Source: Verrucomicrobiota bacterium (GTDB taxonomy: Bacteria; Verrucomicrobiota; Verrucomicrobiia; Opitutales; Seribacteraceae). From it: a DNA stretch of 64,000 nt. The notes beneath the pieces are model-generated. The model did not search any database. It was not told where the DNA came from and was given only the letters and a program-made list of their open reading frames with translations. Location: positions 1 through 64,000 of the forward strand of contig JAQBYT010000018.1 in the NCBI GenBank assembly GCA_027622665.1. Reading direction: 5' to 3'. Positions 1 to 64,000 of this stretch are shown here, piece by piece; positions within the stretch are counted from its first letter, which is position 1, and each line of letters opens with the position of its first letter. Made by a program: the position numbers and the translations under genes.

Positions 1-150
1 ACGAATGTTATTTTCACTGGGGCTACCGGACAGATGATGAACACCTTAGGCATTAAAGTAGACATTACTCAGGCAAACTTGCTAGCGATTGGAGCAACCG
101 GAACTTATGTAACTTTACCTGACGGATCTAACGTCAACCTCTCACTATAA
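1..150 (+). CDS. 3' end of a CDS entering from the left edge (hypothetical protein, partial)
   Basis: Frame 1 is open from base 1 (TNVIFTGATGQMMNTLGIKVDITQ...NVNLSL) to TAA at 148-150, 19 bp before the next ATG on the same strand. Confidence 0.6.
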   Translation, partial: TNVIFTGATGQMMNTLGIKVDITQANLLAIGATGTYVTLPDGSNVNLSL

Positions 151-169
151 CTATTGGAAGACCTTTTCA

Positions 170-1654
170 ATGAAAGCTTTATCGCTTCTTTCCTTTTCCT
201 GTTGTACGATCTTATCGTACACCTACGGGGCTGTCTATGAAACAAAGACGGTCGGGACTGGTTTTTCTTACACCCATTCGGCATCGGCTAACGCCAACAA
301 CAAGGTTTCCTATTCCGCCAACATGGCTACCGGCCTTTCGGGTGCGACCAGTGATTACGTCGGTTCCTACAAGTCCGGTGTTGGCGCTAAGGCCGTTTTG
401 CTAAAAGTCATCGATTTGTCCGGTCAAACCTATTTGGTATTGCTCAAGGATTCTCCCGAAGTGGCTCCCGGTTGGGCCAAGTCGAGCTGGTTTGGTTTTT
501 TCGCCAAGACGACCAATCCCTCCATCGTCTACCATGAAAACCTAGGTTGGCTCCATCTATCGCAATCGGAAGCCAATTCGGCATGGATTTACAGTGACGA
601 GATTGGTTGGGTGTGGACCCCCGCCAGCCATTATCCCGCCGTTTATATGGATAACTGGAAACGTTGGAGCTATGTCCGGCGTCCTGCGAGCGGAGTTACC
701 CAACTGTACGACTACGGGAACAATGAATGGTTTCCCCTCGGCGTTCGCTATGACCTGAGCGTGGTTTCGGAACCTTCTCTCGGCGGTTACGTCTTCGGTC
801 GGGGGACGGGTTCTTTCAAGCGCTGGGACAGCATCAGTCTCACGGCTCATCCATCTTCCGGTTACTCCTTCGACAAATGGGGTGGGGGGGCATCGGGCGA
901 TCTGTTGCAATTCACCACCGAGGCGATTGCGGATCTCTCCGTTCAGGCCATTTTTGCTATGATTCCTTCCGGTAATGCGGGTGGCAGTCATCTCGTTGAG
1001 GCAGTGAATGTCATGAACCATCTGACAGAGACTGAAAAACGACAAGCCATAGTAGACCTATTGTTTAGCGGATACTCGGACAATGCTTCGCTTTCGCTTG
1101 TTTCGGAGGTGAATACCTTGCCTAAGAATTTCGATGCCGGTTCGTTTGGAAACGCCTCGGCTACTCTCACCCACGATTATTTCCCGGGTAAACTGAACTC
1201 GCGTTGGACCTATCTGGACACTTCCGGAAAGGAGTGGCACTCCCAAGCTACAGGTATTGAGGCGGTTCATGAGGTACAAACTCTGAGGATTGACAACCTG
1301 ACTCCTGACGGCGCTTCCTCCAGGTGGTATGCCCAAGGCAATGCAGGTGACTTGTGGGTGCTTCGCGAAACTTTTTTCGATGGTACGGAAAATGATGTTC
1401 CGTGGACGTTTCTTCCTGCCACACCACTTGAGCACTGGGTTGTCGAAAACCTTTCTTTCGATGGCCTGACTACTATCTCCGGCATCGAGCAGGACGTGCC
1501 TTTCGCCACCTCTTCCCTAGCCCTCGAAGACGGTAAAAGCCTTGAAGTTCGTTATGATGACGGCGTGAGTCAACGTCACGACTACTTTTCCCCCGGGTTC
1601 GGATTGACGATGAACGGTTCTTTGGAGCTTACGAAATACGAGCCCGGTCCTTGA
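170..1654 (+). CDS. Secreted hypothetical protein with an internal Trp-rich domain and an InlB B-repeat-like beta-sandwich
   Basis: 494-aa ORF with an N-terminal signal-peptide-like segment, a W-rich block (GWAKSSWFGFF...LGWLHL...WIYSDEIGWVWT...YPAVY) and a B-repeat-like motif (ISLTAHPSSGYSFDKWGG...SVQAIF). Confidence 0.75.
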   Translation: MKALSLLSFSCCTILSYTYGAVYETKTVGTGFSYTHSASANANNKVSYSANMATGLSGATSDYVGSYKSGVGAKAVLLKVIDLSGQTYLVLLKDSPEVAPGWAKSSWFGFFAKTTNPSIVYHENLGWLHLSQSEANSAWIYSDEIGWVWTPASHYPAVYMDNWKRWSYVRRPASGVTQLYDYGNNEWFPLGVRYDLSVVSEPSLGGYVFGRGTGSFKRWDSISLTAHPSSGYSFDKWGGGASGDLLQFTTEAIADLSVQAIFAMIPSGNAGGSHLVEAVNVMNHLTETEKRQAIVDLLFSGYSDNASLSLVSEVNTLPKNFDAGSFGNASATLTHDYFPGKLNSRWTYLDTSGKEWHSQATGIEAVHEVQTLRIDNLTPDGASSRWYAQGNAGDLWVLRETFFDGTENDVPWTFLPATPLEHWVVENLSFDGLTTISGIEQDVPFATSSLALEDGKSLEVRYDDGVSQRHDYFSPGFGLTMNGSLELTKYEPGP

Positions 1655-1688
1655 TCATCCGCCATCAAGCATTCGAGAGCTTTTTTCA

Positions 1689-2603
1689 ATGACTCCCACT
1701 ACTATAGAGCGTTTCTTCACTTGGCTTTTAATTGGTTCGGCTTTAATCCCCTCCGTTCTTTTCGCCGATGACGACTTTGCTGCTCAATTGAAGGAAATTC
1801 GGAAATCCCTAGACCTTATTAACAAAGGCTTGAAGGATTTGGGACAACCGACGTCCGCCGCCCCCATCCCCCCACCGAGTGAACCGATTCTTACACCGGT
1901 TGTTCCGGATGTTTCAGCGCCACCCGTTGAACCCGTTGTTCCGGAACCTATCCTTCCCGCCAAGGTTCCCGAAGTTGCGAAGCCAAGGGAGGAACCCACT
2001 TATCGCTTGCCTGAAGACCAAGAGGTTAAAGAGCAGGACGTTCCGGAAACCGCCCCGCTTTTCCCTCGAAATTACTTTATTCCTTTTCTTGCCGTGAGTT
2101 TCCCTGCAGACGGAACCTGGACCACTCGGTTCGGTGGCGGAACTTATAATTTGGATGAAAAAAACGGATTTACCGCAGGGGCTCGGATCGGACGTGAGTT
2201 TGATTGGGGATTGCTTGAAGTCGAGTTGAAAGGCTTTCGCAATACCTACGAATCTCTTGACATCGGTTCCGGTTTGCCTGCCTTTGAGGCACGCGGCAAG
2301 GCTTTGGGATGTAGCATGCTGGGAACTGCGGGTGGGCGTCTGGCTTTGACGGATCAATCCTCGTTATTTGCCGGTTTTGGCTTGGGGTTAGCCTATTTGA
2401 GCAGTCAGGTAGAGGTTCTGGGCAAGCCCGCTGAGGATTCCGGAACCGCTTTTGCCTATCAATGTTTCTTGGGATTTGAGCATGCGTTTTCCGAGAAGAT
2501 GGAAACTTTTATCCGTTATAAGTTTTTCGGAACCACCGATTTGGACTATTTCTCCGGAAGAAGCTTGCACGAATTAGAGGCAGGTCTGGGCATTCTCTTC
2601 TGA
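1689..2603 (+). CDS. Outer-membrane beta-barrel protein with N-terminal helix and Pro-rich linker
   Basis: Signal peptide ending VLFA, a helical segment, a Pro-rich spacer (PIPPPSEP...[10 protein letters not shown]), then amphipathic strands ([21 protein letters not shown]) and a terminal Phe ([10 protein letters not shown]). Confidence 0.8.
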
Positions 2604-2647
2604 ATTCAGGTTTGCGGAAACCCGCCCAAACGGTTATCTCTACCTTT

Positions 2648-4108
2648 ATGGCAAGGGACGTATTGGATGGCATAAATGACTTTTACGACGTGGTGGTCGT
2701 CGGAAGTGGGTTAGGCGGCTTAACTGGGGCGAATTGTCTGGCTAAGCAAGGTCACTCGGTTTTGCTTCTGGAACACCACTACCAATTCGGAGGCTTGGCC
2801 ACTTGGTTCAAACGGGCCGGGGGGCACATCTTTGATATTTCCTTGCATGGTTTTCCCGTGGGCATGGTTAAGTCGTGTCGCAAGTACTGGACGAAGGAGA
2901 TTGCGGATTCAATTGTCCAGTTGAAGAACATTCGGTTCGTTAATCCGCAGTACGACCTGCGGACGACTTTCGACCGCTGGGACTTTACTCGTATCCTGCA
3001 GGATAAGTTCATGGTAGCGAAGGAGAAGGTCGACGATTTTTTTGAGCATGTCCGCTCGATGGATTATTTCATGCCCGACGGCCGTACCATTGGAGACTTG
3101 TTCGAGCAGTTCTTTCCCGGTCGAGACGACGTGAAGCGCCTTTTGCTCGAGCCCATCGCCTTTGCCAATGGATCTACTCTCAAGGATCCCGCAATTGCCT
3201 ACGGTATTGTATTTGCCAATTTCATGCGTAAGGGCATCTACACTTTCAAGGGTGGTACGGACACCCTAATCAAGAATATGGTCAAGGAGTTGCGTTCGAA
3301 CGGAGCGGACCTGCGAAGGGAATGTCTCGTGGAAAACGTAATTACGGAGGAACAGTCCGGTAAGCATCATGTCCGCGGAGTACGAGTTAATGGAAGGGAT
3401 ATCGGTTGTCGGGCAGTTCTCTCCAACGCCAACCTTAAAGATACCGTCGAGCGTTTGCTTGGTCAGAGCAAGTTGCCAAAAGTGTTTCGCAAGTTTGCGT
3501 CCAAGGTGCGGGTGAACTCGACCTCCTGTCAGGTTTACATCGGAATCAAGAAGGGCGAGGCAATTCCCGAGGTGGGTGACCTCATATTCACTTCCGAATC
3601 GAAAAAGTTTTCCAGCGACGAATTGACTGACCGTCACACCACCAGTCGCACGTTTTCAATTTATTATCCACATTCGCGGCCACATCTGAAGGATCCTCGC
3701 TACAGCATTGTGGCCTCCATCAATGCAAAGTGGAAGGATTGGGACAAACTGTCCGAAGAGGAATACATCGAGGAAAAAGAACGCCTTTGCGAGGAATCGC
3801 TAGTGGCCTTAGAGAAGATCCTGCCTGGTGTCCGAGATAAGATCGATCATGTCGAGGCAGCCACTCCTCGAACTATTCAACACTATACCAGACATTCGGG
3901 CGGCACCTCGTTCGGCACAAAGTTCGAAGGTTTGGAGGTTTCCGAGAAACTACCCCAACATGCCCCCGGGCTTTTTCATGCCGGTTCGGTGGGGATCATC
4001 ATGTCCGGTTGGTTGGGCACCATTAACTATGGCGTAATCATCGCGGATAAAGTGGATCGCTTCCTCCACGGGAAATTTCCTTCCGACTCATCTTCCGTAA
4101 ACACCTGA
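2648..4108 (+). CDS. FAD-dependent oxidoreductase, phytoene desaturase/CrtI-like family
   Basis: Rossmann motif [12 protein letters not shown]...LLLEHH, followed by TFKGGTD, ATPRT and GLFHAG motifs. The ATG at 2648 is preferred over the TTG at 2612. Confidence 0.85.
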
Positions 4109-4140
4109 CCCTTGCGGTCGCGCTAAAACCATTCGTCCTC

Positions 4141-4581
4141 ATGGAGGAAATTCATCGTCGTATTCCCCATCGGAAGCCGTTCCTATTCATCGACGAGATC
4201 GTTGAAATCACGGAAACGAGTGCAATTGCCCGTTTGAAGGTTTCTCCCGACCTTCCTTTTTTTGAGGGGCATTATCCGGGGAATCCAATCATGCCGGGGG
4301 TTCTCCTTTGTGAGGCGGTCTTTCAAACCGGTGCGATCTTTCTGGCCGAAAAGCTTGGTTCCGATGCCCTGAACGTTGATAATGTGACGCCAGTGCTTTC
4401 ACGAATACGCGATGCTCGCTTCAAGCGGATGGTACTTCCCGGGGATACCATAGAGGTCACCGTGAAGGAGAAGGACCAAATCGGCAAATTTCACAATCTT
4501 ACCGGCGAAATCCGCAAGGATGGCAAGACTGTCGTAACGGTGAGTTTCGCCTTGGCCATGGTGCCGAAGGACGAGGAGTAG
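4141..4581 (+). CDS. fabZ: 3-hydroxyacyl-ACP dehydratase, FabZ family
   Basis: [11 protein letters not shown] and [20 protein letters not shown] hot-dog fold signatures. Confidence 0.9.
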
Positions 4582-4589
4582 GGAGTCTG

Positions 4590-5399
4590 ATGAGTTTTCT
4601 GGGTGTACAGGGGAAAACTTTTCTCGTGCTTGGGGTCGCCAACCGTAAAAGCGTGGCTTGGGCGGTCGCAAAAATTTTGGAAGAAGAGGGAGCGGAAGTC
4701 ATTTATTCCGTGCGTAGCGAAGAAAGGCGTCGGGAGACCGCCAAGTTGTTGGGCGACAGACGGGTCTTCGTCTGCGACGTGGAGAGTGAGGAGGAGATCG
4801 CGGGCTTGGCCAGTCGCTTAAAGGCAGAAGGTCATGCTCCCTTGGATGGCGTTCTTCATTCGATCGCCTTTGCCGACTACTCCGAAGGTCTCAAGCCCTT
4901 TCATGAAACGAAGCGGAAGGACTTTCTTCGAGCCACTCAAGTATCCACTTTTTCCTTGGTAGAGGTGGCCAACGCCTGCAAGCCTCTCCTCGCGAGCGAC
5001 GCCTCCGTAGTCACGATCGGCATATCGTCCACTCACGTCACGGCGGAGGATTACGGTTACATGGCCCCGATCAAGGCCGCCTTGGAAACTTCCGTTCGCT
5101 ATCTGGCCAAATCGTTTTCCGCCGATTCCGAGGTTCGTTTTAACTCCGTCAATGCAGGTCCCCTCAAGACCAGTGCTTCCGCAGGCATTCCCGGCTACCT
5201 CGATAACTACCTTTACGCGGAGAAACTTACTTTTCGCAAACGCGCATTAGCTACGAATGAGGTCGCAAACCTCGCCGTATTTCTACTCAGTCCGAGATCC
5301 AGCGGTATCAATGGACAAGGGGTGGTCATCGATGCCGGAATGGGGTTCAACTACTTCGACAAGGAAGTGGTCAAGTCCGTCATGAAGACGGATGGTTGA
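4590..5399 (+). CDS. fabI: Enoyl-ACP reductase, FabI family
   Basis: [16 protein letters not shown], catalytic YxxMxxxK (YGYMAPIK) and AGPLKT motifs. Confidence 0.85.
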
Positions 5400-5475
5400 T
5401 CGGTGGATTCTCCATGGGTTTTCAATTTCCAACAACTTTGATTCGGCGCTGATTTAGCGGGGAGCACTTTCTATT

Positions 5476-6507
5476 ATGGATTTTACAAACGTCGCCGTCG
5501 AGGCCATGGCCTATGCTCTCCCACCCGAAGTGGTTACTTCCGATGCGATCGAGGATCGTCTTTCCCCTCTTTACGAACGCCTGAACCTTCCTCAAGGAAG
5601 ACTCGAGCTCATGACGGGAATCCGAGAACGCCGCTTCTGGCCCGAAGGTTTCTCTGCATCCCAAGCATCCGCTGAAGCAGGTAATACTTTGCTGGCTAAG
5701 GGTGTCCCGGCAAAAGAGATAGACCTTTTGATTCATTCCGCGGTATGTCGAGATCGTCTTGAACCGGCTACTGCCTCTTACGTTCATCGTCTAATGGGGC
5801 TAGGTTCGAATGTCCAAATTTTAGATGTGTCCAATGCCTGCTTGGGGTTTGTCAATGCCTTGATCCTTGCGGGAGGCCTTATTGAAAGTGGGCAAATCAA
5901 ACGCGCCGTAATTGTCGCGGGAGAGAATGGTCGCCCCCTTGTCGATAGAACCATCGAGATACTTAATGAGCGTGACCTCGATCGCCAAACGATCAAACCG
6001 TTCTTTGCCAATCTCACGATTGGGGCGGGTGCGGTTGCTTGGTCTGTCGTCCATCGCGACTTGCTCGACCGCGAGGATGCTCCCTTGATCGGTCGGGGCG
6101 TGGTGGAGACCGATACGTCTCATAACCATCTTTGCGAAGGTGATTCTTCCGGAGGCGCGCTCGAGATGCATACGGACTCTGAAGCACTCTTGCGAGCGGG
6201 CATCGCGGTGGCGAAGCGAGCCTGGGACAAGTTTTCCCTTCATACGGGTTGGACGCCCGAGACGCCGGAACTGATCATCACGCATCAAGTCGGCCGTGCT
6301 CACACCAAAGCCGTTTTTGAGTCAATCGGTCTTGATCCCGAAAAAAACTATTCCAGTTTCGAGACTCTTGGGAATTGCGGATCCGTCTCTCTGCCTATCA
6401 CCTATTCCCTTGCCCATGAGGCAGGGAAAGTAACGTCGGGGTGTTCCACCGCTTTCCTTGGAATCGGTAGCGGTCTTTCCTGCATCATCCATTCCGTCAC
6501 CAATTGA
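5476..6507 (+). CDS. oleA: 3-oxoacyl-ACP synthase III family, OleA-type condensing enzyme
   Basis: RDRLEPATA (OleA-type Glu), DVSNACLGF (catalytic Cys), THQVG, GNCGS and LGIGSGL. Overlaps the start of an OleB-like gene. Confidence 0.8.
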   Translation: MDFTNVAVEAMAYALPPEVVTSDAIEDRLSPLYERLNLPQGRLELMTGIRERRFWPEGFSASQASAEAGNTLLAKGVPAKEIDLLIHSAVCRDRLEPATASYVHRLMGLGSNVQILDVSNACLGFVNALILAGGLIESGQIKRAVIVAGENGRPLVDRTIEILNERDLDRQTIKPFFANLTIGAGAVAWSVVHRDLLDREDAPLIGRGVVETDTSHNHLCEGDSSGGALEMHTDSEALLRAGIAVAKRAWDKFSLHTGWTPETPELIITHQVGRAHTKAVFESIGLDPEKNYSSFETLGNCGSVSLPITYSLAHEAGKVTSGCSTAFLGIGSGLSCIIHSVTN

Positions 6508-7388
6508 ATCTCCCCGACGACATTAAGGCAGAATACCCCTTTGAGGGAAAATTCCTAGAGCTTGAAGGTGGTTGGCGATTGCATTATCTCGACGAGGGGG
6601 AGGGTGCCCGTCCACCGATCCTGATGCTGCATGGGAACCCCACTTGGTCTTTCTTTTATCGCAAACTGGTTCTTGCCCTTAGGGAAAAAGACCGCTGCAT
6701 TGCCCCTGATCATCTCGGTTGTGGTCTCTCCGATAAACCCCCTCATCGTTCCTTCCCTTACGATCTTTCCGCTCACATGGGGAACCTGCGTACCTTGCTG
6801 GATCGACTCGGCATAGACAAAGTGCGACTCGTCGTTCACGACTGGGGTGGCGCGATTGGTCTCGGAGCCTTTCGTGATGTGCCGGAGCATGTTGAACGTC
6901 TGGTCATTTTGAATACCGCGGCCTTCCTTTCTCCTCGAGTTCCCAAGCGAATATTGCTTTGCCGTTTGCCCGTTGTTGGGGCTTTTCTTGTTCGCGGACT
7001 GAATGCGTTTGCAGGATTGGCTGCTCGAATGGCCACGGTCAAGGCACTGCCAAAAGCCGTTCGCAAAGGTTTTCTTTTCCCCTACGACTCTTGGGCCAAT
7101 CGTGTTGCCGTATGGCGTTTCGTTCGGGACATACCGCATGAAGAAAACCACCCGACACGACCTCTTGTCGCGGACATCGAAGACAAGCTTAGCCGATTCG
7201 CAGACACTCCCAAATTGGCATGCTGGGGCTTGCGCGACTTTTGTTTCAGTGAGCATTTTCTCGACCAATGGCGCGGGCGTTTTTCGGACCTTTCAGTGCA
7301 GACCTTACCCAATGCCGGTCACTACCTGCTGGAGGATGCATCGGACGAATGTATCCCGCGCATCGTGGCTTTCCTTAGGGATGAGTAA
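6504..7388 (+). CDS. oleB: Alpha/beta hydrolase, haloalkane dehalogenase-like, OleB (beta-lactone decarboxylase) type
   Basis: LHGNPTWSFFYR, CIAPDHLGCGLS, HDWGG (Asp nucleophile) and AGHYLLED. The TTG start overlaps the oleA stop by 4 bp. Confidence 0.75.
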   Translation: MNLPDDIKAEYPFEGKFLELEGGWRLHYLDEGEGARPPILMLHGNPTWSFFYRKLVLALREKDRCIAPDHLGCGLSDKPPHRSFPYDLSAHMGNLRTLLDRLGIDKVRLVVHDWGGAIGLGAFRDVPEHVERLVILNTAAFLSPRVPKRILLCRLPVVGAFLVRGLNAFAGLAARMATVKALPKAVRKGFLFPYDSWANRVAVWRFVRDIPHEENHPTRPLVADIEDKLSRFADTPKLACWGLRDFCFSEHFLDQWRGRFSDLSVQTLPNAGHYLLEDASDECIPRIVAFLRDE

Positions 7389-7436
7389 ATGGTTCCGCTT
7401 GCATCGTAGCTGAGCGACGATTAGGTTTTGTATCGG

Positions 7437-7658
7437 ATGAGCCACAAGACACCAGTTAGAAATCGTGGAGAAAGCACGAACAATGTCGTGCCCTATGTTC
7501 CTTATGACAACACTTCCAACGCTTATCGTCCCGAGCAACCTCGAAAGCCGGAGACCGGTTTCGGAGTATACTTGAGCTTGGCGAGCATTGTCTTCCTCGT
7601 CATTTTCTTTTGGTTCTTATTTGATTTGGCGGTCGGGACGTGGGAACGGCTCAAGTAA
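7437..7658 (+). CDS. Small single-pass membrane protein
   Basis: ATG at 7437. Polar N-terminus, then one hydrophobic segment (FGVYLSLASIVFLVIFFWFLF). Confidence 0.55.
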   Translation: MSHKTPVRNRGESTNNVVPYVPYDNTSNAYRPEQPRKPETGFGVYLSLASIVFLVIFFWFLFDLAVGTWERLK

Positions 7659-8599
7659 GCGAACCAACTGACTCTACGCGGGATCAGTGCTTTCCTGAGC
7701 ACGCCTTAGTGGATTTGTTTGTTGATCATCTATCGTTAGAGCGGCGACTCTCGGACTACACGGCACGAAACTATCGTCATGCTCTAGTCAACTTTTTCGT
7801 TTGGTTGCGCTCTCAAGTGGATTGGCCAGGCGACCTCAACGTCATTTCGAAAACCTTTGTTCGTTCCTATCTGGTGGAGGAACAACGTCGCCTCTCGCGA
7901 CGGACGCTTCGCAACCACGTCTCGGGCATTCGCATGTTCTTTAAGTTTTGCATGGAACGTAAACTGGCCGATCGAAACCCTTTTCTTGGGCTTACCTTGC
8001 CCAAGGTCGCAAAGACTCTCCCGAAGTTTCTTACGGTGAGGCAAGCCGATCTCCTCTTGTTTCAGCCCATCAAGCTTATCGAGACTGATGCCTTGGAGCC
8101 TTTTCTTGCATGGCGGGATCGGATCGTTCTGGAAATTCTGTACGGTGGTGGTGTACGGGTAAGTGAACTGGTGGGCTTGAACTATGGTGATCTTGATCTC
8201 CGGCGGGCTACCGCTCGAGTTACTGGCAAGGGGAACAAACAACGTCTGTGCCCAATCGGTGAGAACGCCGTTCATTGCGTTCGCCATTTCAGAAGTGAGT
8301 TTGCTCAAGATGCCTCGATTCACGCTCCCCTGATCGTGAATCGCATCGGCAAACGTCTTAGCGTTCGTTCCGTCCAGACCTTGCTGAAGAAATACCTTCG
8401 CATGGCGGGGTTGCCTGACGATCTGACCCCTCACAAACTCCGTCACTCTTATGCCACCCACATGCTGGACAACGGGGCTGACTTGCGTTCCGTACAGGAG
8501 CTTCTCGGGCACGCCAATTTGTCCACCACGCAAATCTACACACATGTGACGGTTGCTCGTTTGAAGCAAGTGCACGCACAGGCTCATCCTCGGGCATGA
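7640..8599 (+). CDS. xerC: Tyrosine recombinase, XerC-like
   Basis: Catalytic R (GVRVSE), K (GKGNK), HxxR (PHKLRHSYATH), H (LLGH) and Y (TTQIYTH), plus an N-terminal SAM-like domain. The exact start is uncertain. Confidence 0.85.
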   Translation: MGTAQVSEPTDSTRDQCFPEHALVDLFVDHLSLERRLSDYTARNYRHALVNFFVWLRSQVDWPGDLNVISKTFVRSYLVEEQRRLSRRTLRNHVSGIRMFFKFCMERKLADRNPFLGLTLPKVAKTLPKFLTVRQADLLLFQPIKLIETDALEPFLAWRDRIVLEILYGGGVRVSELVGLNYGDLDLRRATARVTGKGNKQRLCPIGENAVHCVRHFRSEFAQDASIHAPLIVNRIGKRLSVRSVQTLLKKYLRMAGLPDDLTPHKLRHSYATHMLDNGADLRSVQELLGHANLSTTQIYTHVTVARLKQVHAQAHPRA

Positions 8600-8895
8600 G
8601 TGATTACTCCGTGCCTATTGGCCGAATTGTCCTTCGGTCACTGTCCCTTGTGGTATTGTGCTTTGGGGTAGGGCTTTGGTGGTATCACGGATTACAACCG
8701 GGCCTTTGGAAGACGAGCGTGGAAAACCGAGTTGAAATTCCCATCATCGAAGGCATGCCCGAGCTTGGCACTCAGGAACAAATCATATGGGAAGACCGTT
8801 TCGTCGCGGGAATAGAAACTCCCATTCTTTCCTTGGTTCTTGCCCTTTTTGTCTGGAGCCTTTCTTTTTTATCTTTTCGACAATCAAATCCGTAA
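8596..8895 (+). CDS. Small membrane protein with two TM segments
   Basis: ATGA overlap with the xerC stop. Two hydrophobic segments flank a short loop. Confidence 0.65.
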   Translation: MSDYSVPIGRIVLRSLSLVVLCFGVGLWWYHGLQPGLWKTSVENRVEIPIIEGMPELGTQEQIIWEDRFVAGIETPILSLVLALFVWSLSFLSFRQSNP

Positions 8896-8917
8896 ATTCC
8901 AACAACGATTCCAAACA

Positions 8918-9529
8918 ATGACTCAGAAATGTTTTCCCTTTCTCGCAGCTTTAATCGCTTCCACCTGCCTGTCGGCCAAGGTTATCACTTTCGACTTCAA
9001 GGATCCGAAAAACGTAAACAACGTCATTTTTCAGATGGATGCCCCGCTTGAGTCGATCAACGGGTCCGGTCACGGTGTCGCGGGCATCGTCAAGTTCGAC
9101 CCCAGTTCCCCTGAGTCCACAACCGGCTCCATTACTCTAGTAGCCACCAGTCTCCATGTCGGAAATCCCGTACTCAAGGAGCATATTCACGGTGAGGAGT
9201 GGATGGACGTTAAGAAGTATCCTGAAATCAAATTTGTCTTGTCTAAACTCGAGAATGTGCGGAAAGACGGTCTCCACATTATCGCTGTGGCCAAGGGAAA
9301 GATGACTATCAGGAAAGTGACCAAGGAAATTACGGCCCCCATCAAGCTGACCTTCCTCAAAGGAATGTTAGAGAAGCGTAATCGCGTGCCAGGCGATCTT
9401 CTCGTGATCCGTTCAAAGTTCGTCGTGAAGCGCGATGATTTTGGAATACGACCCGGAGAAAAGCTCGAAAAAGTATCCAATGAGATTGAGATTTCTCTAA
9501 ATGTTGCGGGAGCCGCTCCCGCCAAGTAA
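8918..9529 (+). CDS. YceI family (lipid/polyisoprenoid-binding) periplasmic protein
   Basis: Signal peptide from the ATG at 8918. Motifs EHIHGEEWMDVKKYPEIKF, GKMTIRKVTK and VKRDDFGI. Confidence 0.85.
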   Translation: MTQKCFPFLAALIASTCLSAKVITFDFKDPKNVNNVIFQMDAPLESINGSGHGVAGIVKFDPSSPESTTGSITLVATSLHVGNPVLKEHIHGEEWMDVKKYPEIKFVLSKLENVRKDGLHIIAVAKGKMTIRKVTKEITAPIKLTFLKGMLEKRNRVPGDLLVIRSKFVVKRDDFGIRPGEKLEKVSNEIEISLNVAGAAPAK

Positions 9530-9537
9530 CCTAGGGG

Positions 9538-10986
9538 TTATTTGTGACCCAGCGCTTTCTTTATGGCGGCCTTGATTTCAGGGACTTCGCCATAGGGGTC
9601 TTCATACTTTCTACAATAGCTTGCCAGTGCTTTTGTTAGACTTAGCACGACTGACGAGTACTTTGGTATTTCGTAACAGTTATCCATTTCATCGGGATCC
9701 TCAGCCAAGTCGAAGAGCCAGGGTTCGTCCATAGCGGAAAAAACAAGCTTATGGTTGTCGGCTACGGCGCAAAGCCATGGTTTACCTGCACTGGTGGAAC
9801 GAATGAAGGCGATGTCGTTCCATTCCTTCCCCTCTCCGCGAAAGAGGGCGGAGGCGTCTCTCCCCTGTTCCTCTCCGACTGTGTTGACCTCCATCAGAGA
9901 GAGTGTCGTGGGGAGGAAGTCGACACAGCTTAGGGCCTCGTTCACGATAGTTCCCGCAGGCACCTGGCCGGGGCAGTGGAGCAAGAAGGGGATTCGAGCC
10001 GAGCCCTCGTAGGGTACGCCTTTGTTTATGCGCCCATGCTCTCCGCAGAGGTCGCCGTGGTCGGCAGTGAATACGATGAGCGTACGATCGATAATCTTGT
10101 TTTTTCTCAGGGATTCCAAGATTCGCCCCACGTTGTCGTCCAAGCATTTAACCATGCCGTAGTATTTCGGCATGATCGAGCGTACGGTGTCGGCGGTAAG
10201 TCGGGGACCTTGCCTGCCGCCCCATTTCGGAGTTTGAGCCAAGGTCTTTGTCAGCGATCGAGGTATGGGTACCTTGGCGTCGGCATACATGACGTCATAG
10301 GGAGCTCGCACCGTGTTGGGGCCATGCGGGTCGGGATAGTCCACCATATAGCAGAAAGGCTTGCTTCGATTGAGGTTCACGAAGTCGATTACTTTGTCCG
10401 TAAGCCAGTCGGTGGAGAAACTTTTCTCGTCGGCTCCCGCAACGTCGTAATTGGGTTTTCCGTTACGGCGAGCAGCGACTCTTGGACCGTCATCAGTATC
10501 CTCGAACTTTTTCCAGTGCCCACGGTTGAACATGAAGCGATTGTCGTCCCAGCCGAATTTCCGTTTTGGTTCCCACTGCGGTTTGCCGTTTCCATCGAGA
10601 TGCCACTTTCCTGCATAACCGGTGGCATATCCTTTCCGCCGTAGAATTTCGGCGAAGGTCACGATCTTGTCATCGAGTCGAATGTTGTTGTTGGTTACCG
10701 GAGTGTGCTGCGGATAGCGACCGCTCATTAGTGCCCCGCGGGAAGGAGAGCAGACGGGGGTGGTTGCATAAAAGCTGGTGCAAATTGCACCGCTGTTTCC
10801 GATCCAGTCTATGTTTGGCGTCCCAACGATTTTCCCGCCATAGCAGCCAAGCGTCTTGAAATGATGCTCGTCGGTCTGAATGACGAGCAGGTTCAGGGAA
10901 TCATTCTGGTTCGTCCCAAAGGTCGGCAGAGAAAGATTCATGAGAATGAAAAGTGGCAATGCTAATGAGGCAAACGGGGATTTCAT
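9538..10986 (-). CDS. Formylglycine-dependent (S1) sulfatase
   Basis: NLLVIQTDE, CSPSR (CxPxR), GKWHL, FTADHG and LFDLAEDPDE. A signal peptide starts at the ATG at 10986 (MKSPF...). Confidence 0.92.
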   Translation of the reverse strand: MKSPFASLALPLFILMNLSLPTFGTNQNDSLNLLVIQTDEHHFKTLGCYGGKIVGTPNIDWIGNSGAICTSFYATTPVCSPSRGALMSGRYPQHTPVTNNNIRLDDKIVTFAEILRRKGYATGYAGKWHLDGNGKPQWEPKRKFGWDDNRFMFNRGHWKKFEDTDDGPRVAARRNGKPNYDVAGADEKSFSTDWLTDKVIDFVNLNRSKPFCYMVDYPDPHGPNTVRAPYDVMYADAKVPIPRSLTKTLAQTPKWGGRQGPRLTADTVRSIMPKYYGMVKCLDDNVGRILESLRKNKIIDRTLIVFTADHGDLCGEHGRINKGVPYEGSARIPFLLHCPGQVPAGTIVNEALSCVDFLPTTLSLMEVNTVGEEQGRDASALFRGEGKEWNDIAFIRSTSAGKPWLCAVADNHKLVFSAMDEPWLFDLAEDPDEMDNCYEIPKYSSVVLSLTKALASYCRKYEDPYGEVPEIKAAIKKALGHK

Positions 10987-11106
10987 GACAAAGGTTTTCT
11001 GCTCGTTATCGAAGCCACCTTTATTCGTAGTGGTAATACGATTACCATTTATCGAATAAGTGCACGGGTCAATTCGCGGATTAAGCTGAAGAGGCAAAAT
11101 ACCAAC

Positions 11107-11146
11107 AAAAGAAAAGGGCCCGGAGATTACTCTCCGAACCCTCTTC
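11107..11146 (-). terminator. Intrinsic terminator ending the putative ncRNA
   Basis: Minus strand reads GAAGAGGGTTCGGAGA-GTAA-TCTCCGGGCCCTTTTC followed by TTTT: a long stem, a GNRA loop and a U-rich tail. Confidence 0.8.
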
Positions 11147-11149
11147 AAA

Positions 11150-11740
11150 AAGGTGGGACGGCGTTCGCCACACGCTCGTTCCCGGATACCGGCATTTGGT
11201 ACTCATCCAAGGGTGAAAGCTGCCGGTTTCCCGACGTCATTCAAGGAAACAAGGCCTTATTGCGTCCATAATTAAAGAGACGTCGTCAAGTTTCCTCTAC
11301 AAATTAGAGTGAGGCTTCTTGGCCAATCGCTCGTGTATCTTACGACGGGCTTACGATTCACTCGGAACAGCATCGTTGCATAATGACGCCATCCCTCTTT
11401 TCGCAGTGTCTGCCCCACAGCGAGCTGTGGCTGTTCGCCCCGCTCTACGTGTCTCGCTCTTCTAGCCTACGGTCATTTTAAGCAACTCGTCCAATGCCTT
11501 GCGGCACGATGAGAAATCGTAGCGTTACCTTTCGCGCGATGCGAATTTTTACGCTTCTACTTGAGGTGACTTGGTCTCCAAAACCCCGAAGGATTCGATC
11601 AATTTGACGCCCTTGCCGTCTTCGGTCATCTCAAACCTATCTGGACTGTCGTGGGAACGACCTGACTCTTTCGGTGACCGCCTGCGAAAACCAGTCGAGA
11701 CCCGATCATGTTTTCGCTTTCATTCTTTCAAAGAACCACC
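11150..11740 (-). ncRNA. Candidate large structured ncRNA (~590 nt; MISL/ROOL/GOLLD-class candidate, family unconfirmed)
   Basis: No credible ORF. Hairpins capped by GCAA, GAAA and UUCG loops on the minus strand, long-range complementary segments, a boxA-like 5' end and a terminator at the 3' end. Confidence 0.65.
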
Positions 11741-11749
11741 ATCAATGTA
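11726..11749 (-). promoter_or_regulatory. Putative -10 box (TACATT) and boxA-like antitermination element (GTTCTTTGAAA)
   Basis: Minus strand TACATT at 11749-11744 and GTTCTTTGAAA at 11736-11726, resembling the rRNA-leader boxA. The upstream region is AT-rich and no clear -35 was found. Confidence 0.4.
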
Positions 11750-11899
11750 TGGGCACATATTTCAATGTTGAAATACATTTCACAAATTATTTATAATCAT
11801 AAAGTTGAGAATAGTTAGAGTAATCTTCTCCATCCCCAAAAGTTGTTATTTCCATGAAATTCTCTTGCTGTCGAGAATCATCGAAGATTCCATGAACAT

Positions 11900-12562
11900 A
11901 TGAAAATGAATACAGCTCACCTTCTTCGCCGCAACTTCTTGAGAGACTCGGTTCTCGCCGCCGGTTTGCTTACTGTTCCCGGTGCCTTCGCCGAGCGACT
12001 TACACTTACTCCGCAGCAAACCCCAGGACCTTTTTACCCCAACAAGTTACCTCTGGATACCGATAACGACTTGCTTGTCCTTAATGATTCCTTGACTCCT
12101 GCAGTTGGTCAAATCACACATCTGTCCGGTCGCGTACTAGACATTAAGGGAAACCCTCTCCGGAATGCCGTTGTCGAAATTTGGCAAGTCGATGGTAATG
12201 GCATATACATGCATCCCCGTGGCGGGAACCGTAGCAAGCTTGACGCTCATTTTCAAGGATACGGTCGATTTCTAACCGGTTCGACCGGTGAATATTATTT
12301 TCGTACGATCAAGCCCGAACCCTATCCTGGACGAGCTCCTCACATTCATGTCGCAGTGAAAACGAGAGGACATAAGAAATTCACTACTCAATGCTACGTC
12401 AAAGGTGATCCGAGAAACGCCAAGGACTTTATCTTTAAAAGCCTTCGCGATGCGAAGGTGAAGGCTTCGGTGGAAGTTGACCTCAAGAACATTGCCGGAT
12501 CCAAGATCGACGAAGTTGCTGGTCGCTTCGACATTGTTCTCGGTTACACTCCCGAGGGGTAA
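11900..12562 (+). CDS. Intradiol ring-cleavage dioxygenase-like protein (protocatechuate 3,4-dioxygenase family) with Tat signal
   Basis: Twin-arginine motif LRRNFL, plus GPFYP, VEIWQVDGNGIY, YFRTIKP and YPGRAPHIH (Tyr/His iron ligands). Confidence 0.85.
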   Translation: MKMNTAHLLRRNFLRDSVLAAGLLTVPGAFAERLTLTPQQTPGPFYPNKLPLDTDNDLLVLNDSLTPAVGQITHLSGRVLDIKGNPLRNAVVEIWQVDGNGIYMHPRGGNRSKLDAHFQGYGRFLTGSTGEYYFRTIKPEPYPGRAPHIHVAVKTRGHKKFTTQCYVKGDPRNAKDFIFKSLRDAKVKASVEVDLKNIAGSKIDEVAGRFDIVLGYTPEG

Positions 12563-12815
12563 CTCGGACAGAGTCGGAACTCTCCATTTCCTTTGGAAAA
12601 AGACCGTATACCGTAGACCATCTGACTGTGCTGAGGGCGGCCAAATCTTACCCGAAATCACTTTCGGTTATTGGAGTAATCTGCAAGGTCTGCTGGGATG
12701 TTCGGTGAATCGGGGAAGTCTGCTGTGGAGATCAGCAAACTTGCACATGGAATAATGAAGAGTGAGGCAAGCCTAGCGTAGAGTTTAGTTTCATTCCAGC
12801 TTGGTCCAAGCAACT

Positions 12816-14153
12816 TCACTTCTTCTTCGTATTGTCCTTTTTTCTCTTTGGCTCACCCGGTAACTTGGTGCTAGTTATGGTGCGGATTCCCTTGTAACCG
12901 GAAAGCGCCTTGGCCAATTTTCGGTAGGCGATGGAGTCGCTTTCTTTGAGCGCATGTTGGGACAAAGGATGTTTTTCCAATTGGTCTTTCGAGAGATCGT
13001 AGAACTTCCCGTCACCATAGAGCTTGTAGCGCTGGTCGCGGGTGAATTCCTGTCCTTTGGGTCCACCGTTACGAGCGTACCATAAGTATATCCAATCCCG
13101 CTGTTCGTAGCTGGAACCTGTGAGGAGAGGGTAAATGCTACGACCATCGATCTTCAGGTTCGGCGGTATTTCATATCCTGCTGTATCGCACAGGGTAGGG
13201 AGGATATCGGAGAAATCTATGATTTCCTGCCTGACTTGGCCGGACTTTATCGTGCCCGGCCAGTTAGCGATGAAGGGAACGCGGTTGCCGGCGTCCGGCA
13301 TCGAACCCTTGCCGCCCTTGACGATCGTTCCATCTTTCATTTTGGAGGTAATGCCTGTGTAGGTGCCATTGTCACAGGTGAAAATAACGAGAGTGTTTTC
13401 CCGTATTCCGAGATCATCGATCTTGGTGACTAGCTTCTTTACGATTTTATCCACATAGGTCACCATGTCCTGAAAGTGAGGTTTGTTCCATTTGTTCTTT
13501 GGCCATTCCTTGGTTTCCTTGGGGTCCCAATCCTTGCTGTCGGGTGTCGGCTGAAAGGGCCAGTGGGGAAGGATCATGGGGTAATAGGCGAGGAACGGGC
13601 CTTCCTTATTCCGTTCCATGAAGTCACAAAGATAATCGCTAACGAGATCGGGACCATACTCTCCTTTATCGTAATTAAATTCTTTTCCATTTGTTTCCAG
13701 TCCGGGGTTCGGATAACGGCTCGGGCGGCGAGTTAGTTGCCAAAGGGAATATTCGTCGAATCCAAACTTGTTCGGTCCCTCGAAACCGCCTTCCAATTGC
13801 CATTTTCCAGCGATGCATGTCTTGTAACCAGCCTTCTTTACGAGGTTGCCGAAGGTGGTGGCTCGTGGATCGAGAAGAGCGAATCTGACATAGTTGCGGG
13901 CATTCGATATGCCGGTCATGATTTTTACGCGACTTGGTGTGCAAATGGGCTGAGAGTGGGCGTGTTCGAATCGCATGCCCCCTTGGGCGAGATTATCGAG
14001 GAAAGGCGTATTGTAGTCTGCTCCACCATTGGCTCCGAGACATTCGTAGCCCATATCGTCGGCCATAATGAGAACGATGTTCGGTTGTTTCTTGGCAGAA
14101 CCGAAGCAGGGCATGAGTAAAATAAATACGAGCAGTACTGTTTTGAGCTTCAT
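12816..14153 (-). CDS. Formylglycine-dependent (S1) sulfatase
   Basis: PNIVLIMADDMG, CTPSR, AGKWQL, FTCDNG and RVPFIANWPG. A signal peptide starts at the ATG at 14153. Confidence 0.92.
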   Translation of the reverse strand: MKLKTVLLVFILLMPCFGSAKKQPNIVLIMADDMGYECLGANGGADYNTPFLDNLAQGGMRFEHAHSQPICTPSRVKIMTGISNARNYVRFALLDPRATTFGNLVKKAGYKTCIAGKWQLEGGFEGPNKFGFDEYSLWQLTRRPSRYPNPGLETNGKEFNYDKGEYGPDLVSDYLCDFMERNKEGPFLAYYPMILPHWPFQPTPDSKDWDPKETKEWPKNKWNKPHFQDMVTYVDKIVKKLVTKIDDLGIRENTLVIFTCDNGTYTGITSKMKDGTIVKGGKGSMPDAGNRVPFIANWPGTIKSGQVRQEIIDFSDILPTLCDTAGYEIPPNLKIDGRSIYPLLTGSSYEQRDWIYLWYARNGGPKGQEFTRDQRYKLYGDGKFYDLSKDQLEKHPLSQHALKESDSIAYRKLAKALSGYKGIRTITSTKLPGEPKRKKDNTKKK

Positions 14154-14166
14154 ATTTATTCGTGAT

Positions 14167-14198
14167 CTCGGGAATCCTCCCGAGGTGCAGAATGCACC
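14167..14198. other. Two adjacent short inverted repeats between the giant gene and the sulfatase
   Basis: CTCGGGA-ATCC-TCCCGAG (14167-14184) and GGTGCA-GAA-TGCACC (14184-14198), with no U-tract. Confidence 0.5.
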
Positions 14199-14212
14199 CA
14201 TGCGGCTGTGGT

Positions 14213-17200
14213 TTAAGGAGTGGTAATACGGAGGCGAAGGAAATTACGACCACCGGAAGGAAGAGGTGCATCGGTTTCGTAGACTATGCGTTCCATTTCA
14301 CCACCTAAATCGACTCTGCGTGGGGACGACTTGAATCCAGAACTAGTCCATGTTCGTAAATCAGTACTTTTTTCGATATGGTATTGGAAATTTTCATCAG
14401 TAGTCTCTAGGGGCGACTTGAATCTAACGATGGAGATAGCTTGATTACTGGTGTTCAACTGGCCACGAAATGGTAAGTCTTTCCAGTTGTCAGGACCAAG
14501 AGAATCCGAACCAATGGCTCGCTCGAATAGATTACTGAAGCCGTCCCCATCGGAATCGCTGTAATCCTCATCGAAAACCTTCTTCGCCTCCACTTCGGAT
14601 AGACCTTCGCGAGCTATTAGTCGTCGTACGAATCGTTCCCTCGTGCCATCGTAACGTACATCTCCTCGCCGAAAGTCAATCCATGCCTTTTGGGTTGGCT
14701 TGACAACTGTCAGCAAACGGGTCGCGGGAGGGGCTGGAACGAACTGGTCATTCCCCGGGGCAGTGATGCTAAGTTCAACAGTTCCAATTCCTACGGGAAC
14801 AACGCGATGTCCGTCCACTACCCTGACACGAGTGGAATTGGAACTGGTTATTTGCAAGGGTATTCCCCCGCTCGAAGAGACCCCTTGAAGAATAAAGGCC
14901 CGATGGTTCATGGGCATATCTCGCACACCACCTTTTTCACCCGTATTTGGAAATCGTATTTCCTGTCTTTGTTTTGTCGTCACTTGGAAGACATGATTTA
15001 CGGGTGTGGCGGCATGCACGTAAGCACTCCCACTTTGATTTGCAGTGATACTTATCTCTCCGGCAATTCCATCAAGAGTTACGACACCAGATGAGTCGAC
15101 TGAAGCATGGCCGTATTCAACTGTGAAAATAACCGGCAGACTGAAAACTGGATGATGTTCGCCGGAAGAAATTGCGCTCGCGATCAATTGGAATGGTGGG
15201 TCGTCCCTAGTCTTTTCTACGACTATGGGCACGAATGTGATATTTTGATCGTCCTTGGTGACTGGTGGAATTACATGCAATTGCAAGCTAACCGGATGAG
15301 CTGGGTCATAACGGTCGTCGCCGACTTGCATGGCGGTGATGGTCGTGGTGCCCGCATCTATAACGGTCACGAGAGTACCGGAAATTACAGCAACATTCGG
15401 ATTCGAAGAGACATAGAATACCGGAAGGCCTGAAGATGCGAAGGCGGTGAGAGGGAATGAAGAATCACCAACGGCCTTCTCCACCAAGGGAGGGAAAGTG
15501 ATCGTTTGAGAACCTCCGAAGGTTGGCGGGGTCGAACGGAATGGATGAATGGAAGAGAGTGAGTCGGTGATTCCCCATTTGTGGGCAAGGTAGCCCTCGA
15601 TCTTTTGACGGTTTACGGAATTTACATCCTGATTATAGATTAGGGCTTCGGCGATTTCGCCAGTAAATCCGTTGCCGACCTTGTCTAATGCTTGTACTTC
15701 CCCATTAACTCCACCTGCCTCAATTACTTCACCATCGATCCACAGGGATTGGCTACCGGGAGTTACCCGCAGAGCATTGACGGACCAACTCGAACTGCTG
15801 ATGTTCGATTTGAGATTTACGCCTGCGGTTTCTCGATGAAGACCAAAATAACCGTAAGCGTCGGTGGTGCTAATATCTCCACCCAGAACTTTAGACGACC
15901 CGATGCCGTTTTGTTTGTGGACTAGGAAAATGACACGAGCTGCCGGAACTTCATTGTCTATGTCAAAGGATTCGCTCTGATCAAATCTCACGACTGCTTT
16001 TTCATTGAGAGTATTGGGCTGCCAGACAGGCATGTTGTTCGAGTTGCCTTGGATGGGATTGTTAGTGTTTCCGGATTTGTCGCCCCAAAGACTGATTTTG
16101 TTGCCCGGAAGGAAGTCGGTAGGCTCGTCGCGATATTGATCACCATTGACGTCGTTGCCGTCGAACCAGAGTTTCAGTCCGGGAGCTGAATCACTGAAAA
16201 GATTACCGTAACCTATGGTAAAGGATTGGGTCACGGAGGTTGCCATTTCATATCGGTTGTCTCCTGTTTGCAATGCAGTGAGAGTCGCGACTCCAGGTCC
16301 ATGTACGCTTGCAGTATTTCCTGCCACCGTGGCAAGTGCCGGGTCGGATGTGGTAAATGACACGGGGAGCCCCGAGCTGGAATATGCGGAAATAGTAAAG
16401 GGGAAGTCGCCGACGGAGTGATCATGAATCGCCTCAAAAGTGATGGTTTGAGGAACTTTCCAGACCGTCATGTAATTGTCCACGGGCAACGCAGATTCAT
16501 AATCATCATTTCCAGCTTGTCGTGCCGTTGTTTTTGTTGTGCCCGCGCCTATGATTTCCACTTTGTTGAAATCTCCTCCAGTCTGCCCATGAATTAGAGC
16601 AATTGTCGAATCTCCGAGTGCAGAGTCATACACACGAAGGTCATCCACCTTCCCGGACATTGAAGCTAAAGCATCTCCGACATACAGAGCTGATAGTCTG
16701 CTTGCTAGGTTGATGCCGCTTATAGCAACCCCAGTAAGTTCGCTTGATTTGTTGCCGTCTGCATATAGAAGAAGGGATCCATTTGCATCCTTACTGTAAA
16801 CTAGTGCAAGGTGAGTCCATTTGTCGTTGGTTAGGATGGGGGTCGAGGAGGATATTTTTACAGTACTGGCATTTCCATCTTGGTGGAAAGTTGCCGTAAC
16901 GAAACCATCCGTGGCATTTTGCTCTATCCGAAAAACTTGCATCGGGACAATATTGTCCTTGGACAGAATTACCGCCCCATCGGTAGAAGTATCTTCAGGT
17001 TTAACCCACAAACTGATGGTGAATTCTTCTTTTAGAGGAACACCACCGAGGTGAACGTATCCGTTTGGCGTTCCCAAGGAAATCGCGTTGTCGAACTTGC
17101 CTTTAGTCCATGCTTTGCCGTTTCCGGTACTAACAAGGTTCACAAGAGTGCCATTGTAATTACCGCGTTCGTCTTTAGCGGAGTTGTAAAGATTTTCATC

Positions 17201-20200
17201 AAACTTCCAATAGGCTATCAGGTTGTCTTGCGCAGTGACTCGAAGTCGGGCGATATTTGTATCTTCTATTTGGTACAGGAGTGGAAGTAGAGTGGCATTC
17301 CCATCTTCATCGAATGAATTTCCGAGTAACTGGAATGGGAGAGAGTCGGCGGCTACATTTGTCAAATTCTGATCAAAGATGAGAATTTGTGACTTCTTGT
17401 CGCTTACGGTAAGCACTCCGCTCAAGTAGGTGAAGAAATAATTGGAGGCATTAACTTCCTCAGGTATGATTTTATAAGCTCCAGCAGGACTGCCGACATT
17501 CGCAATGGTGGTTATATCCACCGGACTTAAGAGTGAACTATTGTTCTCTCCGTTAACGAAACCAGTAAGATCATAGGTGAGGTCTGGATTGGGTTCGCCG
17601 GTTTTACGAAATTGGTTATGTGCCTTGATTACGAGTTCCGCCTTACCTATTTGAATCCGTCGCAAAACATTTTTGGCGGGATACCAGTTTTCATTTCCTG
17701 CTTGTGAAACCCTGATGCCTACCATGCCGGGTCCTTTGATGCTCAAGCGACTCCCATTGAGGTCTACTGCTTGCGAACCGGATACTATTTCAAATGAAAC
17801 CGGCAAGCCTGATGTTGCGGATGCATTTAAATCAATGGGAGGGGCTCCATATCGCAAACCCGCAAGAGTTTGCTGAAATGAAATGCTTTGTCTCCCTCGA
17901 AGCACTTCTAAATTTATGGTTCCCGTGTCTATTCCGGAGGGGTTTCCCACGGTTACTTGAACATTGAAAGAACCAGTAGCTTCGGGTCTTCCGGAAATGA
18001 TCCCAGTGGCGTAGTCAACGGCAAGCCCTTGGGGCAGGTTGGTAGCGTTGAAATCGGTGGGACCTTTTGTGGCCGTGATTTGATAAGAGTAGTCCATTCC
18101 ATATCTAGCAACCAGTGCGGAATCTCGTAGATTGTAAACTGCATCAAGTTCTTCGATGGTAAGAGCTCGGTTGAATACTCTGAAATCGTCGAATACACCA
18201 TCGGTCATTGGAGATTGAGAAGGCATGCCGCCAATATAGAGGCTATTGTCAGTACCTTCCCAATCCAGAATGCCGGAAGTAGGCACTGCTGTGGTAGCCT
18301 CCGCAGCATTGAGGAATAGCCTAAGTTTTGTTCCATCGTAACTGAGGGCATAATGATACCATTCATCCAATGCGAAGGGTGTCCAATCCGTGCTTTTCCA
18401 ACTTCCTTGCGTTAGAGCGGGTCCAATGAACGCTCGACCTCTTACGAAACCGTCAAGAGCTTCTACTCGGAATTGTCCGCTTCTCAAAAGGTGGGCATTC
18501 AAGTCGGAGGTTTTAGCCCAAAAGGTGACGGCGAAAGAAGCTGAAAGTCCGAATGCGGTCTGAGACTCGATAGTGGCTACGTCATTCACCCCATCGAATT
18601 TTACGCCAAGACCTTCCCTGCCAGCTTGTCTAGCTTCCACGGGATCTTCGAAATTGAGAAGCGTACCCGTTTTACCATTGCCCGAGGCATCTGTCAGAAT
18701 CGTGCCGTTGTTCTCATCGAAGCTCCAGTGAGCCAAGGGCATGATGGGCAACTGAATCTTCGGTCGATTGTCGAATGAAGGAGGACCGTCTTGATACGGA
18801 TGCCCTCCGAAATCTCCGTTCCCGCTACCGTACAGTTCGGATACGTCCAAGGTGGTCAGTGCTCGAGAATATATTCGAAGTTCGTCCAGCTTTTCGGTGA
18901 ATCGTTCATCGCCCGCTTCGAAATTTCCTATCACGCCAACATTGTTCTTGGCTACTAGACTACTTTCTCCAACGAGATTTCCGTCGATGTAAAAGACAGT
19001 CTTGGCGTTGTCGACGTCACCCACGGCAACGAGATGATGCCAGCCAGTCGAGAGGGTGTTGGCAGTGAAGCCCGAACCGGTAAAGCCGTTGAGTGTATTA
19101 TATACTCCAAGCTGACGATCCCCTGCTGCGTCAAACACGACATGGCGATCGTTTGAAGTCGCGGCAACCAACGTATGCTGCAGGAGGGTTCCGGTATCTG
19201 TCAGAGGTGCGGTGAACCATGCTGAAACAGTCCAGTTTGATCCCATCGGAACTTCGTTTACCCCCAGCGAAATATTTGAATTACCTCCGGGAACTCGGAT
19301 GCCGGAACCGAACTGGCCGGAAACCTGCAAGTCGGCATCGGCAATGTTAATTAAGGTGCCTTGTCGGTTTTTTGGGGAACTGTCATATACATTGGAACCA
19401 TCCACTTCTTCGAAGTTGAAGTAAAGCTCGAGATCTTGCTTTACCTTGTAAGAATTGCCGACGAGATCATCCGTAACTTCCCATTTGTGGGCAAGGTAAC
19501 CTTCAACCATCTGAACTTCAGCCTCCGGCAAAAAACGATCGAATACGAGGATCTCCGCAATGTCGCCAATGAATTGTCCATAACCTGTGGCAGGATCATT
19601 CCCGACGGACACTCGATCGATGTTTGTAGATTCGTTGTTGTATGAAGCTAAACGCGAGCCAGGTTTGACATCCAGAGTCCAACCCGAGGAACCATCGTCG
19701 GCACCTATTGCCACTCCTCCCCCTTTAGCCACCGCGAACGCATGAACGCCTCCGACTTCAGCACGAAGGGTGCCGACGTTTAAATATTCGCCTGAAGCAA
19801 AACGCACAGCTGGGCGCCCATCAAAGGATGATGTAATGTAAATGGGGCGGAAACCACCCACTGTTTGAGTTGCATTTTGCCCGCTCTTTGACTTGTCCGT
19901 CCACTTGCCGATCGGTTGGTCGGGGAGGATGTTGTCCGATTCTCCGTCCCCATCGATATCATTCGCATCCAGCCAAAACACCAACCCGTCCAAGGTATAC
20001 TTTGTAAGCCGAGAGTCACTCGCGGTGAAGAACTTATGCAAGGGTGACCAATAGCTGCCGCCAATGTTTTCTGCATGAGCTCGGAAGAAGTAACGCTTGT
20101 CGGCTTCGAGATTGCTGAGTTCTGTCGAAACGGGTCCCAGTCCAACGGGTTGTCCTTCGTTGATGACGGCGACCTGATCCCAATTTGCCGAGTTGTTGGC

Positions 20201-23200
20201 GTCGACTGTAAGATTCTCTCCGCCATTTGTCTCGCCCCAGTAAATTTTAACTACCGGATCGTCTCCACCTTCATTATTAACTTCGTAGACACGAGTTATA
20301 CCTGTAAATGGATTGGCGGACTTGTGAGGGTGGTTTGCCGCGAGGATGGTGCCGACTAAATCCCACTTGTAAGCTAAATATGCTTCCACTCCTTGTCGGT
20401 TCTTCTCGCTTAGCATGCCTTTGTAAATAATTACCTCCGCCACCTCGCACTCGGACATTTCTCCAGCTCCAGTTCCTTCACCTCCGAACTGTAATTGCCC
20501 GGGAGCAAAGTCGTTGTCGTTGGATCCGTTTGAACCACTTTGCGTTTGTGAACCGTCATGCCAAAACCAGGCTTTCGGATCAGATTTCTTGTCGATTATT
20601 CCGACATTCATATGCCAAAGGGTGTTAGCGGCAGAACCTTGATCAACCCAACCGCCGGGATGCCAGCGTCCGACTCGATCGCCATGAAAACCAAACAACC
20701 AGTTTCTTGTCCGTGATGCGATGACGCGCTCATTATCTCCACCTGTGTAACGGGCAATGGAGAAGATCGTGTAACCCGAATTGGTGAGGAAATCGTAATT
20801 GTCGTTAGACCAGATTTTATCATCACCATCGAAGCTGACAACCGGCTTCCCGTTCAGGCCAAACATCGAGTAGGTCGGATCGCCCGAGGATGAAACCATA
20901 TCGCGCATGAAACCGGAAGAATCCTTCCATGACGTCACCACTGCTCCGTTCCGATAGGTCAAACCGAGGTCATCCTTAGCATCCCCATCCATATCCGATG
21001 CGGAGTACCACCCGACTATTCCCGGTGCAGTACCGGCATTGAAGGTAAGATCTCGAATTTCGTCGATAACAGTAATTACGCCACCAGTGGAAAGTACATT
21101 TGCATTGAGGGTAGCTCTTTCGGGAAAAACATCGGTGGCAGGCGTGGTTACGATTTGGGGCAGTTCGATGGCGTGTAGAGATACGACACCTGTATTAATC
21201 ATGTCTCCATCGTATACCTGAGTCACTTCTTCTTGGGTGAGCCCTCGGTCATAAATACGAAACTCATCCAATAAGCCTTTGAAGTTTCCTAGGCCGTTGA
21301 AAACGGCTGTGCCGATAGTCTTGCCTATGGCAGGAGGATCGGCGTGGGCAGGCAGGATGGCGGAGCCGAAAAGTTGAGAACTACCGCTTATTGCTCCATC
21401 CACGTATAGCTTGAATGCCTTGGGAGAATCACCGAACGTGACTGCCGCGTGGTGCCATCGGTCGTCGGCGAGGTCGATCACGTGAGTTTGCTCTAAGCTA
21501 TTTCCGGCACCGTTTATTTTTGCTGAGAGAATGCCGCTGTCGAATTTCACTCCGAGACCGTTAGTGGAATCGCCTTCATCATAAATAGTTTGTGAGACAA
21601 AAGCAGCTTGAGGGACATTCAAATCCGATAAACCGGCGTTATAGATCGATGCGATTTCGCTATCAGACAATACGATGTCGTATATGCGAAGGTCGTCGGT
21701 TTCACCAGTAAGATAATCATTGAATATGGTTCCACCACCGCCACCTCCCAACCGCCAATAATTAATGGCAGGAATATCAAGAGGAGTTGCACCGAAAGGT
21801 ATGTCTGCTTCACCGCTCTTGTTGCCATCTACGTAAATCCGAACCTTGTCTTCCGAGGGGCTGAAAACGCCTACGACATGTCGCCAAGCACCGGAAGGTG
21901 CCAATGTGGTGGCAACTGCGGAAACGGTTCCGGTGCTTGTCAAATGAGTCATGTTGAGGACATTTCCCGGGGCAAGGGAAAGTCCCTCTCCGTTACGCTG
22001 AAATATATTTTTGTGAAGTGAAGTTGGAGTAACGATACCCCCCCATGGACTTGCGGAATCGAGAATCCAGAAACCATCTTGATTCGGGTCTGCAGGGTTA
22101 ATCTTGGTCCATGCCAAGGAAGGTGTGCGTATCCAAGGTTCAATCCTGGAACCTCCGCCACCCTCGCCATGAGCAATGGCTATGATGTGCTTGTCGCCCG
22201 CTACGAGGGTAACGGGATCTCTTGTGAAGTCGTTATTTCCACCCAGTTTGTCGGTGACGTCGAACTGGTTGTTTTTATCTAAGTCGAGCCAAATAGTGGC
22301 ATAGTCGTCTTTCCTCGTACACCGGAAACCGTAGTCGCCGTCTTCGGGCACCACGAACGTGCTAAGTGCAAGGAACATATATTGGTCGTTCTGAGTAATT
22401 CCGATTCCGGCGTTTATGAACTGGTTGTCGTTATCCAGATGAAGGTCTTCCGACGTCCATACTTTCTGTCCATTGTAGGCAAGGCCAATCAAGGTGTTGA
22501 TATCGTTGTAGTAGTTGTTGTTCGGCGACTGGTTGAAGCCTCTTACGAGAAAAGCGTTCTTTGTGGAAGTATCAACTTCTACTGCTGGTTTAAGCCATAG
22601 GGAGATCGAGTATGCGCCTTTGTGTACCTCATTAAAAAGAGAGGCGTCTATCGATAGGGCATCGTCGACTCCATCGTGGATCAAACCGCCGCCGAACTTT
22701 TCGGTTCCCCAAGAGGCTGAACCTAAGACTGTGCCTTCGGTTTTCGCGGAGGTTGCATCTGCCGCAATAGTGCCCGAACCTTCGTTTAAAGCCCAATAAC
22801 CAACTAGGTTTTTGTAACGGGTGACGGCTGGCCCAATATAAAACTGGGATGGTGCTTTGAATCGAAAAGTGATTGACCGACCTTCAAAGGCATCCTTGAG
22901 GAAGAACGCATCGGAGTTGAGGTTGAGATCAACCCAGTCGTCGGTACCATCAAAGAGTAATGCCTTGTTTACAAACCCGGTCGACCTCGAGGCGTTCGAA
23001 TCAAAGTTTATCAAAGTAACGTTTCTATTTTTCGAGGTTGAGTCGAGAGCCAGCATGCCCGATTCCTCGTCGAATCGCCAATAGGCGGCCAAATTGTTCC
23101 TAATTGAAGGGTCTCCGCTGGACCAATCATTACCGTCCGAACTGGAGGCATAGGCGCGGAAGTAGTAGAGCTTGCCTGGAGTCATCCCTGCAATGGTGGC

Positions 23201-26200
23201 GTTGAACTCGCCCAATCCCAGAGCATTTCCCGCAGACACGTTCTCGACGTTGTCCCACTTCAAGTTGTCTCCGGTATCAATTCCCGTAGTGGGACCGGCA
23301 TCCTCGTCACCCCAATAGATTTTGACCGAAGGTTTTGTCAGGTCATAGGAAAGAATTTCTCCGGTAACAGTTGCCGTGCCACCCGATGTCGGATTAACCG
23401 TGATCACTTCCACCACCGGAGGGACGGTGACGTTAGAAGTCTTGAACCGCATGGTGCCGTTCAGGAAGATGGCAGCCAAGTCGCTGGACGATAAATCCGT
23501 TTCATATAGTCGAACCTCGTCTATAATGCCGTTGAAGTGGTCGTTGAAGACAGAATCGGATCCTATTCTGAGGTCTTCCTTTGACCCTGTATTTACCGCT
23601 CGGGACGAGGATGCGGTAATCGGGTCCGGAGACCCATCTGCGTACAGAACCGCATCGGTGACATCCGATCCAATTGCAGGGAACATCAAAGCAACATGGT
23701 GCCAGTTTCCATCGTTTACAGTGGCAGTGCCCTCAATGGAACCATTCTTAACGTCCAGCCTGAGTTTGCCGTCCTTAATTACGAAGTTCCATAGCGCACC
23801 GTTGGCATTTTCCCCCCATGATGCAATTGTGCCGGAGGTATTCGTTGTCTTAATCCATGCAGTAATCGTGCGGGCATTTGTTCCTGCGATACCTTTGTAA
23901 CCCGTCACCGTAACGTGTTCGCCTGCTCCACCGAAGCGAAGGGCTTTTCCCACTTGACCGAATACCCGGTCTCCGGAGGTCATGCCCACTAAGGTGCCGG
24001 ACGAGTTTCCAACGTAATCCAAGACCGAGATTCCGGATGATTCGTCGAAACGCCACCATGCAGCCAAGTCGGATTGCTTTGGAATGCTCCAAACCACCGG
24101 GTTGACGCTATTTCCTGCAACTACTCTGTAGTAATAGGTTTGATTCCGGTCCAGTCCCGTAAGGAATGTGCCGGCAGTTCCATCGCTAAAACTGCCATTT
24201 AGGTCTATTCGATGATCCCAGCCTATGTCGTCAGTGGCATTTAATTCGAGATTTTCTCCTCCGTCGTTGTCGCCCCAAAAGAATTGCAGGGTAGGGGGCT
24301 GCCCCCCATCGTTAATCACTCTTGCGGCAAGTCGGGCAGAAGTGGCGGTGACTTCTGCAGGTGCGATTGCGGCTACTTCAGGCGCAGTCGGATCAACGAT
24401 GAAGGTGATCGGTTTGGAACCCTTGCCCGCTACATTGGTCGCGGTCATATTTAAGTCGAAAGAACCTACTTCGAGAGGTCGACCGAGGATTTTTCCAGTG
24501 CCAGACTCAATGGACAATCCTGCAGGCAAGATACCTTCAACTCCATAGGATCTTGGGCTGTTGTCAGCTGTTATCCGATACTGGACATGTACGGGAACCT
24601 TAGTGAAGTCGCCCTTGAAAATGGCGTCGACCTCGCTTTGATTTAGAAAAGTATTGTAGAACCGGACTTCGTCCAAGAACACTCCTGCATGGGCCCCAAT
24701 GTTCGGAGCACCGGCCACACCCGAATTATCTCTCGCCCCAAAGACTAGGGCGGACCCAGTGGGATTAACTGCGCCATTCCTGTTTTCTTGCCCTTCCAGC
24801 ACCCCGTCAACGTAGATGGAGCGCTTGCCATCGCCAAACGTCCCTACGAGATGATGCCAGTTACCATCGTTAATATTCTTAGTCACTGACCAGTCATCGT
24901 TACCGGGGCCGCGCATAGTTAGGCTAATTTGATCTCCCGACCCGCCTCGCCTGCGTAATTGCCAGCCTTGTCCCTCTTCGCCTCTTTTGGATATGTAGGG
25001 CTCAAATCCTCCGTTCGGCCATCCTTTGACCCACAAAGTAACGCTGAAGGAATTGCCTCCATCAAAGGTCGATTCGGATGCTCCGTCACTTACTAGTATG
25101 TGATGATTCCCGCCGAGGTTTACTGACATTCCTTGGCCGTCCCAAGTGTTGACGCTGAAGATCGAGCTAGCAGAGGCGACTCCGTGGAATTCGTTGCCGG
25201 AACTATCGTTGGCTGTGCCATTGTCGAAATGCCAATGCCCCAAGAGGTTTTCGGGTTTTGTGCTTCCCTTCTTTTTCATTTCAACTGTCCCAGTTCCTCG
25301 ATATCCCAAGTATACTGTACTTGGACCCGATACAGTGGGTGGGCGTACTTCCACGATGGAACCGGAACCAACGGAAATAACTCCTCGTTCAATAGTTTCG
25401 GAGCTAGCCAAAACAATTCGACCGCCACCTGCCGCACGATTTCCACCGATGGCTTGAATCAGACCCTTGTTGTAAATGTTTTTAGCCACAAGTCGGATGG
25501 CGCCACCTGATCCACCTCCACCGTGATCCCACTGGTAACCATCGGTTCTCCCATTGCCTCCGTTTGCACTTAAAAGTACGCCTGAGGAAATGGTCAAGTC
25601 GCCACCTGCCTTCAATTCCAAGGCGCCGCCGCCTGCTCCCGAACCTTGGAAATAGCGACCACTGGAACCACTGCTACCGGGAATTAGTTGCGATAGTTGA
25701 TCGTCACCATAATTGAAGGAAGCACCCGTGCCCCAGTTCCCCGCAGGGAGGGGACCTCCGGGTCCAAAACCGGTTTGTCTTTCGGAGCTCCTCCCTCTCC
25801 ATGGATTCAGCACCGGCCTACCTCCATAGCCATCAACGGCTGAGGCGTCTCCACCATCGAGTCTAAGGTCTACGCCAATATAAATCTCTCCGGTGCCTAC
25901 TGTTTGAATGGATAAAGCTCTCTTTCCCTTGAGTACGACCTTTGCGGACCCGGTGATTCGCAATTGACCAAAGGTAAACGAACACACCCCATACTCCCAT
26001 ATGGTCTCATCTGAATCAAAGTAAGTGTGAGTAGAAAGAATACCTTCTCCATGAGGACCATTTTCAACTGAGAAATAACCGGTGGTCGTATCGAACGTGA
26101 CCGTTCCCGAATCAACGACAATATTCGAATTAAGGTAGTTGCGAGATACGAAAATCGTGCCCTCGTTGGAAAGCCATTCACCACTTACGTCAATCTCACC

Positions 26201-29200
26201 TACTTGAGCCACGCCAGAAGAGATGAAAGCGACTCTTCCTCCTGCTGAACCTCTGTTCTGATTGTTGCCGGAAACCTTCACTCCGGATCCGGGCTTGGCT
26301 TCTATTCGACCGTGATTAAAAATCCGAGAACCTTCGAGCCTTACTGCTCCGCCTGAACCCGATGCTGCCGATCCTTCACCGTTACCACCATTTGCGGAGA
26401 TAGTGACGTTAGGTTTAATCACAACTTCCCCCGAAGCCTTCAGCCATAAAGCCCCACCACCTGCTCCGGAACCCCCAGTAGCCGAAGCTCCGCCGGAACT
26501 GCCACCCAGAAGAGAGTCCAGAGCGCGATCGCCATAAATCCGAGCATCACCGGAGCCATGACCGCCATGAGCCGCCCCGTGGCCCTCTGCGGTGGTTTGA
26601 GTTGAAGCTCCGGGGCCGCGCCCTGTTCCAAAGCCAGTATCATCGCCGCTAAAGCCTCCCAAACGTCCAAACCCACCTTTTTCATTAGCGGCGGCACTTC
26701 CATCGGCCTTGATGTTAGTGCCTATTACAATTTTGCCCGCGGTCGCCTCAAGTATAAGTGCATTTCGACCTTTCAAAGTTACAATCACTCCTCCGCCCAG
26801 CTCAATGTTTGTGAAAGGGAAACGACAAGTCGAATAAGACCATGCTATGCCGTCTTCTCCAATATGGATGTTGTCTTCAATTATGCCAAAAGCAACTTCA
26901 CCACTGGAATGGGTAAGTACCCCCATCTCAGTGTCGATTTCAATACCGCCTGTGAAAAATTCGAGATTTTCCAGATTGGAGGGGCGAGTGAATCTAGCGC
27001 CACCGTCTGTGCCCGAAGGTGCTCCCGCACCGCCTTGAAGCAGGATGTTGTCGGTTCCTTGGTTCTCAAAGTGGTCGGATCCCTCGAGATAAATTCTGCC
27101 TCCGCCTCCGCCTCCGCTACCACCGGAAACGTCAATTGTTCCCTTAGCTGTTATTGAAAAGCTATTTCCTTTCAGAAAGATTGCACCTCCCGAACCGCCA
27201 CCGGAACCTAACAATCCATTTCCACCCCTTGATGATATCGAAGCATCGACGATCAGCTGTTTGGAGGCGATTACCTTTAAAGCGCCACCACCGCCGCCAC
27301 CAGTCGATGTAGCTAGTCCGCCACCACCGGATCCACCCAACAGATCGACCAAGCTTCCCTTTCCGTATGGCTGGCCCGAAGTAGATGTAGCACCGCCTCC
27401 GGTTCCTCCATAACCGCCGCCGCCCTCAAATCCGCCGCCCGGACCAATACCTCTAGAGGACAAATCACCACCGGCAAAACCTCCTGCAGTAGCAGTTCCT
27501 CGATCCACTTTGCCGCCTGAACCACCGGAAAGGTTTATCGTAGCTCCGAGAAATGCATCGCCATTCGTACTCACGATTTCCAAGGTGGCATTACCGCGTA
27601 CTTCGATCTCGAGACCACCCATCAACTTGACATCATCAAAAGTAAAACGGCACACATCGTAATTAAAAGAGTTGCCCAGAGAATCGATAAAGGTTGCAGG
27701 GGAAATTTCTCCCATACGGAAATCTCCTCCATCGTGCTTCCACGTTCCATTAGAAGTATCGATTACGAGCTTGCCACTATCATAGAAGACTTTGTTTTCT
27801 GCTTTAAAACTGATGGTGTCATCAGCCCAGTCTTGGCCTCCGTCGTTAGACCCGAATACACGGTAGTAGTAAGTCTGCCCTTTTGACAAACCTTCGACGT
27901 CTATGGAGAAGTCGCCCGTTTCCCTTACCCAAAACTCGACTTCTCCCCAGATGTGACCCCACCCTTGAAATACGGGTTCCAACTTAATGGCTCTGGTAAG
28001 AATACCATCCATGGGGATCTCCATCCAGGTTCCCACGTTACGAGTGCCGACCTTACCGTTTTCTGTCTTAACGGGAGCAAAGTTAAGGTATTCGTCTGCA
28101 GCGTGAATGGTAACCTCTTTTAGCTCGTCACCTCGGTCTCGTGGCATGAAATAAATGCGAATCTTTTCCAATATACGCTCCTTGCCTAGATTGAAAGTCA
28201 AAGTGGTATTTGTCTTGTACCATGCAGTCCAAGTCGAGCGCCAACCATCTGCCGGCAACTGGTCGTCCAGTAGCTTCTGCGCGGGGTACGTGGAAGCCGA
28301 TTCAGTTGGGATGGGGTCGGCGATAACGGTTATTCCGCTGGTCATTTTCTTAAGACCTAAAACAGCAACTCCCGCATCCACGTCGTTATCCCAGTCCGAA
28401 GGATTTGTTCCTCCATCGTTTGCACCCCAGTAAACTTTTACGTTGGCTGCCGGGTTAACGCGCCTGGGTGCCTCTGATTTGTAATTGTGAGCACTTGGCA
28501 GATTGTCTTCCGTTCCCCACTTGTGGGCGAGATATGCCTCGATCTTCAGCATATCTTCATCTGACAGGGGTTCGGAATATACGAGTAACTCAGCCAAATT
28601 GCCGTTCCAGAAACGATTGGCGATATCCCTGTCGTTGGAAAAGTTGCTTGCTTCCACCGGTCCGATGGATCGAACCGCTACAACGCATACCTCACCCGTT
28701 GGGAAGTCGGTGATCAAGCCGTCCCGTTGATTGCCGTTTACACGTAAGGAACCATTGTAAAGGTTGGCGCTGGCATTCGCGATTGACCAGACCCGTCCAT
28801 TCGCCGAATGGAAATCATATCTGATAGAGTCTCCCAATAGGAAGGCTTGGTTATTTGCATCGTTTCGTGTGATAGCCAAAAATACGGTTCGTATATCCGA
28901 CATTCTCGGAAAGGAAAGAAAGTCGTCGGTCCCATCAAATCTTACGGAAGCTTTTGAATTAATACTAACCGGCTTGTATAAGGGTTGCTTGCCTACACCC
29001 CCTTGGATTGCGTTGTTTTCCAAACCGGATTTATCTGTCCAAATACTTACAGGGCTATTCCCCGAAAAAGAGTCCGCAATGTCATTTCCGTCAAGATCCG
29101 TGGCGTCTAACCAAAGTTTGAGCCCCCCATATGCCAAAGGCGTAAAAGGACCAAGAACTATGCCCGTACCGTAATCGGCTAGATTGCCATTAAGGGTTGC

Positions 29201-32200
29201 CGAGTCATTCGTTACGCTACTGGGTGGACGGTTAACCACAGTCGGTATTCTCGTTTTCGGGGGCGTGAACTGTTGAGTTGTACCGTTAATGACAGATTCC
29301 CCAAAGCTTGGTGGTTCAGATGCCCATGGGTGATTGGCGGGAAGCGACGTACCCCATTTGTGCGCCAGATAGCCTTCCATTTTCAAGCGATCCTCATCGC
29401 TCAGAAGACCGTGAAACATTATGAACTCCGCTACCTGTCCCTTGGATGATTCTTGCGTGACACTATTCATGGCGCCAAACGATAGCCTTTGCGGCATGAA
29501 CCAATCGTTGTTTGAACCAGTTTTTGAGGAGTTTGCGTAGCTTCCCTCTATGCCATTGTTCCATACTTCGCAGGATGGATCTGCTGCTTGATTCTTCCCT
29601 TGGTGGCGGGCTTCAAATAAATGGAAATTAGTGTCTGCAGTCGTACCTTGATCAATCCACCCGTCGAAGTGATAGCGGCCAATTGTATTACCGTGATGGC
29701 CAAATAACCAGTTGCCTCCATTGGAAGTGATCAAGCGTTCATTATCTCCCCCCGAGTAACGAGATATGCCGAATGCGGTGTAGCCGCCGGCTCTCCAATC
29801 TGCCGCGTTGTTTGTGCGGAAGTCGTAGGAGGTGTACATGCGGTCGTTGCCGTCATAATCGATTACCGGCTTGTTGTTCAATATTGAGAGTGCCACTTTG
29901 GGGTCGCCATCCACTTCCGACATGTGCCGAGCGTAGGATGATTTATCGAGCCAAAATGAGATTGTAGAACCTACAGAGAAACCGTCCGGAAGGTTATTGG
30001 CATCGATGTCGGTGGCATCCAGCCAAATGCCGGCGTCGCCGGGTAGATCACTAAGAAGAGGTTGAGTTCGAACGAACGAGTTGGCTCCTGTCCACGCTTC
30101 GCCAGCTGAGTTTCTCGCCATCATGCGGAGGAAATAGGTCGAACCCGGAGTCAAGTCGCCGAAGGTAACTGTGTAAACACCCAGACCCTTATTCCCTAAC
30201 TCAAGTCGGCGAGACCAGTTGTATAACTCGTGCTTCATATCCAAGATATCCGCGACGAGGAAAACCTCGGGGTCTTCGCCGCCTGACTTGGTGATTTCAT
30301 ATACGACTTGAGTCGTGGTGGACGTAGTGGTCGTTAAATTGTTAATCGAGATCTGGGGGAGAACCGGCTGGATGGAAAAGGAATGTTTTTCAGATGGATT
30401 TTGCCCGCTGGGATAGAGTGCGGTCACGATAGCTTCGTACTCTCCTGAACGAGAAGGCGTGCCTGAGATAAGACCGTTGGAAGAATCCAAGATCAGCCCG
30501 CTGGGAAGTCCGGTTGCAGTGAAGGCTAGGGGAGGGTTGGTGGCATTTACGTCGTGGGAGAAGGCTTGATCCGCCTCAATTGTGAAGATCAATGGGGTGT
30601 TGATGGAGTTCGGACCGATTACACTTCCGTACGTAGGGAAGGCTTGGCTAGACTTCTGGTTGTGGTAAGAAGCTTTTATCCATGCGTCTGAACGAGCAAC
30701 ACCTGAAAGTCTTAGCTCATCATAAGCGGATTCCACCATGCCTTGCCCGATCACCCAACTTAAACCTGGATTTATTGTTGCCGCCGGTTCAGGACTGAAG
30801 TCAGTTTGTCCCGTCAAATTGCCGTCTAGATAGATTTTCGCTTTACCGTTTGTGACGTCGACCACGGTGGACAGGTGCCTCCAGGTTCCTTTTGCCACTG
30901 GAATGGTCGAGACGCTTGTTACGGATGAAGATTCCAAGGTGTGATGCAGCGAGGGTTTGGCTTGAGAGCCGAAATAAAAACTTTTCCCAGACCCATAGCT
31001 ATAAATGTTCATGGAACTGAGGTCATCGGCTACAGTTCCATCGAGAGGTACCTTATACCAACCATTTTGAACCGGATCCGATGGATTTATTATCACCCAG
31101 TTAACGGAAGGGGTCTTGATCCAAGGTTCGATTCGAGACCCGCCTCCGCCTTCCCCATGGGCAAATGCGACTAGATACTCTTCTCCCGCGATTAACTCAT
31201 TTGGAGAAACGGGATCTTTTGTGAAGTCGTCGTTGCCGCCGATTTTCTCGTTGCCGTCGAACTTATTGTTTTGATCCAGATCCATCCACATTACGGCTCG
31301 ATCATCCTTTCTCAGCATGCGAAAGCCGTAGTTGCCAGTTTCGGGTACAACGAAGGTCGAGATGAAACATGACATGTACCAGTCGTTGGACGTGATCCCG
31401 ATGTTCGCGTTCATGAACTCATTGTCATTGTCCAAATGAATATCTTCGTTTGTCCATATTCTTTGCCCCGAAAATTGCTTGTTGGCAAATAGCCCTTGGG
31501 CAATGTTGTTGAAGTAGGGTTCGTTGCCGTTTGATGGAATCCACGAGTCCCAGCCTCGGGCGAGAAAGGCATTGGGAATATCGTTTGGCAATTCGTCTTC
31601 TAGCCTGATCCAAGTGGAGAAACTATAATCACTCCCCTCCAGCAACTGTAGCGAAGAGCTGTACGGAACCGAAATGAAAGTATCCGAGCCTCCCCCAATT
31701 GTACGTCCGGTTCCAATAACACTAGAAGGTCGGTCGAGCCCGTCATGATCATCGGCATGGTTGCGGGTTATTGAAGAATCGGTGAGAACTCCCGCGGAGT
31801 TCATTTCTCCTAGGTGCCAAACACCTCTGTATCCTGAGGACCAAGTAGAACCGTCGTAAGCGTAAGTCGGAGCTTGTACCGCATTGAGGGAGTGCCCCCA
31901 GTAAGCAGTCACGTTCAAGTCACTGTTCAATTCGACTAATCGAACCCAAACCAGAAGTTCTCCCGAGGCTTCGTTCCACTCGTCGATTTCATAGGCAAGT
32001 TCGTTGGCGTTGTCGTCATAGAAGCGAAGGTCGTTGCCTGAAGCGGATTGAAAGGATCGTAGGCTGAAGTTCGGGATATCCTTACCTAAGCGAATCAGAG
32101 CAGGAAAATCCTTTAAGGTTTCATTGCCGTCGTATCCCTCGAAGGTCATTGCGGTCTTGTGAGTAAACTCATTCACGTCAACGATCACCAAACTTACGAT

Positions 32201-35200
32201 TCCTTGATCGGAACCTTTTGAATTGCTCGCCGTTACGGTGATATTTGTAGAACTGCCCTGAATAGGATTACCGGTAATCTCTCCCGTACTGATATTGATG
32301 CTCAGTCCGAAGGGCAAACCCGCCGCTGCAAATTCAGTTGCACTCGGAAAAGTCTGAAGAGCGTATGCAACGGAACGGTTTGCGTCGTTGGCAAAGCCTC
32401 TGACGACCTGGCCGGGAATAAGGGTAGGGGGGCCTTCCACTGTTCCAATGGAAACGAAATTTGCTCCTGGTATTTGGCTCGAGTAGGCTGCCTTGATAGA
32501 TGCCGCCGATGCCAAATCTAAAGAAATCCTGACTTCGTCGAGCCATCCGTTCCAGTAACTTCCACCAGTTCGAGCCGAACCTATTCGAAAATTATCGACT
32601 GGCCCGCCAAAGGGTCGAGTTCGTGAGTATCCGGACATCCATTCTTCACCGTTCTTGTATATGTACATGGCTCCGATGGAGCTTTCTTTTTGAAATGTCC
32701 AGTGTACCCACTTACCCCTGTAATCGACATCGTTTTTTTCTATTCTGTCGACACTTCCTGATCCTGCGTCCCAATAAATTCGACCATTGCTCCAAGGGTG
32801 GTGAATGTTTAGATGTCTGCCCAAGGATGAACCGGACTCCAATATGGAAGTGTCCTTTGGTAAACTCGGCCCGCCATATGCCCAAAAGGAAATGGTGAGT
32901 TGCTTGGCATCTCCAGGGGGATGCGATTCGAGGGGTAGATTGACGTAATCATTGATTCCGTCGAACGAGAGGGCTTTTCCAATTACTCCCGGCACGCGTG
33001 GGATTTCTTTGAAGTTAATTGCAGTGCCGTGAAGACTTCCACTAGATTCACGGATAACTGTAGGGTCATCGCCTTCCATGTGCCAAACGGCATGGTAACG
33101 GTTCCAGATGGAACCGTCTAAGCAATAGTCGGGTTGCGTTGTCGCGTTCGGGTTGCCCCATTTTGCGGTGATTGTCGTTCCCGCTTTCAATTCGGGAACG
33201 AGCACCCAGTAGGAGGAAACGCCGGTTGGATTCCACTTGACCGGTTCGTATTTTAATTCTTCGGCTCCATCGGGTCCTACGAATCTGAGGTCAAAGCCTG
33301 CAGAGGAACTGAATTGTTCGTACGAAAAGCTGTTAATATTGTCGTCGATTTCGATATAAACCGGGAAGTCCGTTAATGTGTCATTGGCATCGTATCCGGG
33401 AATAGTAATTGGTGCAGAGTATTCCCATCGGGTGTAGTCCTTAACATGGAGAGTTAGGGCACTTGGACGACTACCGGCCGCATTGCTGGCGAGAATGGTT
33501 ACACCGTAGGTTCCCTCAGTTGTCGGTGTGCCGGATATGAGTCCTGATACAGGATTGATTGCTAGTCCTGATGGTAAACCTGAGGCAAGATAGGAATCAG
33601 CGGACCTGTCTGTAATGGTTTGGAGAGAAAACGGATTATTCTGGAGCAACGATATTTCCGATTTATTGAGAATGCCCGGTCGATTTTCAAAAGAGGGTGG
33701 GGCGTCCTTGTGCGGATGGGTACCGCTCAGCTGTTCTGAAAGCCCCCACTTATGGCTGAGATAGCCCTCAACCATGGCGACCTCCCCATCGCTTAAATCA
33801 GAGCGAAAGAAAAGTATTTCACCGATTTCCACGCCTGCGTAGCTTCCGATGCCGTCCTGGTCGCGAGCCCCGATCACGACGTCATCGTCGGTAGCCGGAA
33901 CGGGTCCTCGGTCATCGTTGCTATATTCTTGGTTGCCGTCTGCCCATTGCGTACGCTTGAAACCATCCCTGCGAGCAGCCCAAACATGGGTTTCGTCGTT
34001 TATTTTGGTTCCGCCGTAAGGACCGTCGGGACCCGTGGTGCCGCGAATCGTGAAGGTTGCGTAGTCGTTGTTCGGCTTGCGGAACTGCCAACCCACGCCG
34101 TCTTCCCCCCTTTTCGAAATGATCGGTCGCCAGTTGGCGATGGTATCGCCCTTTGTCACCAGAAACAAGGTGGCCTTTTCTCCGAAGTTAAAGGGTTCGG
34201 AGTTCGCAACGCGCAAGTATTGGTCAATCCCGTTGAACTTTGCAATCGTCTTGCCGTTCCAGCGACCAGGGGCGATCTCCGGGCCATTCCCGTTCCCCGC
34301 GTGGTGCCCCTGACCTGATTTGTCACGCCAGAAGTTTAGACTCCCGCCGAAAGGTTCGTTGGAGGCGTTCCCGTCCCCGTCCACGTCGGATGCGTCCAAC
34401 CAGAGGATGAGTTCTTGGCCGGGAAGTGAGTTGGTGGTGAATTCGAAGGATCCCGCGTTGAATTTCGTCGCTTGGGGTGACCAAACCTCACCTGCCACAT
34501 TCTGGGCGTGGATTCGGTAGTAATAAGTCTCTCCTCCCGTCAATCCGGTTACCGGGATGTCGATTGTTCCCAAATCTCGTATGCCGAGATTGACCACATT
34601 ATCCCATTTACTGTTGTCGGAAGCGTTAACATCGGTATTGAAACCTGCGTCTTCGTCACCCCAGAAAACTTGTACGAGCGGGGCATCCCCTCCGAGAGTT
34701 AAGGTTGTTTCTAAATCACCGGCGAAAATAGTGGCGACTTCTTGATCGGTAAGGTCGCGATCGTAGACTCGCATATCGTCCATCATGCCGTCGAAATAAG
34801 CGTCGTTCCAATTGCTTTTCCCGATGTATTGCTTAGTGCGTTGTTGATTGTTGGGAACGTGGCCTTTGTAGCTTCCTTTCAATTCACCATCTCTGTAAAG
34901 CTTCATCACCCCTTGGGCATTGACGGTGGCTACGACGTGTTGCCACTCGTTGAGAGTCCAGAAGTCTTGCACCGTCAATTGCATGGCTACGTTGTTGCGG
35001 CGAATGTTCCATACGCCACTATTTGTGGTGCCTTCATTCGCTACGATCAGATTATGACTGTCCGGATTGTTTCCGAAATCGACTATCCGCTGCCAGTTAC
35101 CAAGGTTTCGCTTATAGACCCATCCTGCGAAACTAACGATGCCACTAATGCGAAAATCCGGGGATTTAATGTATGCGAGCGTGCCACCATCGAAGTCGAG

Positions 35201-38200
35201 CGCGGTGCCGAAAGCCCCTCCCATTCCCGCGGTCCACGTGGCACCCCCGTAAATATCGGCGACGGGGTTGAACCCGGTCGAGTCTCCGGCTTCGACTCCT
35301 GTGCCTTCGTCAAAACGCCAGTGAGCGATCAATCCTTCGGAGACCCCGGGTGGATTCAGTGAAACCGTGACTTGTTCTCCACCATTGCTTGTGACCTGTC
35401 CGTGAAGAGTGGCCGAGACCTTGGTGCTATCAGTGGCGGGAAGAGCAACTACCAGCGGTTTGCCCACCGTGCGGAAGCTTTCTGCCTTGTCGGACCAATC
35501 CGATGCCGTCGCCCCGACAGCCTTGACTCGATAATACACGGTGTCGCCCGAGGTGTAACCTCCAACCTTGTGGGCGTGCAGACCTGCGCCCAGTTGTCCC
35601 ATCTCGAAGCTGTCGGTCCATAGACCTTCATTGTCGGCCCGTTCAACGGGGCCCCAATAGACGGTAACGTTGGGAGCGGGACCGTCGTAAGATATCAGTT
35701 GGAAATTCAGCGTGGCGTTTGTGTCCGTAACTACGCTTACCGGCAATACCTCTATTACCGGGGGCGCGGGTAAAGTACCCGTGGTGAATGATTGAACGCC
35801 GGTGCCTCCGGCAAGAATCTTAATTTCGAGTGCGGAAAGTTCGGCGGGAAAGATTTGAGCATCGGACATGGAACCATTGAAATCTCCCCACTTCTCCGAC
35901 GCAGGACGACTTGCACCTAAGGAAAGCGGGGACTTGTCGCTACTTTCGAGACGACCGTTGAACTGGGTCCAAGTGGAAATCTTAGCACCGTCGACGTAAA
36001 GAGTCATTTCAGAACCGTAGGTTAAGGCAAGGTGATGCCATTGACCGTTTTGTATGCCGGCTTCCACTTCAATGGTGCCGTCGGAAGTTCCGGAGCCCGA
36101 GTCGATGTAAATCTCAACTTTGGTGCCGTCGGTACCTATTTCCATGTTGTCGTTGGATGCCGAACTGCATTGCGCCAAGAGAACGTTGTTGATTGCGTTG
36201 CTGCTGGCAATCGGGCTTGCCCCTGCAATGTCCGAGTCGCGCTTGAACCAAACGGAAAAGGTGAAACGTTCGATGTCGTCCATGACGTCTATGTCACCAA
36301 GGTTGACGAAATCATCGTTGCCATCAAAATGAAGGACTCTGCCGCGAGTGCTGTCGATTACGGAAGTCGAGCCGTTGATTTGTCCGTTGGCTTGGCCCAT
36401 CTGATCGATGGCGGACGAACCCAAGTCGTCCAACTTCCAATGTAAGATGGGCATTGCGGAGACGTCGTTCCCGAGTGAAGATCCGGCTCCGTTGGTTGCC
36501 TTGGCTCGGTAATAATAAGTGGTTGCAGGCTGAAGTCCCGTCAGAAAGCCGGAGAAGCTTCCGGCACTATGGGTTCCGGGCAAAGTGAGATTCCGGTCGA
36601 GAACGCTGTCGCTTAATCCCCAGTCGAAGGACGCGATCGAGGGTTCGCCACCCGAATCGTGTAGCGAACCATTGAGGCGGGCTCCTGTCGACACCACCTC
36701 GGTTCCGGCGAGCGACACGGCTCGTGGGGTTACGGGATCGACGGTTAGGGTGAAAGTATTTGTGTCCGAACCCCATATGTTGGTTGCCTTGACCGTGACG
36801 GGGAAGGATCCTGCCGAATTTGGTGTGCCGGTTATGTTTGGACCTTGCGGACCGTAGGGAGGTTCGGTCTTGTAGGGGTGGGTGGAAGGCAAGCTGGTGG
36901 TGAGTCCCCACTTGTGAGCCAAGTAACCCTCGAGTTGCAGGCGATCATTCTCATCCATTTTGTCCTGTACCATCATAATCTCGCCAAGTTCCCAACCGGA
37001 ATCAAAGTTAATGCGGTCGAAGAGGACGTTTTGATGCCATTGGTTGGAAGTGCTGCCCCCTCCCGATTCTCCGTTGACCCACATGGCGTAGTCGTAGCGT
37101 TTTACTCTCCAGCCCACCATGGAATAGACGCCGGATGATTTACCTGAATTGAGGTCGGGATCGTTATTGTTATAACGCATGAGACTCCAGTTGCCATTGT
37201 GAGCCAAACGCCAGCCATTGTAAGTGAAGAGCTCTCTATTTGCGCCTGCATCGTTGTACTGCTTGCCCACGATATAAATGGTCATGGGCATCGGACGAGG
37301 GTCGGAAATAGTCAGGTTTTCACCAATGTTGAAGCGAACGAGGGGCTTCCCGTTCAACTGATTTTGGATTATCGTCGGGCCAGTTGAGAAATCAGTCGTA
37401 GTGGCATCGCGGCCATTTCCGGAAATGTCTTTCCAAGTCTTTACGTAGTGATCTTTGGAAGCCAAGTAACCAGTGTCGTTTGCGTCCAGCCAAAGCGATG
37501 GACTGAGATCGCTCGGATCCCAAGAAACGGGTGCTGAGGCTTGATAGGGGTGACCTCCTTGAAGGTCGCTTGCCAAACCCCATTTGTGGGCGAGATAGCC
37601 TTCCGTTTTCGATATATTGGCATCAGTCAGTGGTGTATTATAGATCAATAATTCGGCCAAGTCTCCGTTCCAGTACCTGCCTGCGATATTCCGGTCGTTG
37701 GAAAAATTGCTGGCCTCCACGTTGCCGGTGGTACGGAGCGAAATCACGGACATTGTAGCTGGTATATTCGCTATCGTGCCGTTTGCTGTCGTCCCATTAA
37801 TTGCAAGGACTCCGCTTGAAACATTGGTGTGGGTATTGCCTTCGAAAAAGGTGCTACCTTGCGAGTGGAAGTGGTATTGATTGTCGTCTCCCAACAGGAA
37901 AGACGGTCCGCTGTTTCGCTTTACTACCCAGAATACGGTACGGATGTCGGTCATGTTCGACCAACTGTGGTACTCCCCATCGGTTCCGCTATATCTAATG
38001 ACAGGCATACCATTGAGACCGTTCGAAACAAAGCTTGGAGAACCAAATCCGGTAGCGTGGTTGCCGTTCCCACTCTTGTCTTCCCAAAGCGAAACTCTCA
38101 TGCCCGTTCCGATCGTCCCGTACTCTATCTCGGTGGAAGAATTGTCGTCGCTTGCGTACCAAGCCAAAGTACTCGGGATGTTTGCAGGTGTATAGGGTTC

Positions 38201-41200
38201 ACGTGTGTCGAGACCGGGTGGCAACCCCGTGAACTCGTAGGTTACCCCGTAACCTGCAGAGGTGGAAGTGGAGAAAGGTTGTCCGTAGGTGGCGGTTGTG
38301 AATGAGGGATTGGAAACGGAAGGCATCTGGACGATGGTGGCGGTACCCGATCCGGCTTGACGAGCCGATGTTAGGGGGGCTCGTTCGGCCAAACCCATAT
38401 CTCCTTGGTAAAGATAGTAGACTTCCTCAGGTGGGAGAGCTTGACCATAGAGACGTACGTCGTCGATTATGCCGAGAAAGTAACTACTGTTGGAGTTCAC
38501 GTCCTCGGGATTTACTCCAATGTTTAGAGGAGCCGTGGTGTTAATGCCCAAAGCGGCAGTAATGGTTTTCTGCTGTATGAGAATCCCGTCCAGATAGGTT
38601 GCCGCGATTCCGCCCAAACCTTGGTTTGTGCCAACGACGTGAAACCATTTGTTCCATGCTGACAAAAAGGTATCACCTGGTCCACTAGAGGTGTTGGTGC
38701 CTTCGTGGAAGCGGTGGCGAACGAATCCGCGAGTTGCATGGTTTCCGTCACCAAACCAGAAGTTGAAGTTGCGACCTTGACGCCCAAACAGACCAGTCCA
38801 GTAATCATTGTTTTTCTCCGGGTATACCCAGAAGGAAACGGTATATTTGTCGAGATGCATGGCGGTATTGTTGGGAATGACTACTCGGTCGTCGTTTCCA
38901 TCGAAACGGAAGGCATTGCCAATCATTCCCGGAACACGGTCGGGAGAACCTGTGATTGTACCTTCGAGCCCGTTAACACTCGAGTCTGCTGCCGTATTTA
39001 TGCCACTGGATTCCTCGAATTGCCAATGGCCTACCAAGTCTTCCGAGCGAAGTACGTCGGGGATGGTCTGCCGAACGATTTCTCCTCCGGTTACGTCAAG
39101 AGTCCCTTGTGTCAGGTTGCCCGGAGTCAATAGGGCGATGCGCCCTGCTCCTCCTGCTCCTCCGGAAGACATGATTAGAGCATCTCCACCTTTAGCTGAA
39201 AGTGTGCCCGAATTCGAAATGTTTGCGGCTTCGAGGCGGATGGAACCGCCGGATCCGCCTGCCCCTGATCGGTCACCAGCGTAAAGGCCATTGCCGCCAT
39301 TCACCGAGAGCAAACCGTTGGAACCGATGCTCACATTGCCGTCGGATTGGATGCCCATGGCACCTCCTCCTCCACCCGAGTTGCCCGTTCCACGTTCGGC
39401 GTGCCCTCCGCCGGAACCGCCGACTAAGTAGGTGATGACATCGTCACCGTAGATCGAGCCGGGCGTGCCGCCGAATAGTCCGCCTGTGCCTTGACCACCA
39501 TAACTGCCACCACCGTTTGAGCGTCCGGTTTCAAAACCATGTCCGCCGCCGGGACCCTGCCCTTCGAGCGCGAGGTGTTCGTTGGAAATGACGTTGTCTG
39601 CAGCACGACCCGAATTCCAGCCACCGGGGCCGGCTCGGCCGGAATAGGCTCCCTGGGAACCTGAAGAACCGTCTAGCGAAATAGCGGTGTTAATCAAAAC
39701 ATTGCCTGCGACCTTCAATTGAATGGCGTTACGACCACGAACTACCACTGCAACGCCCGGTCCAAGGTTGACCGAGTCGAAGGAGAATGTGCAAATACCG
39801 TAACCGAAGCGAGCCCCGCCGTTGTCCTTGAAAGAATGATGAGTGACGACACCCGCTCCCTTGGTTCCCGAACTGTGGGACCACGAACCGCCTGTATCGA
39901 TAGTCAGGGTGCCTGAATTAAAAATCAGATCCCCGGCTACTTGACTTTTGGATCCGACGTAAACTGAGCCTGGCAAGCCGGGCAAGCCTTCCGCCATCCC
40001 CTTGCCTCCGTTCACGTTGATGCTACCTTTGACGATCGTACCATCGGAAATAATGGCCACTCTCCCTCCACCTCCTCCTCCGCCCACACTCTGGCGGTAG
40101 CGTTGTCCGGTTTCGCGTTCATCTTGGCCCGCGGCATCGCCGCCAAGCGCTTCCAGGATTCCAAGGTTTCTTATATTGGAGGCTTCGATGCGGATGCCTC
40201 CGCCGGAACCTGCCCCTCCTGTTCGGTAAGCACCTTGGTTTGGATTAACGAAAATCGTTCCGCCGTTCATTTTGATGGTAACGCCTGCTGCGATTGTAAC
40301 GTCTCCAGAGGCTACGATTTCCATTGCTCCGCCTCCACCTCCGGACTCACCTCCGTTGCCGCCGCCGCCGCCTGAACCGCCGAGCAGAAAATCGAGGGCA
40401 CCGGAACCATAGGATAATCCGCCTGGTCCGCGGTCACCTTGGCCTCCTTCGCCCGCATGGGAAGCTCCACCGCCCGTCAACCAGGTCTTGTAACCTCTTC
40501 CGGGGCCCTGGTTCCCTCCGTAACCACCGAGAACACTTAAGCCGATGCGGTTGCTCCTCGTTGTATCGTCCCCATAGTATCCATCATGACCGTCAATTTT
40601 TGTGGCTCCAAGCACAACAGGATTGGCCAGGGGGGTGGCTCCGGAAAAGCTCTTCTCTATCGTTGCATTTCCATCGATTTGGAGAGAAAGGGAATTCTTG
40701 CCGCTCAAAATTATTTGACTCAAGTTCGTCCCGAGATACAAATTTTCAGGGAAATGAAAGGTAGTGACTGTTACGGGCCATGCACTGCCGTCTGGTGCAA
40801 CATAGGTGGTCGTTAGGGTGGAATTGGCATCGAGAATCTTTGATTCGCCGGCACTCTTGTCCCAATAGAAACCCGAGTTGAGTCCTGTTTCATTGTCGCC
40901 CGTGTGAATGCGTATGGTACCTTGGTCGAAACGCTTCGTCGTGAAGGACAATGATTCGGACCACGAAGTTCCGCTGTTGTTCACGGCTTGGAAGCGGAAG
41001 AAGTAGGTTTCTCCACTGTCGATATTCGTCAGTTTGGCGTTGAACAGTCCTTGATTTATGGATCCGAGGCTTTTGTTCGCGTCCCATGCGGAGGAGGTGG
41101 CGCCACCATCCGAAGTTCCGTAGAAGACAGTCACGCCAGGTGCATCTCCACCAGTGGAGTTCATGTCGCCGAGCAAGGTGGCGGAACGACCTTCTACGTT

Positions 41201-44200
41201 CTCGGTCCCAAGAGCGCTTAGGCTGGCAGTGGACGGGGTGGTGGTGGAGATGAGATTCAAGGTGACAGTGGTGGAACCTTTCGCGTTTGTCGCAGTGACA
41301 GTAGCGGAGAAGACGCTGGTAGCGTCGGGAGTACCGGAAATTTCTCCCGTTGCGACGTTCAACGAGGCCCATGAAGGTAAGCCTGTGGCGTTGTACTCGG
41401 AGGCTGGAGGGCTGGCTGGTATGGCGTAGATGAAAGGAATGTTCAGGGCCACAGAGGCGTTCAATTCACTGGGTAGCTGTGGTGCAATGAGGTATTCGGT
41501 CAAGGTGGACACAAAGGTGGAGCCTAGTTTCTGGTTCTCGGCGGAGTAGCGAATCCAGCGAGAACCTCTTTCTACGCCTGAGATGCGAATCTCGTCCATT
41601 TTCCCATTGAAGCGAGATGGGTCTTGCACGCCGTAACCGAAGGTGACGTCGCCAACGCTTGCCGTGGAAACGGTGCCTGTGGCGGAGTTTCCGGCTGGTT
41701 CCTGTTTGCCGTCGAAATAAAGTATGGATTGGTTGGAGTCGCTTGAACCGGTCGGGAAAGTCACGGCCAAATGGTGCCATTCGTCGTCGTTCACGGAAGT
41801 TGTTCCATTCGAAATTCCGGTGCCGGCGGCCAATTGAAGAGTTCCCGAGCCTATGCCGAACTGCCAGTGGTTGCCCGATCCGCCCCAGCCGGCAATGTCG
41901 CCTGTGTTGCCGGAAGTCTTGACCCACGCCGATATTGTGCGTGGGGAGGAACCGAGGATTCCCGAATAGCCGCTAATTGTTATGCTGTCGTCAAGACCAT
42001 CGAAGAGATACCCCCATCCAATGGCTGAGCTGTCGCCGCTAGTCACTCCTCCGTTGCGCGAGCCGTTGCGGTTTCCGGTGGCGGATGCAACGACAGGGTC
42101 GGCCGAGGTTTGCGAGAGGTGCCAAACTCCTTCAAAGTTCGACCATGTGGAACCATCTGCTCGGTAGGCCGGTGCAACCTTGTCCGAGTCGTTGCCCCAG
42201 TAGGCGGTGACAATCTCTCCGGGAACAATGTCATTCAACTTCACCCACGCGATGGATTCGCCGGCGATGTCCCATGTTTCCAGTTCATGGGGTAGTTCAC
42301 GAAGAGACGAATCGAAGAATCGGAGATCACCCGCAGTTGTCTGGTCTGCGAAGGTGGAGTAGTCGAAACCCGCTACGGGCCCGGGTCCGAGGCGAACGAG
42401 TAAAGGGAAATCCTTAGTCGATCCGCCGAACCATTTGTCTCGGAGGTAGGACTCCATGGACTCGATTTCGGTGGCGGTGAGTACGCGATCGAATATCATG
42501 ATTTCGGCGACTTCGCCCTTGCCAAACCGCTCGTTGGCATTACTGCCGCCCAAGGCAAATAGCGCTGGCTTGTAGGCTGTGGGATCAGCCCCGGTTTTGT
42601 CCGTGGCCAATGTGTATCCATCTCGTCGTAGAGTGGCGAGGGCTCCGCTTGTCATTGTTCCGGAGTGCAGGTGCCAATTTGTGTCGGATTGAGCGGCGCT
42701 ATCGATGACGGTTGTTCCAGCCGTCCAATGTCCCGTGTTCCCGTTACCTAGACCAAAGGCCCAGTTGGAACCGATTGTGGAAATTATGCGTTCATCGTCC
42801 CCGCCTAAGTACCGTGCCACGGTGAGCACCGAGTATTCCGAAAGCATGGGACCGAAGTCGGTGGTCGAGTGAAGTTGGGAATAACCGTCGAAACGAACTA
42901 CCCGTTGCCCTTCCTGCGATTCGTGACCGGCGATCACCGGACGACCACGGACCTTGTCGAGGTTGTTTTCATTTCCGGAACTATCCCCCCAGACGGTTAC
43001 TCTATCTCCGATGACACCTTGCACACTTTCTGCATCTAGCCATAAGACGAGCCCGGGGAGATCGCGCGGAAGACCGCTCTCGGTTGTTCCGGGAAATCGA
43101 ATTTCCATTTTTGCGGAGTAGGCATCGAAATCCACCATGCGAAGAGCCAGATTTCCTATGGAGCTGCCGTTCAGGTTGGTGGCGTTTACTTCCACATTTA
43201 CGGTGCCCGTTACATCGGTAGAGCCGGAAATGATACCAGTTGCGGCATCGAGGCTTAAATCGCCGGGTAATCCTGTGGCGGTAATTGAAGAGGCGTCTGG
43301 TACGGGAACCTTAAAGTTTATTGGCTTTCCTTTTTCCACGGTGAGCGCGAGCCCGCCGGGAATACTCGGAGTTCGGTCTGAATCTCCGACGCCCGAACCA
43401 TAGATGGCGGTGACCTCTTCCGCTGTCAGGGCGGTTCGGTAAACACGAAGATCATCAAGAAATCGGGCAAATCTGTCCCAACTGCTCGATGAATTGGTGT
43501 TGCCAATGTGTTTTAGTGCATCGTTGCTTTGTCCGTTGGTGAAACCAGTCTTTACACCGTCAATGTAGAAGATGGTCTTTCCGCCTGTGCCCACTACGGT
43601 AATGTGATGCCAATCGAGGTAATTTGCAGAAGGAAGATCGACGGTCGAATCGATAAAGCCAGTACTCCCGGAAATAAAAATGCCGAGATCATCGCCTGAT
43701 TTTGGTACTAGAGCGTGGGACTCAAGAGATCCGCGGAAAAGTCCGCGCACTTCGGTGTTGCTGAAAAGTTCCTTGAACCAGACGGCAAGAGTCCAGTCGG
43801 ATGGGAGAGGTAAACCACCTTCGATATCAAGCCTGTCGTCGCCATCGGAAAAAGAGAGTGCCCGCCCGAATTTTCCTGCGTTCTCGAAAATTAAACCATT
43901 CTCGAGCTTTGCCGAAGGACCACCCTCGATTTCATTGGAGGCTTCGGTTCCGCCGACGTCGTCGAACTTGTAGTAAGCGATCAACGCCTCTTCGCGTACA
44001 AGGGGTAGGCGGTATTCTACGACATGGGATCCCGCGGGAAACGCGACGTTTTTGTCGCTAAGCGCTGTTCCGTCGGGAATGGATAACGTGACGGTTCCTG
44101 AGACCGAGGGGTTGAGGGGCGTGATGCCAAAGTTGTACACTCCTGCAGATTGTTTGGAAAAACTAGAAATGTTTCCACCGGGGACGTTAAGGTCGAGTTG

Positions 44201-47200
44201 GTCGAAACCAGTTACTTCGATGGGGAATCCATCCTGAAGAAAGCGTACCGTTACGGGAATGGGAGTGGTCAGGGATGGCTTGGATTCAAAAGTTACGAGT
44301 TGATTGTCGAAATCGCCAAACCCTTCACCGTGAATTCCAGAAATTTCAGTCTCGTTAAGAACGGAGTCATAGATCCTGAGGTCATCGAGGTCGCCCTGAA
44401 AGAAATTATCCGAGTTGGTATCGTTTCCACCGACCCAAAATTGATGGTCTAGGGCGAGTGCGTGAGTTCCGGCGAATGGACTTTCGGCATCAAGGATTCC
44501 GTCCACGTAGAACAGGATGCGTTTGTTCAACAAATCATAGGTTAATGCCACATGGTTCCATTGAGAGAGATTAAGTACTGATCCACTCCAGAACTCATCA
44601 TTAGCAGTGATGGGCAGTCCACGCTGGTCAAGATCGGAGCAACGAAGTACGAGTCGACGATTAATGCTACGCAAGTCAACGTCGCCTCCCAACTGATTGT
44701 TGTTGATGATGGAAAGCTCGCTTTCTGCCCGAGGTAGCACCCAAAAAGAAATTGTGGCGGTTTTCAGTTCATTCGGTAGACCATCCACGCTCATAGATTT
44801 GTCCGAGGTTCCAAATGCTAACGCGCCGCCGAACTTTCCGACAACCCAATCGGCTGCAATCATTGTTCCGTTGCTGCTGCCGCCGGCTGAATCGTATGCA
44901 GTGTTGCCTACGGCGTCGTCGAACTTCCACCATGCCACCAAGTGAGCTTCGCCGACCCTGTGCGCGCGATATTCAATCTGCTGATTCGCTGATTCGTTCT
45001 TTCGTCCGTACGCATTAGTGACCGAGTTTGCAGCCATCTCGATTGTGATATTTGAATCGAAAGAAGATGGGGCTATCTTGAAGGTGTAGGTGGTCTCATT
45101 GAAATCGGTGATTGTGCCACCCGTAACCAGCAAATCTTGGGAAGAATTGAAATCACCGACAGTTTGATTGAAGCGCAAGGTGACAGGGATGAGGTCGGCG
45201 GTGGTTGGGCTTTCCACAATGAAACTTGGAGCGGGAGCGAGATCGCCGCTACCTCCGCCCCAGATAGCTCTGATTTCTTCAGTACTTAGGGGGCGACCGA
45301 AGATGCGGACGTCGTCGATCCGACCATCGAAAATACGATTCGAATTGTAGTCGCTGCCAATGCGAATCATGTTCGCCGTGTCGGTGAAGTTGAAAGTGGT
45401 CGCAACGGAAGGTTCCCCATTGTGGTAGGCGGTTGCCACTTGCAAAATAGGATCGAAACTAGCCGCGACATGTGCCCACTCTTTGACGAAGATCCTGTGG
45501 GCGATCTCTTCTCGACTTTGCCCTGTCCATAAACTCATTCGGCGATAACGGATGAAGAAACCCCAGTCCCATCCATTGGCGGTGTCCTCAGTTGCAAAAA
45601 GGGTTTTCTCTCCATCCAGTCCACTATCCACGTCGTCGGGATTGATCCATGCGGAAAAGGTGAGGCCGGTGCTAGTGGCGGAACTTTGATCAATGAAGAA
45701 GGGGACCGAGACCTGATCTCCGTTGAGGTCGATGGCTTTACCGAACTTTCCAGCAACGCGAGCGACGTCGGACGAAAGGCGCGCGTGCCTTTTTCGACCG
45801 GATGAATCCCCGACGAAAGTACCATTGTTCTCGTCGAAAGTGTACCACGCCAGAAGATCGTCTTCCACGGCGGTGACGATTCTATAGTGAAACTCGGCGG
45901 CTCCCGGTTGGTTGCCGGTTCCGTTTAAGTCGACGGCATCTGCAGGTATAGCCAAGCGAACCATTGTGGGGTCGCCGGTAGCATTCAAATCAAGGCTGTA
46001 GGCATTGTTTGCTCCGGTGTCGGTGAAGTTCAGTACGTCGGCGTTGGTTGCGTTAAGGTCTTCGGTTGCAAATCCGGTGACCGAATGGGAGGTTGATCCC
46101 TTGACGAAGCTTGTGGTGATGGAAGCCGGGTTGGATCCGAAGGGAGTCATTCCGGCAAAATTTGGAAGCAGACCCGCATCTCCTGCTCCATTATTGAAGA
46201 TTGCGGAGATTTCGGAAGATTCTAGGGCACGGTTGTATAGACGGAAATCATCGATTTCGGCATTGGCTCCCAAAGAACCGGCATAGCCTAGATAGAGGTG
46301 GTGATCGGCCCCATCTCCCCACTCGAGAAAGCCCGAGGCGGGAGTTGACGCCATCTTCGCTCCGTTAAGAAAAAGAGAAACCTCGGCACCGTCGTAGGTC
46401 ATGGCGTGATGGGCCCATTCCCCTAAAATGGAGCGGCTTCTTGTGGTTCGCCAGGCACCACCCGTATAAACGCTTGCCCGAACTGTATTGTCCATTTCGT
46501 ATTGAAGGCTGAACTGGCCATTTCGCGCCAACACCCCGGCGTTGTCGTTGTGAATCTTAGCCCACATCGAAAGGGTGAGTTCATTGAGCAAGGATACTTG
46601 ATCACTATTGGCCTTGGCATAACCGCTTTCCGGCAAGAAGAGAGAGTTACCGAATTTCCCTGGGGACGGTGTGGGCAACCTGTTGAGATCCAAGTCGCCA
46701 GTTCCGTGGATTTCGGTAACATGGGAGTCAGCCAGCACGAAGTCATATACCCGGAAGTCGTCCAGATATTCCGCAAACCGTTGGTCGCCAGCCTGATAGT
46801 TCCCGATAGCGTATATGTTGTCGCCGGTGGCTCGGTCGGAATCACCCTTGTAAACGCCGTTTAGGTAAAGCTTTGTCTTGTTCGTGATCGCGTCGGAAAC
46901 AACCACGATGTGATGCCAGGAGCTTGCGGAATCGGCAGCCGGCAGGTCGAATTCGCCGGAGTCGCGCCAATCGCCGTTCGCATTGGCGTAGACCCCTGCG
47001 TTGACTGCTCCATTCTGGACCATAAAGTGGTGGTGGCTGTTGGAACCTCTGGTAAAAGTTCGCCATTTCCCGGATGACTCGGGGTACAGCTTTTTGAACC
47101 AAGCGGAGAGGCTGAAAGTGGCCTTGGTGACGTCTCCCCCCAAGTCAAGTGGAGTGGTTACTCGGGCATGTGCTCCTGTGCTTCCGGTCGGAAGATGAAG

Positions 47201-50200
47201 AGCTGCTCCCCCGAACTTCCAATCAGTTGTTGAGAAAAGGGCACCACTCGTCAAGGTGGCGTCGTGAGTGTTCCCGGTAATTCCGGAGTTGGCGGCGGTT
47301 GACCCGCTTGTTTCGTCAAAGGTCCAATGTCCGATGAGTTGACCCAAGCTCGATTCAATCGTGGCGTTGATACCGGGACCGCCCGATATGTCGGGTGTCG
47401 AGTTGTCATCAAGATTCTCAAAGGGATACCAAATGACGAGGTTTTCTTCTGCCGTAAGGCTAGGCCGGAAAGCGAATGAACTAGTGGATGCAGATGTTTT
47501 TTCATTCAAAGTGACATCACCGGCTCCCTTGGGTAAGGAAATTGTGATTATGGAGATTTGGCCATCGGGGATAATGTCGAAGGTGTAGGATGCACCGGAT
47601 CCATTGGCATTCACTATCGTTCCTCCGGTTACGTTGAGGTCGTTGGTTGAGTTGAGGTCGAAGTTCGTTACCGATTCGAGAGTGCCAAATCGCTTGAAGT
47701 CGAGAGTGACGGAAACGGGCGATCGGTCAGTTGGGGAGGCTATCGTGACCAAGGGAACGACGCCTATGTCGCCAAAACCGTTTCCGTGCAGTATGGCGAC
47801 CTCAGCATCGGTAAAAGCGACGTCGTATAAGCGAACGTCGTCGATCAGACCATTGAAGTCGAAGTTGCCGGAGTTGTCCCATGAACCGATTCGAACGGAA
47901 CTGCCTTCCATTCTGGTATTGGAGGTAGGTCCAACTGGCAGAAAGCCGGCTTGCTCGCCATCGACGTAAAGGAAGCGCTCGTTGCCGTTCATCACGCAGG
48001 CGACGTGTTGCCAAACGCTAACTCGAGCTGCGTTGTCCGGCCCATCCAATCGATTTGCGGCTGTGCCGGGGTTTCCGGCATTAAAGGTGAAGGTGCGATT
48101 GGCCAAGCCCGTACCGTTGACGTTGTACCAAAGAAGAACGGAATCGTTGCCATTGCCGGAGCGGCAGAAGATTCCGGCGTCGTCTGCATTGCTTGTGAGT
48201 CCGGCCCTGTTGAGGTTTACCCACGAGGAGATGGTGAAGTCTCCATCGGAGTAAATACCCCTGAACTTGGGTATCTCCGCATAGTCTCCCGATCCGTCGA
48301 GGTTCAAGGCTTTCCCGAATTTCCCGGTGGTCAGGTGCGCGTCGCCTCGCAGGAACGAAGTGTTATGTGCTATCCCTACGTCACGAACAGATGAGCCATT
48401 TGCTTCGTCGAAGGTCCAACGTGAAATGATATCCGTTTCCCGATAGACGGCAGTGTGAAAGAGAACTCGGTGCGTGGTGCCTTCGGTGCTGAAGTTGGAT
48501 TCGTCGTTGGCAGCGGCAGAAGGTATGGTCACGAGCATTTCCTCCGCCCCCGAATCGGTGGTGACGTTGAAATCATAGGCAAATCCCGAACCATTGAAGT
48601 CCGAGGCCGTTCCGTTGATAACTTGAATATCTGAAATGCTGAAACCGGTGACGTTGCTGTCTTGTCCCTTATCCCCGAAACCGACTGAAAAGGAAATGGG
48701 GTTTGTGTGGGCTGGAGAGGATGCCGTGATAATGGGTGTCGACCCCAAGTCGCCGAACCCGTTTCCGTAGATGCCGGACACTTCAGCGTCCGAGAGCGAT
48801 ATCGAATAAATCCGGACGTCGTCTAGAAACTCCGCGAACGCTTCCCCCGAGTCGTGGTTGCCAATCAGAAATACGTCTGACGTTTCCTGTCTGTCCGAAC
48901 TGCCCACTGGCTTGCCGTCGATAAAGAAGTATGTGCGATTGCCCTTGGCGACAGCTGCGACATGGTGCCAACCAAGGTAGTCGAGTGGATTTAGGGTCTT
49001 TCCGGAGGAGCGATATCGGTTGTTCTCGTTGCCATCGTTTCCGTCGAAGGAGCACAGTGTACGGTCGCTTCCACGAAAGAGTATCATGCGATCCCAATCG
49101 AGATTGCTTGGCTTTTCATTGCTGCGGAATAAACTGTTTTTGCCGGTGGTGGAGTACAATCCATTGAACCAAGCGGACAGCGTGTAGGAGTTGGAATCGA
49201 TATTTACTCCCGAGGCGGAGTTGGTTTGCATACGGGCTGCTATTGTGTCCGGGGCAAATCGAAGGCCTTGCCCAAAGCGACCTTCTGCGGTTAGTTCTGC
49301 GTCAATCAAGGTGGCATTATTCTCATTTCCTGAGCGATCCTGGGCAATGTTCCCAACATCACCATCAAAAGGCCACCAAGCGGTGAGATTTTCTCCGCTG
49401 GTGACGGAACGCCACATTTGCCGGGTTGTGACTGAGGCGAAGGGACTTCCCTCGCCGTAACGGTCGGTTATTGCGGAATCACGAAGAGTGATTGTCGCAT
49501 CAGTAGGGACATTGAATTGAACGTCTAATTCGTAATTCCCGGGACTCAATTTAGTTAGCAGACCTGCAGCGCCGGTAAAGGGAGCTAGTGTCAAGTCATC
49601 CAAGGCCAAACCCGTAACCTCAATCGGATTGCCGAACCGCTCGAACTTGATTCCTAGTTTGAATGGGTTGTCTCTAACTACTCGACCCACTTCCAGTGTG
49701 CTTTTTATTCCCAGATCCCCATCCCCGTTGGCATAAATTGTGTCTATCTCAGCCTGAGAGAAGGCGACGTCGTAAACGCGAAAGTCATCCATTAAGCCGA
49801 GGAAGATACGATTGGCGGTAGTTTCGTCGGTCCATCGACCGAACTGGAAGGGATAGTTTTCACCGGTGTCGATTTCATTGCGAGCCCAGTCGGCCAAACG
49901 AGAGCCGTTGAAATATACTTGAACATTTGTTCCCGTATAGATGTGGGCCACGTGAATCCAGCGGTTTCGGATGTCGGTGGGGGCGTTGAATTGCGGATCC
50001 CAGCACCAATGTTGGCTTCGAATTCTCTTGTAGTTGTCTTGATGAAGCTCGCGTAAGCAAAAACTCTCGTTTTTCCCATTGCCACAGGCACGAGAACCAT
50101 AACCATAGGGACCTGCATCGGTTTGTTGACCGTCGAAAACATACATCCAAAAGGAGATGGTCCGCGGTTTGTTGCCTCCTACGTTAAGAGCGCTGCCGTA

Positions 50201-53200
50201 AGCATTTGTCCTGACCCAAGTATCGCCCGTAAGCAAAAGAGCTTGTCCAAACTTGCCGTTAGTTTCAAATTGGGGAACATTCCCGTTGTTGCCGGCAAAA
50301 GATCCAGTGAAACGGCCGAAGTAATCATAGGTCGCAAGGCTTGTGGCGTTTTCCTCGAATTGCCACCATGCCTGTAAACGATCAGCTCTAGTTACGGGCA
50401 TGCCGAAAATAACGTCAAAGGACTCCGCTAAGCTTTCAACTCCACCCGAGTCTTTGCCTAGACCCGCCTGCAGGCTGACGTTGAGACGACCATTCGGAAT
50501 TGTGGGGGCTATGGTGAACTGCCAATCACTTCCTGCGCCAGTGTAGTTTCCGTCGTTTGCGTTGTTGACGGAAATGCGGCTCTCATTGAAGTCGTCGATG
50601 GGCCAAGTTTGGCCGTATTTGTGGAATTCCAGGGATATGGGGATTGGAGAATCATGGGTTACCGGCGGGAAGGTCGGGGTCACCGTGAGGACGAGGTCGC
50701 CGTAACCGTTCTCATAGGTGGCGGTTATGTCAGAAGGGGAAAGAGCCGAGGCGTGGATGCGCAGGTCGTCGATCATTCCATCGAAGCGACCTTTGGCAGG
50801 TTCTGTCGGATCGGTGATTGCGAGGCGAAGCACGGCGTCTGCATCCACCACGAGTTTACCTCCGAACTGGCTCCATGAACCTCGAGTTACTCCATCGAGG
50901 TAGAGTTCGAGTTCGTCCTCTCTCGTCGTGTCGTAAGTTAGGGTTAAGTAATGCCACTGGTTGTTAGATACGCCCGCGGGTGTTGCTATTTGCTCGGATT
51001 TCAACTCGGTGGAGAGATAGGTTTCCAAGTTGCCAGCCTCTGTACCGATTTCGATGGATGATTCTGTCGAACCCCTAAGGCTAAACATGACGTTGTTTAT
51101 GTTGTTGGCATTCCAAGAAAAGGAGTCAGTTGCTCGTTTGAACCAGAAAGAAACTGAAAAACTATTTGCAGAAGACAAACCCGGGTCAGTTCCTAATTCA
51201 ACATGATCTCCTTCAGCGTCAAACACCACGGAAGAACCGAATTTACCGAATGGCGACCAGTCGCTTCCGCCTTTAAGTTCTCCCGGGATCACTCCCATCG
51301 CATCCGTGATTGCGGTTCCTTTGGCGTCATCGAACCACCACCACCTTATGAGATCTCCATGTTGCCGCACTGGAGGAGTAAGGAGAATGGAAGTGGCGGT
51401 GGGTAGGGAGGGGTCTCCGTTCCCTGTTGCCGCTCCTGCTGCAAGGGTTAAAGAAACTTTCGTTATGCTTGTAGGAGTAAGTTCGAATGAGTATTGGGAT
51501 CCTGACAGGGTTTGGAAGTTTCCGATGGTCGCCCCCGTAACGGAAATATCTCCTTCCGTGAAACCGGCGACTGTTTCAGCTTCGCCGAAACGAGAGAAGT
51601 TCACTGTAACGGGTATGACCCCGAGATTGGTAATTAGGGGGGCATCAAAATTGGCCATCAACCCCATGTCGCCTTCGCCGCCGTTGTAGATGTTTGCAAT
51701 GTCATCCGACGATAGGGCAGCGGAGTAGATCCTGGTGTCATCCAGGGTTCCCTCTGCGAATATGGATGACCCCATTGAGCCGAAATACCAGTCGGTGAGA
51801 GTGTATTCACCAGCTGCGTCCAAGGTGAAACTCTTGGATCCCGCTAGGGTTCCGTCTACAAATAACTTGACGGCGCCTGCTGTGCGATCGACCACGCTAG
51901 CCAGATGGTGCCATTCGCCTATGGAGATTCCAGAGGAGGACTGCGCTAGTTCAACTGAACCATCACTTAGTACGTGATTCGCTCCAATTCGCCCCTGGAC
52001 CTTGTGGAACAGACCTTTGTCGGCAGAGGTTCCTAGTCGTGCAACCAAGGGGTTCGGTGGTTCCTCTGTTCGAAAAAGATCCATGCTATTGGCTGTGGAA
52101 TTGCGAGGTGCAACCCAAGTCGTGCCGCCCGTGGCATCCCATCCGAAACCAGTTGGCGCATTGGCCCGACCCGCGCCACCACCTCCATTGGACATTCGCA
52201 ATTCGAAGTCAAACCAGCCTCCCGAGCCGAAGTTCGTATTGCCGAAAGTGACATTGTTCCATCCGGCATCATTCAACAATTGCTGACCGTTAACGACAAG
52301 GTAAGCCACGTCGTCGATGTCTTCTTGAAAGGCCATTTCGCCGTCGGCATCGAATATTTGGCCACTGTAGACGACCGTCCAATTGTCTTTCCATGGCGGT
52401 TTCGTTTTGGACTCGGACAGGGAGGGGCCAAGCGGATCGATTCCATTGGTGGCTCCCGAGTTCGCTGTATTCGTATCTAAGTTTCCGGGGTTTGCAGCAT
52501 AGCTCATGTTGCCGTTTAGACCGCCTGCCTTAAGTCCTGCAATATAACTGGGATTGGCCGCGGGTTTAAACCAAGTTGAAATCGTGTAGTCTCCTTCTCC
52601 CAAGTCAAGTGGGGAACCTGAAGCTTCACGATAGATAGAGCTAATGTCGAAATTGGTTAGACCGACCGAATAGATGCGAACGTCGTCTATCAGCCCTTGG
52701 AACGTTTCCCCAATACGGACATCGTCGCCAGATGCGGTATTAACTGGCTCACTAGCTGACCAACTTGAACCATCGAAGACACCATCGACGTACAGCTTGA
52801 CTTGATTAACGTCGGTGGAACTTTCCAATAAGACTGCAGCAACGTGGTGCCAGCGATCATCGGTTACGATGGTGTTCCCAACGATTGCACCACCATTGAC
52901 CTCGACTCGTATGGCTCCGGCTTGGCCGTTATTAATCTGAGTGCGGAAGAACCATTTCTGGGCTGCCGTGTCGGTTCCCCAGTGTAAAACTCGACCATCG
53001 GTATCTGTTGTCTTTATCCAAGCGGATAGGGTTCTTGGATTGGAACCGGTTATACCTTTGTAGCCGGTTATCAAGACCCTGTCGTTACCTGCCTCATTAA
53101 AGCTTATACCATTACCTATCCTGCCACTGGTCCAAGAGGCTCCGTTCTGCAAAGTTCCATTATGGTCATTGCCGGATGAGTCCGAGGCTATGGTTCCGGA

Positions 53201-54484
53201 ACCCTCGTCGAATGTCCACCAGGCAGCCAGATCATTGGGACGGGTAATTCGGTCGGGGGGAATTAGCGCGTTAGCCACGGCATAGTCGTCGACCCCGTCA
53301 AGAATCAAGGCTCCTGCGCCAAATTTCACATTTGCACCACTGGCCCATGACGCTCCTCCGAAAATTGTGGCGTTGGCATCGCCCGAGGAATCAGCGGCTA
53401 CCGTTCCGTTGGTCTCGTCGAATGTCCACCAACCCACGAGATCTTCAACTCGAGTAACCTTGAAGTTGTAATTGATTCTGTGAGTGGTTCTGGTCGAATA
53501 ATCTCCATTGGCGTCTTGGGCTACTCCTGTCGGTAAAGTAATAAATATAAACGTTTGATTCCTGTCAGGTATCAATTCGAATTGATATCGAGAGGCATTG
53601 ACGTCGGAAGGGGTGAAATTCTGTACCGATGCTCCTTTTACTTGAATGTCGGTTTCGAGAAAGCCCGAGACGTTGGCATCGTTGCCCGCGTTGTCGCGAA
53701 AGATAATCGAGACAGGAATGGGTTGAGCGTGAGTGGCCAAAGTCGCATTGATCTCCACGCTAGGTCCAAAATCTCCCATGCCGTCCCCATAGGACACTTC
53801 AACCTCGTCCAAAGATAGAGCGACTCCATAGAGGCGGACGTCATCGATAAGACCCTCGAATGTATCGCCGCCGCCCGGAGTTCCCCCGATTCCAAGCTTG
53901 CCGTTATCTTGAGTGACGTTCCTCGCCTCGTCAACTGAACCAACGATTAGCCCGTTAAGATAGGTCTTTAATTTCTTACCATCATATGTCGAAACCAGAT
54001 GATTCCAAGTCCCGTGAGCGATCTGGAATGTACCCGAATTGACGTAATCTGCCTGTAAACGATAGTAGACCTTGATCGAGTCTCCACCTTCATCAAATTG
54101 TACAAAATATGGAGAAAATACATCTTGTCTTTTAGATAGTATCTGAGTCCAGTCCTGTTGTGATCCGGAGCTTTTGAACCAAAGGGCGATAGTATGTTTA
54201 TCTTGAGCCTTCAGATTGTCGTGAGTCCCGACTTCAGCCCAGCCCGAGTTCTCCGTTAGATCCAAGGCGAAACGTGAAATGCCGGATCCCCATTGACCAC
54301 TTCCGTAAATGGTTGCATCCACACCGTTGCCGGTTGCGTCTTGAGCAACCGTGCCGTTACCTTCATCAAAGGTCCAACGAACTAATAGATCATCGTTGCG
54401 GACGACGCCCTCGAGCATCGACACCACATATCCTAACACCATCGTTAGGAACAATATTTTTAGTGGAAACCTCATGCGCGACAT
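14213..54484 (-). CDS. Giant (~13,400 aa) secreted multidomain surface protein/adhesin (LamG, PA14, DUF2341, Ig/FN3-like, Gly-rich, F5/8-like, MBG)
   Basis: One uninterrupted 40-kb ORF with an N-terminal signal peptide. The start is probably an ATG at 54490, 54484 or 54475 rather than the TTG at 54499. It contains many WxFDE...IDD(V/L)R(I/L)Y LamG units, nine WLDA...EGYLAHKW-type units, three DLRF-containing DUF2341-like units, GLPxGL..ISGTP Ig units and YYYR FN3-like units. Confidence 0.95.
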   Translation of the reverse strand: MSRMRFPLKILFLTMVLGYVVSMLEGVVRNDDLLVRWTFDEGNGTVAQDATGNGVDATIYGSGQWGSGISRFALDLTENSGWAEVGTHDNLKAQDKHTIALWFKSSGSQQDWTQILSKRQDVFSPYFVQFDEGGDSIKVYYRLQADYVNSGTFQIAHGTWNHLVSTYDGKKLKTYLNGLIVGSVDEARNVTQDNGKLGIGGTPGGGDTFEGLIDDVRLYGVALSLDEVEVSYGDGMGDFGPSVEINATLATHAQPIPVSIIFRDNAGNDANVSGFLETDIQVKGASVQNFTPSDVNASRYQFELIPDRNQTFIFITLPTGVAQDANGDYSTRTTHRINYNFKVTRVEDLVGWWTFDETNGTVAADSSGDANATIFGGASWASGANVKFGAGALILDGVDDYAVANALIPPDRITRPNDLAAWWTFDEGSGTIASDSSGNDHNGTLQNGASWTSGRIGNGISFNEAGNDRVLITGYKGITGSNPRTLSAWIKTTDTDGRVLHWGTDTAAQKWFFRTQINNGQAGAIRVEVNGGAIVGNTIVTDDRWHHVAAVLLESSTDVNQVKLYVDGVFDGSSWSASEPVNTASGDDVRIGETFQGLIDDVRIYSVGLTNFDISSIYREASGSPLDLGEGDYTISTWFKPAANPSYIAGLKAGGLNGNMSYAANPGNLDTNTANSGATNGIDPLGPSLSESKTKPPWKDNWTVVYSGQIFDADGEMAFQEDIDDVAYLVVNGQQLLNDAGWNNVTFGNTNFGSGGWFDFELRMSNGGGGAGRANAPTGFGWDATGGTTWVAPRNSTANSMDLFRTEEPPNPLVARLGTSADKGLFHKVQGRIGANHVLSDGSVELAQSSSGISIGEWHHLASVVDRTAGAVKLFVDGTLAGSKSFTLDAAGEYTLTDWYFGSMGSSIFAEGTLDDTRIYSAALSSDDIANIYNGGEGDMGLMANFDAPLITNLGVIPVTVNFSRFGEAETVAGFTEGDISVTGATIGNFQTLSGSQYSFELTPTSITKVSLTLAAGAATGNGDPSLPTATSILLTPPVRQHGDLIRWWWFDDAKGTAITDAMGVIPGELKGGSDWSPFGKFGSSVVFDAEGDHVELGTDPGLSSANSFSVSFWFKRATDSFSWNANNINNVMFSLRGSTESSIEIGTEAGNLETYLSTELKSEQIATPAGVSNNQWHYLTLTYDTTREDELELYLDGVTRGSWSQFGGKLVVDADAVLRLAITDPTEPAKGRFDGMIDDLRIHASALSPSDITATYENGYGDLVLTVTPTFPPVTHDSPIPISLEFHKYGQTWPIDDFNESRISVNNANDGNYTGAGSDWQFTIAPTIPNGRLNVSLQAGLGKDSGGVESLAESFDVIFGMPVTRADRLQAWWQFEENATSLATYDYFGRFTGSFAGNNGNVPQFETNGKFGQALLLTGDTWVRTNAYGSALNVGGNKPRTISFWMYVFDGQQTDAGPYGYGSRACGNGKNESFCLRELHQDNYKRIRSQHWCWDPQFNAPTDIRNRWIHVAHIYTGTNVQVYFNGSRLADWARNEIDTGENYPFQFGRWTDETTANRIFLGLMDDFRVYDVAFSQAEIDTIYANGDGDLGIKSTLEVGRVVRDNPFKLGIKFERFGNPIEVTGLALDDLTLAPFTGAAGLLTKLSPGNYELDVQFNVPTDATITLRDSAITDRYGEGSPFASVTTRQMWRSVTSGENLTAWWPFDGDVGNIAQDRSGNENNATLIDAELTAEGRFGQGLRFAPDTIAARMQTNSASGVNIDSNSYTLSAWFNGLYSTTGKNSLFRSNEKPSNLDWDRMILFRGSDRTLCSFDGNDGNENNRYRSSGKTLNPLDYLGWHHVAAVAKGNRTYFFIDGKPVGSSDRQETSDVFLIGNHDSGEAFAEFLDDVRIYSISLSDAEVSGIYGNGFGDLGSTPIITASSPAHTNPISFSVGFGDKGQDSNVTGFSISDIQVINGTASDFNGSGFAYDFNVTTDSGAEEMLVTIPSAAANDESNFSTEGTTHRVLFHTAVYRETDIISRWTFDEANGSSVRDVGIAHNTSFLRGDAHLTTGKFGKALNLDGSGDYAEIPKFRGIYSDGDFTISSWVNLNRAGLTSNADDAGIFCRSGNGNDSVLLWYNVNGTGLANRTFTFNAGNPGTAANRLDGPDNAARVSVWQHVACVMNGNERFLYVDGEQAGFLPVGPTSNTRMEGSSVRIGSWDNSGNFDFNGLIDDVRLYDVAFTDAEVAILHGNGFGDIGVVPLVTIASPTDRSPVSVTLDFKRFGTLESVTNFDLNSTNDLNVTGGTIVNANGSGASYTFDIIPDGQISIITISLPKGAGDVTLNEKTSASTSSFAFRPSLTAEENLVIWYPFENLDDNSTPDISGGPGINATIESSLGQLIGHWTFDETSGSTAANSGITGNTHDATLTSGALFSTTDWKFGGAALHLPTGSTGAHARVTTPLDLGGDVTKATFSLSAWFKKLYPESSGKWRTFTRGSNSHHHFMVQNGAVNAGVYANANGDWRDSGEFDLPAADSASSWHHIVVVSDAITNKTKLYLNGVYKGDSDRATGDNIYAIGNYQAGDQRFAEYLDDFRVYDFVLADSHVTEIHGTGDLDLNRLPTPSPGKFGNSLFLPESGYAKANSDQVSLLNELTLSMWAKIHNDNAGVLARNGQFSLQYEMDNTVRASVYTGGAWRTTRSRSILGEWAHHAMTYDGAEVSLFLNGAKMASTPASGFLEWGDGADHHLYLGYAGSLGANAEIDDFRLYNRALESSEISAIFNNGAGDAGLLPNFAGMTPFGSNPASITTSFVKGSTSHSVTGFATEDLNATNADVLNFTDTGANNAYSLDLNATGDPTMVRLAIPADAVDLNGTGNQPGAAEFHYRIVTAVEDDLLAWYTFDENNGTFVGDSSGRKRHARLSSDVARVAGKFGKAIDLNGDQVSVPFFIDQSSATSTGLTFSAWINPDDVDSGLDGEKTLFATEDTANGWDWGFFIRYRRMSLWTGQSREEIAHRIFVKEWAHVAASFDPILQVATAYHNGEPSVATTFNFTDTANMIRIGSDYNSNRIFDGRIDDVRIFGRPLSTEEIRAIWGGGSGDLAPAPSFIVESPTTADLIPVTLRFNQTVGDFNSSQDLLVTGGTITDFNETTYTFKIAPSSFDSNITIEMAANSVTNAYGRKNESANQQIEYRAHRVGEAHLVAWWKFDDAVGNTAYDSAGGSSNGTMIAADWVVGKFGGALAFGTSDKSMSVDGLPNELKTATISFWVLPRAESELSIINNNQLGGDVDLRSINRRLVLRCSDLDQRGLPITANDEFWSGSVLNLSQWNHVALTYDLLNKRILFYVDGILDAESPFAGTHALALDHQFWVGGNDTNSDNFFQGDLDDLRIYDSVLNETEISGIHGEGFGDFDNQLVTFESKPSLTTPIPVTVRFLQDGFPIEVTGFDQLDLNVPGGNISSFSKQSAGVYNFGITPLNPSVSGTVTLSIPDGTALSDKNVAFPAGSHVVEYRLPLVREEALIAYYKFDDVGGTEASNEIEGGPSAKLENGLIFENAGKFGRALSFSDGDDRLDIEGGLPLPSDWTLAVWFKELFSNTEVRGLFRGSLESHALVPKSGDDLGIFISGSTGFIDSTVDLPSANYLDWHHITVVGTGGKTIFYIDGVKTGFTNGQSNDALKHIGNTNSSSSWDRFARFLDDLRVYRTALTAEEVTAIYGSGVGDSDRTPSIPGGLALTVEKGKPINFKVPVPDASSITATGLPGDLSLDAATGIISGSTDVTGTVNVEVNATNLNGSSIGNLALRMVDFDAYSAKMEIRFPGTTESGLPRDLPGLVLWLDAESVQGVIGDRVTVWGDSSGNENNLDKVRGRPVIAGHESQEGQRVVRFDGYSQLHSTTDFGPMLSEYSVLTVARYLGGDDERIISTIGSNWAFGLGNGNTGHWTAGTTVIDSAAQSDTNWHLHSGTMTSGALATLRRDGYTLATDKTGADPTAYKPALFALGGSNANERFGKGEVAEIMIFDRVLTATEIESMESYLRDKWFGGSTKDFPLLVRLGPGPVAGFDYSTFADQTTAGDLRFFDSSLRELPHELETWDIAGESIAWVKLNDIVPGEIVTAYWGNDSDKVAPAYRADGSTWSNFEGVWHLSQTSADPVVASATGNRNGSRNGGVTSGDSSAIGWGYLFDGLDDSITISGYSGILGSSPRTISAWVKTSGNTGDIAGWGGSGNHWQFGIGSGTLQLAAGTGISNGTTSVNDDEWHHLAVTFPTGSSDSNQSILYFDGKQEPAGNSATGTVSTASVGDVTFGYGVQDPSRFNGKMDEIRISGVERGSRWIRYSAENQKLGSTFVSTLTEYLIAPQLPSELNASVALNIPFIYAIPASPPASEYNATGLPSWASLNVATGEISGTPDATSVFSATVTATNAKGSTTVTLNLISTTTPSTASLSALGTENVEGRSATLLGDMNSTGGDAPGVTVFYGTSDGGATSSAWDANKSLGSINQGLFNAKLTNIDSGETYFFRFQAVNNSGTSWSESLSFTTKRFDQGTIRIHTGDNETGLNSGFYWDKSAGESKILDANSTLTTTYVAPDGSAWPVTVTTFHFPENLYLGTNLSQIILSGKNSLSLQIDGNATIEKSFSGATPLANPVVLGATKIDGHDGYYGDDTTRSNRIGLSVLGGYGGNQGPGRGYKTWLTGGGASHAGEGGQGDRGPGGLSYGSGALDFLLGGSGGGGGNGGESGGGGGAMEIVASGDVTIAAGVTIKMNGGTIFVNPNQGAYRTGGAGSGGGIRIEASNIRNLGILEALGGDAAGQDERETGQRYRQSVGGGGGGGRVAIISDGTIVKGSINVNGGKGMAEGLPGLPGSVYVGSKSQVAGDLIFNSGTLTIDTGGSWSHSSGTKGAGVVTHHSFKDNGGARFGYGICTFSFDSVNLGPGVAVVVRGRNAIQLKVAGNVLINTAISLDGSSGSQGAYSGRAGPGGWNSGRAADNVISNEHLALEGQGPGGGHGFETGRSNGGGSYGGQGTGGLFGGTPGSIYGDDVITYLVGGSGGGHAERGTGNSGGGGGAMGIQSDGNVSIGSNGLLSVNGGNGLYAGDRSGAGGSGGSIRLEAANISNSGTLSAKGGDALIMSSGGAGGAGRIALLTPGNLTQGTLDVTGGEIVRQTIPDVLRSEDLVGHWQFEESSGINTAADSSVNGLEGTITGSPDRVPGMIGNAFRFDGNDDRVVIPNNTAMHLDKYTVSFWVYPEKNNDYWTGLFGRQGRNFNFWFGDGNHATRGFVRHRFHEGTNTSSGPGDTFLSAWNKWFHVVGTNQGLGGIAATYLDGILIQQKTITAALGINTTAPLNIGVNPEDVNSNSSYFLGIIDDVRLYGQALPPEEVYYLYQGDMGLAERAPLTSARQAGSGTATIVQMPSVSNPSFTTATYGQPFSTSTSAGYGVTYEFTGLPPGLDTREPYTPANIPSTLAWYASDDNSSTEIEYGTIGTGMRVSLWEDKSGNGNHATGFGSPSFVSNGLNGMPVIRYSGTDGEYHSWSNMTDIRTVFWVVKRNSGPSFLLGDDNQYHFHSQGSTFFEGNTHTNVSSGVLAINGTTANGTIANIPATMSVISLRTTGNVEASNFSNDRNIAGRYWNGDLAELLIYNTPLTDANISKTEGYLAHKWGLASDLQGGHPYQASAPVSWDPSDLSPSLWLDANDTGYLASKDHYVKTWKDISGNGRDATTTDFSTGPTIIQNQLNGKPLVRFNIGENLTISDPRPMPMTIYIVGKQYNDAGANRELFTYNGWRLAHNGNWSLMRYNNNDPDLNSGKSSGVYSMVGWRVKRYDYAMWVNGESGGGSTSNQWHQNVLFDRINFDSGWELGEIMMVQDKMDENDRLQLEGYLAHKWGLTTSLPSTHPYKTEPPYGPQGPNITGTPNSAGSFPVTVKATNIWGSDTNTFTLTVDPVTPRAVSLAGTEVVSTGARLNGSLHDSGGEPSIASFDWGLSDSVLDRNLTLPGTHSAGSFSGFLTGLQPATTYYYRAKATNGAGSSLGNDVSAMPILHWKLDDLGSSAIDQMGQANGQINGSTSVIDSTRGRVLHFDGNDDFVNLGDIDVMDDIERFTFSVWFKRDSDIAGASPIASSNAINNVLLAQCSSASNDNMEIGTDGTKVEIYIDSGSGTSDGTIEVEAGIQNGQWHHLALTYGSEMTLYVDGAKISTWTQFNGRLESSDKSPLSLGASRPASEKWGDFNGSMSDAQIFPAELSALEIKILAGGTGVQSFTTGTLPAPPVIEVLPVSVVTDTNATLNFQLISYDGPAPNVTVYWGPVERADNEGLWTDSFEMGQLGAGLHAHKVGGYTSGDTVYYRVKAVGATASDWSDKAESFRTVGKPLVVALPATDSTKVSATLHGQVTSNGGEQVTVSLNPPGVSEGLIAHWRFDEGTGVEAGDSTGFNPVADIYGGATWTAGMGGAFGTALDFDGGTLAYIKSPDFRISGIVSFAGWVYKRNLGNWQRIVDFGNNPDSHNLIVANEGTTNSGVWNIRRNNVAMQLTVQDFWTLNEWQHVVATVNAQGVMKLYRDGELKGSYKGHVPNNQQRTKQYIGKSNWNDAYFDGMMDDMRVYDRDLTDQEVATIFAGDLETTLTLGGDAPLVQVFWGDEDAGFNTDVNASDNSKWDNVVNLGIRDLGTIDIPVTGLTGGETYYYRIHAQNVAGEVWSPQATKFNAGSFEFTTNSLPGQELILWLDASDVDGDGNASNEPFGGSLNFWRDKSGQGHHAGNGNGPEIAPGRWNGKTIAKFNGIDQYLRVANSEPFNFGEKATLFLVTKGDTIANWRPIISKRGEDGVGWQFRKPNNDYATFTIRGTTGPDGPYGGTKINDETHVWAARRDGFKRTQWADGNQEYSNDDRGPVPATDDDVVIGARDQDGIGSYAGVEIGEILFFRSDLSDGEVAMVEGYLSHKWGLSEQLSGTHPHKDAPPSFENRPGILNKSEISLLQNNPFSLQTITDRSADSYLASGLPSGLAINPVSGLISGTPTTEGTYGVTILASNAAGSRPSALTLHVKDYTRWEYSAPITIPGYDANDTLTDFPVYIEIDDNINSFSYEQFSSSAGFDLRFVGPDGAEELKYEPVKWNPTGVSSYWVLVPELKAGTTITAKWGNPNATTQPDYCLDGSIWNRYHAVWHMEGDDPTVIRESSGSLHGTAINFKEIPRVPGVIGKALSFDGINDYVNLPLESHPPGDAKQLTISFWAYGGPSLPKDTSILESGSSLGRHLNIHHPWSNGRIYWDAGSGSVDRIEKNDVDYRGKWVHWTFQKESSIGAMYIYKNGEEWMSGYSRTRPFGGPVDNFRIGSARTGGSYWNGWLDEVRISLDLASAASIKAAYSSQIPGANFVSIGTVEGPPTLIPGQVVRGFANDANRSVAYALQTFPSATEFAAAGLPFGLSINISTGEITGNPIQGSSTNITVTASNSKGSDQGIVSLVIVDVNEFTHKTAMTFEGYDGNETLKDFPALIRLGKDIPNFSLRSFQSASGNDLRFYDDNANELAYEIDEWNEASGELLVWVRLVELNSDLNVTAYWGHSLNAVQAPTYAYDGSTWSSGYRGVWHLGEMNSAGVLTDSSITRNHADDHDGLDRPSSVIGTGRTIGGGSDTFISVPYSSSLQLLEGSDYSFSTWIRLEDELPNDIPNAFLARGWDSWIPSNGNEPYFNNIAQGLFANKQFSGQRIWTNEDIHLDNDNEFMNANIGITSNDWYMSCFISTFVVPETGNYGFRMLRKDDRAVMWMDLDQNNKFDGNEKIGGNDDFTKDPVSPNELIAGEEYLVAFAHGEGGGGSRIEPWIKTPSVNWVIINPSDPVQNGWYKVPLDGTVADDLSSMNIYSYGSGKSFYFGSQAKPSLHHTLESSSVTSVSTIPVAKGTWRHLSTVVDVTNGKAKIYLDGNLTGQTDFSPEPAATINPGLSWVIGQGMVESAYDELRLSGVARSDAWIKASYHNQKSSQAFPTYGSVIGPNSINTPLIFTIEADQAFSHDVNATNPPLAFTATGLPSGLILDSSNGLISGTPSRSGEYEAIVTALYPSGQNPSEKHSFSIQPVLPQISINNLTTTTSTTTQVVYEITKSGGEDPEVFLVADILDMKHELYNWSRRLELGNKGLGVYTVTFGDLTPGSTYFLRMMARNSAGEAWTGANSFVRTQPLLSDLPGDAGIWLDATDIDANNLPDGFSVGSTISFWLDKSSYARHMSEVDGDPKVALSILNNKPVIDYDGNDRMYTSYDFRTNNAADWRAGGYTAFGISRYSGGDNERLITSNGGNWLFGHHGNTIGRYHFDGWIDQGTTADTNFHLFEARHQGKNQAADPSCEVWNNGIEGSYANSSKTGSNNDWFMPQRLSFGAMNSVTQESSKGQVAEFIMFHGLLSDEDRLKMEGYLAHKWGTSLPANHPWASEPPSFGESVINGTTQQFTPPKTRIPTVVNRPPSSVTNDSATLNGNLADYGTGIVLGPFTPLAYGGLKLWLDATDLDGNDIADSFSGNSPVSIWTDKSGLENNAIQGGVGKQPLYKPVSINSKASVRFDGTDDFLSFPRMSDIRTVFLAITRNDANNQAFLLGDSIRYDFHSANGRVWSIANASANLYNGSLRVNGNQRDGLITDFPTGEVCVVAVRSIGPVEASNFSNDRDIANRFWNGNLAELLVYSEPLSDEDMLKIEAYLAHKWGTEDNLPSAHNYKSEAPRRVNPAANVKVYWGANDGGTNPSDWDNDVDAGVAVLGLKKMTSGITVIADPIPTESASTYPAQKLLDDQLPADGWRSTWTAWYKTNTTLTFNLGKERILEKIRIYFMPRDRGDELKEVTIHAADEYLNFAPVKTENGKVGTRNVGTWMEIPMDGILTRAIKLEPVFQGWGHIWGEVEFWVRETGDFSIDVEGLSKGQTYYYRVFGSNDGGQDWADDTISFKAENKVFYDSGKLVIDTSNGTWKHDGGDFRMGEISPATFIDSLGNSFNYDVCRFTFDDVKLMGGLEIEVRGNATLEIVSTNGDAFLGATINLSGGSGGKVDRGTATAGGFAGGDLSSRGIGPGGGFEGGGGYGGTGGGATSTSGQPYGKGSLVDLLGGSGGGGLATSTGGGGGGALKVIASKQLIVDASISSRGGNGLLGSGGGSGGAIFLKGNSFSITAKGTIDVSGGSGGGGGGRIYLEGSDHFENQGTDNILLQGGAGAPSGTDGGARFTRPSNLENLEFFTGGIEIDTEMGVLTHSSGEVAFGIIEDNIHIGEDGIAWSYSTCRFPFTNIELGGGVIVTLKGRNALILEATAGKIVIGTNIKADGSAAANEKGGFGRLGGFSGDDTGFGTGRGPGASTQTTAEGHGAAHGGHGSGDARIYGDRALDSLLGGSSGGASATGGSGAGGGALWLKASGEVVIKPNVTISANGGNGEGSAASGSGGAVRLEGSRIFNHGRIEAKPGSGVKVSGNNQNRGSAGGRVAFISSGVAQVGEIDVSGEWLSNEGTIFVSRNYLNSNIVVDSGTVTFDTTTGYFSVENGPHGEGILSTHTYFDSDETIWEYGVCSFTFGQLRITGSAKVVLKGKRALSIQTVGTGEIYIGVDLRLDGGDASAVDGYGGRPVLNPWRGRSSERQTGFGPGGPLPAGNWGTGASFNYGDDQLSQLIPGSSGSSGRYFQGSGAGGGALELKAGGDLTISSGVLLSANGGNGRTDGYQWDHGGGGSGGAIRLVAKNIYNKGLIQAIGGNRAAGGGRIVLASSETIERGVISVGSGSIVEVRPPTVSGPSTVYLGYRGTGTVEMKKKGSTKPENLLGHWHFDNGTANDSSGNEFHGVASASSIFSVNTWDGQGMSVNLGGNHHILVSDGASESTFDGGNSFSVTLWVKGWPNGGFEPYISKRGEEGQGWQLRRRGGSGDQISLTMRGPGNDDWSVTKNINDGNWHHLVGTFGDGKRSIYVDGVLEGQENRNGAVNPTGSALVFGARDNSGVAGAPNIGAHAGVFLDEVRFYNTFLNQSEVDAIFKGDFTKVPVHVQYRITADNSPRSYGVEGILPAGLSIESGTGKILGRPLEVGSFDLNMTATNVAGKGSKPITFIVDPTAPEVAAIAPAEVTATSARLAARVINDGGQPPTLQFFWGDNDGGENLELNATDDIGWDHRIDLNGSFSDGTAGTFLTGLDRNQTYYYRVVAGNSVNPVVWSIPKQSDLAAWWRFDESSGISVLDYVGNSSGTLVGMTSGDRVFGQVGKALRFGGAGEHVTVTGYKGIAGTNARTITAWIKTTNTSGTIASWGENANGALWNFVIKDGKLRLDVKNGSIEGTATVNDGNWHHVALMFPAIGSDVTDAVLYADGSPDPITASSSRAVNTGSKEDLRIGSDSVFNDHFNGIIDEVRLYETDLSSSDLAAIFLNGTMRFKTSNVTVPPVVEVITVNPTSGGTATVTGEILSYDLTKPSVKIYWGDEDAGPTTGIDTGDNLKWDNVENVSAGNALGLGEFNATIAGMTPGKLYYFRAYASSSDGNDWSSGDPSIRNNLAAYWRFDEESGMLALDSTSKNRNVTLINFDSNASRSTGFVNKALLFDGTDDWVDLNLNSDAFFLKDAFEGRSITFRFKAPSQFYIGPAVTRYKNLVGYWALNEGSGTIAADATSAKTEGTVLGSASWGTEKFGGGLIHDGVDDALSIDASLFNEVHKGAYSISLWLKPAVEVDTSTKNAFLVRGFNQSPNNNYYNDINTLIGLAYNGQKVWTSEDLHLDNDNQFINAGIGITQNDQYMFLALSTFVVPEDGDYGFRCTRKDDYATIWLDLDKNNQFDVTDKLGGNNDFTRDPVTLVAGDKHIIAIAHGEGGGGSRIEPWIRTPSLAWTKINPADPNQDGFWILDSASPWGGIVTPTSLHKNIFQRNGEGLSLAPGNVLNMTHLTSTGTVSAVATTLAPSGAWRHVVGVFSPSEDKVRIYVDGNKSGEADIPFGATPLDIPAINYWRLGGGGGGTIFNDYLTGETDDLRIYDIVLSDSEIASIYNAGLSDLNVPQAAFVSQTIYDEGDSTNGLGVKFDSGILSAKINGAGNSLEQTHVIDLADDRWHHAAVTFGDSPKAFKLYVDGAISGSSQLFGSAILPAHADPPAIGKTIGTAVFNGLGNFKGLLDEFRIYDRGLTQEEVTQVYDGDMINTGVVSLHAIELPQIVTTPATDVFPERATLNANVLSTGGVITVIDEIRDLTFNAGTAPGIVGWYSASDMDGDAKDDLGLTYRNGAVVTSWKDSSGFMRDMVSSSGDPTYSMFGLNGKPVVSFDGDDKIWSNDNYDFLTNSGYTIFSIARYTGGDNERVIASRTRNWLFGFHGDRVGRWHPGGWVDQGSAANTLWHMNVGIIDKKSDPKAWFWHDGSQTQSGSNGSNDNDFAPGQLQFGGEGTGAGEMSECEVAEVIIYKGMLSEKNRQGVEAYLAYKWDLVGTILAANHPHKSANPFTGITRVYEVNNEGGDDPVVKIYWGETNGGENLTVDANNSANWDQVAVINEGQPVGLGPVSTELSNLEADKRYFFRAHAENIGGSYWSPLHKFFTASDSRLTKYTLDGLVFWLDANDIDGDGESDNILPDQPIGKWTDKSKSGQNATQTVGGFRPIYITSSFDGRPAVRFASGEYLNVGTLRAEVGGVHAFAVAKGGGVAIGADDGSSGWTLDVKPGSRLASYNNESTNIDRVSVGNDPATGYGQFIGDIAEILVFDRFLPEAEVQMVEGYLAHKWEVTDDLVGNSYKVKQDLELYFNFEEVDGSNVYDSSPKNRQGTLINIADADLQVSGQFGSGIRVPGGNSNISLGVNEVPMGSNWTVSAWFTAPLTDTGTLLQHTLVAATSNDRHVVFDAAGDRQLGVYNTLNGFTGSGFTANTLSTGWHHLVAVGDVDNAKTVFYIDGNLVGESSLVAKNNVGVIGNFEAGDERFTEKLDELRIYSRALTTLDVSELYGSGNGDFGGHPYQDGPPSFDNRPKIQLPIMPLAHWSFDENNGTILTDASGNGKTGTLLNFEDPVEARQAGREGLGVKFDGVNDVATIESQTAFGLSASFAVTFWAKTSDLNAHLLRSGQFRVEALDGFVRGRAFIGPALTQGSWKSTDWTPFALDEWYHYALSYDGTKLRLFLNAAEATTAVPTSGILDWEGTDNSLYIGGMPSQSPMTDGVFDDFRVFNRALTIEELDAVYNLRDSALVARYGMDYSYQITATKGPTDFNATNLPQGLAVDYATGIISGRPEATGSFNVQVTVGNPSGIDTGTINLEVLRGRQSISFQQTLAGLRYGAPPIDLNASATSGLPVSFEIVSGSQAVDLNGSRLSIKGPGMVGIRVSQAGNENWYPAKNVLRRIQIGKAELVIKAHNQFRKTGEPNPDLTYDLTGFVNGENNSSLLSPVDITTIANVGSPAGAYKIIPEEVNASNYFFTYLSGVLTVSDKKSQILIFDQNLTNVAADSLPFQLLGNSFDEDGNATLLPLLYQIEDTNIARLRVTAQDNLIAYWKFDENLYNSAKDERGNYNGTLVNLVSTGNGKAWTKGKFDNAISLGTPNGYVHLGGVPLKEEFTISLWVKPEDTSTDGAVILSKDNIVPMQVFRIEQNATDGFVTATFHQDGNASTVKISSSTPILTNDKWTHLALVYSKDANGSLLLYADGNKSSELTGVAISGINLASRLSALYVGDALASMSGKVDDLRVYDSALGDSTIALIHGQTGGDFNKVEIIGAGTTKTTARQAGNDDYESALPVDNYMTVWKVPQTITFEAIHDHSVGDFPFTISAYSSSGLPVSFTTSDPALATVAGNTASVHGPGVATLTALQTGDNRYEMATSVTQSFTIGYGNLFSDSAPGLKLWFDGNDVNGDQYRDEPTDFLPGNKISLWGDKSGNTNNPIQGNSNNMPVWQPNTLNEKAVVRFDQSESFDIDNEVPAARVIFLVHKQNGIGSSKVLGGDISTTDAYGYFGLHRETAGVNLKSNISSSSWSVNALRVTPGSQSLWIDGEVIEAGGVNGEVQALDKVGNGFTGEIAEALIYNQDVNSVNRQKIEGYLAHKWGITDSLSSIHPFRSTPPTFGGSQTITFPPLVEKAVGDSSFPLTAFASSGLPVFYVSSNPNVAVISGTLVTVIDAGTTTITAMQVGDDRYDPAHPVSLQLHVIPPVTKDDQNITFVPIVVEKTRDDPPFQLIASAISSGEHHPVFSLPVIFTVEYGHASVDSSGVVTLDGIAGEISITANQSGSAYVHAATPVNHVFQVTTKQRQEIRFPNTGEKGGVRDMPMNHRAFILQGVSSSGGIPLQITSSNSTRVRVVDGHRVVPVGIGTVELSITAPGNDQFVPAPPATRLLTVVKPTQKAWIDFRRGDVRYDGTRERFVRRLIAREGLSEVEAKKVFDEDYSDSDGDGFSNLFERAIGSDSLGPDNWKDLPFRGQLNTSNQAISIVRFKSPLETTDENFQYHIEKSTDLRTWTSSGFKSSPRRVDLGGEMERIVYETDAPLPSGGRNFLRLRITTP

Positions 54485-54899
54485 AAACATAGCATGCAAT
54501 TGGCTTTAATTCAAAGGATTCTTCAAGCGTTCATCAAGGTAAATCGTATTTCTTTTCCGAGGAGAAATAATAGCGATTCGAGGAAGTCTATGCATGACTT
54601 TATTTATTTCGTAAGACTCTCTCGATCAGTATTTTGTGAATTCAATTAAATTTCTTTTGTGATTTCCCTGGTTCCTATTGGCAAGTTGTCCCGAAGGATT
54701 GTTTATTCATTGAAATTTGAATGCTAATGAACGGCTTTTCAATATGAGTTCGTTCGTTTTTTCCGTTTTTTCACTTTGGGTAAGGTTTTAACCTATATTT
54801 GTATATTAGCGGAAAACTTGCTTTTACTGCGCTTCCGAGAGAAACACTTCTCTTTTTTCCTGCAAGTGACTATGCTAAAACGATTAATGATTTTGAGGA

Positions 54900-55748
54900 T
54901 TACGTGATTTGCCTCAGCAATTTCGTCAGCACTTTTCCGGGACCGCATTCGACGAATTCTTCGACACCTTGGGAGCGCATGAATCGTATCGTCTCGGTCC
55001 ACTGAACAGATGAATGGATTTGCTTGGCGAGCAGTTCCGGAATGTCTTTTGCCCCTGAGTAAGGTACTGCTTCGACGTTTGAAATTACTGGGGTGTTGAG
55101 GGCATTGAAGGAAACACCCTCCAGAAAGGTGGAGAATTCACGAGCGGGTTCTTCCATCATGCGGGAGTGAAAAGCTCCGCTTACCTTAAGCGGTACGAAC
55201 ATTTTGGCTCCCGCATCCTTCATCGGACCTCCCAAAGGCTCCATTGAGGAGGAAGGGCCTGAAAGAACCGTCTGCCCAGGGGAATTGAAATTCGCCAAGT
55301 CCACGTCGTCGGCACCCATTTCGTCGAGAACCTCTTTTATTCGACTGGGTTCAAGTCCGATGACTGCGGCCATGCCGCCACCAGTAACTTTTGCCATGAT
55401 CTCTCCTCGCTTGGCCACTAGGCGCAAACCGTCGGAAAAGGAAAAGGCTCCCGAGGTACACAAGGCGGCGTATTCTCCCACTGAATGACCAGCTAAACAA
55501 ACGGGCGGATTTCCACCTCCAACCAACTCGTTCATCGCCTGCAGGCAACTGACAACATACAGAGCAGGTTGCGTAAACTGCGTATGACCAAGTCTTTCAG
55601 TGTTTTGTGGGTTGAGGCATAGGTCGCTCAATGAGTAACCTAGAATTTCATCTGCTTCTGCAACGATTTCAGGAAATTGGGAAAAGAAAAGTTCGCCCAT
55701 TCCCGTTTGCTGAGATCCTTGTCCGGGAAAGAGAAAGGCTCGAATCAT
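54900..55748 (-). CDS. fabD: Malonyl-CoA:ACP transacylase
   Basis: FLFPGQGSQ, FTQPAL, GHSVGEY (catalytic Ser), GAFHS and ECGPGKVL. ATG at 55748. Confidence 0.95.
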   Translation of the reverse strand: MIRAFLFPGQGSQQTGMGELFFSQFPEIVAEADEILGYSLSDLCLNPQNTERLGHTQFTQPALYVVSCLQAMNELVGGGNPPVCLAGHSVGEYAALCTSGAFSFSDGLRLVAKRGEIMAKVTGGGMAAVIGLEPSRIKEVLDEMGADDVDLANFNSPGQTVLSGPSSSMEPLGGPMKDAGAKMFVPLKVSGAFHSRMMEEPAREFSTFLEGVSFNALNTPVISNVEAVPYSGAKDIPELLAKQIHSSVQWTETIRFMRSQGVEEFVECGPGKVLTKLLRQIT

Positions 55749-55802
55749 AAGTATTTTTTTGAAGGATTTGGTTTGCTGTGGGAAATTGTTCCGATTAAAT
55801 AA

Positions 55803-56330
55803 TTGAAAATATCCACCCCCACTTTGAAAACGCAAGTTCATCTCATCGTCGACGGAAATAATGCGATTCATGCGATACCGGATTTGCTCGATATCCTTTC
55901 CTCCGACCGGCAAGCTGCCCGCGAAGGTCTAATCAATCTTCTTCAACCCATTCACGATTCCGAGGGTTGTCGATTGACCGTTGTTTTCGATGGACGCGAA
56001 GGGATCGGTTCCATTCATAAACATGGAAACGACGAACGCTTTTGTATCGTTTATTCCTCGTCTGAGCAATCGGCCGACGGTGCCATCGAGCGAATGCTCC
56101 TCGCGGCTAAACGACCCGAGGCCATTACCGTGGCCACTAATGACAATCTTATTAGAAGTTGCGCCTATGAGGTAGGTGCTGCCGCAGTACGAGCGGAAGA
56201 TCTTCCTCGGTGGGCGGATCGTGCAGTCAGTCATCAGCAAGAGGTCTTGAAAAATGTCCCTTCGCTTAAGGCTGCCCCTGTTTTTGGAAATCGGATTGAG
56301 ATTCCTAAGTCCCTTGGGAGTAAGCAATAA
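55803..56330 (+). CDS. NYN-domain (YacP/Rae1-like) protein
   Basis: Acidic motifs LIVDGNN, VVFDG, SADGAIE and VATNDN. The start is uncertain. Confidence 0.8.
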   Translation: MKISTPTLKTQVHLIVDGNNAIHAIPDLLDILSSDRQAAREGLINLLQPIHDSEGCRLTVVFDGREGIGSIHKHGNDERFCIVYSSSEQSADGAIERMLLAAKRPEAITVATNDNLIRSCAYEVGAAAVRAEDLPRWADRAVSHQQEVLKNVPSLKAAPVFGNRIEIPKSLGSKQ

Positions 56331-56350
56331 CCTAATCTCTGCAATCATTT

Positions 56351-57538
56351 ATGCTCACTGCCTTTGAGGAAGTTCCTGGGCTTTACGGTGCCCTTCACAT
56401 ACCGGAAAAGCTTGTTCAGAAAATATGGCTTTTCGGTGAATTTGAGAAGGATAATTTACGAACCACGGACGGAGGTTCGATTCGCGTACTTTCTCCGGGT
56501 AAATGGAATCTTTCGGGGGAGGGCCCCGATTTCCTTGGCGCCGAAATAGAGATCGCCGGAAGCACTCTCTTTGGAGATGTGGAGATTCATTTTCGTTCCT
56601 CTGACTGGCGCGCTCACGGACACCATAAAAACCCTTCTTTTGACAGGGTGGTCCTTCATGTGATTCTTTTTCCATTATCGGATCATGAAAATCGAAATCC
56701 GGCGATTACCCTAGGTGGTATTCCCCCCCCTACGCTAGAATTGTTACCCGTTCTTAATGAAAGTCTTGAGGAATTTGCCGAAAGAGATGCCATTCGAAGC
56801 TTATCCGGAGCTCACTCCGAGGAAATTTTATCAGATTGGCTCGAAATCGCCGTAAATGAACGACGTGCTCGTCTTCTCGAACATGGTCGAGAACGTTGGG
56901 AAAAAAAACTAGCTCATGCCCAAAAGCGCCTATCCGGAGAAGATTGGTCTGAAGCGTGTCATCAATTCACCCTAGAAATCCTAGGTTATCGCCGAAATCG
57001 CGCTCCAATGTCGGCGATTTCTCTATCCCATACGCTATCCGAACTCTCTGCTTCCCAGATGAATGCGGAAACTTTATTCCACGAAAGGGAAGGGGAGTGG
57101 AAGCTGGCCGGACTTCGTCCTGCCAACCACCCCACAAATCGCCTTGTTCAGTACTTGGATTTGGTGAATGCGCGACCCGATTGGCCAACTCGGCTTTTGG
57201 AATGCTCTTTCAATCCTCCTCGTGGGGCTTCCTCTAATCGAAAGTCGCTAATGATAAGTGAATTGAAAAAACATTTGGCAGCAGATATCTTGGCTGGGAA
57301 GATCGGTGGCAGTCGTTTGGATACGCTTGTTGTCGATGGTTTCCTTCCTTTGCTTTCCGCTAAACAAAATACAGACCTTTTTCCGTATTGGTTTCATTGG
57401 TATGCGGGCGATTTTCCCGCCAAATTGAAAAACTTTTTGCATACTGCTGAAATCGCAGGTCCTGGTACAAGTGAAGCGTACTCAAACGGTCTTTTACAAG
57501 GTGCTCTCGGATATTTTCTGAAAAAAAACCTAGTGTAG
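56351..57538 (+). CDS. DUF2851 family protein
   Basis: GPDF, GDVEIH, DWRAHGHH, VVLHV, LGYRRN and RPANHP motifs. Confidence 0.8.
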   Translation: MLTAFEEVPGLYGALHIPEKLVQKIWLFGEFEKDNLRTTDGGSIRVLSPGKWNLSGEGPDFLGAEIEIAGSTLFGDVEIHFRSSDWRAHGHHKNPSFDRVVLHVILFPLSDHENRNPAITLGGIPPPTLELLPVLNESLEEFAERDAIRSLSGAHSEEILSDWLEIAVNERRARLLEHGRERWEKKLAHAQKRLSGEDWSEACHQFTLEILGYRRNRAPMSAISLSHTLSELSASQMNAETLFHEREGEWKLAGLRPANHPTNRLVQYLDLVNARPDWPTRLLECSFNPPRGASSNRKSLMISELKKHLAADILAGKIGGSRLDTLVVDGFLPLLSAKQNTDLFPYWFHWYAGDFPAKLKNFLHTAEIAGPGTSEAYSNGLLQGALGYFLKKNLV

Positions 57539-57551
57539 AGCACTCCAAAGG

Positions 57552-58403
57552 TCAAATTGCGCCGGAGAATTCAGGAAAAAACGGATTTGCCTGTTTTTCC
57601 TCACCTATAGTCGTCATCGGACCATGACCCGGGCAGACGATCGTTTCATCCGGCAACGTCATCAACTTTTCACGATTGTTTCTCAAGGCATCGGTATAAG
57701 AAACCATTCCGCCTCCCATTGAACCCGCAAACAAGGCGTCTCCAACCACCGCCACCGGTTTTTCCAATCCATCGATCAAGTAGGAGACCCCGCCTGCGGA
57801 ATGTCCATGCGTATGCAATGCTTTAAGTGACAGGTTCCCAAGTACATACTCAAAACCTTCCTCAATCGATTCAACTCCCTCCAGAGATTCCAATTTATGA
57901 ACAAAAACTAGAGGGTTGCCCGTTTTTTGCTTCAATTCCTCCAAGCATGCGATATGGTCCGGATGAGTGTGGGTTAAAAAGATGGAATCGAGGGATAAGC
58001 TTTCGTGTGTTAGGAAATCGAGTATGGGCTCAACCATTGGTCCCGTGTCGAAAAGCCATGCCTGTCTCGATTCCTTGCTCCAAACAACGTATGCATTCAC
58101 CCGCATCCCTCCAAAAGGCAGATTGAATTGCTTCAAACCATCTAGAGTTATTGGTTCCGGGTTCCAACTCTTGTTCGCTGCATTCAGTAGCTTTGTTTCG
58201 GCCAAGTCGAGTGCTTTCGCCATCAATAGAATCACTTCTTCATCCACGCGTCCCGCAAGCACTTGCTCGATCTTCGATTTTTCTACTCCAATTCGCTCGG
58301 CAATATCTCCTGTCCCGATGCTTAGCCCACGCATCGCTTTAGCCAAGATGTCTTCGTGAAAATCTTCGAGTTCGATGGATAGTTTCACATCATTCATTTC
58401 CAT
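57552..58403 (-). CDS. Metallo-beta-lactamase fold hydrolase (glyoxalase II-like) with an N-terminal HTH-like domain
   Basis: THTHPDH, HGH, GDALF and PGHG motifs. The N-terminal helical segment (DIAERIGVEKSKIEQVLAG) is HTH-like. Confidence 0.85.
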   Translation of the reverse strand: MEMNDVKLSIELEDFHEDILAKAMRGLSIGTGDIAERIGVEKSKIEQVLAGRVDEEVILLMAKALDLAETKLLNAANKSWNPEPITLDGLKQFNLPFGGMRVNAYVVWSKESRQAWLFDTGPMVEPILDFLTHESLSLDSIFLTHTHPDHIACLEELKQKTGNPLVFVHKLESLEGVESIEEGFEYVLGNLSLKALHTHGHSAGGVSYLIDGLEKPVAVVGDALFAGSMGGGMVSYTDALRNNREKLMTLPDETIVCPGHGPMTTIGEEKQANPFFPEFSGAI

Positions 58404-58406
58404 AAG

Positions 58407-59153
58407 ATGATCGATCAAGAAATTCTTGACAAGGAGTTAGATGAAAAAAAGCTCATTCGAGATTTTTTTCGAAACAAGGAAAATGGTTTCTTCATCGAGG
58501 TCGGGGCAAATGAGCCTGATCTCTTCTTTTCTCAGACATTTCATCTCGAGGAGAAACTTAACTGGAACGGGATTCTAATTGAACCAATCGATTACCTTGC
58601 TGCAAAGCTCAGAGTCCAAAGAGCTGACTGCAGAACGCTTGAGGTTGCCTGCACTTCACCGGAAAAGGTGGGAAGAACTAAATTGCAGATTCCGTTGACC
58701 GCAAATGGTGATATTAGTGGATCTGCTTCGCTAGAAATGAATCTAGATCACTCTTTGCTTCATGAAGTAAGGACTATAGATGTGAACGCCGTAACTCTAG
58801 ATTCGGTAGTTAAAGAGAGTGTAGCACCACAAGTCGATTTTTTGTCAATTGATGTGGAGGGTACGGAATTAGACGTATTGAGGGGTGCAAATTTACAAAG
58901 CCTCTGTCCCACGCTAATCATCATTGAAGATCGCTTGGTTTTTCTCGAGAAGCATCTTTTTCTGAGAAAACATGGCTACAAAATCTTTCGAAGAACCGGT
59001 TTCAATAATTGGTACGCAAAAAAGCTGCCAAGGAATTGTACCACTAAATTGAATCAAATGAACTTGTTCAGAAAAATATACTTAAGTAGCTGGATTAAGA
59101 GAATTAGAGAGACCTTCCGAATGAAAACATTCAATACCCTCACTCACTTGTAG
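58407..59153 (+). CDS. FkbM family methyltransferase
   Basis: FFIEVGAN, WNGILIEP and DFLSIDVEGTELDVL. Confidence 0.88.
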   Translation: MIDQEILDKELDEKKLIRDFFRNKENGFFIEVGANEPDLFFSQTFHLEEKLNWNGILIEPIDYLAAKLRVQRADCRTLEVACTSPEKVGRTKLQIPLTANGDISGSASLEMNLDHSLLHEVRTIDVNAVTLDSVVKESVAPQVDFLSIDVEGTELDVLRGANLQSLCPTLIIIEDRLVFLEKHLFLRKHGYKIFRRTGFNNWYAKKLPRNCTTKLNQMNLFRKIYLSSWIKRIRETFRMKTFNTLTHL

Positions 59154-59154
59154 T

Positions 59155-59940
59155 ATGTCGAAAAGAATATCCAAAGTCTCAGTTTATATCCTTGCTTTCA
59201 ACGAGGAGAAAAAGATTGCCGATTGCATAAAAAGTGTGATTTGGGCTGACGAGGTTGTCGTTGTGGATTCGCACAGCACCGACAAAACTGCTGAAATTGC
59301 CGAAAGCCTCGGAACCAAAGTCGTTCAAGTAGACTTTGAAGGTTTTGGAATGATCCGGATGGCAGGCATAGATCACACCAAGCATGAATGGATCTTATCC
59401 GTAGATGCCGACGAAAGGTTCACCGACGATGCGAGGGATGAAGTCAAGCAAGTCATCAACTCCCAAAACGCCAAAGACGCATACTACATTCCGAGACGCA
59501 ATACGTTTCTGGGCAAAAAGATTCGCTTTTGCGGATGGTATCCGAATTACAGGCAACCGCAGCTTTTCCGGAGGGGGAAAATGACTTATGAAGCAAAAGA
59601 TCTTGTACATGAAGCTTTTTTGGTCAAAGGATCCAAGGGGTACATCTCCAACCCGATTGCTCAAATCCCTTTCCTCGACCTTTCGGAAGTCTTGCAAAAA
59701 ATGAACAGATACTCCGAACTGGGTGCGCGAAAACTCCTGGACAAGGGCAAGAAATGCCCATCCAAATTAAATATCTTTCTCCGGGGGGGCTGGGCCTTTG
59801 TACGCATTTACTTTCTTAGACTCGGAATTCTGGACGGCTGGCCTGGCTTTGTAATCGCTTACTCTAACATGGAAGGCACTTTTTACAGGTATGCCAAATA
59901 CAGGGAGCTGATTAGGCTTCAAAAGAACGAGAAAGCTTAG
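59155..59940 (+). CDS. Glycosyltransferase family 2 (WaaE/KdtX-like)
   Basis: AFNEE, VVVDSHSTDKT, WILSVDADE, VHE and GILDGWPG. Confidence 0.9.
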   Translation: MSKRISKVSVYILAFNEEKKIADCIKSVIWADEVVVVDSHSTDKTAEIAESLGTKVVQVDFEGFGMIRMAGIDHTKHEWILSVDADERFTDDARDEVKQVINSQNAKDAYYIPRRNTFLGKKIRFCGWYPNYRQPQLFRRGKMTYEAKDLVHEAFLVKGSKGYISNPIAQIPFLDLSEVLQKMNRYSELGARKLLDKGKKCPSKLNIFLRGGWAFVRIYFLRLGILDGWPGFVIAYSNMEGTFYRYAKYRELIRLQKNEKA

Positions 59941-59960
59941 TCGAGGCTTTATCAAGTCGC

Positions 59961-61007
59961 ATGGAAGTCCTAAAAGTGGTAAAGAGGTACGGCTTGTGCG
60001 GGGGAATGGAAGAATACGCATACCGTCTCTCAGGCGAGATCTTCGCAAGAGGTATTCCCGTCACGATTCTATGTGAGCGTGTGGTCACACCTCCAATCCA
60101 TTCAGGAATCAAGGTGGTGGAGGTTTCGGAATCGCTAAAAAAGCCCCGTTGGTTATCCCACATCCTTTTTTCCCGTAAAATATGCGATTGGAAAAGGATC
60201 AATCCGAGTGAAAGCAGGATTATTCATAGCCACGAACGAATCGATTGCCATCATCTGACGACCATCCATTCGACGCTCTTCAACTTCCCACGCAAAGGAC
60301 TTCCCGGGTTTCGCAAATACATGAATGAGTATCTGGAACGAAGAGAGTTACTTGCCCCGTCTTTGAGGCAAATTGTCCCAGTTTCAAGAATCATCGAAGA
60401 GCAAATCAAATCGAAATATCCGAAAGCCTCATCTTTCGTTTCCCCGCCGATCTCTCCAGGCGTTTTGGAGATCAAGAGCAGCCCCAAGCCTTTTGATCCC
60501 GAATCCCCCGTCGTTGGCTTCATGGGAAAGGAATGGAGGAGAAAAGGCTTGCCCAAGGTAATTCAGATATGGCGAAAGTTACGCAAGGATTTACCTCAAG
60601 CCAAGCTTTGTCTTGCCGGCTTCCCTTCAGGTGAGTCTCTGGGTCTATCGACAGAAGAACGGGAGCATGCACGAATCCTAGGGTGGATAGAACGCAAAAA
60701 GGAGTTCTTCGGACAGATCGACCTCTTGCTCCATCCTGCTCGCATCGAGGCCTACGGAATGGTTGTAGCCGAGGCAATGGCCTTGCGGATTCCAGTCATT
60801 TGCTCCATCCAATGCGGAGCATCAAATGATGTGACAAATGATCATGGAAAGGTGCTTGATTACAATGCTGCGGATTCGGAGTGGGCTGATTGCGTCAGCT
60901 CAATTCTTCTGGCTAAGCGTCCCGAGAAACCTTTTCAAAGAAGCTGGGAGACCGTGAGCCTAGAATACCAAAACATATACCAAGAACTGGAATCTGCCAA
61001 GGTATGA
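59961..61007 (+). CDS. Glycosyltransferase family 4
   Basis: GGMEEY, RKGL and EAYGMVVAEAMA (Ex7E). Confidence 0.88.
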   Translation: MEVLKVVKRYGLCGGMEEYAYRLSGEIFARGIPVTILCERVVTPPIHSGIKVVEVSESLKKPRWLSHILFSRKICDWKRINPSESRIIHSHERIDCHHLTTIHSTLFNFPRKGLPGFRKYMNEYLERRELLAPSLRQIVPVSRIIEEQIKSKYPKASSFVSPPISPGVLEIKSSPKPFDPESPVVGFMGKEWRRKGLPKVIQIWRKLRKDLPQAKLCLAGFPSGESLGLSTEEREHARILGWIERKKEFFGQIDLLLHPARIEAYGMVVAEAMALRIPVICSIQCGASNDVTNDHGKVLDYNAADSEWADCVSSILLAKRPEKPFQRSWETVSLEYQNIYQELESAKV

Positions 61008-62335
61008 TCATTAGAAAAGGGAAGAGACGATGGCTGATCCTTTCCCACTGTTATAATATGGATGGTAGAGCCGCAAGCCAGACCATCACTGACAAGATAC
61101 CCTTCCTTGTGGAAAACGGAATAGAGCCTGTCATAGTAAGTGCATCAACCGGGAACAAGGACGATTTGCTTGAACATTATCAGGTTGCCAGTTTGGCTCC
61201 AAGCGGGCTGAAGTTCGAACTAAGGCATCTGCTCAAGAGTAGAATTCGAAACTCTTTTCTGAGAAATGTGCTCAAATCTGTCATGAGCCTGTTGATACTA
61301 GTTCCTTATCTTCTTGAAAAATTATTCGTACGGCTCGACAGTCACTGGTCTTGGGCCTTTTCCGCACGAGCCAAGAGCATGAAATTGCTTAAGGCCAAGA
61401 AATTCGAACTGATCTATAGCACAGGAGGAGCCAATTGCGCCCATCACGCCGCCTGGATGCTCAAAAAAAAGCTTGGGCTGCCTTGGATAGCGGAGATTCA
61501 TGACCCCATGTATAACGACTCGTGGCCAAAGACTCCCAAAACGGCATGGTCCAGAAAACTTGAAAGAAGAATATGTCATAATGCCGATCTGTTTTGGTGG
61601 TTTACTACGAAAGCGAAAGAAAGTGCACTGAAGCGAAACCCTTCGGTTCAGAAGAAAGGTCATGTAATAATACCTGGTTGTGAATGCCCTGAATTTTCAA
61701 ATGGGTATGAGTCAGGTAAGTTTTTTGACATCGGTCACTTTGGTTCTCTCCACGAATCGAGAAATTTGGTTCCCTTGATTAAGGCAATGGCATCCCTAAA
61801 GCAAAGTGCTTCGTTATTTGCAATCAGGGCTCGCCTCCATATTTATGGCAGTCACTTGGATTCTCTTTCACGTAAAGCAATGAAAGAAGAAATGGTTGAA
61901 GAAATGATTTTCGAACACGGAAGGCTAGAGAAAGACATAGCATCAGGAAAAAGCGGGCGCCAGCAAGTGCTTGATGCAATGAGGGAGTCCGACTTGCTGG
62001 TTTTGCTTCACGGCGACAACCCGGACTGCGAAGAATATATCCCGTCGAAACTGTACGAATACCTGTGGACCCAACGGCCTGTACTGGGAATCATCTGGGA
62101 AAATCCCCTGCTTGAGGAAATGCTAAAAGACCAGAGTCATTACATTACTTACACTGACCAAATCAAAGATATCTCGAATGCTCTGATAACTATATTCGAA
62201 AAATGGGAAATGGGTGATCTTGAAGACAATGCTAAGCATTCCAATTACACAACTGATAGAGCAGTAGGTGAAATTTTAAGCCTAGTAGAAAAAAAAATTG
62301 AAATAAAAAATCACTCTTCGGATTTCCTCCAATAG
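61004..62335 (+). CDS. GT-B fold glycosyltransferase (GT4-like)
   Basis: LPWIAEIHDP, HFGSL, SDLLVLL and IPSKLYEYL. ATGA overlap with the upstream GT. Confidence 0.8.
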   Translation: MIIRKGKRRWLILSHCYNMDGRAASQTITDKIPFLVENGIEPVIVSASTGNKDDLLEHYQVASLAPSGLKFELRHLLKSRIRNSFLRNVLKSVMSLLILVPYLLEKLFVRLDSHWSWAFSARAKSMKLLKAKKFELIYSTGGANCAHHAAWMLKKKLGLPWIAEIHDPMYNDSWPKTPKTAWSRKLERRICHNADLFWWFTTKAKESALKRNPSVQKKGHVIIPGCECPEFSNGYESGKFFDIGHFGSLHESRNLVPLIKAMASLKQSASLFAIRARLHIYGSHLDSLSRKAMKEEMVEEMIFEHGRLEKDIASGKSGRQQVLDAMRESDLLVLLHGDNPDCEEYIPSKLYEYLWTQRPVLGIIWENPLLEEMLKDQSHYITYTDQIKDISNALITIFEKWEMGDLEDNAKHSNYTTDRAVGEILSLVEKKIEIKNHSSDFLQ

Positions 62336-62760
62336 GCACAACTCCAATCAACATTGATAACTTCATCGAGAATGTTATTTTCGGTTCGATAATCATTGAC
62401 CGCGCTTTTGCATGCAGGAAAACTATAATCGTCAATAATGCAAAATCCTCCGGGATTAAGCTTTGGATACAAATTATCCAAAATTTCTTTCGTTGAAGAA
62501 TACATATCTCCATCTGCTCGAAGCAATGATAGGCTTTCTATTGGAGCTTCGGGCAGTGATTCATTAAAAAAACCCTCAACGAAAACGACATTTTCATCCA
62601 TCACGCCGTATTGCCTGAAGTTGGATTGAACTTCCTCCAGGGGAACTTTCAAAAAATTGTAACTATAGTGAACATCGCCCTTATCTTTAGGGAATAAGGG
62701 ACTAGGCTGGGGCAAGCCTTTGAATGAATCAGCAACAAAGACTTTCCTCGCACCCGCCTC
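62311..62760 (-). pseudogene. 5'-truncated TylF/MycF (macrocin O-methyltransferase family) gene fragment
   Basis: ADSFKGLP, EGFFNESLP, LLRADGDMYSST and LNPGGFCIIDDY are present. The N-terminal SAM-binding segment (ExGVxxGG-type) expected before RKVFVADSF is absent. Confidence 0.7.
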
Positions 62761-64000
62761 ATACTGATCTTGAAAAAAAACTTCTAATCGGCAAGAAGTG
62801 CTGCAAGTTGGCAACTAAAGCGGGTTTGCTCTATTCCAATGAAATAGAACAAGAGCTAGTAAGAGTAGGTCAATCAATTCCATTCATTTGCTCAAGTCGA
62901 TATGACGAGGGGTCAAACCTCCACATAATGACCGAAGCGTTTCAAACCGGAGGGCATACTAGAGTCTGTGAGCGTTGGATTGAGTTTGCCGGCAATCATG
63001 AGACTCACTCGCTCCTACTGACTGGTCAACAAAACGCCCCCACACCGCAATCACTAGAAAAGGTCGTCCATGAGAAACGGGGTAAAGTTTATACTCTTAA
63101 TCCCACCCCCCTTGCGAAAATAGAAGAGATACGAGAAATAGCATCAAATTTTGAAAAAGTTATATTACACATACACGCCGATGATCTAGTAACATTTATT
63201 GCATTTGCTACAAACAGCTTTAAGAGGCCTATTCTTTTCTTCAACCATCTAGATCATGTATTTTGGATTGGAACTGCAATTTCAGACGTGGTTGTAAATC
63301 TTCGGTCTTCAGCGGTTAAAGAATCAAGCATCTACAGGTTCGCACAAAAGAATAGTTTTCTACCATTGCCCATTAAAAAGCCGAAATCTAGCTCGCGGAA
63401 GGAGAATGCCTCCCTAAGAAGAAAATTGAACATAAACAAAGATGCCAAAGTGGCTATCACTTTAGCAGCAAGTGAAAAATACACCCCAATTCAGGGCTAT
63501 GATTTTGTTGGGGACTTCATTGAAATACTAAGCAAGCATAGGAATTTGCATCTCATTGCAATAGGACCTTCGCGTGCTGAAAGAAGGTGGATGGATGCTC
63601 AGGCAATCACTGGCAACAGAATCAAAGCTATTGGCAGAATTCCCCATGAAGAATTATCAGATTATCTTTCTCTAGCCGATTTTGCGATTGATAGCTACCC
63701 CATGCCTTCATTTACCGCTCTCTTGGATGTTTCTTCTTACGGAATCCCATGTTTTACTTTGCTTACACCATTTGGCACAATGGATAGTGTTATCAATAGT
63801 GACTCGATCTGTTTAAGCAAACAAGAGCTTTACGATGAAATTGACAAACTACTCGCATCGGGAAAGGGGACCAATCTCTTTAAAAAGATAAAAAACTCCC
63901 ACTTTCGAGAGGCTTTTTTATTGAACTTGAAAAATGTAATGCAAGAGGTTCCTGTTTCTCATAAAGTATATGAAAACTTGAATTGCACTCGCAAGGAAAT
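62724..64000 (+). CDS. Partial GT-B glycosyltransferase-like ORF (not in the ORF track, runs off the window)
   Basis: My translation is open from the ATG at 62724 to the window end: LHIMTEAFQTGGHTRVCERWI...FNHLDHVFWIG...ADFAIDSYPMPSFTALLDVSSYGIP. The true start is uncertain. Confidence 0.75.
   Translation, partial: MNQQQRLSSHPPHTDLEKKLLIGKKCCKLATKAGLLYSNEIEQELVRVGQSIPFICSSRYDEGSNLHIMTEAFQTGGHTRVCERWIEFAGNHETHSLLLTGQQNAPTPQSLEKVVHEKRGKVYTLNPTPLAKIEEIREIASNFEKVILHIHADDLVTFIAFATNSFKRPILFFNHLDHVFWIGTAISDVVVNLRSSAVKESSIYRFAQKNSFLPLPIKKPKSSSRKENASLRRKLNINKDAKVAITLAASEKYTPIQGYDFVGDFIEILSKHRNLHLIAIGPSRAERRWMDAQAITGNRIKAIGRIPHEELSDYLSLADFAIDSYPMPSFTALLDVSSYGIPCFTLLTPFGTMDSVINSDSICLSKQELYDEIDKLLASGKGTNLFKKIKNSHFREAFLLNLKNVMQEVPVSHKVYENLNCTRKE

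Follow-up and report, generated by a model that had tools for sequence, protein, structure and literature searches.

What is encoded in the 913-nt gap between a plus-strand dioxygenase-family gene (11900-12562) and a minus-strand sulfatase gene (start 10986) in this Verrucomicrobiota genome? The stretch at 11107-11749 lies within that gap, no ORF of more than 66 aa was found to overlap it, and the earlier note read its minus strand as a standalone stable noncoding RNA with a boxA-like leader and its own terminator, either a MISL-like member or a new class. We analysed it in the context of the window, that is, the whole 64,000-nt stretch of DNA, and of related genomes. Homology, synteny, deletions, the substitution pattern and a lost folding signal, all read directly from the sequences, make it most likely that the locus is a truncated MISL gene, a probable relic in the course of being lost; the copy would thus have ceased to function.

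At Rfam gathering scores no family, MISL included, is matched anywhere in the window. With the covariance models run in E-value mode, RF03079 (MISL RNA) aligns to the minus strand at 11160-11792 over model positions 1-751 with 114.5 bits and an E-value of 1.1e-32, a score below the family's gathering score of 274.6 bits. The posterior probability of the covariance-model alignment is high from model position ~392 onward. The remaining matches in E-value mode are short and sub-threshold and place models of other families on the terminator hairpin at ~11105-11162. ROOL, GOLLD, OLE, HEARO and other large RNAs gave no match, either at gathering scores in the window or at E-values up to 10 in 10900-12000. 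The proposal of a new RNA class thus finds no support, since the region aligns to the known MISL model. We know of no function for MISL, which Rfam types as Gene; sRNA, and the family reportedly stems from PMC5737381, although the main text of that paper does not mention it. In the literature searched, MISL RNA is named as an Rfam example.

The RF03079 search found MISL in 14 of 41 related genomes, nine of them above the cut-off, with the studied copy scoring lowest of the 14; 14 control genomes contained no RF03079 match. The same model finds the RNA in nine of 151 genomes of an even sample of the phylum, and in just 7 of the 24 other genomes of the same family. The genome studied here carries a single match. 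A scan of named genomes for the 3'-terminal motif returned 119 loci with titles nearly all from Verrucomicrobiota, mainly Opitutales, which fits the statement of the earlier note that MISL was reported from Verrucomicrobia. The named close relatives of our copy likewise belong to Puniceicoccaceae/Opitutales, the best of them (87.8% over 559 nt) being titled Puniceicoccaceae.

Gene order tells the same story. The MISL locus of G003 (238.5 bits) has both the upstream dioxygenase-family and the downstream sulfatase neighbour in common with the studied locus; that of G008 reaches 303.1 bits despite a contig that ends within the RNA, and shares the downstream gene at ~90% identity; and that of G007 shares the upstream neighbour. 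In three congeners MISL lies in or beside contig ends. The body of our copy is 87.6% identical to its G008 counterpart (69 differences in 556 positions), and the terminator-side 53 nt (11107-11159) carry just two differences from G008. By these sequence comparisons the studied locus is recognizable as orthologous to the full-length MISL genes of sister species, and the region as an orthologue of MISL (RF03079) in marine Opitutales, a known family and not a new class. The MISL-like membership proposed in the earlier note is, in terms of ancestry, right.

The features of the locus, read in the direction of the RNA, are as follows (L184 is a metagenome contig).

11744-11772, minus strand: eroded promoter-like site, with -35 TTCAAC (11772-11767), a 17-nt spacer and -10 TACATT (11749-11744).
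11722-11736, minus strand: boxA-like word GTTCTTTGAAAGAAT of the leader, intact.
11716-11717, no strand assigned: deletion junction, at which ~240 nt of G003, G008 and L184 (remainder of the leader plus model ~1-185) are missing.
11160-11716, minus strand: MISL-homologous body, 557 nt, model ~186-751, eroded.
11445-11470, minus strand: mutated core strand, in which the family's GAGAG-UAAGAGGC-AGACCCGUA has become GUAGGCUAGAAGAGCGAGACACGUA, rewritten over 11470-11452.
11263-11282, minus strand: loop hairpin, in which the conserved loop CUGYYAUGA has become CUUUAAUUAU.
11160-11183, minus strand: 3'-terminal motif GGGAACGAGCGTGTGGCGAACGCC, 24 nt, intact, fitting the pattern of the motif scan and with the posterior symbol * at every position.
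11101-11146, minus strand: intrinsic terminator, a 16-bp stem (11146-11111) followed by a T-run.

The largest change is the loss of the 5' domain. Homology to all 20 other sequences starts exactly at 11716, with the base that opens the hairpin of model ~186; relatives carry GAGUUAG and 185-230 nt of 5' domain ahead of this hairpin. That domain (model 1-185, the GGAUAAUCCCGGG hairpin and the subsequent helices) is absent from the studied copy, and a search for it elsewhere in the same genome (93.5% complete) did not find it (best E 0.13). It is present in 69 of the 70 other MISL loci whose upstream sequence runs to at least 900 nt, in 64 of them by nhmmer and in five more by the Rfam model. Since five of the six loci where nhmmer missed the domain are complete by the Rfam model (~940-1010 nt), absence by nhmmer alone is not to be trusted. 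The sole exception among the 70 matches model 389-750 only; its core is intact (230.7 bits), and its genome has a full-model copy besides.

The junction is genuine and not an assembly error, because an independent metagenome contig, L185 (97% identical), carries the identical junction, an RNA-library contig of run X15 spans it (11584-11921), and DNA runs from several studies contain at least 90% of the sampled words of 10900-12000. In runs X12-X14 the fraction of sampled words present is 0.66. The stretch 11790-11717, upstream of the junction, can be aligned with the promoter and leader of G003, G004, G007 and L184, and relative to these a second deletion of ~130 nt lies further upstream. The aligned counterparts of the promoter-like site stand just upstream of the MISL leader and read TTGACA-17-TAAATT in G003, with -10 CATATT in G007 and TAACTT in L184. 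A promoter scan of the minus strand did not list the site at 11744-11772; its promoter function is predicted from consensus and alignment, and with TTCAAC in place of TTGACA at -35 the promoter has probably been weakened in this lineage. We class the copy as a degenerate member of MISL and not as a variant class: it falls short of the gathering score and lacks the 5' domain, but it has the homology, the orthologous position, the leader and the host taxon of the family.

How much of the retained structure is MISL structure? All the sequence features listed in the earlier note were located, within 1-2 nt of where it had placed them. UGCC-GCAA-GGCA (11506-11495), CC-UUCG-GG (11592-11585), CCACAG/CUGUGG (11430-11415) and the 8-bp helix GCGAAAAC/GUUUUCGC (11717-11710, 11691-11684) each match a helix of the Rfam MISL consensus, and the terminator is there as described. 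Other proposed pairings exist in the letters and are not those of the family. Thus GUCGG-GAAA-CCGGC can be drawn at 11235-11222, but the family leaves GCGUCGGGG unpaired and pairs CCGGC downstream; relatives do not keep the helix CGGUCA/UGACCG (11680/11623) paired; and the GGUGG/CCACC closure is lacking in the leader and trailer of G003. The 8-bp complement UCGUUCCC/GGGAACGA (11660-11653, 11183-11176), read earlier as a possible pseudoknot or switch, is perfect in the studied copy only, owing to an A-to-C change of its own lineage at 11655.

Is what remains still under selection? Counts from MAFFT alignments argue that constraint has been relaxed. In a three-way comparison of the remnant, 553 sites yield 59 changes on our copy's own branch, 24 on that of G003 and 5 on that of G008, while the adjacent tail and spacer (174 sites) have 12, 14 and 5 changes, respectively; the polarity of the 59 changes was set by the two relatives, except at family-conserved columns. 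Extending the three-way comparison with G003 into the sulfatase gene was rejected as invalid past ~10617, where G003 homology ends. The remnant differs from G008 at 12.4% of sites and the neighbouring spacer at 13.2%; in the sulfatase gene the figures are 19.1% for third and 1.4% for second codon positions. Change in the remnant is thus below that at third codon positions of the adjacent gene (69/556 vs 82/429, p 0.004), meaning that constraint either disappeared only part-way along the branch or persists in part. We dropped the dioxygenase gene as a neutral yardstick for the comparison with L185, since divergence there jumps from ~3% to ~33% beyond 12030.

Conserved sites are not spared in our copy. 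With conservation classes defined on 18 other MISLs, own-branch changes fall on 10 of 89 columns that are at least 90% conserved (11.2%), 19 of 198 at 60-90% (9.6%) and 30 of 266 below 60% (11.3%). The 3'-terminal motif and most helices of the 3' two-thirds are present, but of 60 columns invariant in the 20 other sequences six deviate, the most of any of the 21 sequences (0 of 54 in G008). At columns at least 90% conserved the copy has 15 deviations; three deeper-branching sequences have more (18, 28 and 17). The direction of substitution is skewed, with 37 changes from G/C to A/T and 16 in reverse.

Base pairing has fared no better. We scored 129 supported pairs, using a structure inferred without our copy or G003 and with G008 as the reference. 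In our copy 98 pairs are unchanged, 12 are kept with one side changed, one shows a compensatory change and 18 are broken; the corresponding numbers for G003 are 111, 9, 0 and 9. Paired and unpaired sites of our copy have changed at equal rates (31/257, 12.1%, and 38/299, 12.7%). A sequence profile built from 18 MISLs, with the three close relatives left out, gives the retained region 137.3 bits in our copy, 263.1 in G008 and 202.9 in G003, and the 3' core 119.7, 196.8 and 160.1 bits, respectively. The core score of 119.7 bits is the lowest of 76 loci, the other 75 having a minimum of 128.6 and a median of 221.8.

The damage includes two conserved motifs. The rewritten core strand deviates at the at least 90%-conserved columns 11462, 11460-11458 and 11450 and breaks the pairs 11458/11313, 11463/11310 and 11465/11309; its long-range partner GCCUCACUC (11315-11307) is intact. 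In the family the CUGYYAUGA loop pairs with a downstream AURRC (here 11240-11236), a pairing found in 96.2% of cells vs 87.6% in shuffles, of which none out of 500 gets as high, and 20-56% in slid controls. Of the five pairs of this covarying interaction, two (680/733 and 682/731) are broken in our copy, alone among the 21 sequences. L185 has the truncation and the rewritten core strand, yet keeps the invariant C at 11450 (A in our copy) and has G at 11536, where our copy has a pair-breaking C; it carries a private change of its own at 11438. Judged from this comparison, decay appears to be still under way in the truncated lineage.

The body has lost most of its folding signal. The 557-nt body of our copy folds with z -1.24, and seven of 60 shuffles fold equally well; the homologous body of G008 reaches -5.26 and that of G003 -2.24. 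The full 643 nt with the terminator do weakly better (minus strand z -2.57, plus strand z -3.19, against 20 shuffles each), and since both strands outdo their shuffles, folding energy cannot tell the strand. The claim of a standalone stable RNA is in consequence doubtful: boxA and terminator are intact, but the copy is without the 5' domain, scores below threshold, has mostly lost its folding signal and changes as though free of constraint.

In contigs from four RNA-library runs both flanking genes are covered in X15, X18 and X19, and X17 contributes a single contig (11754-11922) that reaches only the start of the dioxygenase gene. The remnant is covered in X15 alone and only at 11083-11233 and 11584-11921, with 11234-11583 uncovered; such contigs cannot show level, ends or strand.

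We picture the history of the locus as follows. In intact relatives the unit comprises a predicted sigma-70-type promoter, a boxA of the rRNA type where the transcript would begin, a short hairpin in the leader, a MISL RNA of 750-1000 nt and an intrinsic terminator. In the lineage studied here a deletion of ~240 nt took the leader hairpin and the whole 5' domain, fusing boxA to the model-186 helix; a second one, of ~130 nt, took upstream sequence, and the -35 box mutated. The remaining 557 nt would since have drifted, with pairs breaking, invariant loops mutating and G+C dropping. If it fires, the weakened promoter would give a ~630-nt RNA that ends at the terminator and no longer folds as MISL.

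Some observations speak against a relic. The boxA, the 24-nt 3' end and the terminator have stayed intact, which fits continued transcription; two strains 3% apart both still carry the truncated allele, and neither has suffered further large deletions; and the full-length G003 copy is mildly eroded too, with 9 of 129 pairs broken and 238.5 bits. As G003 is also eroded, part of the erosion may reflect a genus-wide relaxation and not the death of the studied copy alone.

Could the copy instead be a functional, naturally shortened MISL, in which the boxA-led 3' two-thirds suffice and the changed motifs are lineage-specific adaptations? Its intact ends, an allele common to two strains 3% apart and represented by at least 90% of sampled words in public DNA runs of several studies, and a remnant less diverged than third codon positions would all suit such an RNA, and the copy in another genome that matches model 389-750 only, with its core intact, offers a precedent of sorts. 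That precedent coexists with a full-model copy, so it is no proof that a 5'-less MISL suffices alone. Further points stand against this reading: conserved columns are not depleted of substitutions, 18 broken pairs stand against a single compensatory change, two of five pairs of the covarying loop interaction are broken uniquely here, the folding signal is lost, the core score is the lowest of 76 loci, and the -35 box carries a mutation not seen in three relatives. We consider this explanation unlikely. More specifically, that a boxA-led, terminator-capped RNA of ~630 nt without the 5' domain is still made and performs the function of MISL seems to us rather improbable. If it were true, the RNA would define a minimal functional core of MISL, and the series within the genus (G008 intact, G003 mildly eroded, our copy truncated, G005 nearly deleted) would represent remodelling and not loss.

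Much less probable is reuse of the remnant, for instance as a long leader, a transcriptional insulator or a decoy before the downstream sulfatase gene. The two units have the same orientation and a well-conserved terminator between them, but that terminator is strong and divides them, the body bears no sign of constraint, and G003 and G008 have the same arrangement with a full-length gene, so the remnant has created nothing new. Hardly credible, finally, is a large ncRNA class unrelated to MISL or a truncation made by the assembly: no gathering score is reached in the window and three congeners have contigs that break off in or beside MISL, but the full-length alignment to RF03079, the 87.6% identity to a bona fide orthologue and the recurrence of the junction in L185 and in the RNA-library contig at 11584-11921 speak against it.

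A decaying MISL gene is also what a further congener points to. At the same locus in G005 only about the last 110 nt of the MISL gene are left, with a weakened terminator, and the left breakpoint differs from that of our copy, which makes this loss an independent event. Intact, eroded, truncated and nearly deleted copies thus occupy one syntenic locus in one genus, showing that MISL is dispensable in some marine Opitutales. The value of the locus is comparative; as a new RNA class it has no importance, MISL being already catalogued. This natural loss series could be used for phylogenetic profiling, to look for protein genes lost alongside MISL, and the case shows that sub-threshold Rfam matches can be ncRNA pseudogenes.

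The leader raises a question that is separate from the fate of this copy: is its boxA-like word a boxA? By itself the 12-mer GTTCTTTGAAAG at 11736-11725 is unremarkable, as it is one of 29 matches with at most one mismatch in the genome; what stands out is its setting. Allowing two mismatches on the sense strand, the 12-mer occurs within 160 nt upstream of 79 of 82 MISL genes (those whose 5' end was located and that have 160 nt of sequence before it), at a median position of -59 and nine times exactly. In the controls it occurs in the 160 nt downstream of one of 81 loci and, in shuffles, in 0.4 of 82. The consensus of the MISL leaders, GTTCYTTGANAGAAC, is longer than the 12-mer and has GTTC/GAAC arms.

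Our genome has no assembled 16S, and we compared rRNA operons of the same order. With up to two mismatches the 12-mer is present in 23 of 24 16S leaders (8 of 24 exactly), mostly at -110 to -150, and in all 23 of the 16S-23S spacers after 16S, against none of 24 stretches from within 16S. The pre-23S word of G035 is letter for letter the 12-mer of its MISL leader. The comparison with the rRNA operons supports the boxA-like label, and the leader that the earlier note described is real and conserved across MISL genes and rRNA operons of the order. In the literature searched we found no report of an rRNA-type boxA in MISL leaders.

In E. coli, boxA acts in Nus-factor antitermination, with a complex of NusB-NusE/S10, NusA and NusG that renders RNA polymerase termination-resistant, as described in PMC3177189, PMC4807359 and PMC10250234. 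By analogy, the boxA of MISL may recruit NusB-S10 and likewise make the polymerase resistant to termination, a proposal for which we see the chances as about even. Given its GTTC/GAAC arms and how close it lies to the predicted start (a few nt), the leader word could alternatively be a small hairpin, a DNA operator or a protein operator. The boxA result holds whatever the fate of the studied copy, and suggests for MISL an rRNA-like mode of transcription by a polymerase modified for antitermination, which would fit a long, abundant and co-transcriptionally folded RNA.

How does the locus compare with known systems? ROOL, GOLLD, OLE, HEARO and raiA are large ornate RNAs of unknown function, and MISL belongs to the same class; our copy differs from them in that it matches none of their models. 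With MISL RNA itself (RF03079) it shares the helices from model 186 to 751, the 3'-terminal motif, the boxA leader, the terminator, an Opitutales host and an orthologous position. It differs in scoring 114.5 bits against a gathering score of 274.6, in being without the 5' domain (model 1-185), in its mutated GAGAG-UAAGAGGC strand and CUGYYAUGA loop, and in a body that folds like shuffles. Compared with the boxA leader of rRNA operons, the MISL word is extended to GTTCYTTGANAGAAC and lies within a few nt of the predicted start, but it is the same word as in the 16S leaders and is similarly placed, between a promoter-like site and the long, untranslated and highly folded RNA that follows.

The MISL RNA contains a conserved hairpin loop, CUGYYAU, which pairs with a downstream AURRC in a pseudoknot-type contact (alignment A1 of MISL sequences). 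In that alignment the pairing covaries, with CG, UA and UG found at two pairs, and it is formed in 96.2% of cells. The two sides of the contact are:
11268-11277, minus strand: CUGYYAU loop (A1 columns 680-684)
11236-11240, minus strand: AURRC (A1 columns 729-733)

A record titled Candidatus Moanabacter sp. has two MISL matches, L186 and L187, separated by 140 kb: a match over the whole model (234.8 bits) and one confined to model positions 389-750 (230.7 bits). The short copy retains an intact core and lacks both the H1 hairpin and the 5' domain. In the window's own copy, five of the own-lineage changes are AG-to-GA swaps at neighbouring positions (11707/6, 11668/7, 11491/0, 11459/8 and 11393/2), and adjacent substituted pairs in this lineage total 13, roughly twice a rough expectation, which is an odd pattern.

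In congeners, tandem TTATTCACA-type words resembling DnaA boxes precede the MISL promoter by 60-250 nt; we see them at L032 (genome G004), L012 (G003) and L034 (G005), and at L184, a metagenome contig with a full-length MISL. The window has lost approximately 130 nt of this region, and the words at ~11800-11830 are degenerate (TTACTCTAA and CTATTCTCA). A near-consensus sigma-70-type site (TTGAAA, 18 nt, TATAAT; 11/12) is present on the plus strand at 11768-11797, directed at the dioxygenase-family gene and overlapping the eroded MISL promoter region of the opposite strand.

That gene is one of the neighbours within 8840-14201, the others being:
8840-9529, plus strand: YceI-like gene
9538-10986, minus strand: sulfatase gene
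12816-14201, minus strand: sulfatase gene
This content is typical of a polysaccharide degrader and has no relation to the RNA.

In three congeners a contig ends inside or immediately beside the MISL gene (G008:C7, locus L009; G004:C493, L032; G006:C512, L031), and strain-level structural variation may have broken the assemblies here. L185, a metagenome contig carrying the truncated form of the MISL gene, matches the window at ~97% identity between 11435 and ~12030. Past this point, inside the dioxygenase-family gene, identity is only ~67%; the contig either crosses a recombination boundary there or is chimeric.

Across Opitutales, the leaders of 79 of 82 MISL loci (from L002-L155) carry the boxA word of the order's rRNA, which is found in 1/81 downstream controls. 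In the window's copy it is located in the MISL leader:
11722-11736, minus strand: boxA word
The same word is present in the rRNA operons (L156-L179), in 23 of 24 16S leaders and in all 23 spacers. Being common to MISL leaders and rRNA operons, this sequence element suggests that the large MISL RNA may be transcribed with rRNA-style antitermination.

Follow-up and report, generated by a model that had tools for sequence, protein, structure and literature searches.

The window, by which we mean the whole stretch of 64,000 nucleotides analysed here (contig JAQBYT010000018.1 of assembly GCA_027622665.1, from a member of the Opitutales), carries a single gene for a giant protein (Table 1), with an in-frame ATG at 54484 lying five codons inside its TTG-start frame. 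Searched against Pfam in three pieces, this protein contains 26 Laminin_G_3 stretches (PF13385; 14, 5 and 7 per piece, all above cut-off, E 2e-239 to 4e-94) together with Big_12, He_PIG, MBG_2, F5_F8_type_C and DUF2341 domains, a combination of LamG and Ig-like domains like that of the giant surface proteins with LamG/Ig repeats in Verrucomicrobia and other bacteria. Its N-terminus resembles a signal peptide (class ‘SP’ by a hydrophobicity heuristic, not a trained predictor), and the protein would thus lie on the periplasmic or outer side of the membrane, where PglB acts. Full-length, stop-free orthologs occur in two genomes of the same genus (13,499 aa, 80% identical; 13,257 aa, 62% identical). 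Further similar proteins, of 4,000–8,800 aa, are encoded in the same genome.

Table 1. Features of the window and of other contigs of the same assembly (C13, C42, C43 and C57); positions without a contig prefix refer to the window.
Feature	Position	Strand	Description
Giant ORF	14213..54499	(-)	13,428 aa; TTG start; single open frame
Signal-peptide-like N-terminus of giant protein	54395..54499	(-)	~35 residues: basic residues, then hydrophobic stretch
Glycine-rich stretch of giant protein, free of extended sequons	24500..30499	(-)	residues 8001-10000; 16% G
pglB homolog	C43:2660-5920	(-)	1,086 aa; Pfam STT3 and STT3-PglB_core above cut-offs
Sequon-array gene directly downstream of pglB	C43:1-2435		FG-GAP protein; 811 aa to contig end
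Sequon array	C57:21098-22582		12 more extended sequons at its start
Sequon array	C42:25801-30714		runs of 14, 7 and 5; 7-residue period
Candidate glycan cluster	C13		227-aa PglC-like phosphoglycosyltransferase, PglF-like dehydratase, GNAT acetyltransferase
Candidate glycan cluster, continued	C13		DegT aminotransferase (PglE-like), several GT4s, WecA-like transferase

A sequence-only reading of the window had put the extended sequons (D/E-x-N-x-S/T) of this protein at roughly 70, about half of its NxS/T sites, and had called the protein strongly enriched in them. The count is 71 among 167 NxS/T sites (42.5%), and the enrichment is borne out against shuffled sequence, with an excess of D/E at position -2 only and the controls near onefold. 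Specifically, 300 shuffles of the whole protein yield 16.0 +/- 3.8 matches to [DE][^P]N[^P][ST] (z = 14.3), and local shuffles within windows of 20, 50 or 200 residues yield 14.5–14.8, with a maximum of 33, in a protein of which D and E together make up 11.4%. Both acidic residues contribute to the excess (D 54 vs 10.2 expected; E 17 vs 5.8), and for NxS/T sites of every kind the expectation was 139.8. Every control falls at 0.6–1.3 times expectation, whether a residue of the motif is replaced (observed vs expected: DE-x-Q-x-ST 7 vs 6.0, DE-x-N-x-AG 13 vs 18.4, DE-x-D-x-ST 13 vs 16.8, K/R at -2 9 vs 9.1), the acidic residue is placed elsewhere (-1, 11 vs 16.0; -3, 21 vs 16.3; -4, 10 vs 15.8; +1, 15 vs 16.3; +3, 10 vs 16.1) or the motif is reversed (15 vs 15.6). 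Similarity of the flanks sorts the 71 sites into 60 groups, the biggest of five sites at the starts of LamG domains, and Tandem Repeats Finder reports no DNA tandem repeats in the giant gene; the count is therefore not explained by recent duplication, and repeat inflation, considered as its source, was rejected. GC skew is strongly negative at 24–28 kb of the window.

The same reading had predicted a PglB/STT3-type system in this lineage while noting that the window holds no pglB, and had proposed a search of the genome for an oligosaccharyltransferase and a flippase; both searches returned a gene, a PglB homolog with the WWDYG motif (Table 1) and a PglK-like candidate described below. The assembly has 66 contigs, and the homolog and the window lie on separate ones; that 22 of the family's 24 other genomes also have pglB speaks against an error of binning. 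G016, at 91% completeness, gives no pglB match, and the pglB of G024 is interrupted by three in-frame stops. It scores 71.9–74.5 bits against PF02516 (cut-off 24.5) and 74.7–79.8 bits against PF21436 (cut-off 23), and its best NCBIfam family is ProtGlycPglB (NF050801), at 196.6 bits, with archaeal STT3 at 16.5. The equivalog cut-off of NF050801 stands at 1300 bits, well above this score, and by this score the protein belongs to a distant subfamily and is not an equivalog of Campylobacter PglB. Phmmer relates it to the C. lari PglB structures 6gxc, 5ogl and 3rce (E about 5e-43), and Foldseek, run with an AlphaFold model of pLDDT 82.6, retrieves the same three structures at E 1e-29 to 5e-28 with target TM-scores of 0.71–0.72, the next-best matches being human STT3 and archaeal AglB at E about 1e-10. 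As modelled, the fold is thus closest to solved C. lari PglB and not to archaeal AglB or eukaryotic STT3. The model also contains low-confidence insertions between membrane helices (residues 359–384 and 424–435) and, as a C-terminal extension, ~190 residues modelled with confidence as beta-rich, for which there is no Pfam family, a scan at E up to 1 giving one chance-level match. One homolog (P0076) carries a precomputed LysM domain, which the PglB homolog of the window genome does not.

The homolog carries the catalytic motifs of such an enzyme. HMMER alignment sets D123, R218 and D225/D227 opposite D56, R147 and D154/D156 of C. lari PglB, I746 opposite I572 of its MxxI motif, and WWDYG at residues 630–634, the motif by which the +2 Ser/Thr is bound, against the C. 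lari WWDYG; roles and numbering follow passages of PMC7226087, in which D56, D154/D156 and E319, with R147, are the catalytic or metal-binding residues. E451, within a TIxE motif, falls in a stretch left unaligned by HMMER. Across 26 homologs D123, R218, D225, D227, E451 and W631 are invariant, and R463, W630 and D632 nearly so. R463 follows E451 by 12 residues, the same spacing as from E319 to R331 in C. lari, a match that is by spacing and conservation only; R331 is reported to bind the -2 Asp (passages of PMC7226087 and PMC4894442), and by the account in the latter (Ollis et al.) an Arg of this type does not by itself fix the -2 rule. Contigs from four marine or seawater metatranscriptome runs (four studies) cover pieces of 36–281 nt of pglB and of the start of the gene downstream, mostly at 95–99% likeness, a cover that does not show transcription and whose gaps carry no meaning.

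The pglB gene is not embedded in a pgl-type glycan locus. Its neighbours are the sequon-array FG-GAP protein of Table 1 and two conserved proteins without a known family, in a gene order that is the same in a genome of another genus (G020) and at a further locus (L009). The upstream neighbour, of 764 aa, has no Pfam or NCBIfam family, and its matches in a protein atlas are Verrucomicrobiota clusters only, one of which has 1,479 members; it is thus not specific to PglB-bearing genomes. The other, of 573 aa, has only weak coiled-coil-type matches. Genes that may supply the donor glycan lie instead on C13, a contig separate from that of pglB, where PglC-, PglF-, DegT- and PglK-like genes occur together, the last encoding an ABC half-transporter whose alignment with C. 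jejuni PglK is full-length (E 1e-76). The genome as a whole encodes nine full-length DegT aminotransferases and three Bac_transf enzymes, and the C13 cluster is a candidate supplier of the donor.

The motif found in the giant protein recurs throughout the exported proteome. Among 3,376 crude ORF calls (longest ORFs), assigned to export classes by a hydrophobicity heuristic that does misclassify, D/E stands at -2 of NxS/T in 25.3% of sites in 871 signal-peptide-like proteins (giant protein left out), 27.8% in 701 membrane proteins, 12.5% in 1,761 cytoplasmic proteins and 50.1% in 42 contig-edge fragments, against a background of 10.4–12.2% at non-sequon Asn across all classes. The comparison of secreted with cytoplasmic proteins proposed in the sequence-only reading thus comes out in its favour, acidic residues at -2 being twice as frequent in exported proteins. 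Aspartate is enriched 3.44-fold and glutamate 1.63-fold at this position in exported proteins, whereas D reaches 1.19-fold in cytoplasmic ones. Large proteins are not needed for the effect: it is present among proteins of up to 1000 aa (signal-peptide-like 332/1563 vs cytoplasmic 286/2372; odds ratio 1.97, p = 2e-14) and of up to 600 aa (20.2% vs 11.1%). The rest of the motif is also biased in exported proteins, with Thr at +2 in 58% of extended sequons vs 43% of other NxS/T (p = 2e-19) and Ala at +1 of extended sequons 2.8-fold enriched. By these crude calls, 384 exported or membrane proteins have at least one extended sequon.

We think it most likely, with good though not complete confidence, that this marine Opitutales host runs a general PglB-type N-glycosylation system acting on D/E-x-N-x-S/T of its exported proteins. 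A lipid-linked oligosaccharide would be assembled in the cytoplasm and flipped by the PglK-like ABC transporter, and the long-form, single-subunit oligosaccharyltransferase of 1,086 aa would transfer it en bloc to the Asn of the motif; the giant LamG/Ig-repeat protein would be one of several hundred likely substrates, with ~70 candidate sites. Computation on the genomes yields the gene, the catalytic motifs and the fold of the enzyme, an excess of the motif that is limited to exported proteins and to pglB-bearing genomes, and the preferential conservation of the whole motif. Attachment of a glycan, its structure, the occupancy of the sites and the part played by the donor cluster are inferred.

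Whether the giant protein is itself a substrate is a separate matter. The system may be real and this protein little or not glycosylated, for example where folded sites are inaccessible, its count then reflecting lineage drift or a few functional sites. Bacterial PglB favours flexible, exposed sites, and several proteins of the genome offer the motif at far higher density than the giant protein does. In the 811 aa encoded by the gene beside pglB, 43 of the 45 NxS/T sites are extended sequons. Of these, 35 follow one another at spacings of no more than 12 residues, mostly as DGNFTDPG octapeptides, in a run that continues up to the contig end, so that the array holds at least 35. The 7-residue period seen elsewhere (Table 1) reads ‘V/P-D-x-N-G/A-T’. 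Array proteins carry 17–53 extended sequons per 1000 aa and the giant protein 5.3, and its glycine-rich stretch of 2,000 residues has, in bins of 1000 residues, 16 NxS/T sites and none with D/E at -2. The giant protein is thus one among many likely substrates and not the densest in sequons. However, its orthologs argue that the sites matter. The 62% identical ortholog (G007) retains 42/71 extended sequons, against 23/96 other NxS/T and 17/61 DE-x-[DSGQ]-x-ST control triplets, and the G005 ortholog retains 60/71, 54/96 and 39/61, respectively; the whole motif is preferentially conserved, at rates well above those of plain NxS/T and of the control triplets, which implies that most of the extended sequons are under selection. 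Totals in the two orthologs (74 extended sequons among 172 NxS/T, and 62 among 160) are similar to those of the giant protein. We accordingly regard a largely unglycosylated giant protein as unlikely; that it is glycosylated, and how densely, we infer from its motifs.

Another alternative is that D/E-x-N-x-S/T has nothing to do with glycosylation and serves instead in the structure or metal binding of beta-rich extracellular repeats, for example in LamG turns, cadherin-like strands or calcium loops. Some of the sites do look structural: five of the 71 fall in the LamG start ‘W-x-F-D-E-x-N-G-T/S’ and other small groups recur at equivalent positions, cadherin-like proteins carry a recurrent ‘[DE]xNA[ST]D’, and the octapeptide DGNFTDPG is Asp-rich, as calcium-binding repeats are. 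Yet calcium loops swap D and N, whereas the excess here needs both Asn at 0 and Ser/Thr at +2, neither DE-x-D-x-ST nor DE-x-N-x-AG being enriched; it also spans many unrelated folds and small proteins, in the exported classes only. Many LamG starts of the window genome read DEGSGT, DESSGI and similar, so Asn is optional for the LamG fold; a scan for the start motif in the samples lacking PglB gave three loose matches only, too few to use.

Comparison across genomes, sampled at 286–400 kb each, bears on the same alternative. In LamG-bearing ORFs of five genomes without a PglB match, D/E stands at -2 in 16/161 sites (9.9%, as against 42.5% in the giant protein), and the refuting outcome named in the sequence-only reading, motifs confined to turns that homologs from non-glycosylating taxa share, did not appear: in genomes without a PglB match the motif is not a property of LamG folds. 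A search of these five genomes with the N-terminal 1,200 aa of the giant protein gave nothing at 1e-10, and the LamG family took its place in the comparison. For exported proteins in general, two other PglB-bearing genera (G020 and G019) give 112/474 (23.6%) and three genomes of the same order without a PglB match (G035, G033 and G025) 51/656 (7.8%), a contrast that rests on one gain or loss event because the genomes are kin. The ‘cytoplasmic’ class of G019 is high (55/268, 20.5%), with 25 of its sites in one 2,888-aa protein that has a hydrophobic N-terminus, and falls to 24/199 (12.1%) without its top three proteins. A genome of another Verrucomicrobiota lineage (G393, family f76) with a weak STT3-core match has no -2 bias (25/287, 8.7%), and a motif scan of its STT3-core ORF found no WWDYG-type motif; this genome is neutral toward the glycosylation reading, neither for nor against. 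Taken with the relatives that lack PglB, a purely structural origin of the motif seems to us very improbable.

That another enzyme, whether a cytoplasmic NGT of the HMW1C type or an O-oligosaccharyltransferase, does the glycosylating while the PglB homolog has a different role is an idea to which the many glycan genes of this genome, with pglB not clustered among them, lend something, and which we nonetheless hold to be scarcely credible, since NGT enzymes use plain NxS/T whereas what is enriched here is the consensus of PglB, five residues long with an acidic -2 and a preference for Thr at +2, and since the -2 bias goes with the presence of a PglB gene across genomes and the densest sequon array is encoded beside pglB.

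The PglB-type system favoured here has clear counterparts. Like PglB of C. jejuni and C. lari, the Opitutales enzyme is, by its best NCBIfam and PDB matches and its modelled fold, a single-subunit STT3-family oligosaccharyltransferase of the PglB lineage, and it has in common with them the catalytic Asp, the DxD, the Glu of TIxE, WWDYG, the Ile of MxxI and a conserved Arg 12 residues past the Glu; PglK-, PglC-, PglF- and PglE-like genes are likewise present in the genome. It differs in being ~23% identical to the Campylobacter enzyme and 1,086 aa long (713–724 aa in the PDB chains), in its inter-helix insertions and C-terminal extension, in its place outside a pgl locus, and in scoring far under the equivalog cut-off. 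The host is also different, a free-living marine Verrucomicrobiota family in which giant adhesin-like proteins and sequons in tandem arrays are among the likely substrates. The consensus read from the proteome matches that of Campylobacter, with five residues and a preference for Thr at +2 and Ala at +1 (compare the DQNAT optimum used in PMC4894442). In passages of the same paper (Ollis et al., 2015), PglB-type N-glycosylation is a subject studied in Campylobacter and relatives and in a few Desulfovibrio and Aquificae enzymes; the PglB homologs listed there, from epsilonproteobacteria, deltaproteobacteria and aquificae and from no Verrucomicrobia, show the family to be scattered among bacterial phyla. 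The Opitutales enzyme resembles the Desulfovibrio, deltaproteobacterial and Aquificae ones in lying outside Campylobacter at low identity to the Campylobacter enzyme (15–20% to CjPglB for those, per the text cited). Several Desulfovibrio enzymes are credited in that text with a relaxed or non-acidic -2 preference, whereas the signature in the Opitutales proteome speaks for a strict preference for acidic residues at -2. The sequence-only reading knew of no such system in Opitutales, and in the literature searched we likewise found no published description of a PglB-type system in Opitutales or Verrucomicrobia, although public databases already label proteins of relatives automatically as STT3-domain or PglB-type.

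Engineered multi-sequon glycosylation tags exist in bacterial glycoengineering, and the natural arrays (DGNFTDPG in at least 35 copies; 7-residue period) resemble them as head-to-tail series of short D-x-N-x-T units in a flexible linker, but are natural, far longer and encoded beside the oligosaccharyltransferase gene. Single DQNAT acceptor tags are the form used in the cited portion of PMC4894442. It is tempting to go further and propose that a long-form PglB entered one marine Opitutales family and became the basis of a very large N-glycoproteome, with extended sequons in 384 exported or membrane proteins by the crude calls, ~70 selected sites per megadalton adhesin-like protein, and poly-sequon stalks (period of 7–8 residues, at least 35 units) that would serve as N-linked, mucin-like glycan brushes; we offer this fuller picture tentatively, at slightly less than an even chance. 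The extra C-terminal domain and the two conserved operon partners could adapt the PglB homolog to such arrays.

If this fuller picture is true, it would be, as far as the literature searched shows, the first natural N-glycosylation system of such scale in free-living bacteria beyond the known proteobacterial and Aquificae lineages. A PglB-type system that is family-wide in abundant marine Verrucomicrobia would widen the phylogenetic and ecological range of the pathway. Glycoengineering would gain natural carrier modules with many sequons, and a PglB that is divergent and strict in its recognition of the sequon. A glycoproteome would then be readable from sequence statistics alone, and specific peptides and arrays would be expected in marine metaproteomes as concrete predictions. 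For the organisms themselves, such a system would account in part for the chemistry of the cell surface in marine bacteria that degrade polysaccharides, their giant surface proteins included.

The giant protein is read in a single uninterrupted frame, has a signal-peptide-like N-terminus and, searched as three pieces, carries 26 Laminin_G_3 (LamG) stretches together with Big_12, He_PIG, MBG_2, F5/8 type C and DUF2341 domains (a ‘Toxin_R_bind_N’ match overlapping LamG was rejected as merely the same lectin-like fold). A sequence-only reading had proposed that it is enriched in extended sequons ([DE][^P]N[^P][ST], the acceptor consensus of Campylobacter PglB), and this is borne out: the translated ORF (7.21% D, 4.16% E) contains 71 such sites against a mean of 16.0 (sd 3.8, z=14.3) in 300 whole-protein shuffles, and 14.5–14.8 are expected when shuffling is local (20-, 50- or 200-residue windows). 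For plain NxS/T the excess is slight (167 observed, 139.8 expected), so that 42.5% of sequons have an acid at −2. The control patterns named by that reading are all flat (observed, expected: DE-x-Q-x-ST 7, 6.0; DE-x-N-x-AG 13, 18.4; D/E at −1 11, 16.0; D/E at −3 21, 16.3), and the others gave 13 against 16.8 (DE-x-D-x-ST), 10 against 15.8 (D/E at −4), 15 against 16.3 (+1), 10 against 16.1 (+3), 15 against 15.6 (reversed motif) and 9 against 9.1 (K/R at −2). No DNA tandem repeats were found in the giant gene, flank similarity sorts the 71 sites into 60 groups, the biggest being five sites at the LamG domain start, and a duplication artefact is ruled out; the count is real.

Full-length orthologs occur in two same-genus genomes, G005 (13,499 aa, 80% identical; 74 extended among 172 sequons) and G007 (13,257 aa, 62% identical; 62 among 160). 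In an alignment of the three, with sites scored relative to the source protein, extended sequons are kept at 60/71 in G005 and 42/71 in G007, other NxS/T at 54/96 and 23/96, and control triplets (DE-x-[DSGQ]-x-ST) at 39/61 and 17/61. D/E and N are both kept at 60/71 and 43/71 where S/T stands at +2, vs 35/70 and 14/70 where it does not, and these retention figures indicate that the three key positions are conserved jointly. Residues 8001–10000, a glycine-rich stretch (16% G), contain no extended sequon, and over the same stretch the window's GC skew is at its most negative (24–28 kb). The two sulfatase genes adjoining the giant gene fit a sulfated-polysaccharide-degrading lifestyle. A small glycosyltransferase cluster of lower GC (0.40–0.47) lies ~4 kb from the giant gene.

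Features of the window and of other contigs (C) of the source genome, with one comparison-genome locus
Feature	Location	Strand	Length	Extended/all NxS/T
Tyrosine recombinase (Phage_integrase, SAM-like N-terminal domain)	window 7640-8599	+		
Sulfatase	window 9538-11148	-		
Sulfatase	window 12816-14201	-		
Giant gene	window 14213-54499	-	13,428 aa	71/167
Residues 8001–10000 of giant protein	window 24500-30499	-		0/16
FkbM-type methyltransferase, GT2, two GT4 genes	window 58407-62335	+		
FG-GAP repeat protein	C43:1-2435 (L002:3-2435)	-	811 aa	43/45
pglB homolog	C43:2660-5920	-	1,086 aa	
Coiled-coil protein, one membrane helix, upstream of pglB	L002:5979-7700 (C43)	-	573 aa	
Protein with six predicted helices, upstream of pglB	L002:7690-9984 (C43)	-	764 aa	
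Signal-peptide protein	C42:25801-30714	+	1,638 aa	56/69
Sequon-array protein	C12:42319-48522		2,067 aa	52/61
Sequon-array protein	C3:2-12661		4,219 aa	80/118
Contig-edge ORF	C57:21098-22582	-		
DLN[RAKQG]T protein	C11:1-1741	-		
DLN[RAKQG]T protein, RCC1-like repeats	C22:127563-130100	-		
Large glycan gene cluster	C13:16000-55000			
Interrupted pglB match (genome G024)	G024:C8:132832-135957	-		

Across the source genome we sorted 3,376 crude ORF calls (longest non-overlapping, >=90 aa) by simple hydrophobicity rules, which are heuristics rather than a trained predictor. In these heuristic classes D/E occupies −2 of NxS/T at 25.3% in 871 signal-peptide-like proteins (giant excluded), 27.8% in 701 membrane proteins and 50.1% in 42 contig-edge fragments, vs 12.5% in 1,761 cytoplasmic proteins, as the proposed glycosylation of secreted proteins would predict; for Asn not followed by x-S/T the figure is 10.4–12.2% in each class. 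The enrichment at −2 of exported proteins is 3.44x for D and 1.63x for E, other positions having no comparable peak, and that of D in cytoplasmic proteins is 1.19x. The exported-protein bias persists with giants removed: 332/1563 exported vs 286/2372 cytoplasmic sites in proteins of <=1000 aa (odds ratio 1.97, p=2e-14), and 20.2% vs 11.1% in those of <=600 aa. In exported proteins, extended sequons are also 2.8x enriched in Ala at +1, and 58% of them have Thr at +2, against 43% of other NxS/T sites (p=2e-19).

At 5.3 extended sequons per 1000 aa the giant protein is not the densest in the genome. The FG-GAP repeat protein immediately downstream of pglB carries E-x-N-G-S/T in six successive repeat units, followed by a tail of 35 extended sequons spaced <=12 residues apart, chiefly DGNFTDPG octapeptides, that runs past the contig end; the contig-edge ORF on C57, which opens with 12 further sequons, may be its continuation. 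The signal-peptide protein on C42 has sequon runs of 14, 7 and 5 with a 7-residue period (‘V/P-D-x-N-G/A-T’). We infer that such low-complexity arrays, otherwise ‘hard to read’, are glycan attachment modules. Two further proteins, on C11 and C22, show ‘DLN[RAKQG]T’ every 17–22 residues; the latter has ‘DGNTT’ and ‘DANVS’ in every blade, and its cytoplasmic class is probably a heuristic misclassification.

The PglB/STT3 homolog predicted from the sequons exists, outside the window: searching all 66 contigs of the assembly (4.52 Mb, 93.5% complete) for the family gave one STT3 match, on C43. It exceeds the Pfam cut-offs for STT3 and STT3-PglB_core, and its top NCBIfam model is bacterial ProtGlycPglB at 196.6 bits, the equivalog cut-off being far higher (1300). 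Aligned with three C. lari PglB structures (E about 5e-43), its D123, R218, D225 and D227 correspond to D56, R147, D154 and D156, and WWDYG (630–634) and I743-M-R-I746 pair with the C. lari WWDYG and MxxI motifs; catalytic and metal-binding roles are assigned for C. lari PglB, and the MxxI Ile contacts the +2 residue (PMC7226087). The TIxE motif (448–451) lies in a stretch that HMMER left unaligned, and Arg 463 follows Glu 451 by twelve residues, just as R331 follows E319 in C. lari. R331 is described as forming a salt bridge to the −2 Asp (PMC4894442; PMC7226087), and by this spacing R463 would be its equivalent. Among 26 aligned homologs D123, R218, D225, D227, E451 and W631 are invariant and R463 nearly so. 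An AlphaFold model (mean pLDDT 82.6, pTM 0.80) has C. lari PglB as its top structural match (E about 1e-29, TM 0.72 on target), ahead of archaeal and eukaryotic oligosaccharyltransferases (E about 1e-10). Unlike C. lari PglB (713–724-aa PDB chains), the protein is long, with inserts between helices modelled at low confidence and an extra, confidently modelled beta-rich C-terminal extension of ~190 residues, for which we found no family match. Four marine metatranscriptome runs, from as many studies, contain short contigs similar to parts of pglB (mostly 95–99% likeness), which is not proof of transcription.

With the homolog as query, 22 of the family's 24 other genomes matched, the exceptions being G002 (51% complete) and G016 (91% complete); 16 genomes, one from each of 16 other families in the order, gave no match. 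The Pfam STT3 model, run on 251 genomes of the order, scores 12 of 13 family members at 63–79 bits and matches ten genomes of other families weakly (18.5–35.7 bits); the PglB-core model, run on 401 genomes of the phylum, recovers only the source genome and, weakly, two of another family, f76 (27–30 bits). The f76 ORFs (705–719 aa; G393:C165, locus L052; G322:C81, L053) have TIxE and DxD motifs, scanning them for motifs turned up nothing of the WWDYG type, and exported proteins of G393 lack the −2 bias (25/287). The match in G024 contains one in-frame TGA, TAG and TAA each; the gene may have decayed, or the assembly may be at fault.

The −2 bias tracks pglB presence across the compared genomes, which are related, so that the contrast amounts to one evolutionary event rather than many independent ones. 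In 286–400 kb sampled from each of five genomes and passed through the same pipeline, those without a PglB match have D/E at −2 in 13/180 exported and 18/195 cytoplasmic sites (G035), 15/166 and 20/165 (G033), and 23/310 and 7/147 (G025), pooled 51/656 (7.8%) and 45/507 (8.9%); those with a match have 54/202 and 19/166 (G020), and 58/272 and 55/268 (G019), pooled 112/474 (23.6%) and 74/434 (17.1%). The cytoplasmic value of G019 is high, contrary to expectation; 25 of its 55 sites lie in one 2,888-aa protein whose hydrophobic N-terminus the class rule missed, and without its top three proteins the class gives 24/199 (12.1%). The alternative that the motif simply marks a conserved LamG turn fares poorly: LamG-bearing ORFs in five genomes without a PglB match have D/E at −2 in only 16/161 (9.9%), so the fold does not require the motif, and many LamG starts in the source genome lack Asn.

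The pglB gene is located outside any glycan locus. The two genes upstream of it overlap by 11 bases, their order is kept in another genus (G020, locus L040) and at locus L009, and no family was found for either; their role may be accessory, or they may be neighbours with no relation to pglB. The large cluster on C13 offers a candidate flippase, an ABC half-transporter that aligns with C. jejuni PglK over its full length (E 1e-76). The same cluster encodes a 227-aa PglC-like phosphoglycosyltransferase, a PglF-like dehydratase, GNAT acetyltransferase and DegT aminotransferase adjacent to one another, several GT4s, a WecA-like enzyme, three consecutive SAM methyltransferases, two AsnB-like amidotransferases, a heparinase II/III-like gene and a UDP-GlcNAc 2-epimerase. 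These genes are a plausible lipid-linked donor pathway, and such genes serve other glycans too.

The enzyme gene, the exported-only bias and the co-occurrence of the two support the reading of the sequon excess as a PglB-type system, which most probably N-glycosylates exported proteins en bloc at D/E-x-N-x-S/T, the giant protein being one candidate substrate among several hundred. Ollis et al. (2015, PMC4894442) place CjPglB homologs mainly in epsilonproteobacteria and report few from deltaproteobacteria and aquificae. In literature that covers few subscription journals we found no description of a PglB/STT3 oligosaccharyltransferase in Verrucomicrobia, Opitutales or Puniceicoccaceae (the passages of PMC4973528 that mention ‘PglB’ and ‘Verrucomicrobia’ are irrelevant to such a system); public databases automatically label relatives as ‘STT3 domain-containing protein’ or ‘undecaprenyl-diphosphooligosaccharide--protein glycosyltransferase’. 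We see here a known enzyme family represented by a divergent, long-form member, in a phylum for which no description of it was found, with an unusual genomic context for pglB and natural poly-sequon arrays.

Follow-up and report, generated by a model that had tools for sequence, protein, structure and literature searches.

Lectin-fold domains interrupt, and nest within, other domains along a giant protein of marine Opitutales-type bacteria

The window analysed here is a stretch of 64,000 nucleotides from a Verrucomicrobiota bacterium. It contains a single giant ORF on the minus strand (54499-14213; 13,428 codons, 13,428 amino acids, without N), whose source organism is a marine Opitutales-type bacterium. 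Of the possible start codons, the closest ortholog retains just the third, the ATG at 54475. The stretch behind this codon reads, by eye, as a likely signal peptide with a basic start, a hydrophobic stretch and a small residue ahead of the mature start. Also by eye, a LamG domain directly follows this signal-peptide-like stretch in the window protein and its orthologs. The main features are:

14213..54499, minus strand: giant ORF, about 85 domains by manual count
54407..54475, minus strand: likely Sec-type signal peptide
14216..14590, minus strand: C-terminal domain with a TSP3-like acidic motif, from an unnamed cluster in which Verrucomicrobiota is the commonest phylum

The manual count gives 38 lectin-fold domains: 25 LamG, nine LamG-B (the second LamG-like type, listed as the WLDA domain in the initial annotation), three PA14 and one F5/8. 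They are accompanied by nine Big_12, eight He_PIG, nine FN3-like, three DUF2341, six C-terminal Ig and one MBG_2 domains, five pairs of unnamed and glycine-rich domains and the C-terminal domain. Pfam, run on 20 tiles spanning the whole chain, recognises Laminin_G_3, Big_12, He_PIG, MBG_2 and F5/8, and more weakly DUF2341, PA14 and FN3-type domains; on the same tiles it detects neither a catalytic domain nor an RTX/haemolysin repeat. Stalk-type repeats (Big_12, He_PIG, MBG_2, FN3-like) and adhesive-type domains (Laminin_G_3, PA14, F5/8) share one predicted secreted chain. This is the domain pattern of fibrillar adhesins; surface anchoring and adhesion are putative properties of the protein. 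The C-terminal domain is a possible anchor or export signal. A profile search over the genome recovered only one other full copy, in a paralog, and thus does not support a general export tag; neither a known anchor nor an outer-membrane export route was found for the giant protein.

The neighbouring genes include fatty-acid genes, glycosyltransferases and, just downstream, two sulfatases, and no type I secretion genes are present among the 21 neighbouring ORFs scanned. The downstream sulfatase was considered as a conserved partner and rejected, as its pairing with the gene is not kept. The genome encodes 97 sulfatase-like ORFs and three partial paralogs made from the same domain kit. Four seawater RNA assemblies contain short near-identical pieces in 26, 26, 26 and 18 of the 30 bins of 14200-34199; since these contigs show neither strand nor level and come with no silent-stretch control, the matches are not counted as evidence of expression.

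According to the initial annotation, six host domains of this chain break off and resume after complete inserted domains, referred to below as passengers. All six nests are real and their positions were correct to within about 20 bases. They were evaluated with twelve profiles of our own, rather than Pfam models, for which only domains free of insertions were taken, from the window protein and from seven orthologs and three paralogs; the training sets of the five host profiles contained no piece of the six hosts. Once the inserts are excised and the flanks rejoined, each host covers nearly its full profile:

51662..53452, minus strand: nest 1, LamG host in three pieces (53452-53255, 52612-52556, 52054-51662); rejoined 154 bits (2-215 of 215), best single piece 81
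52613..53254 and 52055..52555, minus strand: nest 1 passengers, LamG and PA14 (Pfam E 3.5e-4, below cut-off)
46172..47449, minus strand: nest 2, LamG host, passenger LamG 47344-46682, seen in the rejoin test and in orthologs; rejoined 138 bits (profile 1-214), best single piece 123
42140..43126, minus strand: nest 3, DUF2341 host, passenger LamG-B 43072-42422 after the first strand; rejoined 94 bits (3-111 of 111), best single piece 84
36737..38329, minus strand: nest 4, He_PIG-type Ig host, passengers two tandem LamG-B (38203-36845); rejoined 50 bits (2-81 of 82), best single piece 33
34451..35467, minus strand: nest 5, FN3-like host, passenger LamG 35377-34688 at a Gly-Gly loop; rejoined 102 bits (3-100 of 101), best single piece 72
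16457..17395, minus strand: nest 6, C-terminal-type Ig host, passenger LamG 17233-16562; rejoined 43 bits (2-82 of 83), best single piece 28

The host pieces follow the order of the profile, which halts before the insert and continues after it, and joining them in reverse brings no gain in any of the six nests. When the smaller pieces were shuffled, the joined score was reached in 0 of 500 trials for each nest. In a harsher control the replacement pieces were taken from the repeat-rich protein itself, and the joined score was reached in 0, 6, 0, 4, 0 and 0 of 200 draws for nests 1 to 6; the successful draws presumably picked the equivalent part of another copy.

The count of six was too low, with thirteen more sites and the deepest nest (23428-21167) having been missed. 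The chain has 20 insertion sites, 17 of them well supported, one probable and two weak, which together contain 21 of the 38 lectin-fold domains and 4,550 of about 13,430 residues, approximately one third of the chain. Rejoin tests are successful for eleven hosts in all, each with 0 of 500 shuffles at the joined score. The further sites are:

35771..36736, minus strand: site 7, FN3-like host, LamG 36469-35795 ahead of the last strand
30641..31840, minus strand: site 8, LamG host, PA14 31585-31040; 83 against 56 bits, 0 of 500 shuffles
27800..29254, minus strand: sites 9a and 9b, FN3-like host in three pieces; 91 against 40 bits, 0 of 500 shuffles
28460..29161 and 27920..28351, minus strand: passengers of this FN3-like host, LamG-B (site 9a) and F5/8 (site 9b)
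24392..25345, minus strand: site 10 (weak), He_PIG, LamG 25300-24596 possibly after the first strand; 31 of 500 shuffles reach the score
23432..24391, minus strand: site 11, FN3-like host, LamG 24091-23456 ahead of the last strand
21167..23428, minus strand: sites 12a-c, the deepest nest, a probable FN3-like host around LamG 23101-21197, around LamG 22816-21617, around PA14 22585-22052
20018..21169, minus strand: site 13, FN3-like host, LamG-B 21076-20249 in the same loop as nest 5; 75 against 56 bits, 0 of 500 shuffles
17900..18775, minus strand: site 14 (weak), He_PIG, LamG 18745-18122 possibly after the first strand; 5 of 500 shuffles, the larger host piece having been part of the training set
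38351..39082, minus strand: site 15, glycine-rich domain, LamG near the domain end; empty in 7 of 13 orthologs
18770..19999, minus strand: site 16, LamG-B host, LamG 19477-18806 followed by the LamG-B C-terminal tail

Rejoin scoring is blind to inserts that lie ahead of a last strand or tail. Sites 7, 11, 12a and 15 show no gain (129, 66, 102 and 182 of 200 controls reached the score) and they therefore rest on orthologs and motifs. The tail profile of site 7 scores 11.0 bits behind the insert and -1.5 in front of it. That of site 11 has no clear direction, and the Phe-x-Thr/Ser domain end comes after the LamG in 13 of 13 sequences. The tail motif of site 16 lies behind the LamG in 24 of 28 orthologs and directly behind the core in none of the 28. 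At site 12a the two indications disagree: a nine-position tail profile scores better behind the insert than in front of it in no more than 5 of 28 rows, which runs counter to the nest, whereas the Phe-x-Thr/Ala/Ser end is found after the insert in 15 of 28 and before it in 0 of 28 (26 of 26 at the end of the unsplit FN3), and the AlphaFold2 model has a short strand at the FN3 end. An FN3-like outer layer at this site thus seems probable. For both LamG hosts of sites 12b and 12c, 0 of 500 shuffles reach the joined score, so that an insert is itself a host (LamG around LamG around PA14). Nesting in the window protein is two levels deep and probably three. Three levels are reached in the relative G010, where automatic peeling finds LamG around LamG around PA14 around LamG-B; this procedure gives lower bounds, as it finds six hosts in the window protein and misses nests 2, 4 and 5.

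Natural controls come from relatives. In 54 of 76 genomes of the family, and in 24 of the 26 with a completeness of 90% or more, the C-terminal part of 1,188 residues finds a match with E 1e-120 or better. Nearly all members of the family have the gene, also those with genomes of 2 Mb, and in the streamlined ones it makes up about 2% of the genome. Among 16 genomes from other families of the order, nest 1 obtained at best single-domain matches. Occupancy was read from insert lengths in 13 long orthologs (10,771-16,423 amino acids), which as kin are not independent; rows 1a and 1b and several cells of 12b and 12c are unreliable, and G014 ends at a contig end. Aligning the orthologs, as the initial annotation had proposed, reveals empty, filled and swapped states at the same sites, and in the empty-site orthologs the flanks meet within a few residues. 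Of 12 full-length orthologs (G009, whose counterpart is ambiguous, is left out), nine have an empty site 2 and three a filled one, with a LamG in G071 and an unnamed domain of 270 amino acids in G005 and G007. Site 4 is empty in six of the 13, with one domain in one and two or more in six; its first slot holds LamG or LamG-B, with LamG in most other relatives. Site 7 is empty in six of the 13. The insert of site 3 is constant (215-217 amino acids in all 13). That of site 5 measures 229-232 amino acids in seven and 688-742 in six, where it is further nested, and that of site 9a ranges from 231 to about 1,000 across relatives. The LamG that follows nest 2 is whole in the window and holds an F5/8-like domain in 5 of 13 orthologs and an F5/8-like domain plus a LamG-B ahead of the last strand in 4 of 13; a LamG-B supposed to occupy site 2 in genus g3 was rejected, since that insert sits in this following LamG. 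The naturally unsplit LamG of G015 is matched by Pfam with 74 bits, and the naturally unsplit He_PIG of G018 is not matched.

The passengers appear to travel. The LamG of site 2 is at most 31% identical to the other LamG domains of its own chain, whereas it is 55% identical to a passenger at site 1a of G065, 51% to one at site 4 of G005, 40-47% to passengers inside the site-5 arm of four genomes and 50% to a paralog. Copies in paralogs are likewise 67% identical to the PA14 of site 1b and 65% to the first passenger of site 4. These identities across sites and paralogs suggest in-frame recombination. Misassembly is excluded, as genomes assembled separately share the nests in collinear order at 33-91% identity. 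The comparison of sequences shows that passengers are gained, lost and exchanged at fixed loops, with nesting conserved across the family.

The PA14 assignments come from Pfam matches with E between 3.5e-4 and 7.5e-3, all below cut-off, and a sequence search returned no solved relative. An adjacent Asp pair is present in the three PA14 domains of the window and in 29 of 41 aligned rows, as counted from the listing, and is altered in several copies of genus g3. In PA14 lectins such a pair holds calcium and sugar (bioRxiv 2020.11.18.389155). With these two consecutive aspartates in what is, by sequence, a PA14 fold, a cis peptide and the binding of calcium and sugar, as in calcium-dependent PA14 lectins, are putative features of these passengers.

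Structure prediction, also proposed in the initial annotation, was carried out on two fragments; the split LamG hosts are predicted to refold, and the overall shape is of low confidence (pTM 0.40-0.44). The alignments omit self copies and rows with a stop or an unknown residue (2 of 30 in the first, A1; 3 of 32 in the second, A2). AlphaFold2 on 23425-20018 (28 rows) gives a mean pLDDT of 76.9 and a pTM of 0.44. Two ranges of this model, residues 104-743 and 203-597, each superpose on a different solved LamG-type domain, the former over 211 residues (Z 22.4, rmsd 2.8 Å) and the latter over 191 (Z 22.3, rmsd 2.3 Å), so that both LamG hosts are predicted to reform single folds around their passengers, one within the other. 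The fragment 20017-16454 (29 rows) reaches a pLDDT of 79.6 and a pTM of 0.40. The halves of the nest-6 Ig form confident blocks (pLDDT 78-87) and repeat the strand pattern seen in the unsplit copy. The LamG-B host of site 16, at the start of this model, has a poor prediction (pLDDT 30-70). The refolding of Ig-type hosts is not directly visible, since the lists of fold matches are taken up by LamG. Residues 874-1188, spanning the nest-6 host and insert, align to residues 1-379 of a dimethylformamidase (Z 14.0, 228 aligned), which is suggestive only, as the rmsd of 16.5 Å means that the relative orientation of host and insert differs. Several junctions and the strands that form the stem at site 13 are predicted with a pLDDT near 50 and, given the low pTM, arm geometry and overall shape are tentative in these models.

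Foldseek returns only generic LamG matches for the first model. For the LamG passengers, domain 4 of the arabinanase AbnA (5HON, Z 21.8 and 23.6), whose structure contains an arabino-oligosaccharide, ranks first or ties for first among the fold matches, and sialidase CBM40 domains rank lower; sequence identity over these fold matches is 12-23%, and non-lectin LamG-type domains are numerous among them. A toxin reading, suggested by neurotoxin receptor-binding matches and Pfam Toxin_R_bind_N, was rejected as reflecting a shared fold at 10-19% identity: neither Pfam over the whole chain nor the fold matches revealed a toxin catalytic or translocation domain.

What could such a chain do? The initial annotation concluded that it is an adhesin whose stalk carries side-arm lectin domains in a dendritic topology that linear annotation would miss. 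The branched connectivity, and the failure of linear annotation to see it, are borne out by the rejoin tests, the empty-site orthologs and the LamG model; side arms, glycan binding and an adhesin role are inferred. On balance we lean towards a giant chain, its hosts split at about 20 sites, that is likely secreted and displayed at the surface as a branched glycan-binding fibre. Export would begin via the Sec signal peptide. Each passenger exits and re-enters its host at one loop and would thus stand off the load-bearing backbone as a side arm, adding binding sites without a longer fibre, and nested arms would multiply these sites at unchanged length. The PA14 passengers would bind sugars through calcium. 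In-frame recombination, both inside the gene and among its paralogs, would move the passengers, and their exchange would retune which algal or particle glycans are caught. Glycan binding is favoured by the AbnA fold match of the LamG passengers and the Asp pair of the PA14 domains; the lack of a catalytic domain in Pfam and the 97 sulfatase-like ORFs speak for the fibre reading as a whole. Surface location and the projection of arms likewise belong to what we propose. More tentatively, and with greater doubt, the core gene of this family of marine Verrucomicrobiota may be a recursive plug-in system, in which fixed loops of at least seven host folds act as sockets for lectin-fold plugs that bear sockets themselves and are copied between sites and paralogs by in-frame recombination, giving tree-shaped glycan-capturing fibres of 1.2-1.8 MDa (10,800 to 16,400 residues) with lineage-specific branching.

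Real nesting could also serve a structural coat or shield against grazers or phages. LamG-type domains would then bind calcium and each other, cross-linking the fibres, and passenger exchange would alter the exposed surface rather than a sugar preference. The near-universal presence of the gene (24 of 26 near-complete genomes), even in streamlined genomes of 2 Mb where it takes up about 2%, is equally compatible with a structural role; in a sequence comparison with solved structures the top match, 4QVS, is labelled an S-layer domain-containing protein, and the altered Asp pair in several g3 copies points the same way. Nevertheless, the passengers use four different carbohydrate-binding-type folds, the pair is intact in all three PA14 copies of the window and three paralogs with the same kit suggest several targets. 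A coat seems unlikely. Alternatively, the nested domains could pack on their hosts and neighbours as compact knots along a linear chain, with composite binding surfaces and no free arms. Many junctions have linkers of only a few residues, and the inserted pentraxin-fold domain of dimethylformamidase is held by another subunit (PMC7686228); the low pTM fits arms and knots alike. Yet hosts are kept while passengers are removed or swapped for unrelated folds, which argues against specific packing, and both flanks contribute stem-like extra strands at sites 5 and 13 in the sequence and at site 13 also in the model. Such knots seem quite improbable.

The nests themselves could be an artefact of degenerate tandem repeats, misassembly or chance partial matches. 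The protein is indeed repeat-rich and comes from a metagenome assembly, nests 2 and 4 account for the 6 and 4 of 200 successes of the harsher control, and sites 10 and 14 are weak. This explanation is hardly credible, given that dozens of genomes, each assembled independently, contain the same nests in collinear order at 33-91% identity, that empty-site orthologs close their flanks within a few residues and that the model refolds two split hosts; for 17 sites it is refuted.

The split-domain principle is already known, from RTX adhesins and from insertions in ECOD; new here are the scale, the variety of folds that serve as hosts and the swapping of passengers throughout the family. Ig-like hosts of RTX adhesins project binding modules, with two-level nests in AhLap of Aeromonas hydrophila (PMC12077191) and FrhA of Vibrio cholerae (PMC10865825), and split domains are reported in 35 adhesins, where the break follows the first strand or precedes the last ones and where CBM or vWFA domains also act as hosts (bioRxiv 2025.09.30.679566). 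In both systems a complete carbohydrate-binding module breaks an Ig-like host, passengers differ among relatives and inserts act as hosts, the RTX case being a beta-roll that holds a vWFA that holds an insert, at two levels. Split Ig-like hosts with ligand-binding-type domains occur here in nests 4, 5 and 6 and at sites 7, 9, 11 and 13. The giant protein itself was rejected as an RTX adhesin: it has no RTX repeat or type I secretion end, its C-terminal domain is unnamed and its N-terminus carries a likely signal peptide instead of a retention module. It also has about 20 sites along the chain against up to about six binding modules near the tip. Its hosts include FN3-like, DUF2341, LamG and LamG-B domains, as well as PA14 and F5/8 in relatives, and its passengers are mostly LamG-type, a term absent from the available survey text (bioRxiv 2025.09.30.679566). 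In marine Opitutales, a conserved gene uses the RTX-type split-domain design on a far larger scale, in recursive form and with different folds; standard annotation misreads about one third of such a chain as broken domains.

Domain insertions are found in 20% of the multidomain proteins of an ECOD survey, at up to six levels, the six-level nest being Si3 of cyanobacterial RNA polymerase (PMC13114784). The survey describes the same A1-B-A2 and A1-B1-C-B2-A2 patterns and hosts with two inserts; the words adhesin and concanavalin are absent from the available text. Contrary to its inserts, smaller than their hosts in 77% of events, those of the giant protein measure 144-640 amino acids in Ig and FN3 hosts of 80-110, two to seven times the host size. 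Its depth of two to three levels (three to four in relatives) is lower than the six known, while its sites per chain are far more numerous. Dimethylformamidase offers a solved example in its large subunit (PDB 6LVB, PMC7686228), where an Ig-like domain (1-73 and 338-383) holds a pentraxin/LamG-fold insert, though it is an enzyme with one insertion. Proteins of at least 10,000 amino acids are reported to be frequent in Verrucomicrobiota and related phyla (bioRxiv 2023.11.21.568195). The giants of Omnitrophota contain peptidase, glycosyltransferase and SecA-like domains, whereas that of the window has no catalytic Pfam match; the words laminin, concanavalin and nested do not occur in the available text of that study. 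A search of listings of openly accessible articles returned no description of the giant protein or of nested LamG adhesins in Verrucomicrobiota. The passengers are candidate glycan-binding modules, open to testing, in bacteria rich in sulfatases. The natural empty, filled and swapped alleles amount to a map of Ig, FN3 and LamG loops that tolerate inserts of 150-1,100 residues, which bears on the folding of multidomain proteins and on the design of multivalent binders.

Several domains of the giant protein and of its relatives lack a name. They are listed here together with the paralogs and the genes that follow the giant gene.

L001 (locus of the relative G005), 7995-8816: 270-residue passenger at site 2, the split LamG host
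L008 (locus of the relative G007), about 13800-14600: 270-residue passenger at site 2
Window, 40936-39038 and 27787-25316: five pairs, each made up of a 90-residue domain without a name and a 210-residue domain rich in glycine
Window, 14590-14216: C-terminal domain of the giant protein
L016 (locus of the relative G014), about 18200-19640: four tandem copies of a Cys-x-x-His domain inside the glycine-rich domain
G010 (relative), residues 5670-5780: one copy inside the glycine-rich domain
L012 (locus of the relative G018), about 4150-4500: Cys-x-x-His domain inside the split C-terminal-type Ig of nest 6
C34 (8693-34975), C14 (1-12522) and C28 (2-13180), contigs of the window's own genome: three partial paralogs
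Window, 14201-9538: two sulfatases and a dioxygenase-like gene, after the giant gene

The site-2 passengers of G005 and G007 are 70% identical and have no match in Pfam; they are a candidate new binding domain. The paired 90- and 210-residue domains match neither Pfam nor NCBIfam, and their Atlas neighbours are unnamed clusters, the nearest named one being G8 (0.85), which serves only as a lead. The clusters for the C-terminal domain are also unnamed, with Verrucomicrobiota as their commonest phylum. This domain is kept in every complete ortholog and in one paralog, and could possibly be an anchor or sorting domain. The 110-residue domain inserted in G014, G010 and G018 ends in the Cys-x-x-His motif and may be a metal-binding module. 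In the orthologs as in the window, the LamG-B at site 16 (window 19999-19478) is missing about 70 positions from the interior of its profile; it is poorly predicted and may be a reduced host.

The three paralogs, cut by contig ends, share the domain kit of the giant protein with other passengers: for instance, PA14 occupies the slot that F5/8 fills in the giant protein, and DUF2341 is split at another position.

Only 12 bases separate the giant gene's stop from the start of the first sulfatase, which is present only as a fragment in G005 and was not seen adjoining most orthologs. Upstream of the giant gene, G005, G007, G009 and G087 have FabD. The window also holds a gene cluster (2612-7388) that resembles a putative lipid or olefin pathway: it combines FabZ-, FabI- and FabH/OleA-like genes with a desaturase-like oxidoreductase and an alpha/beta hydrolase.
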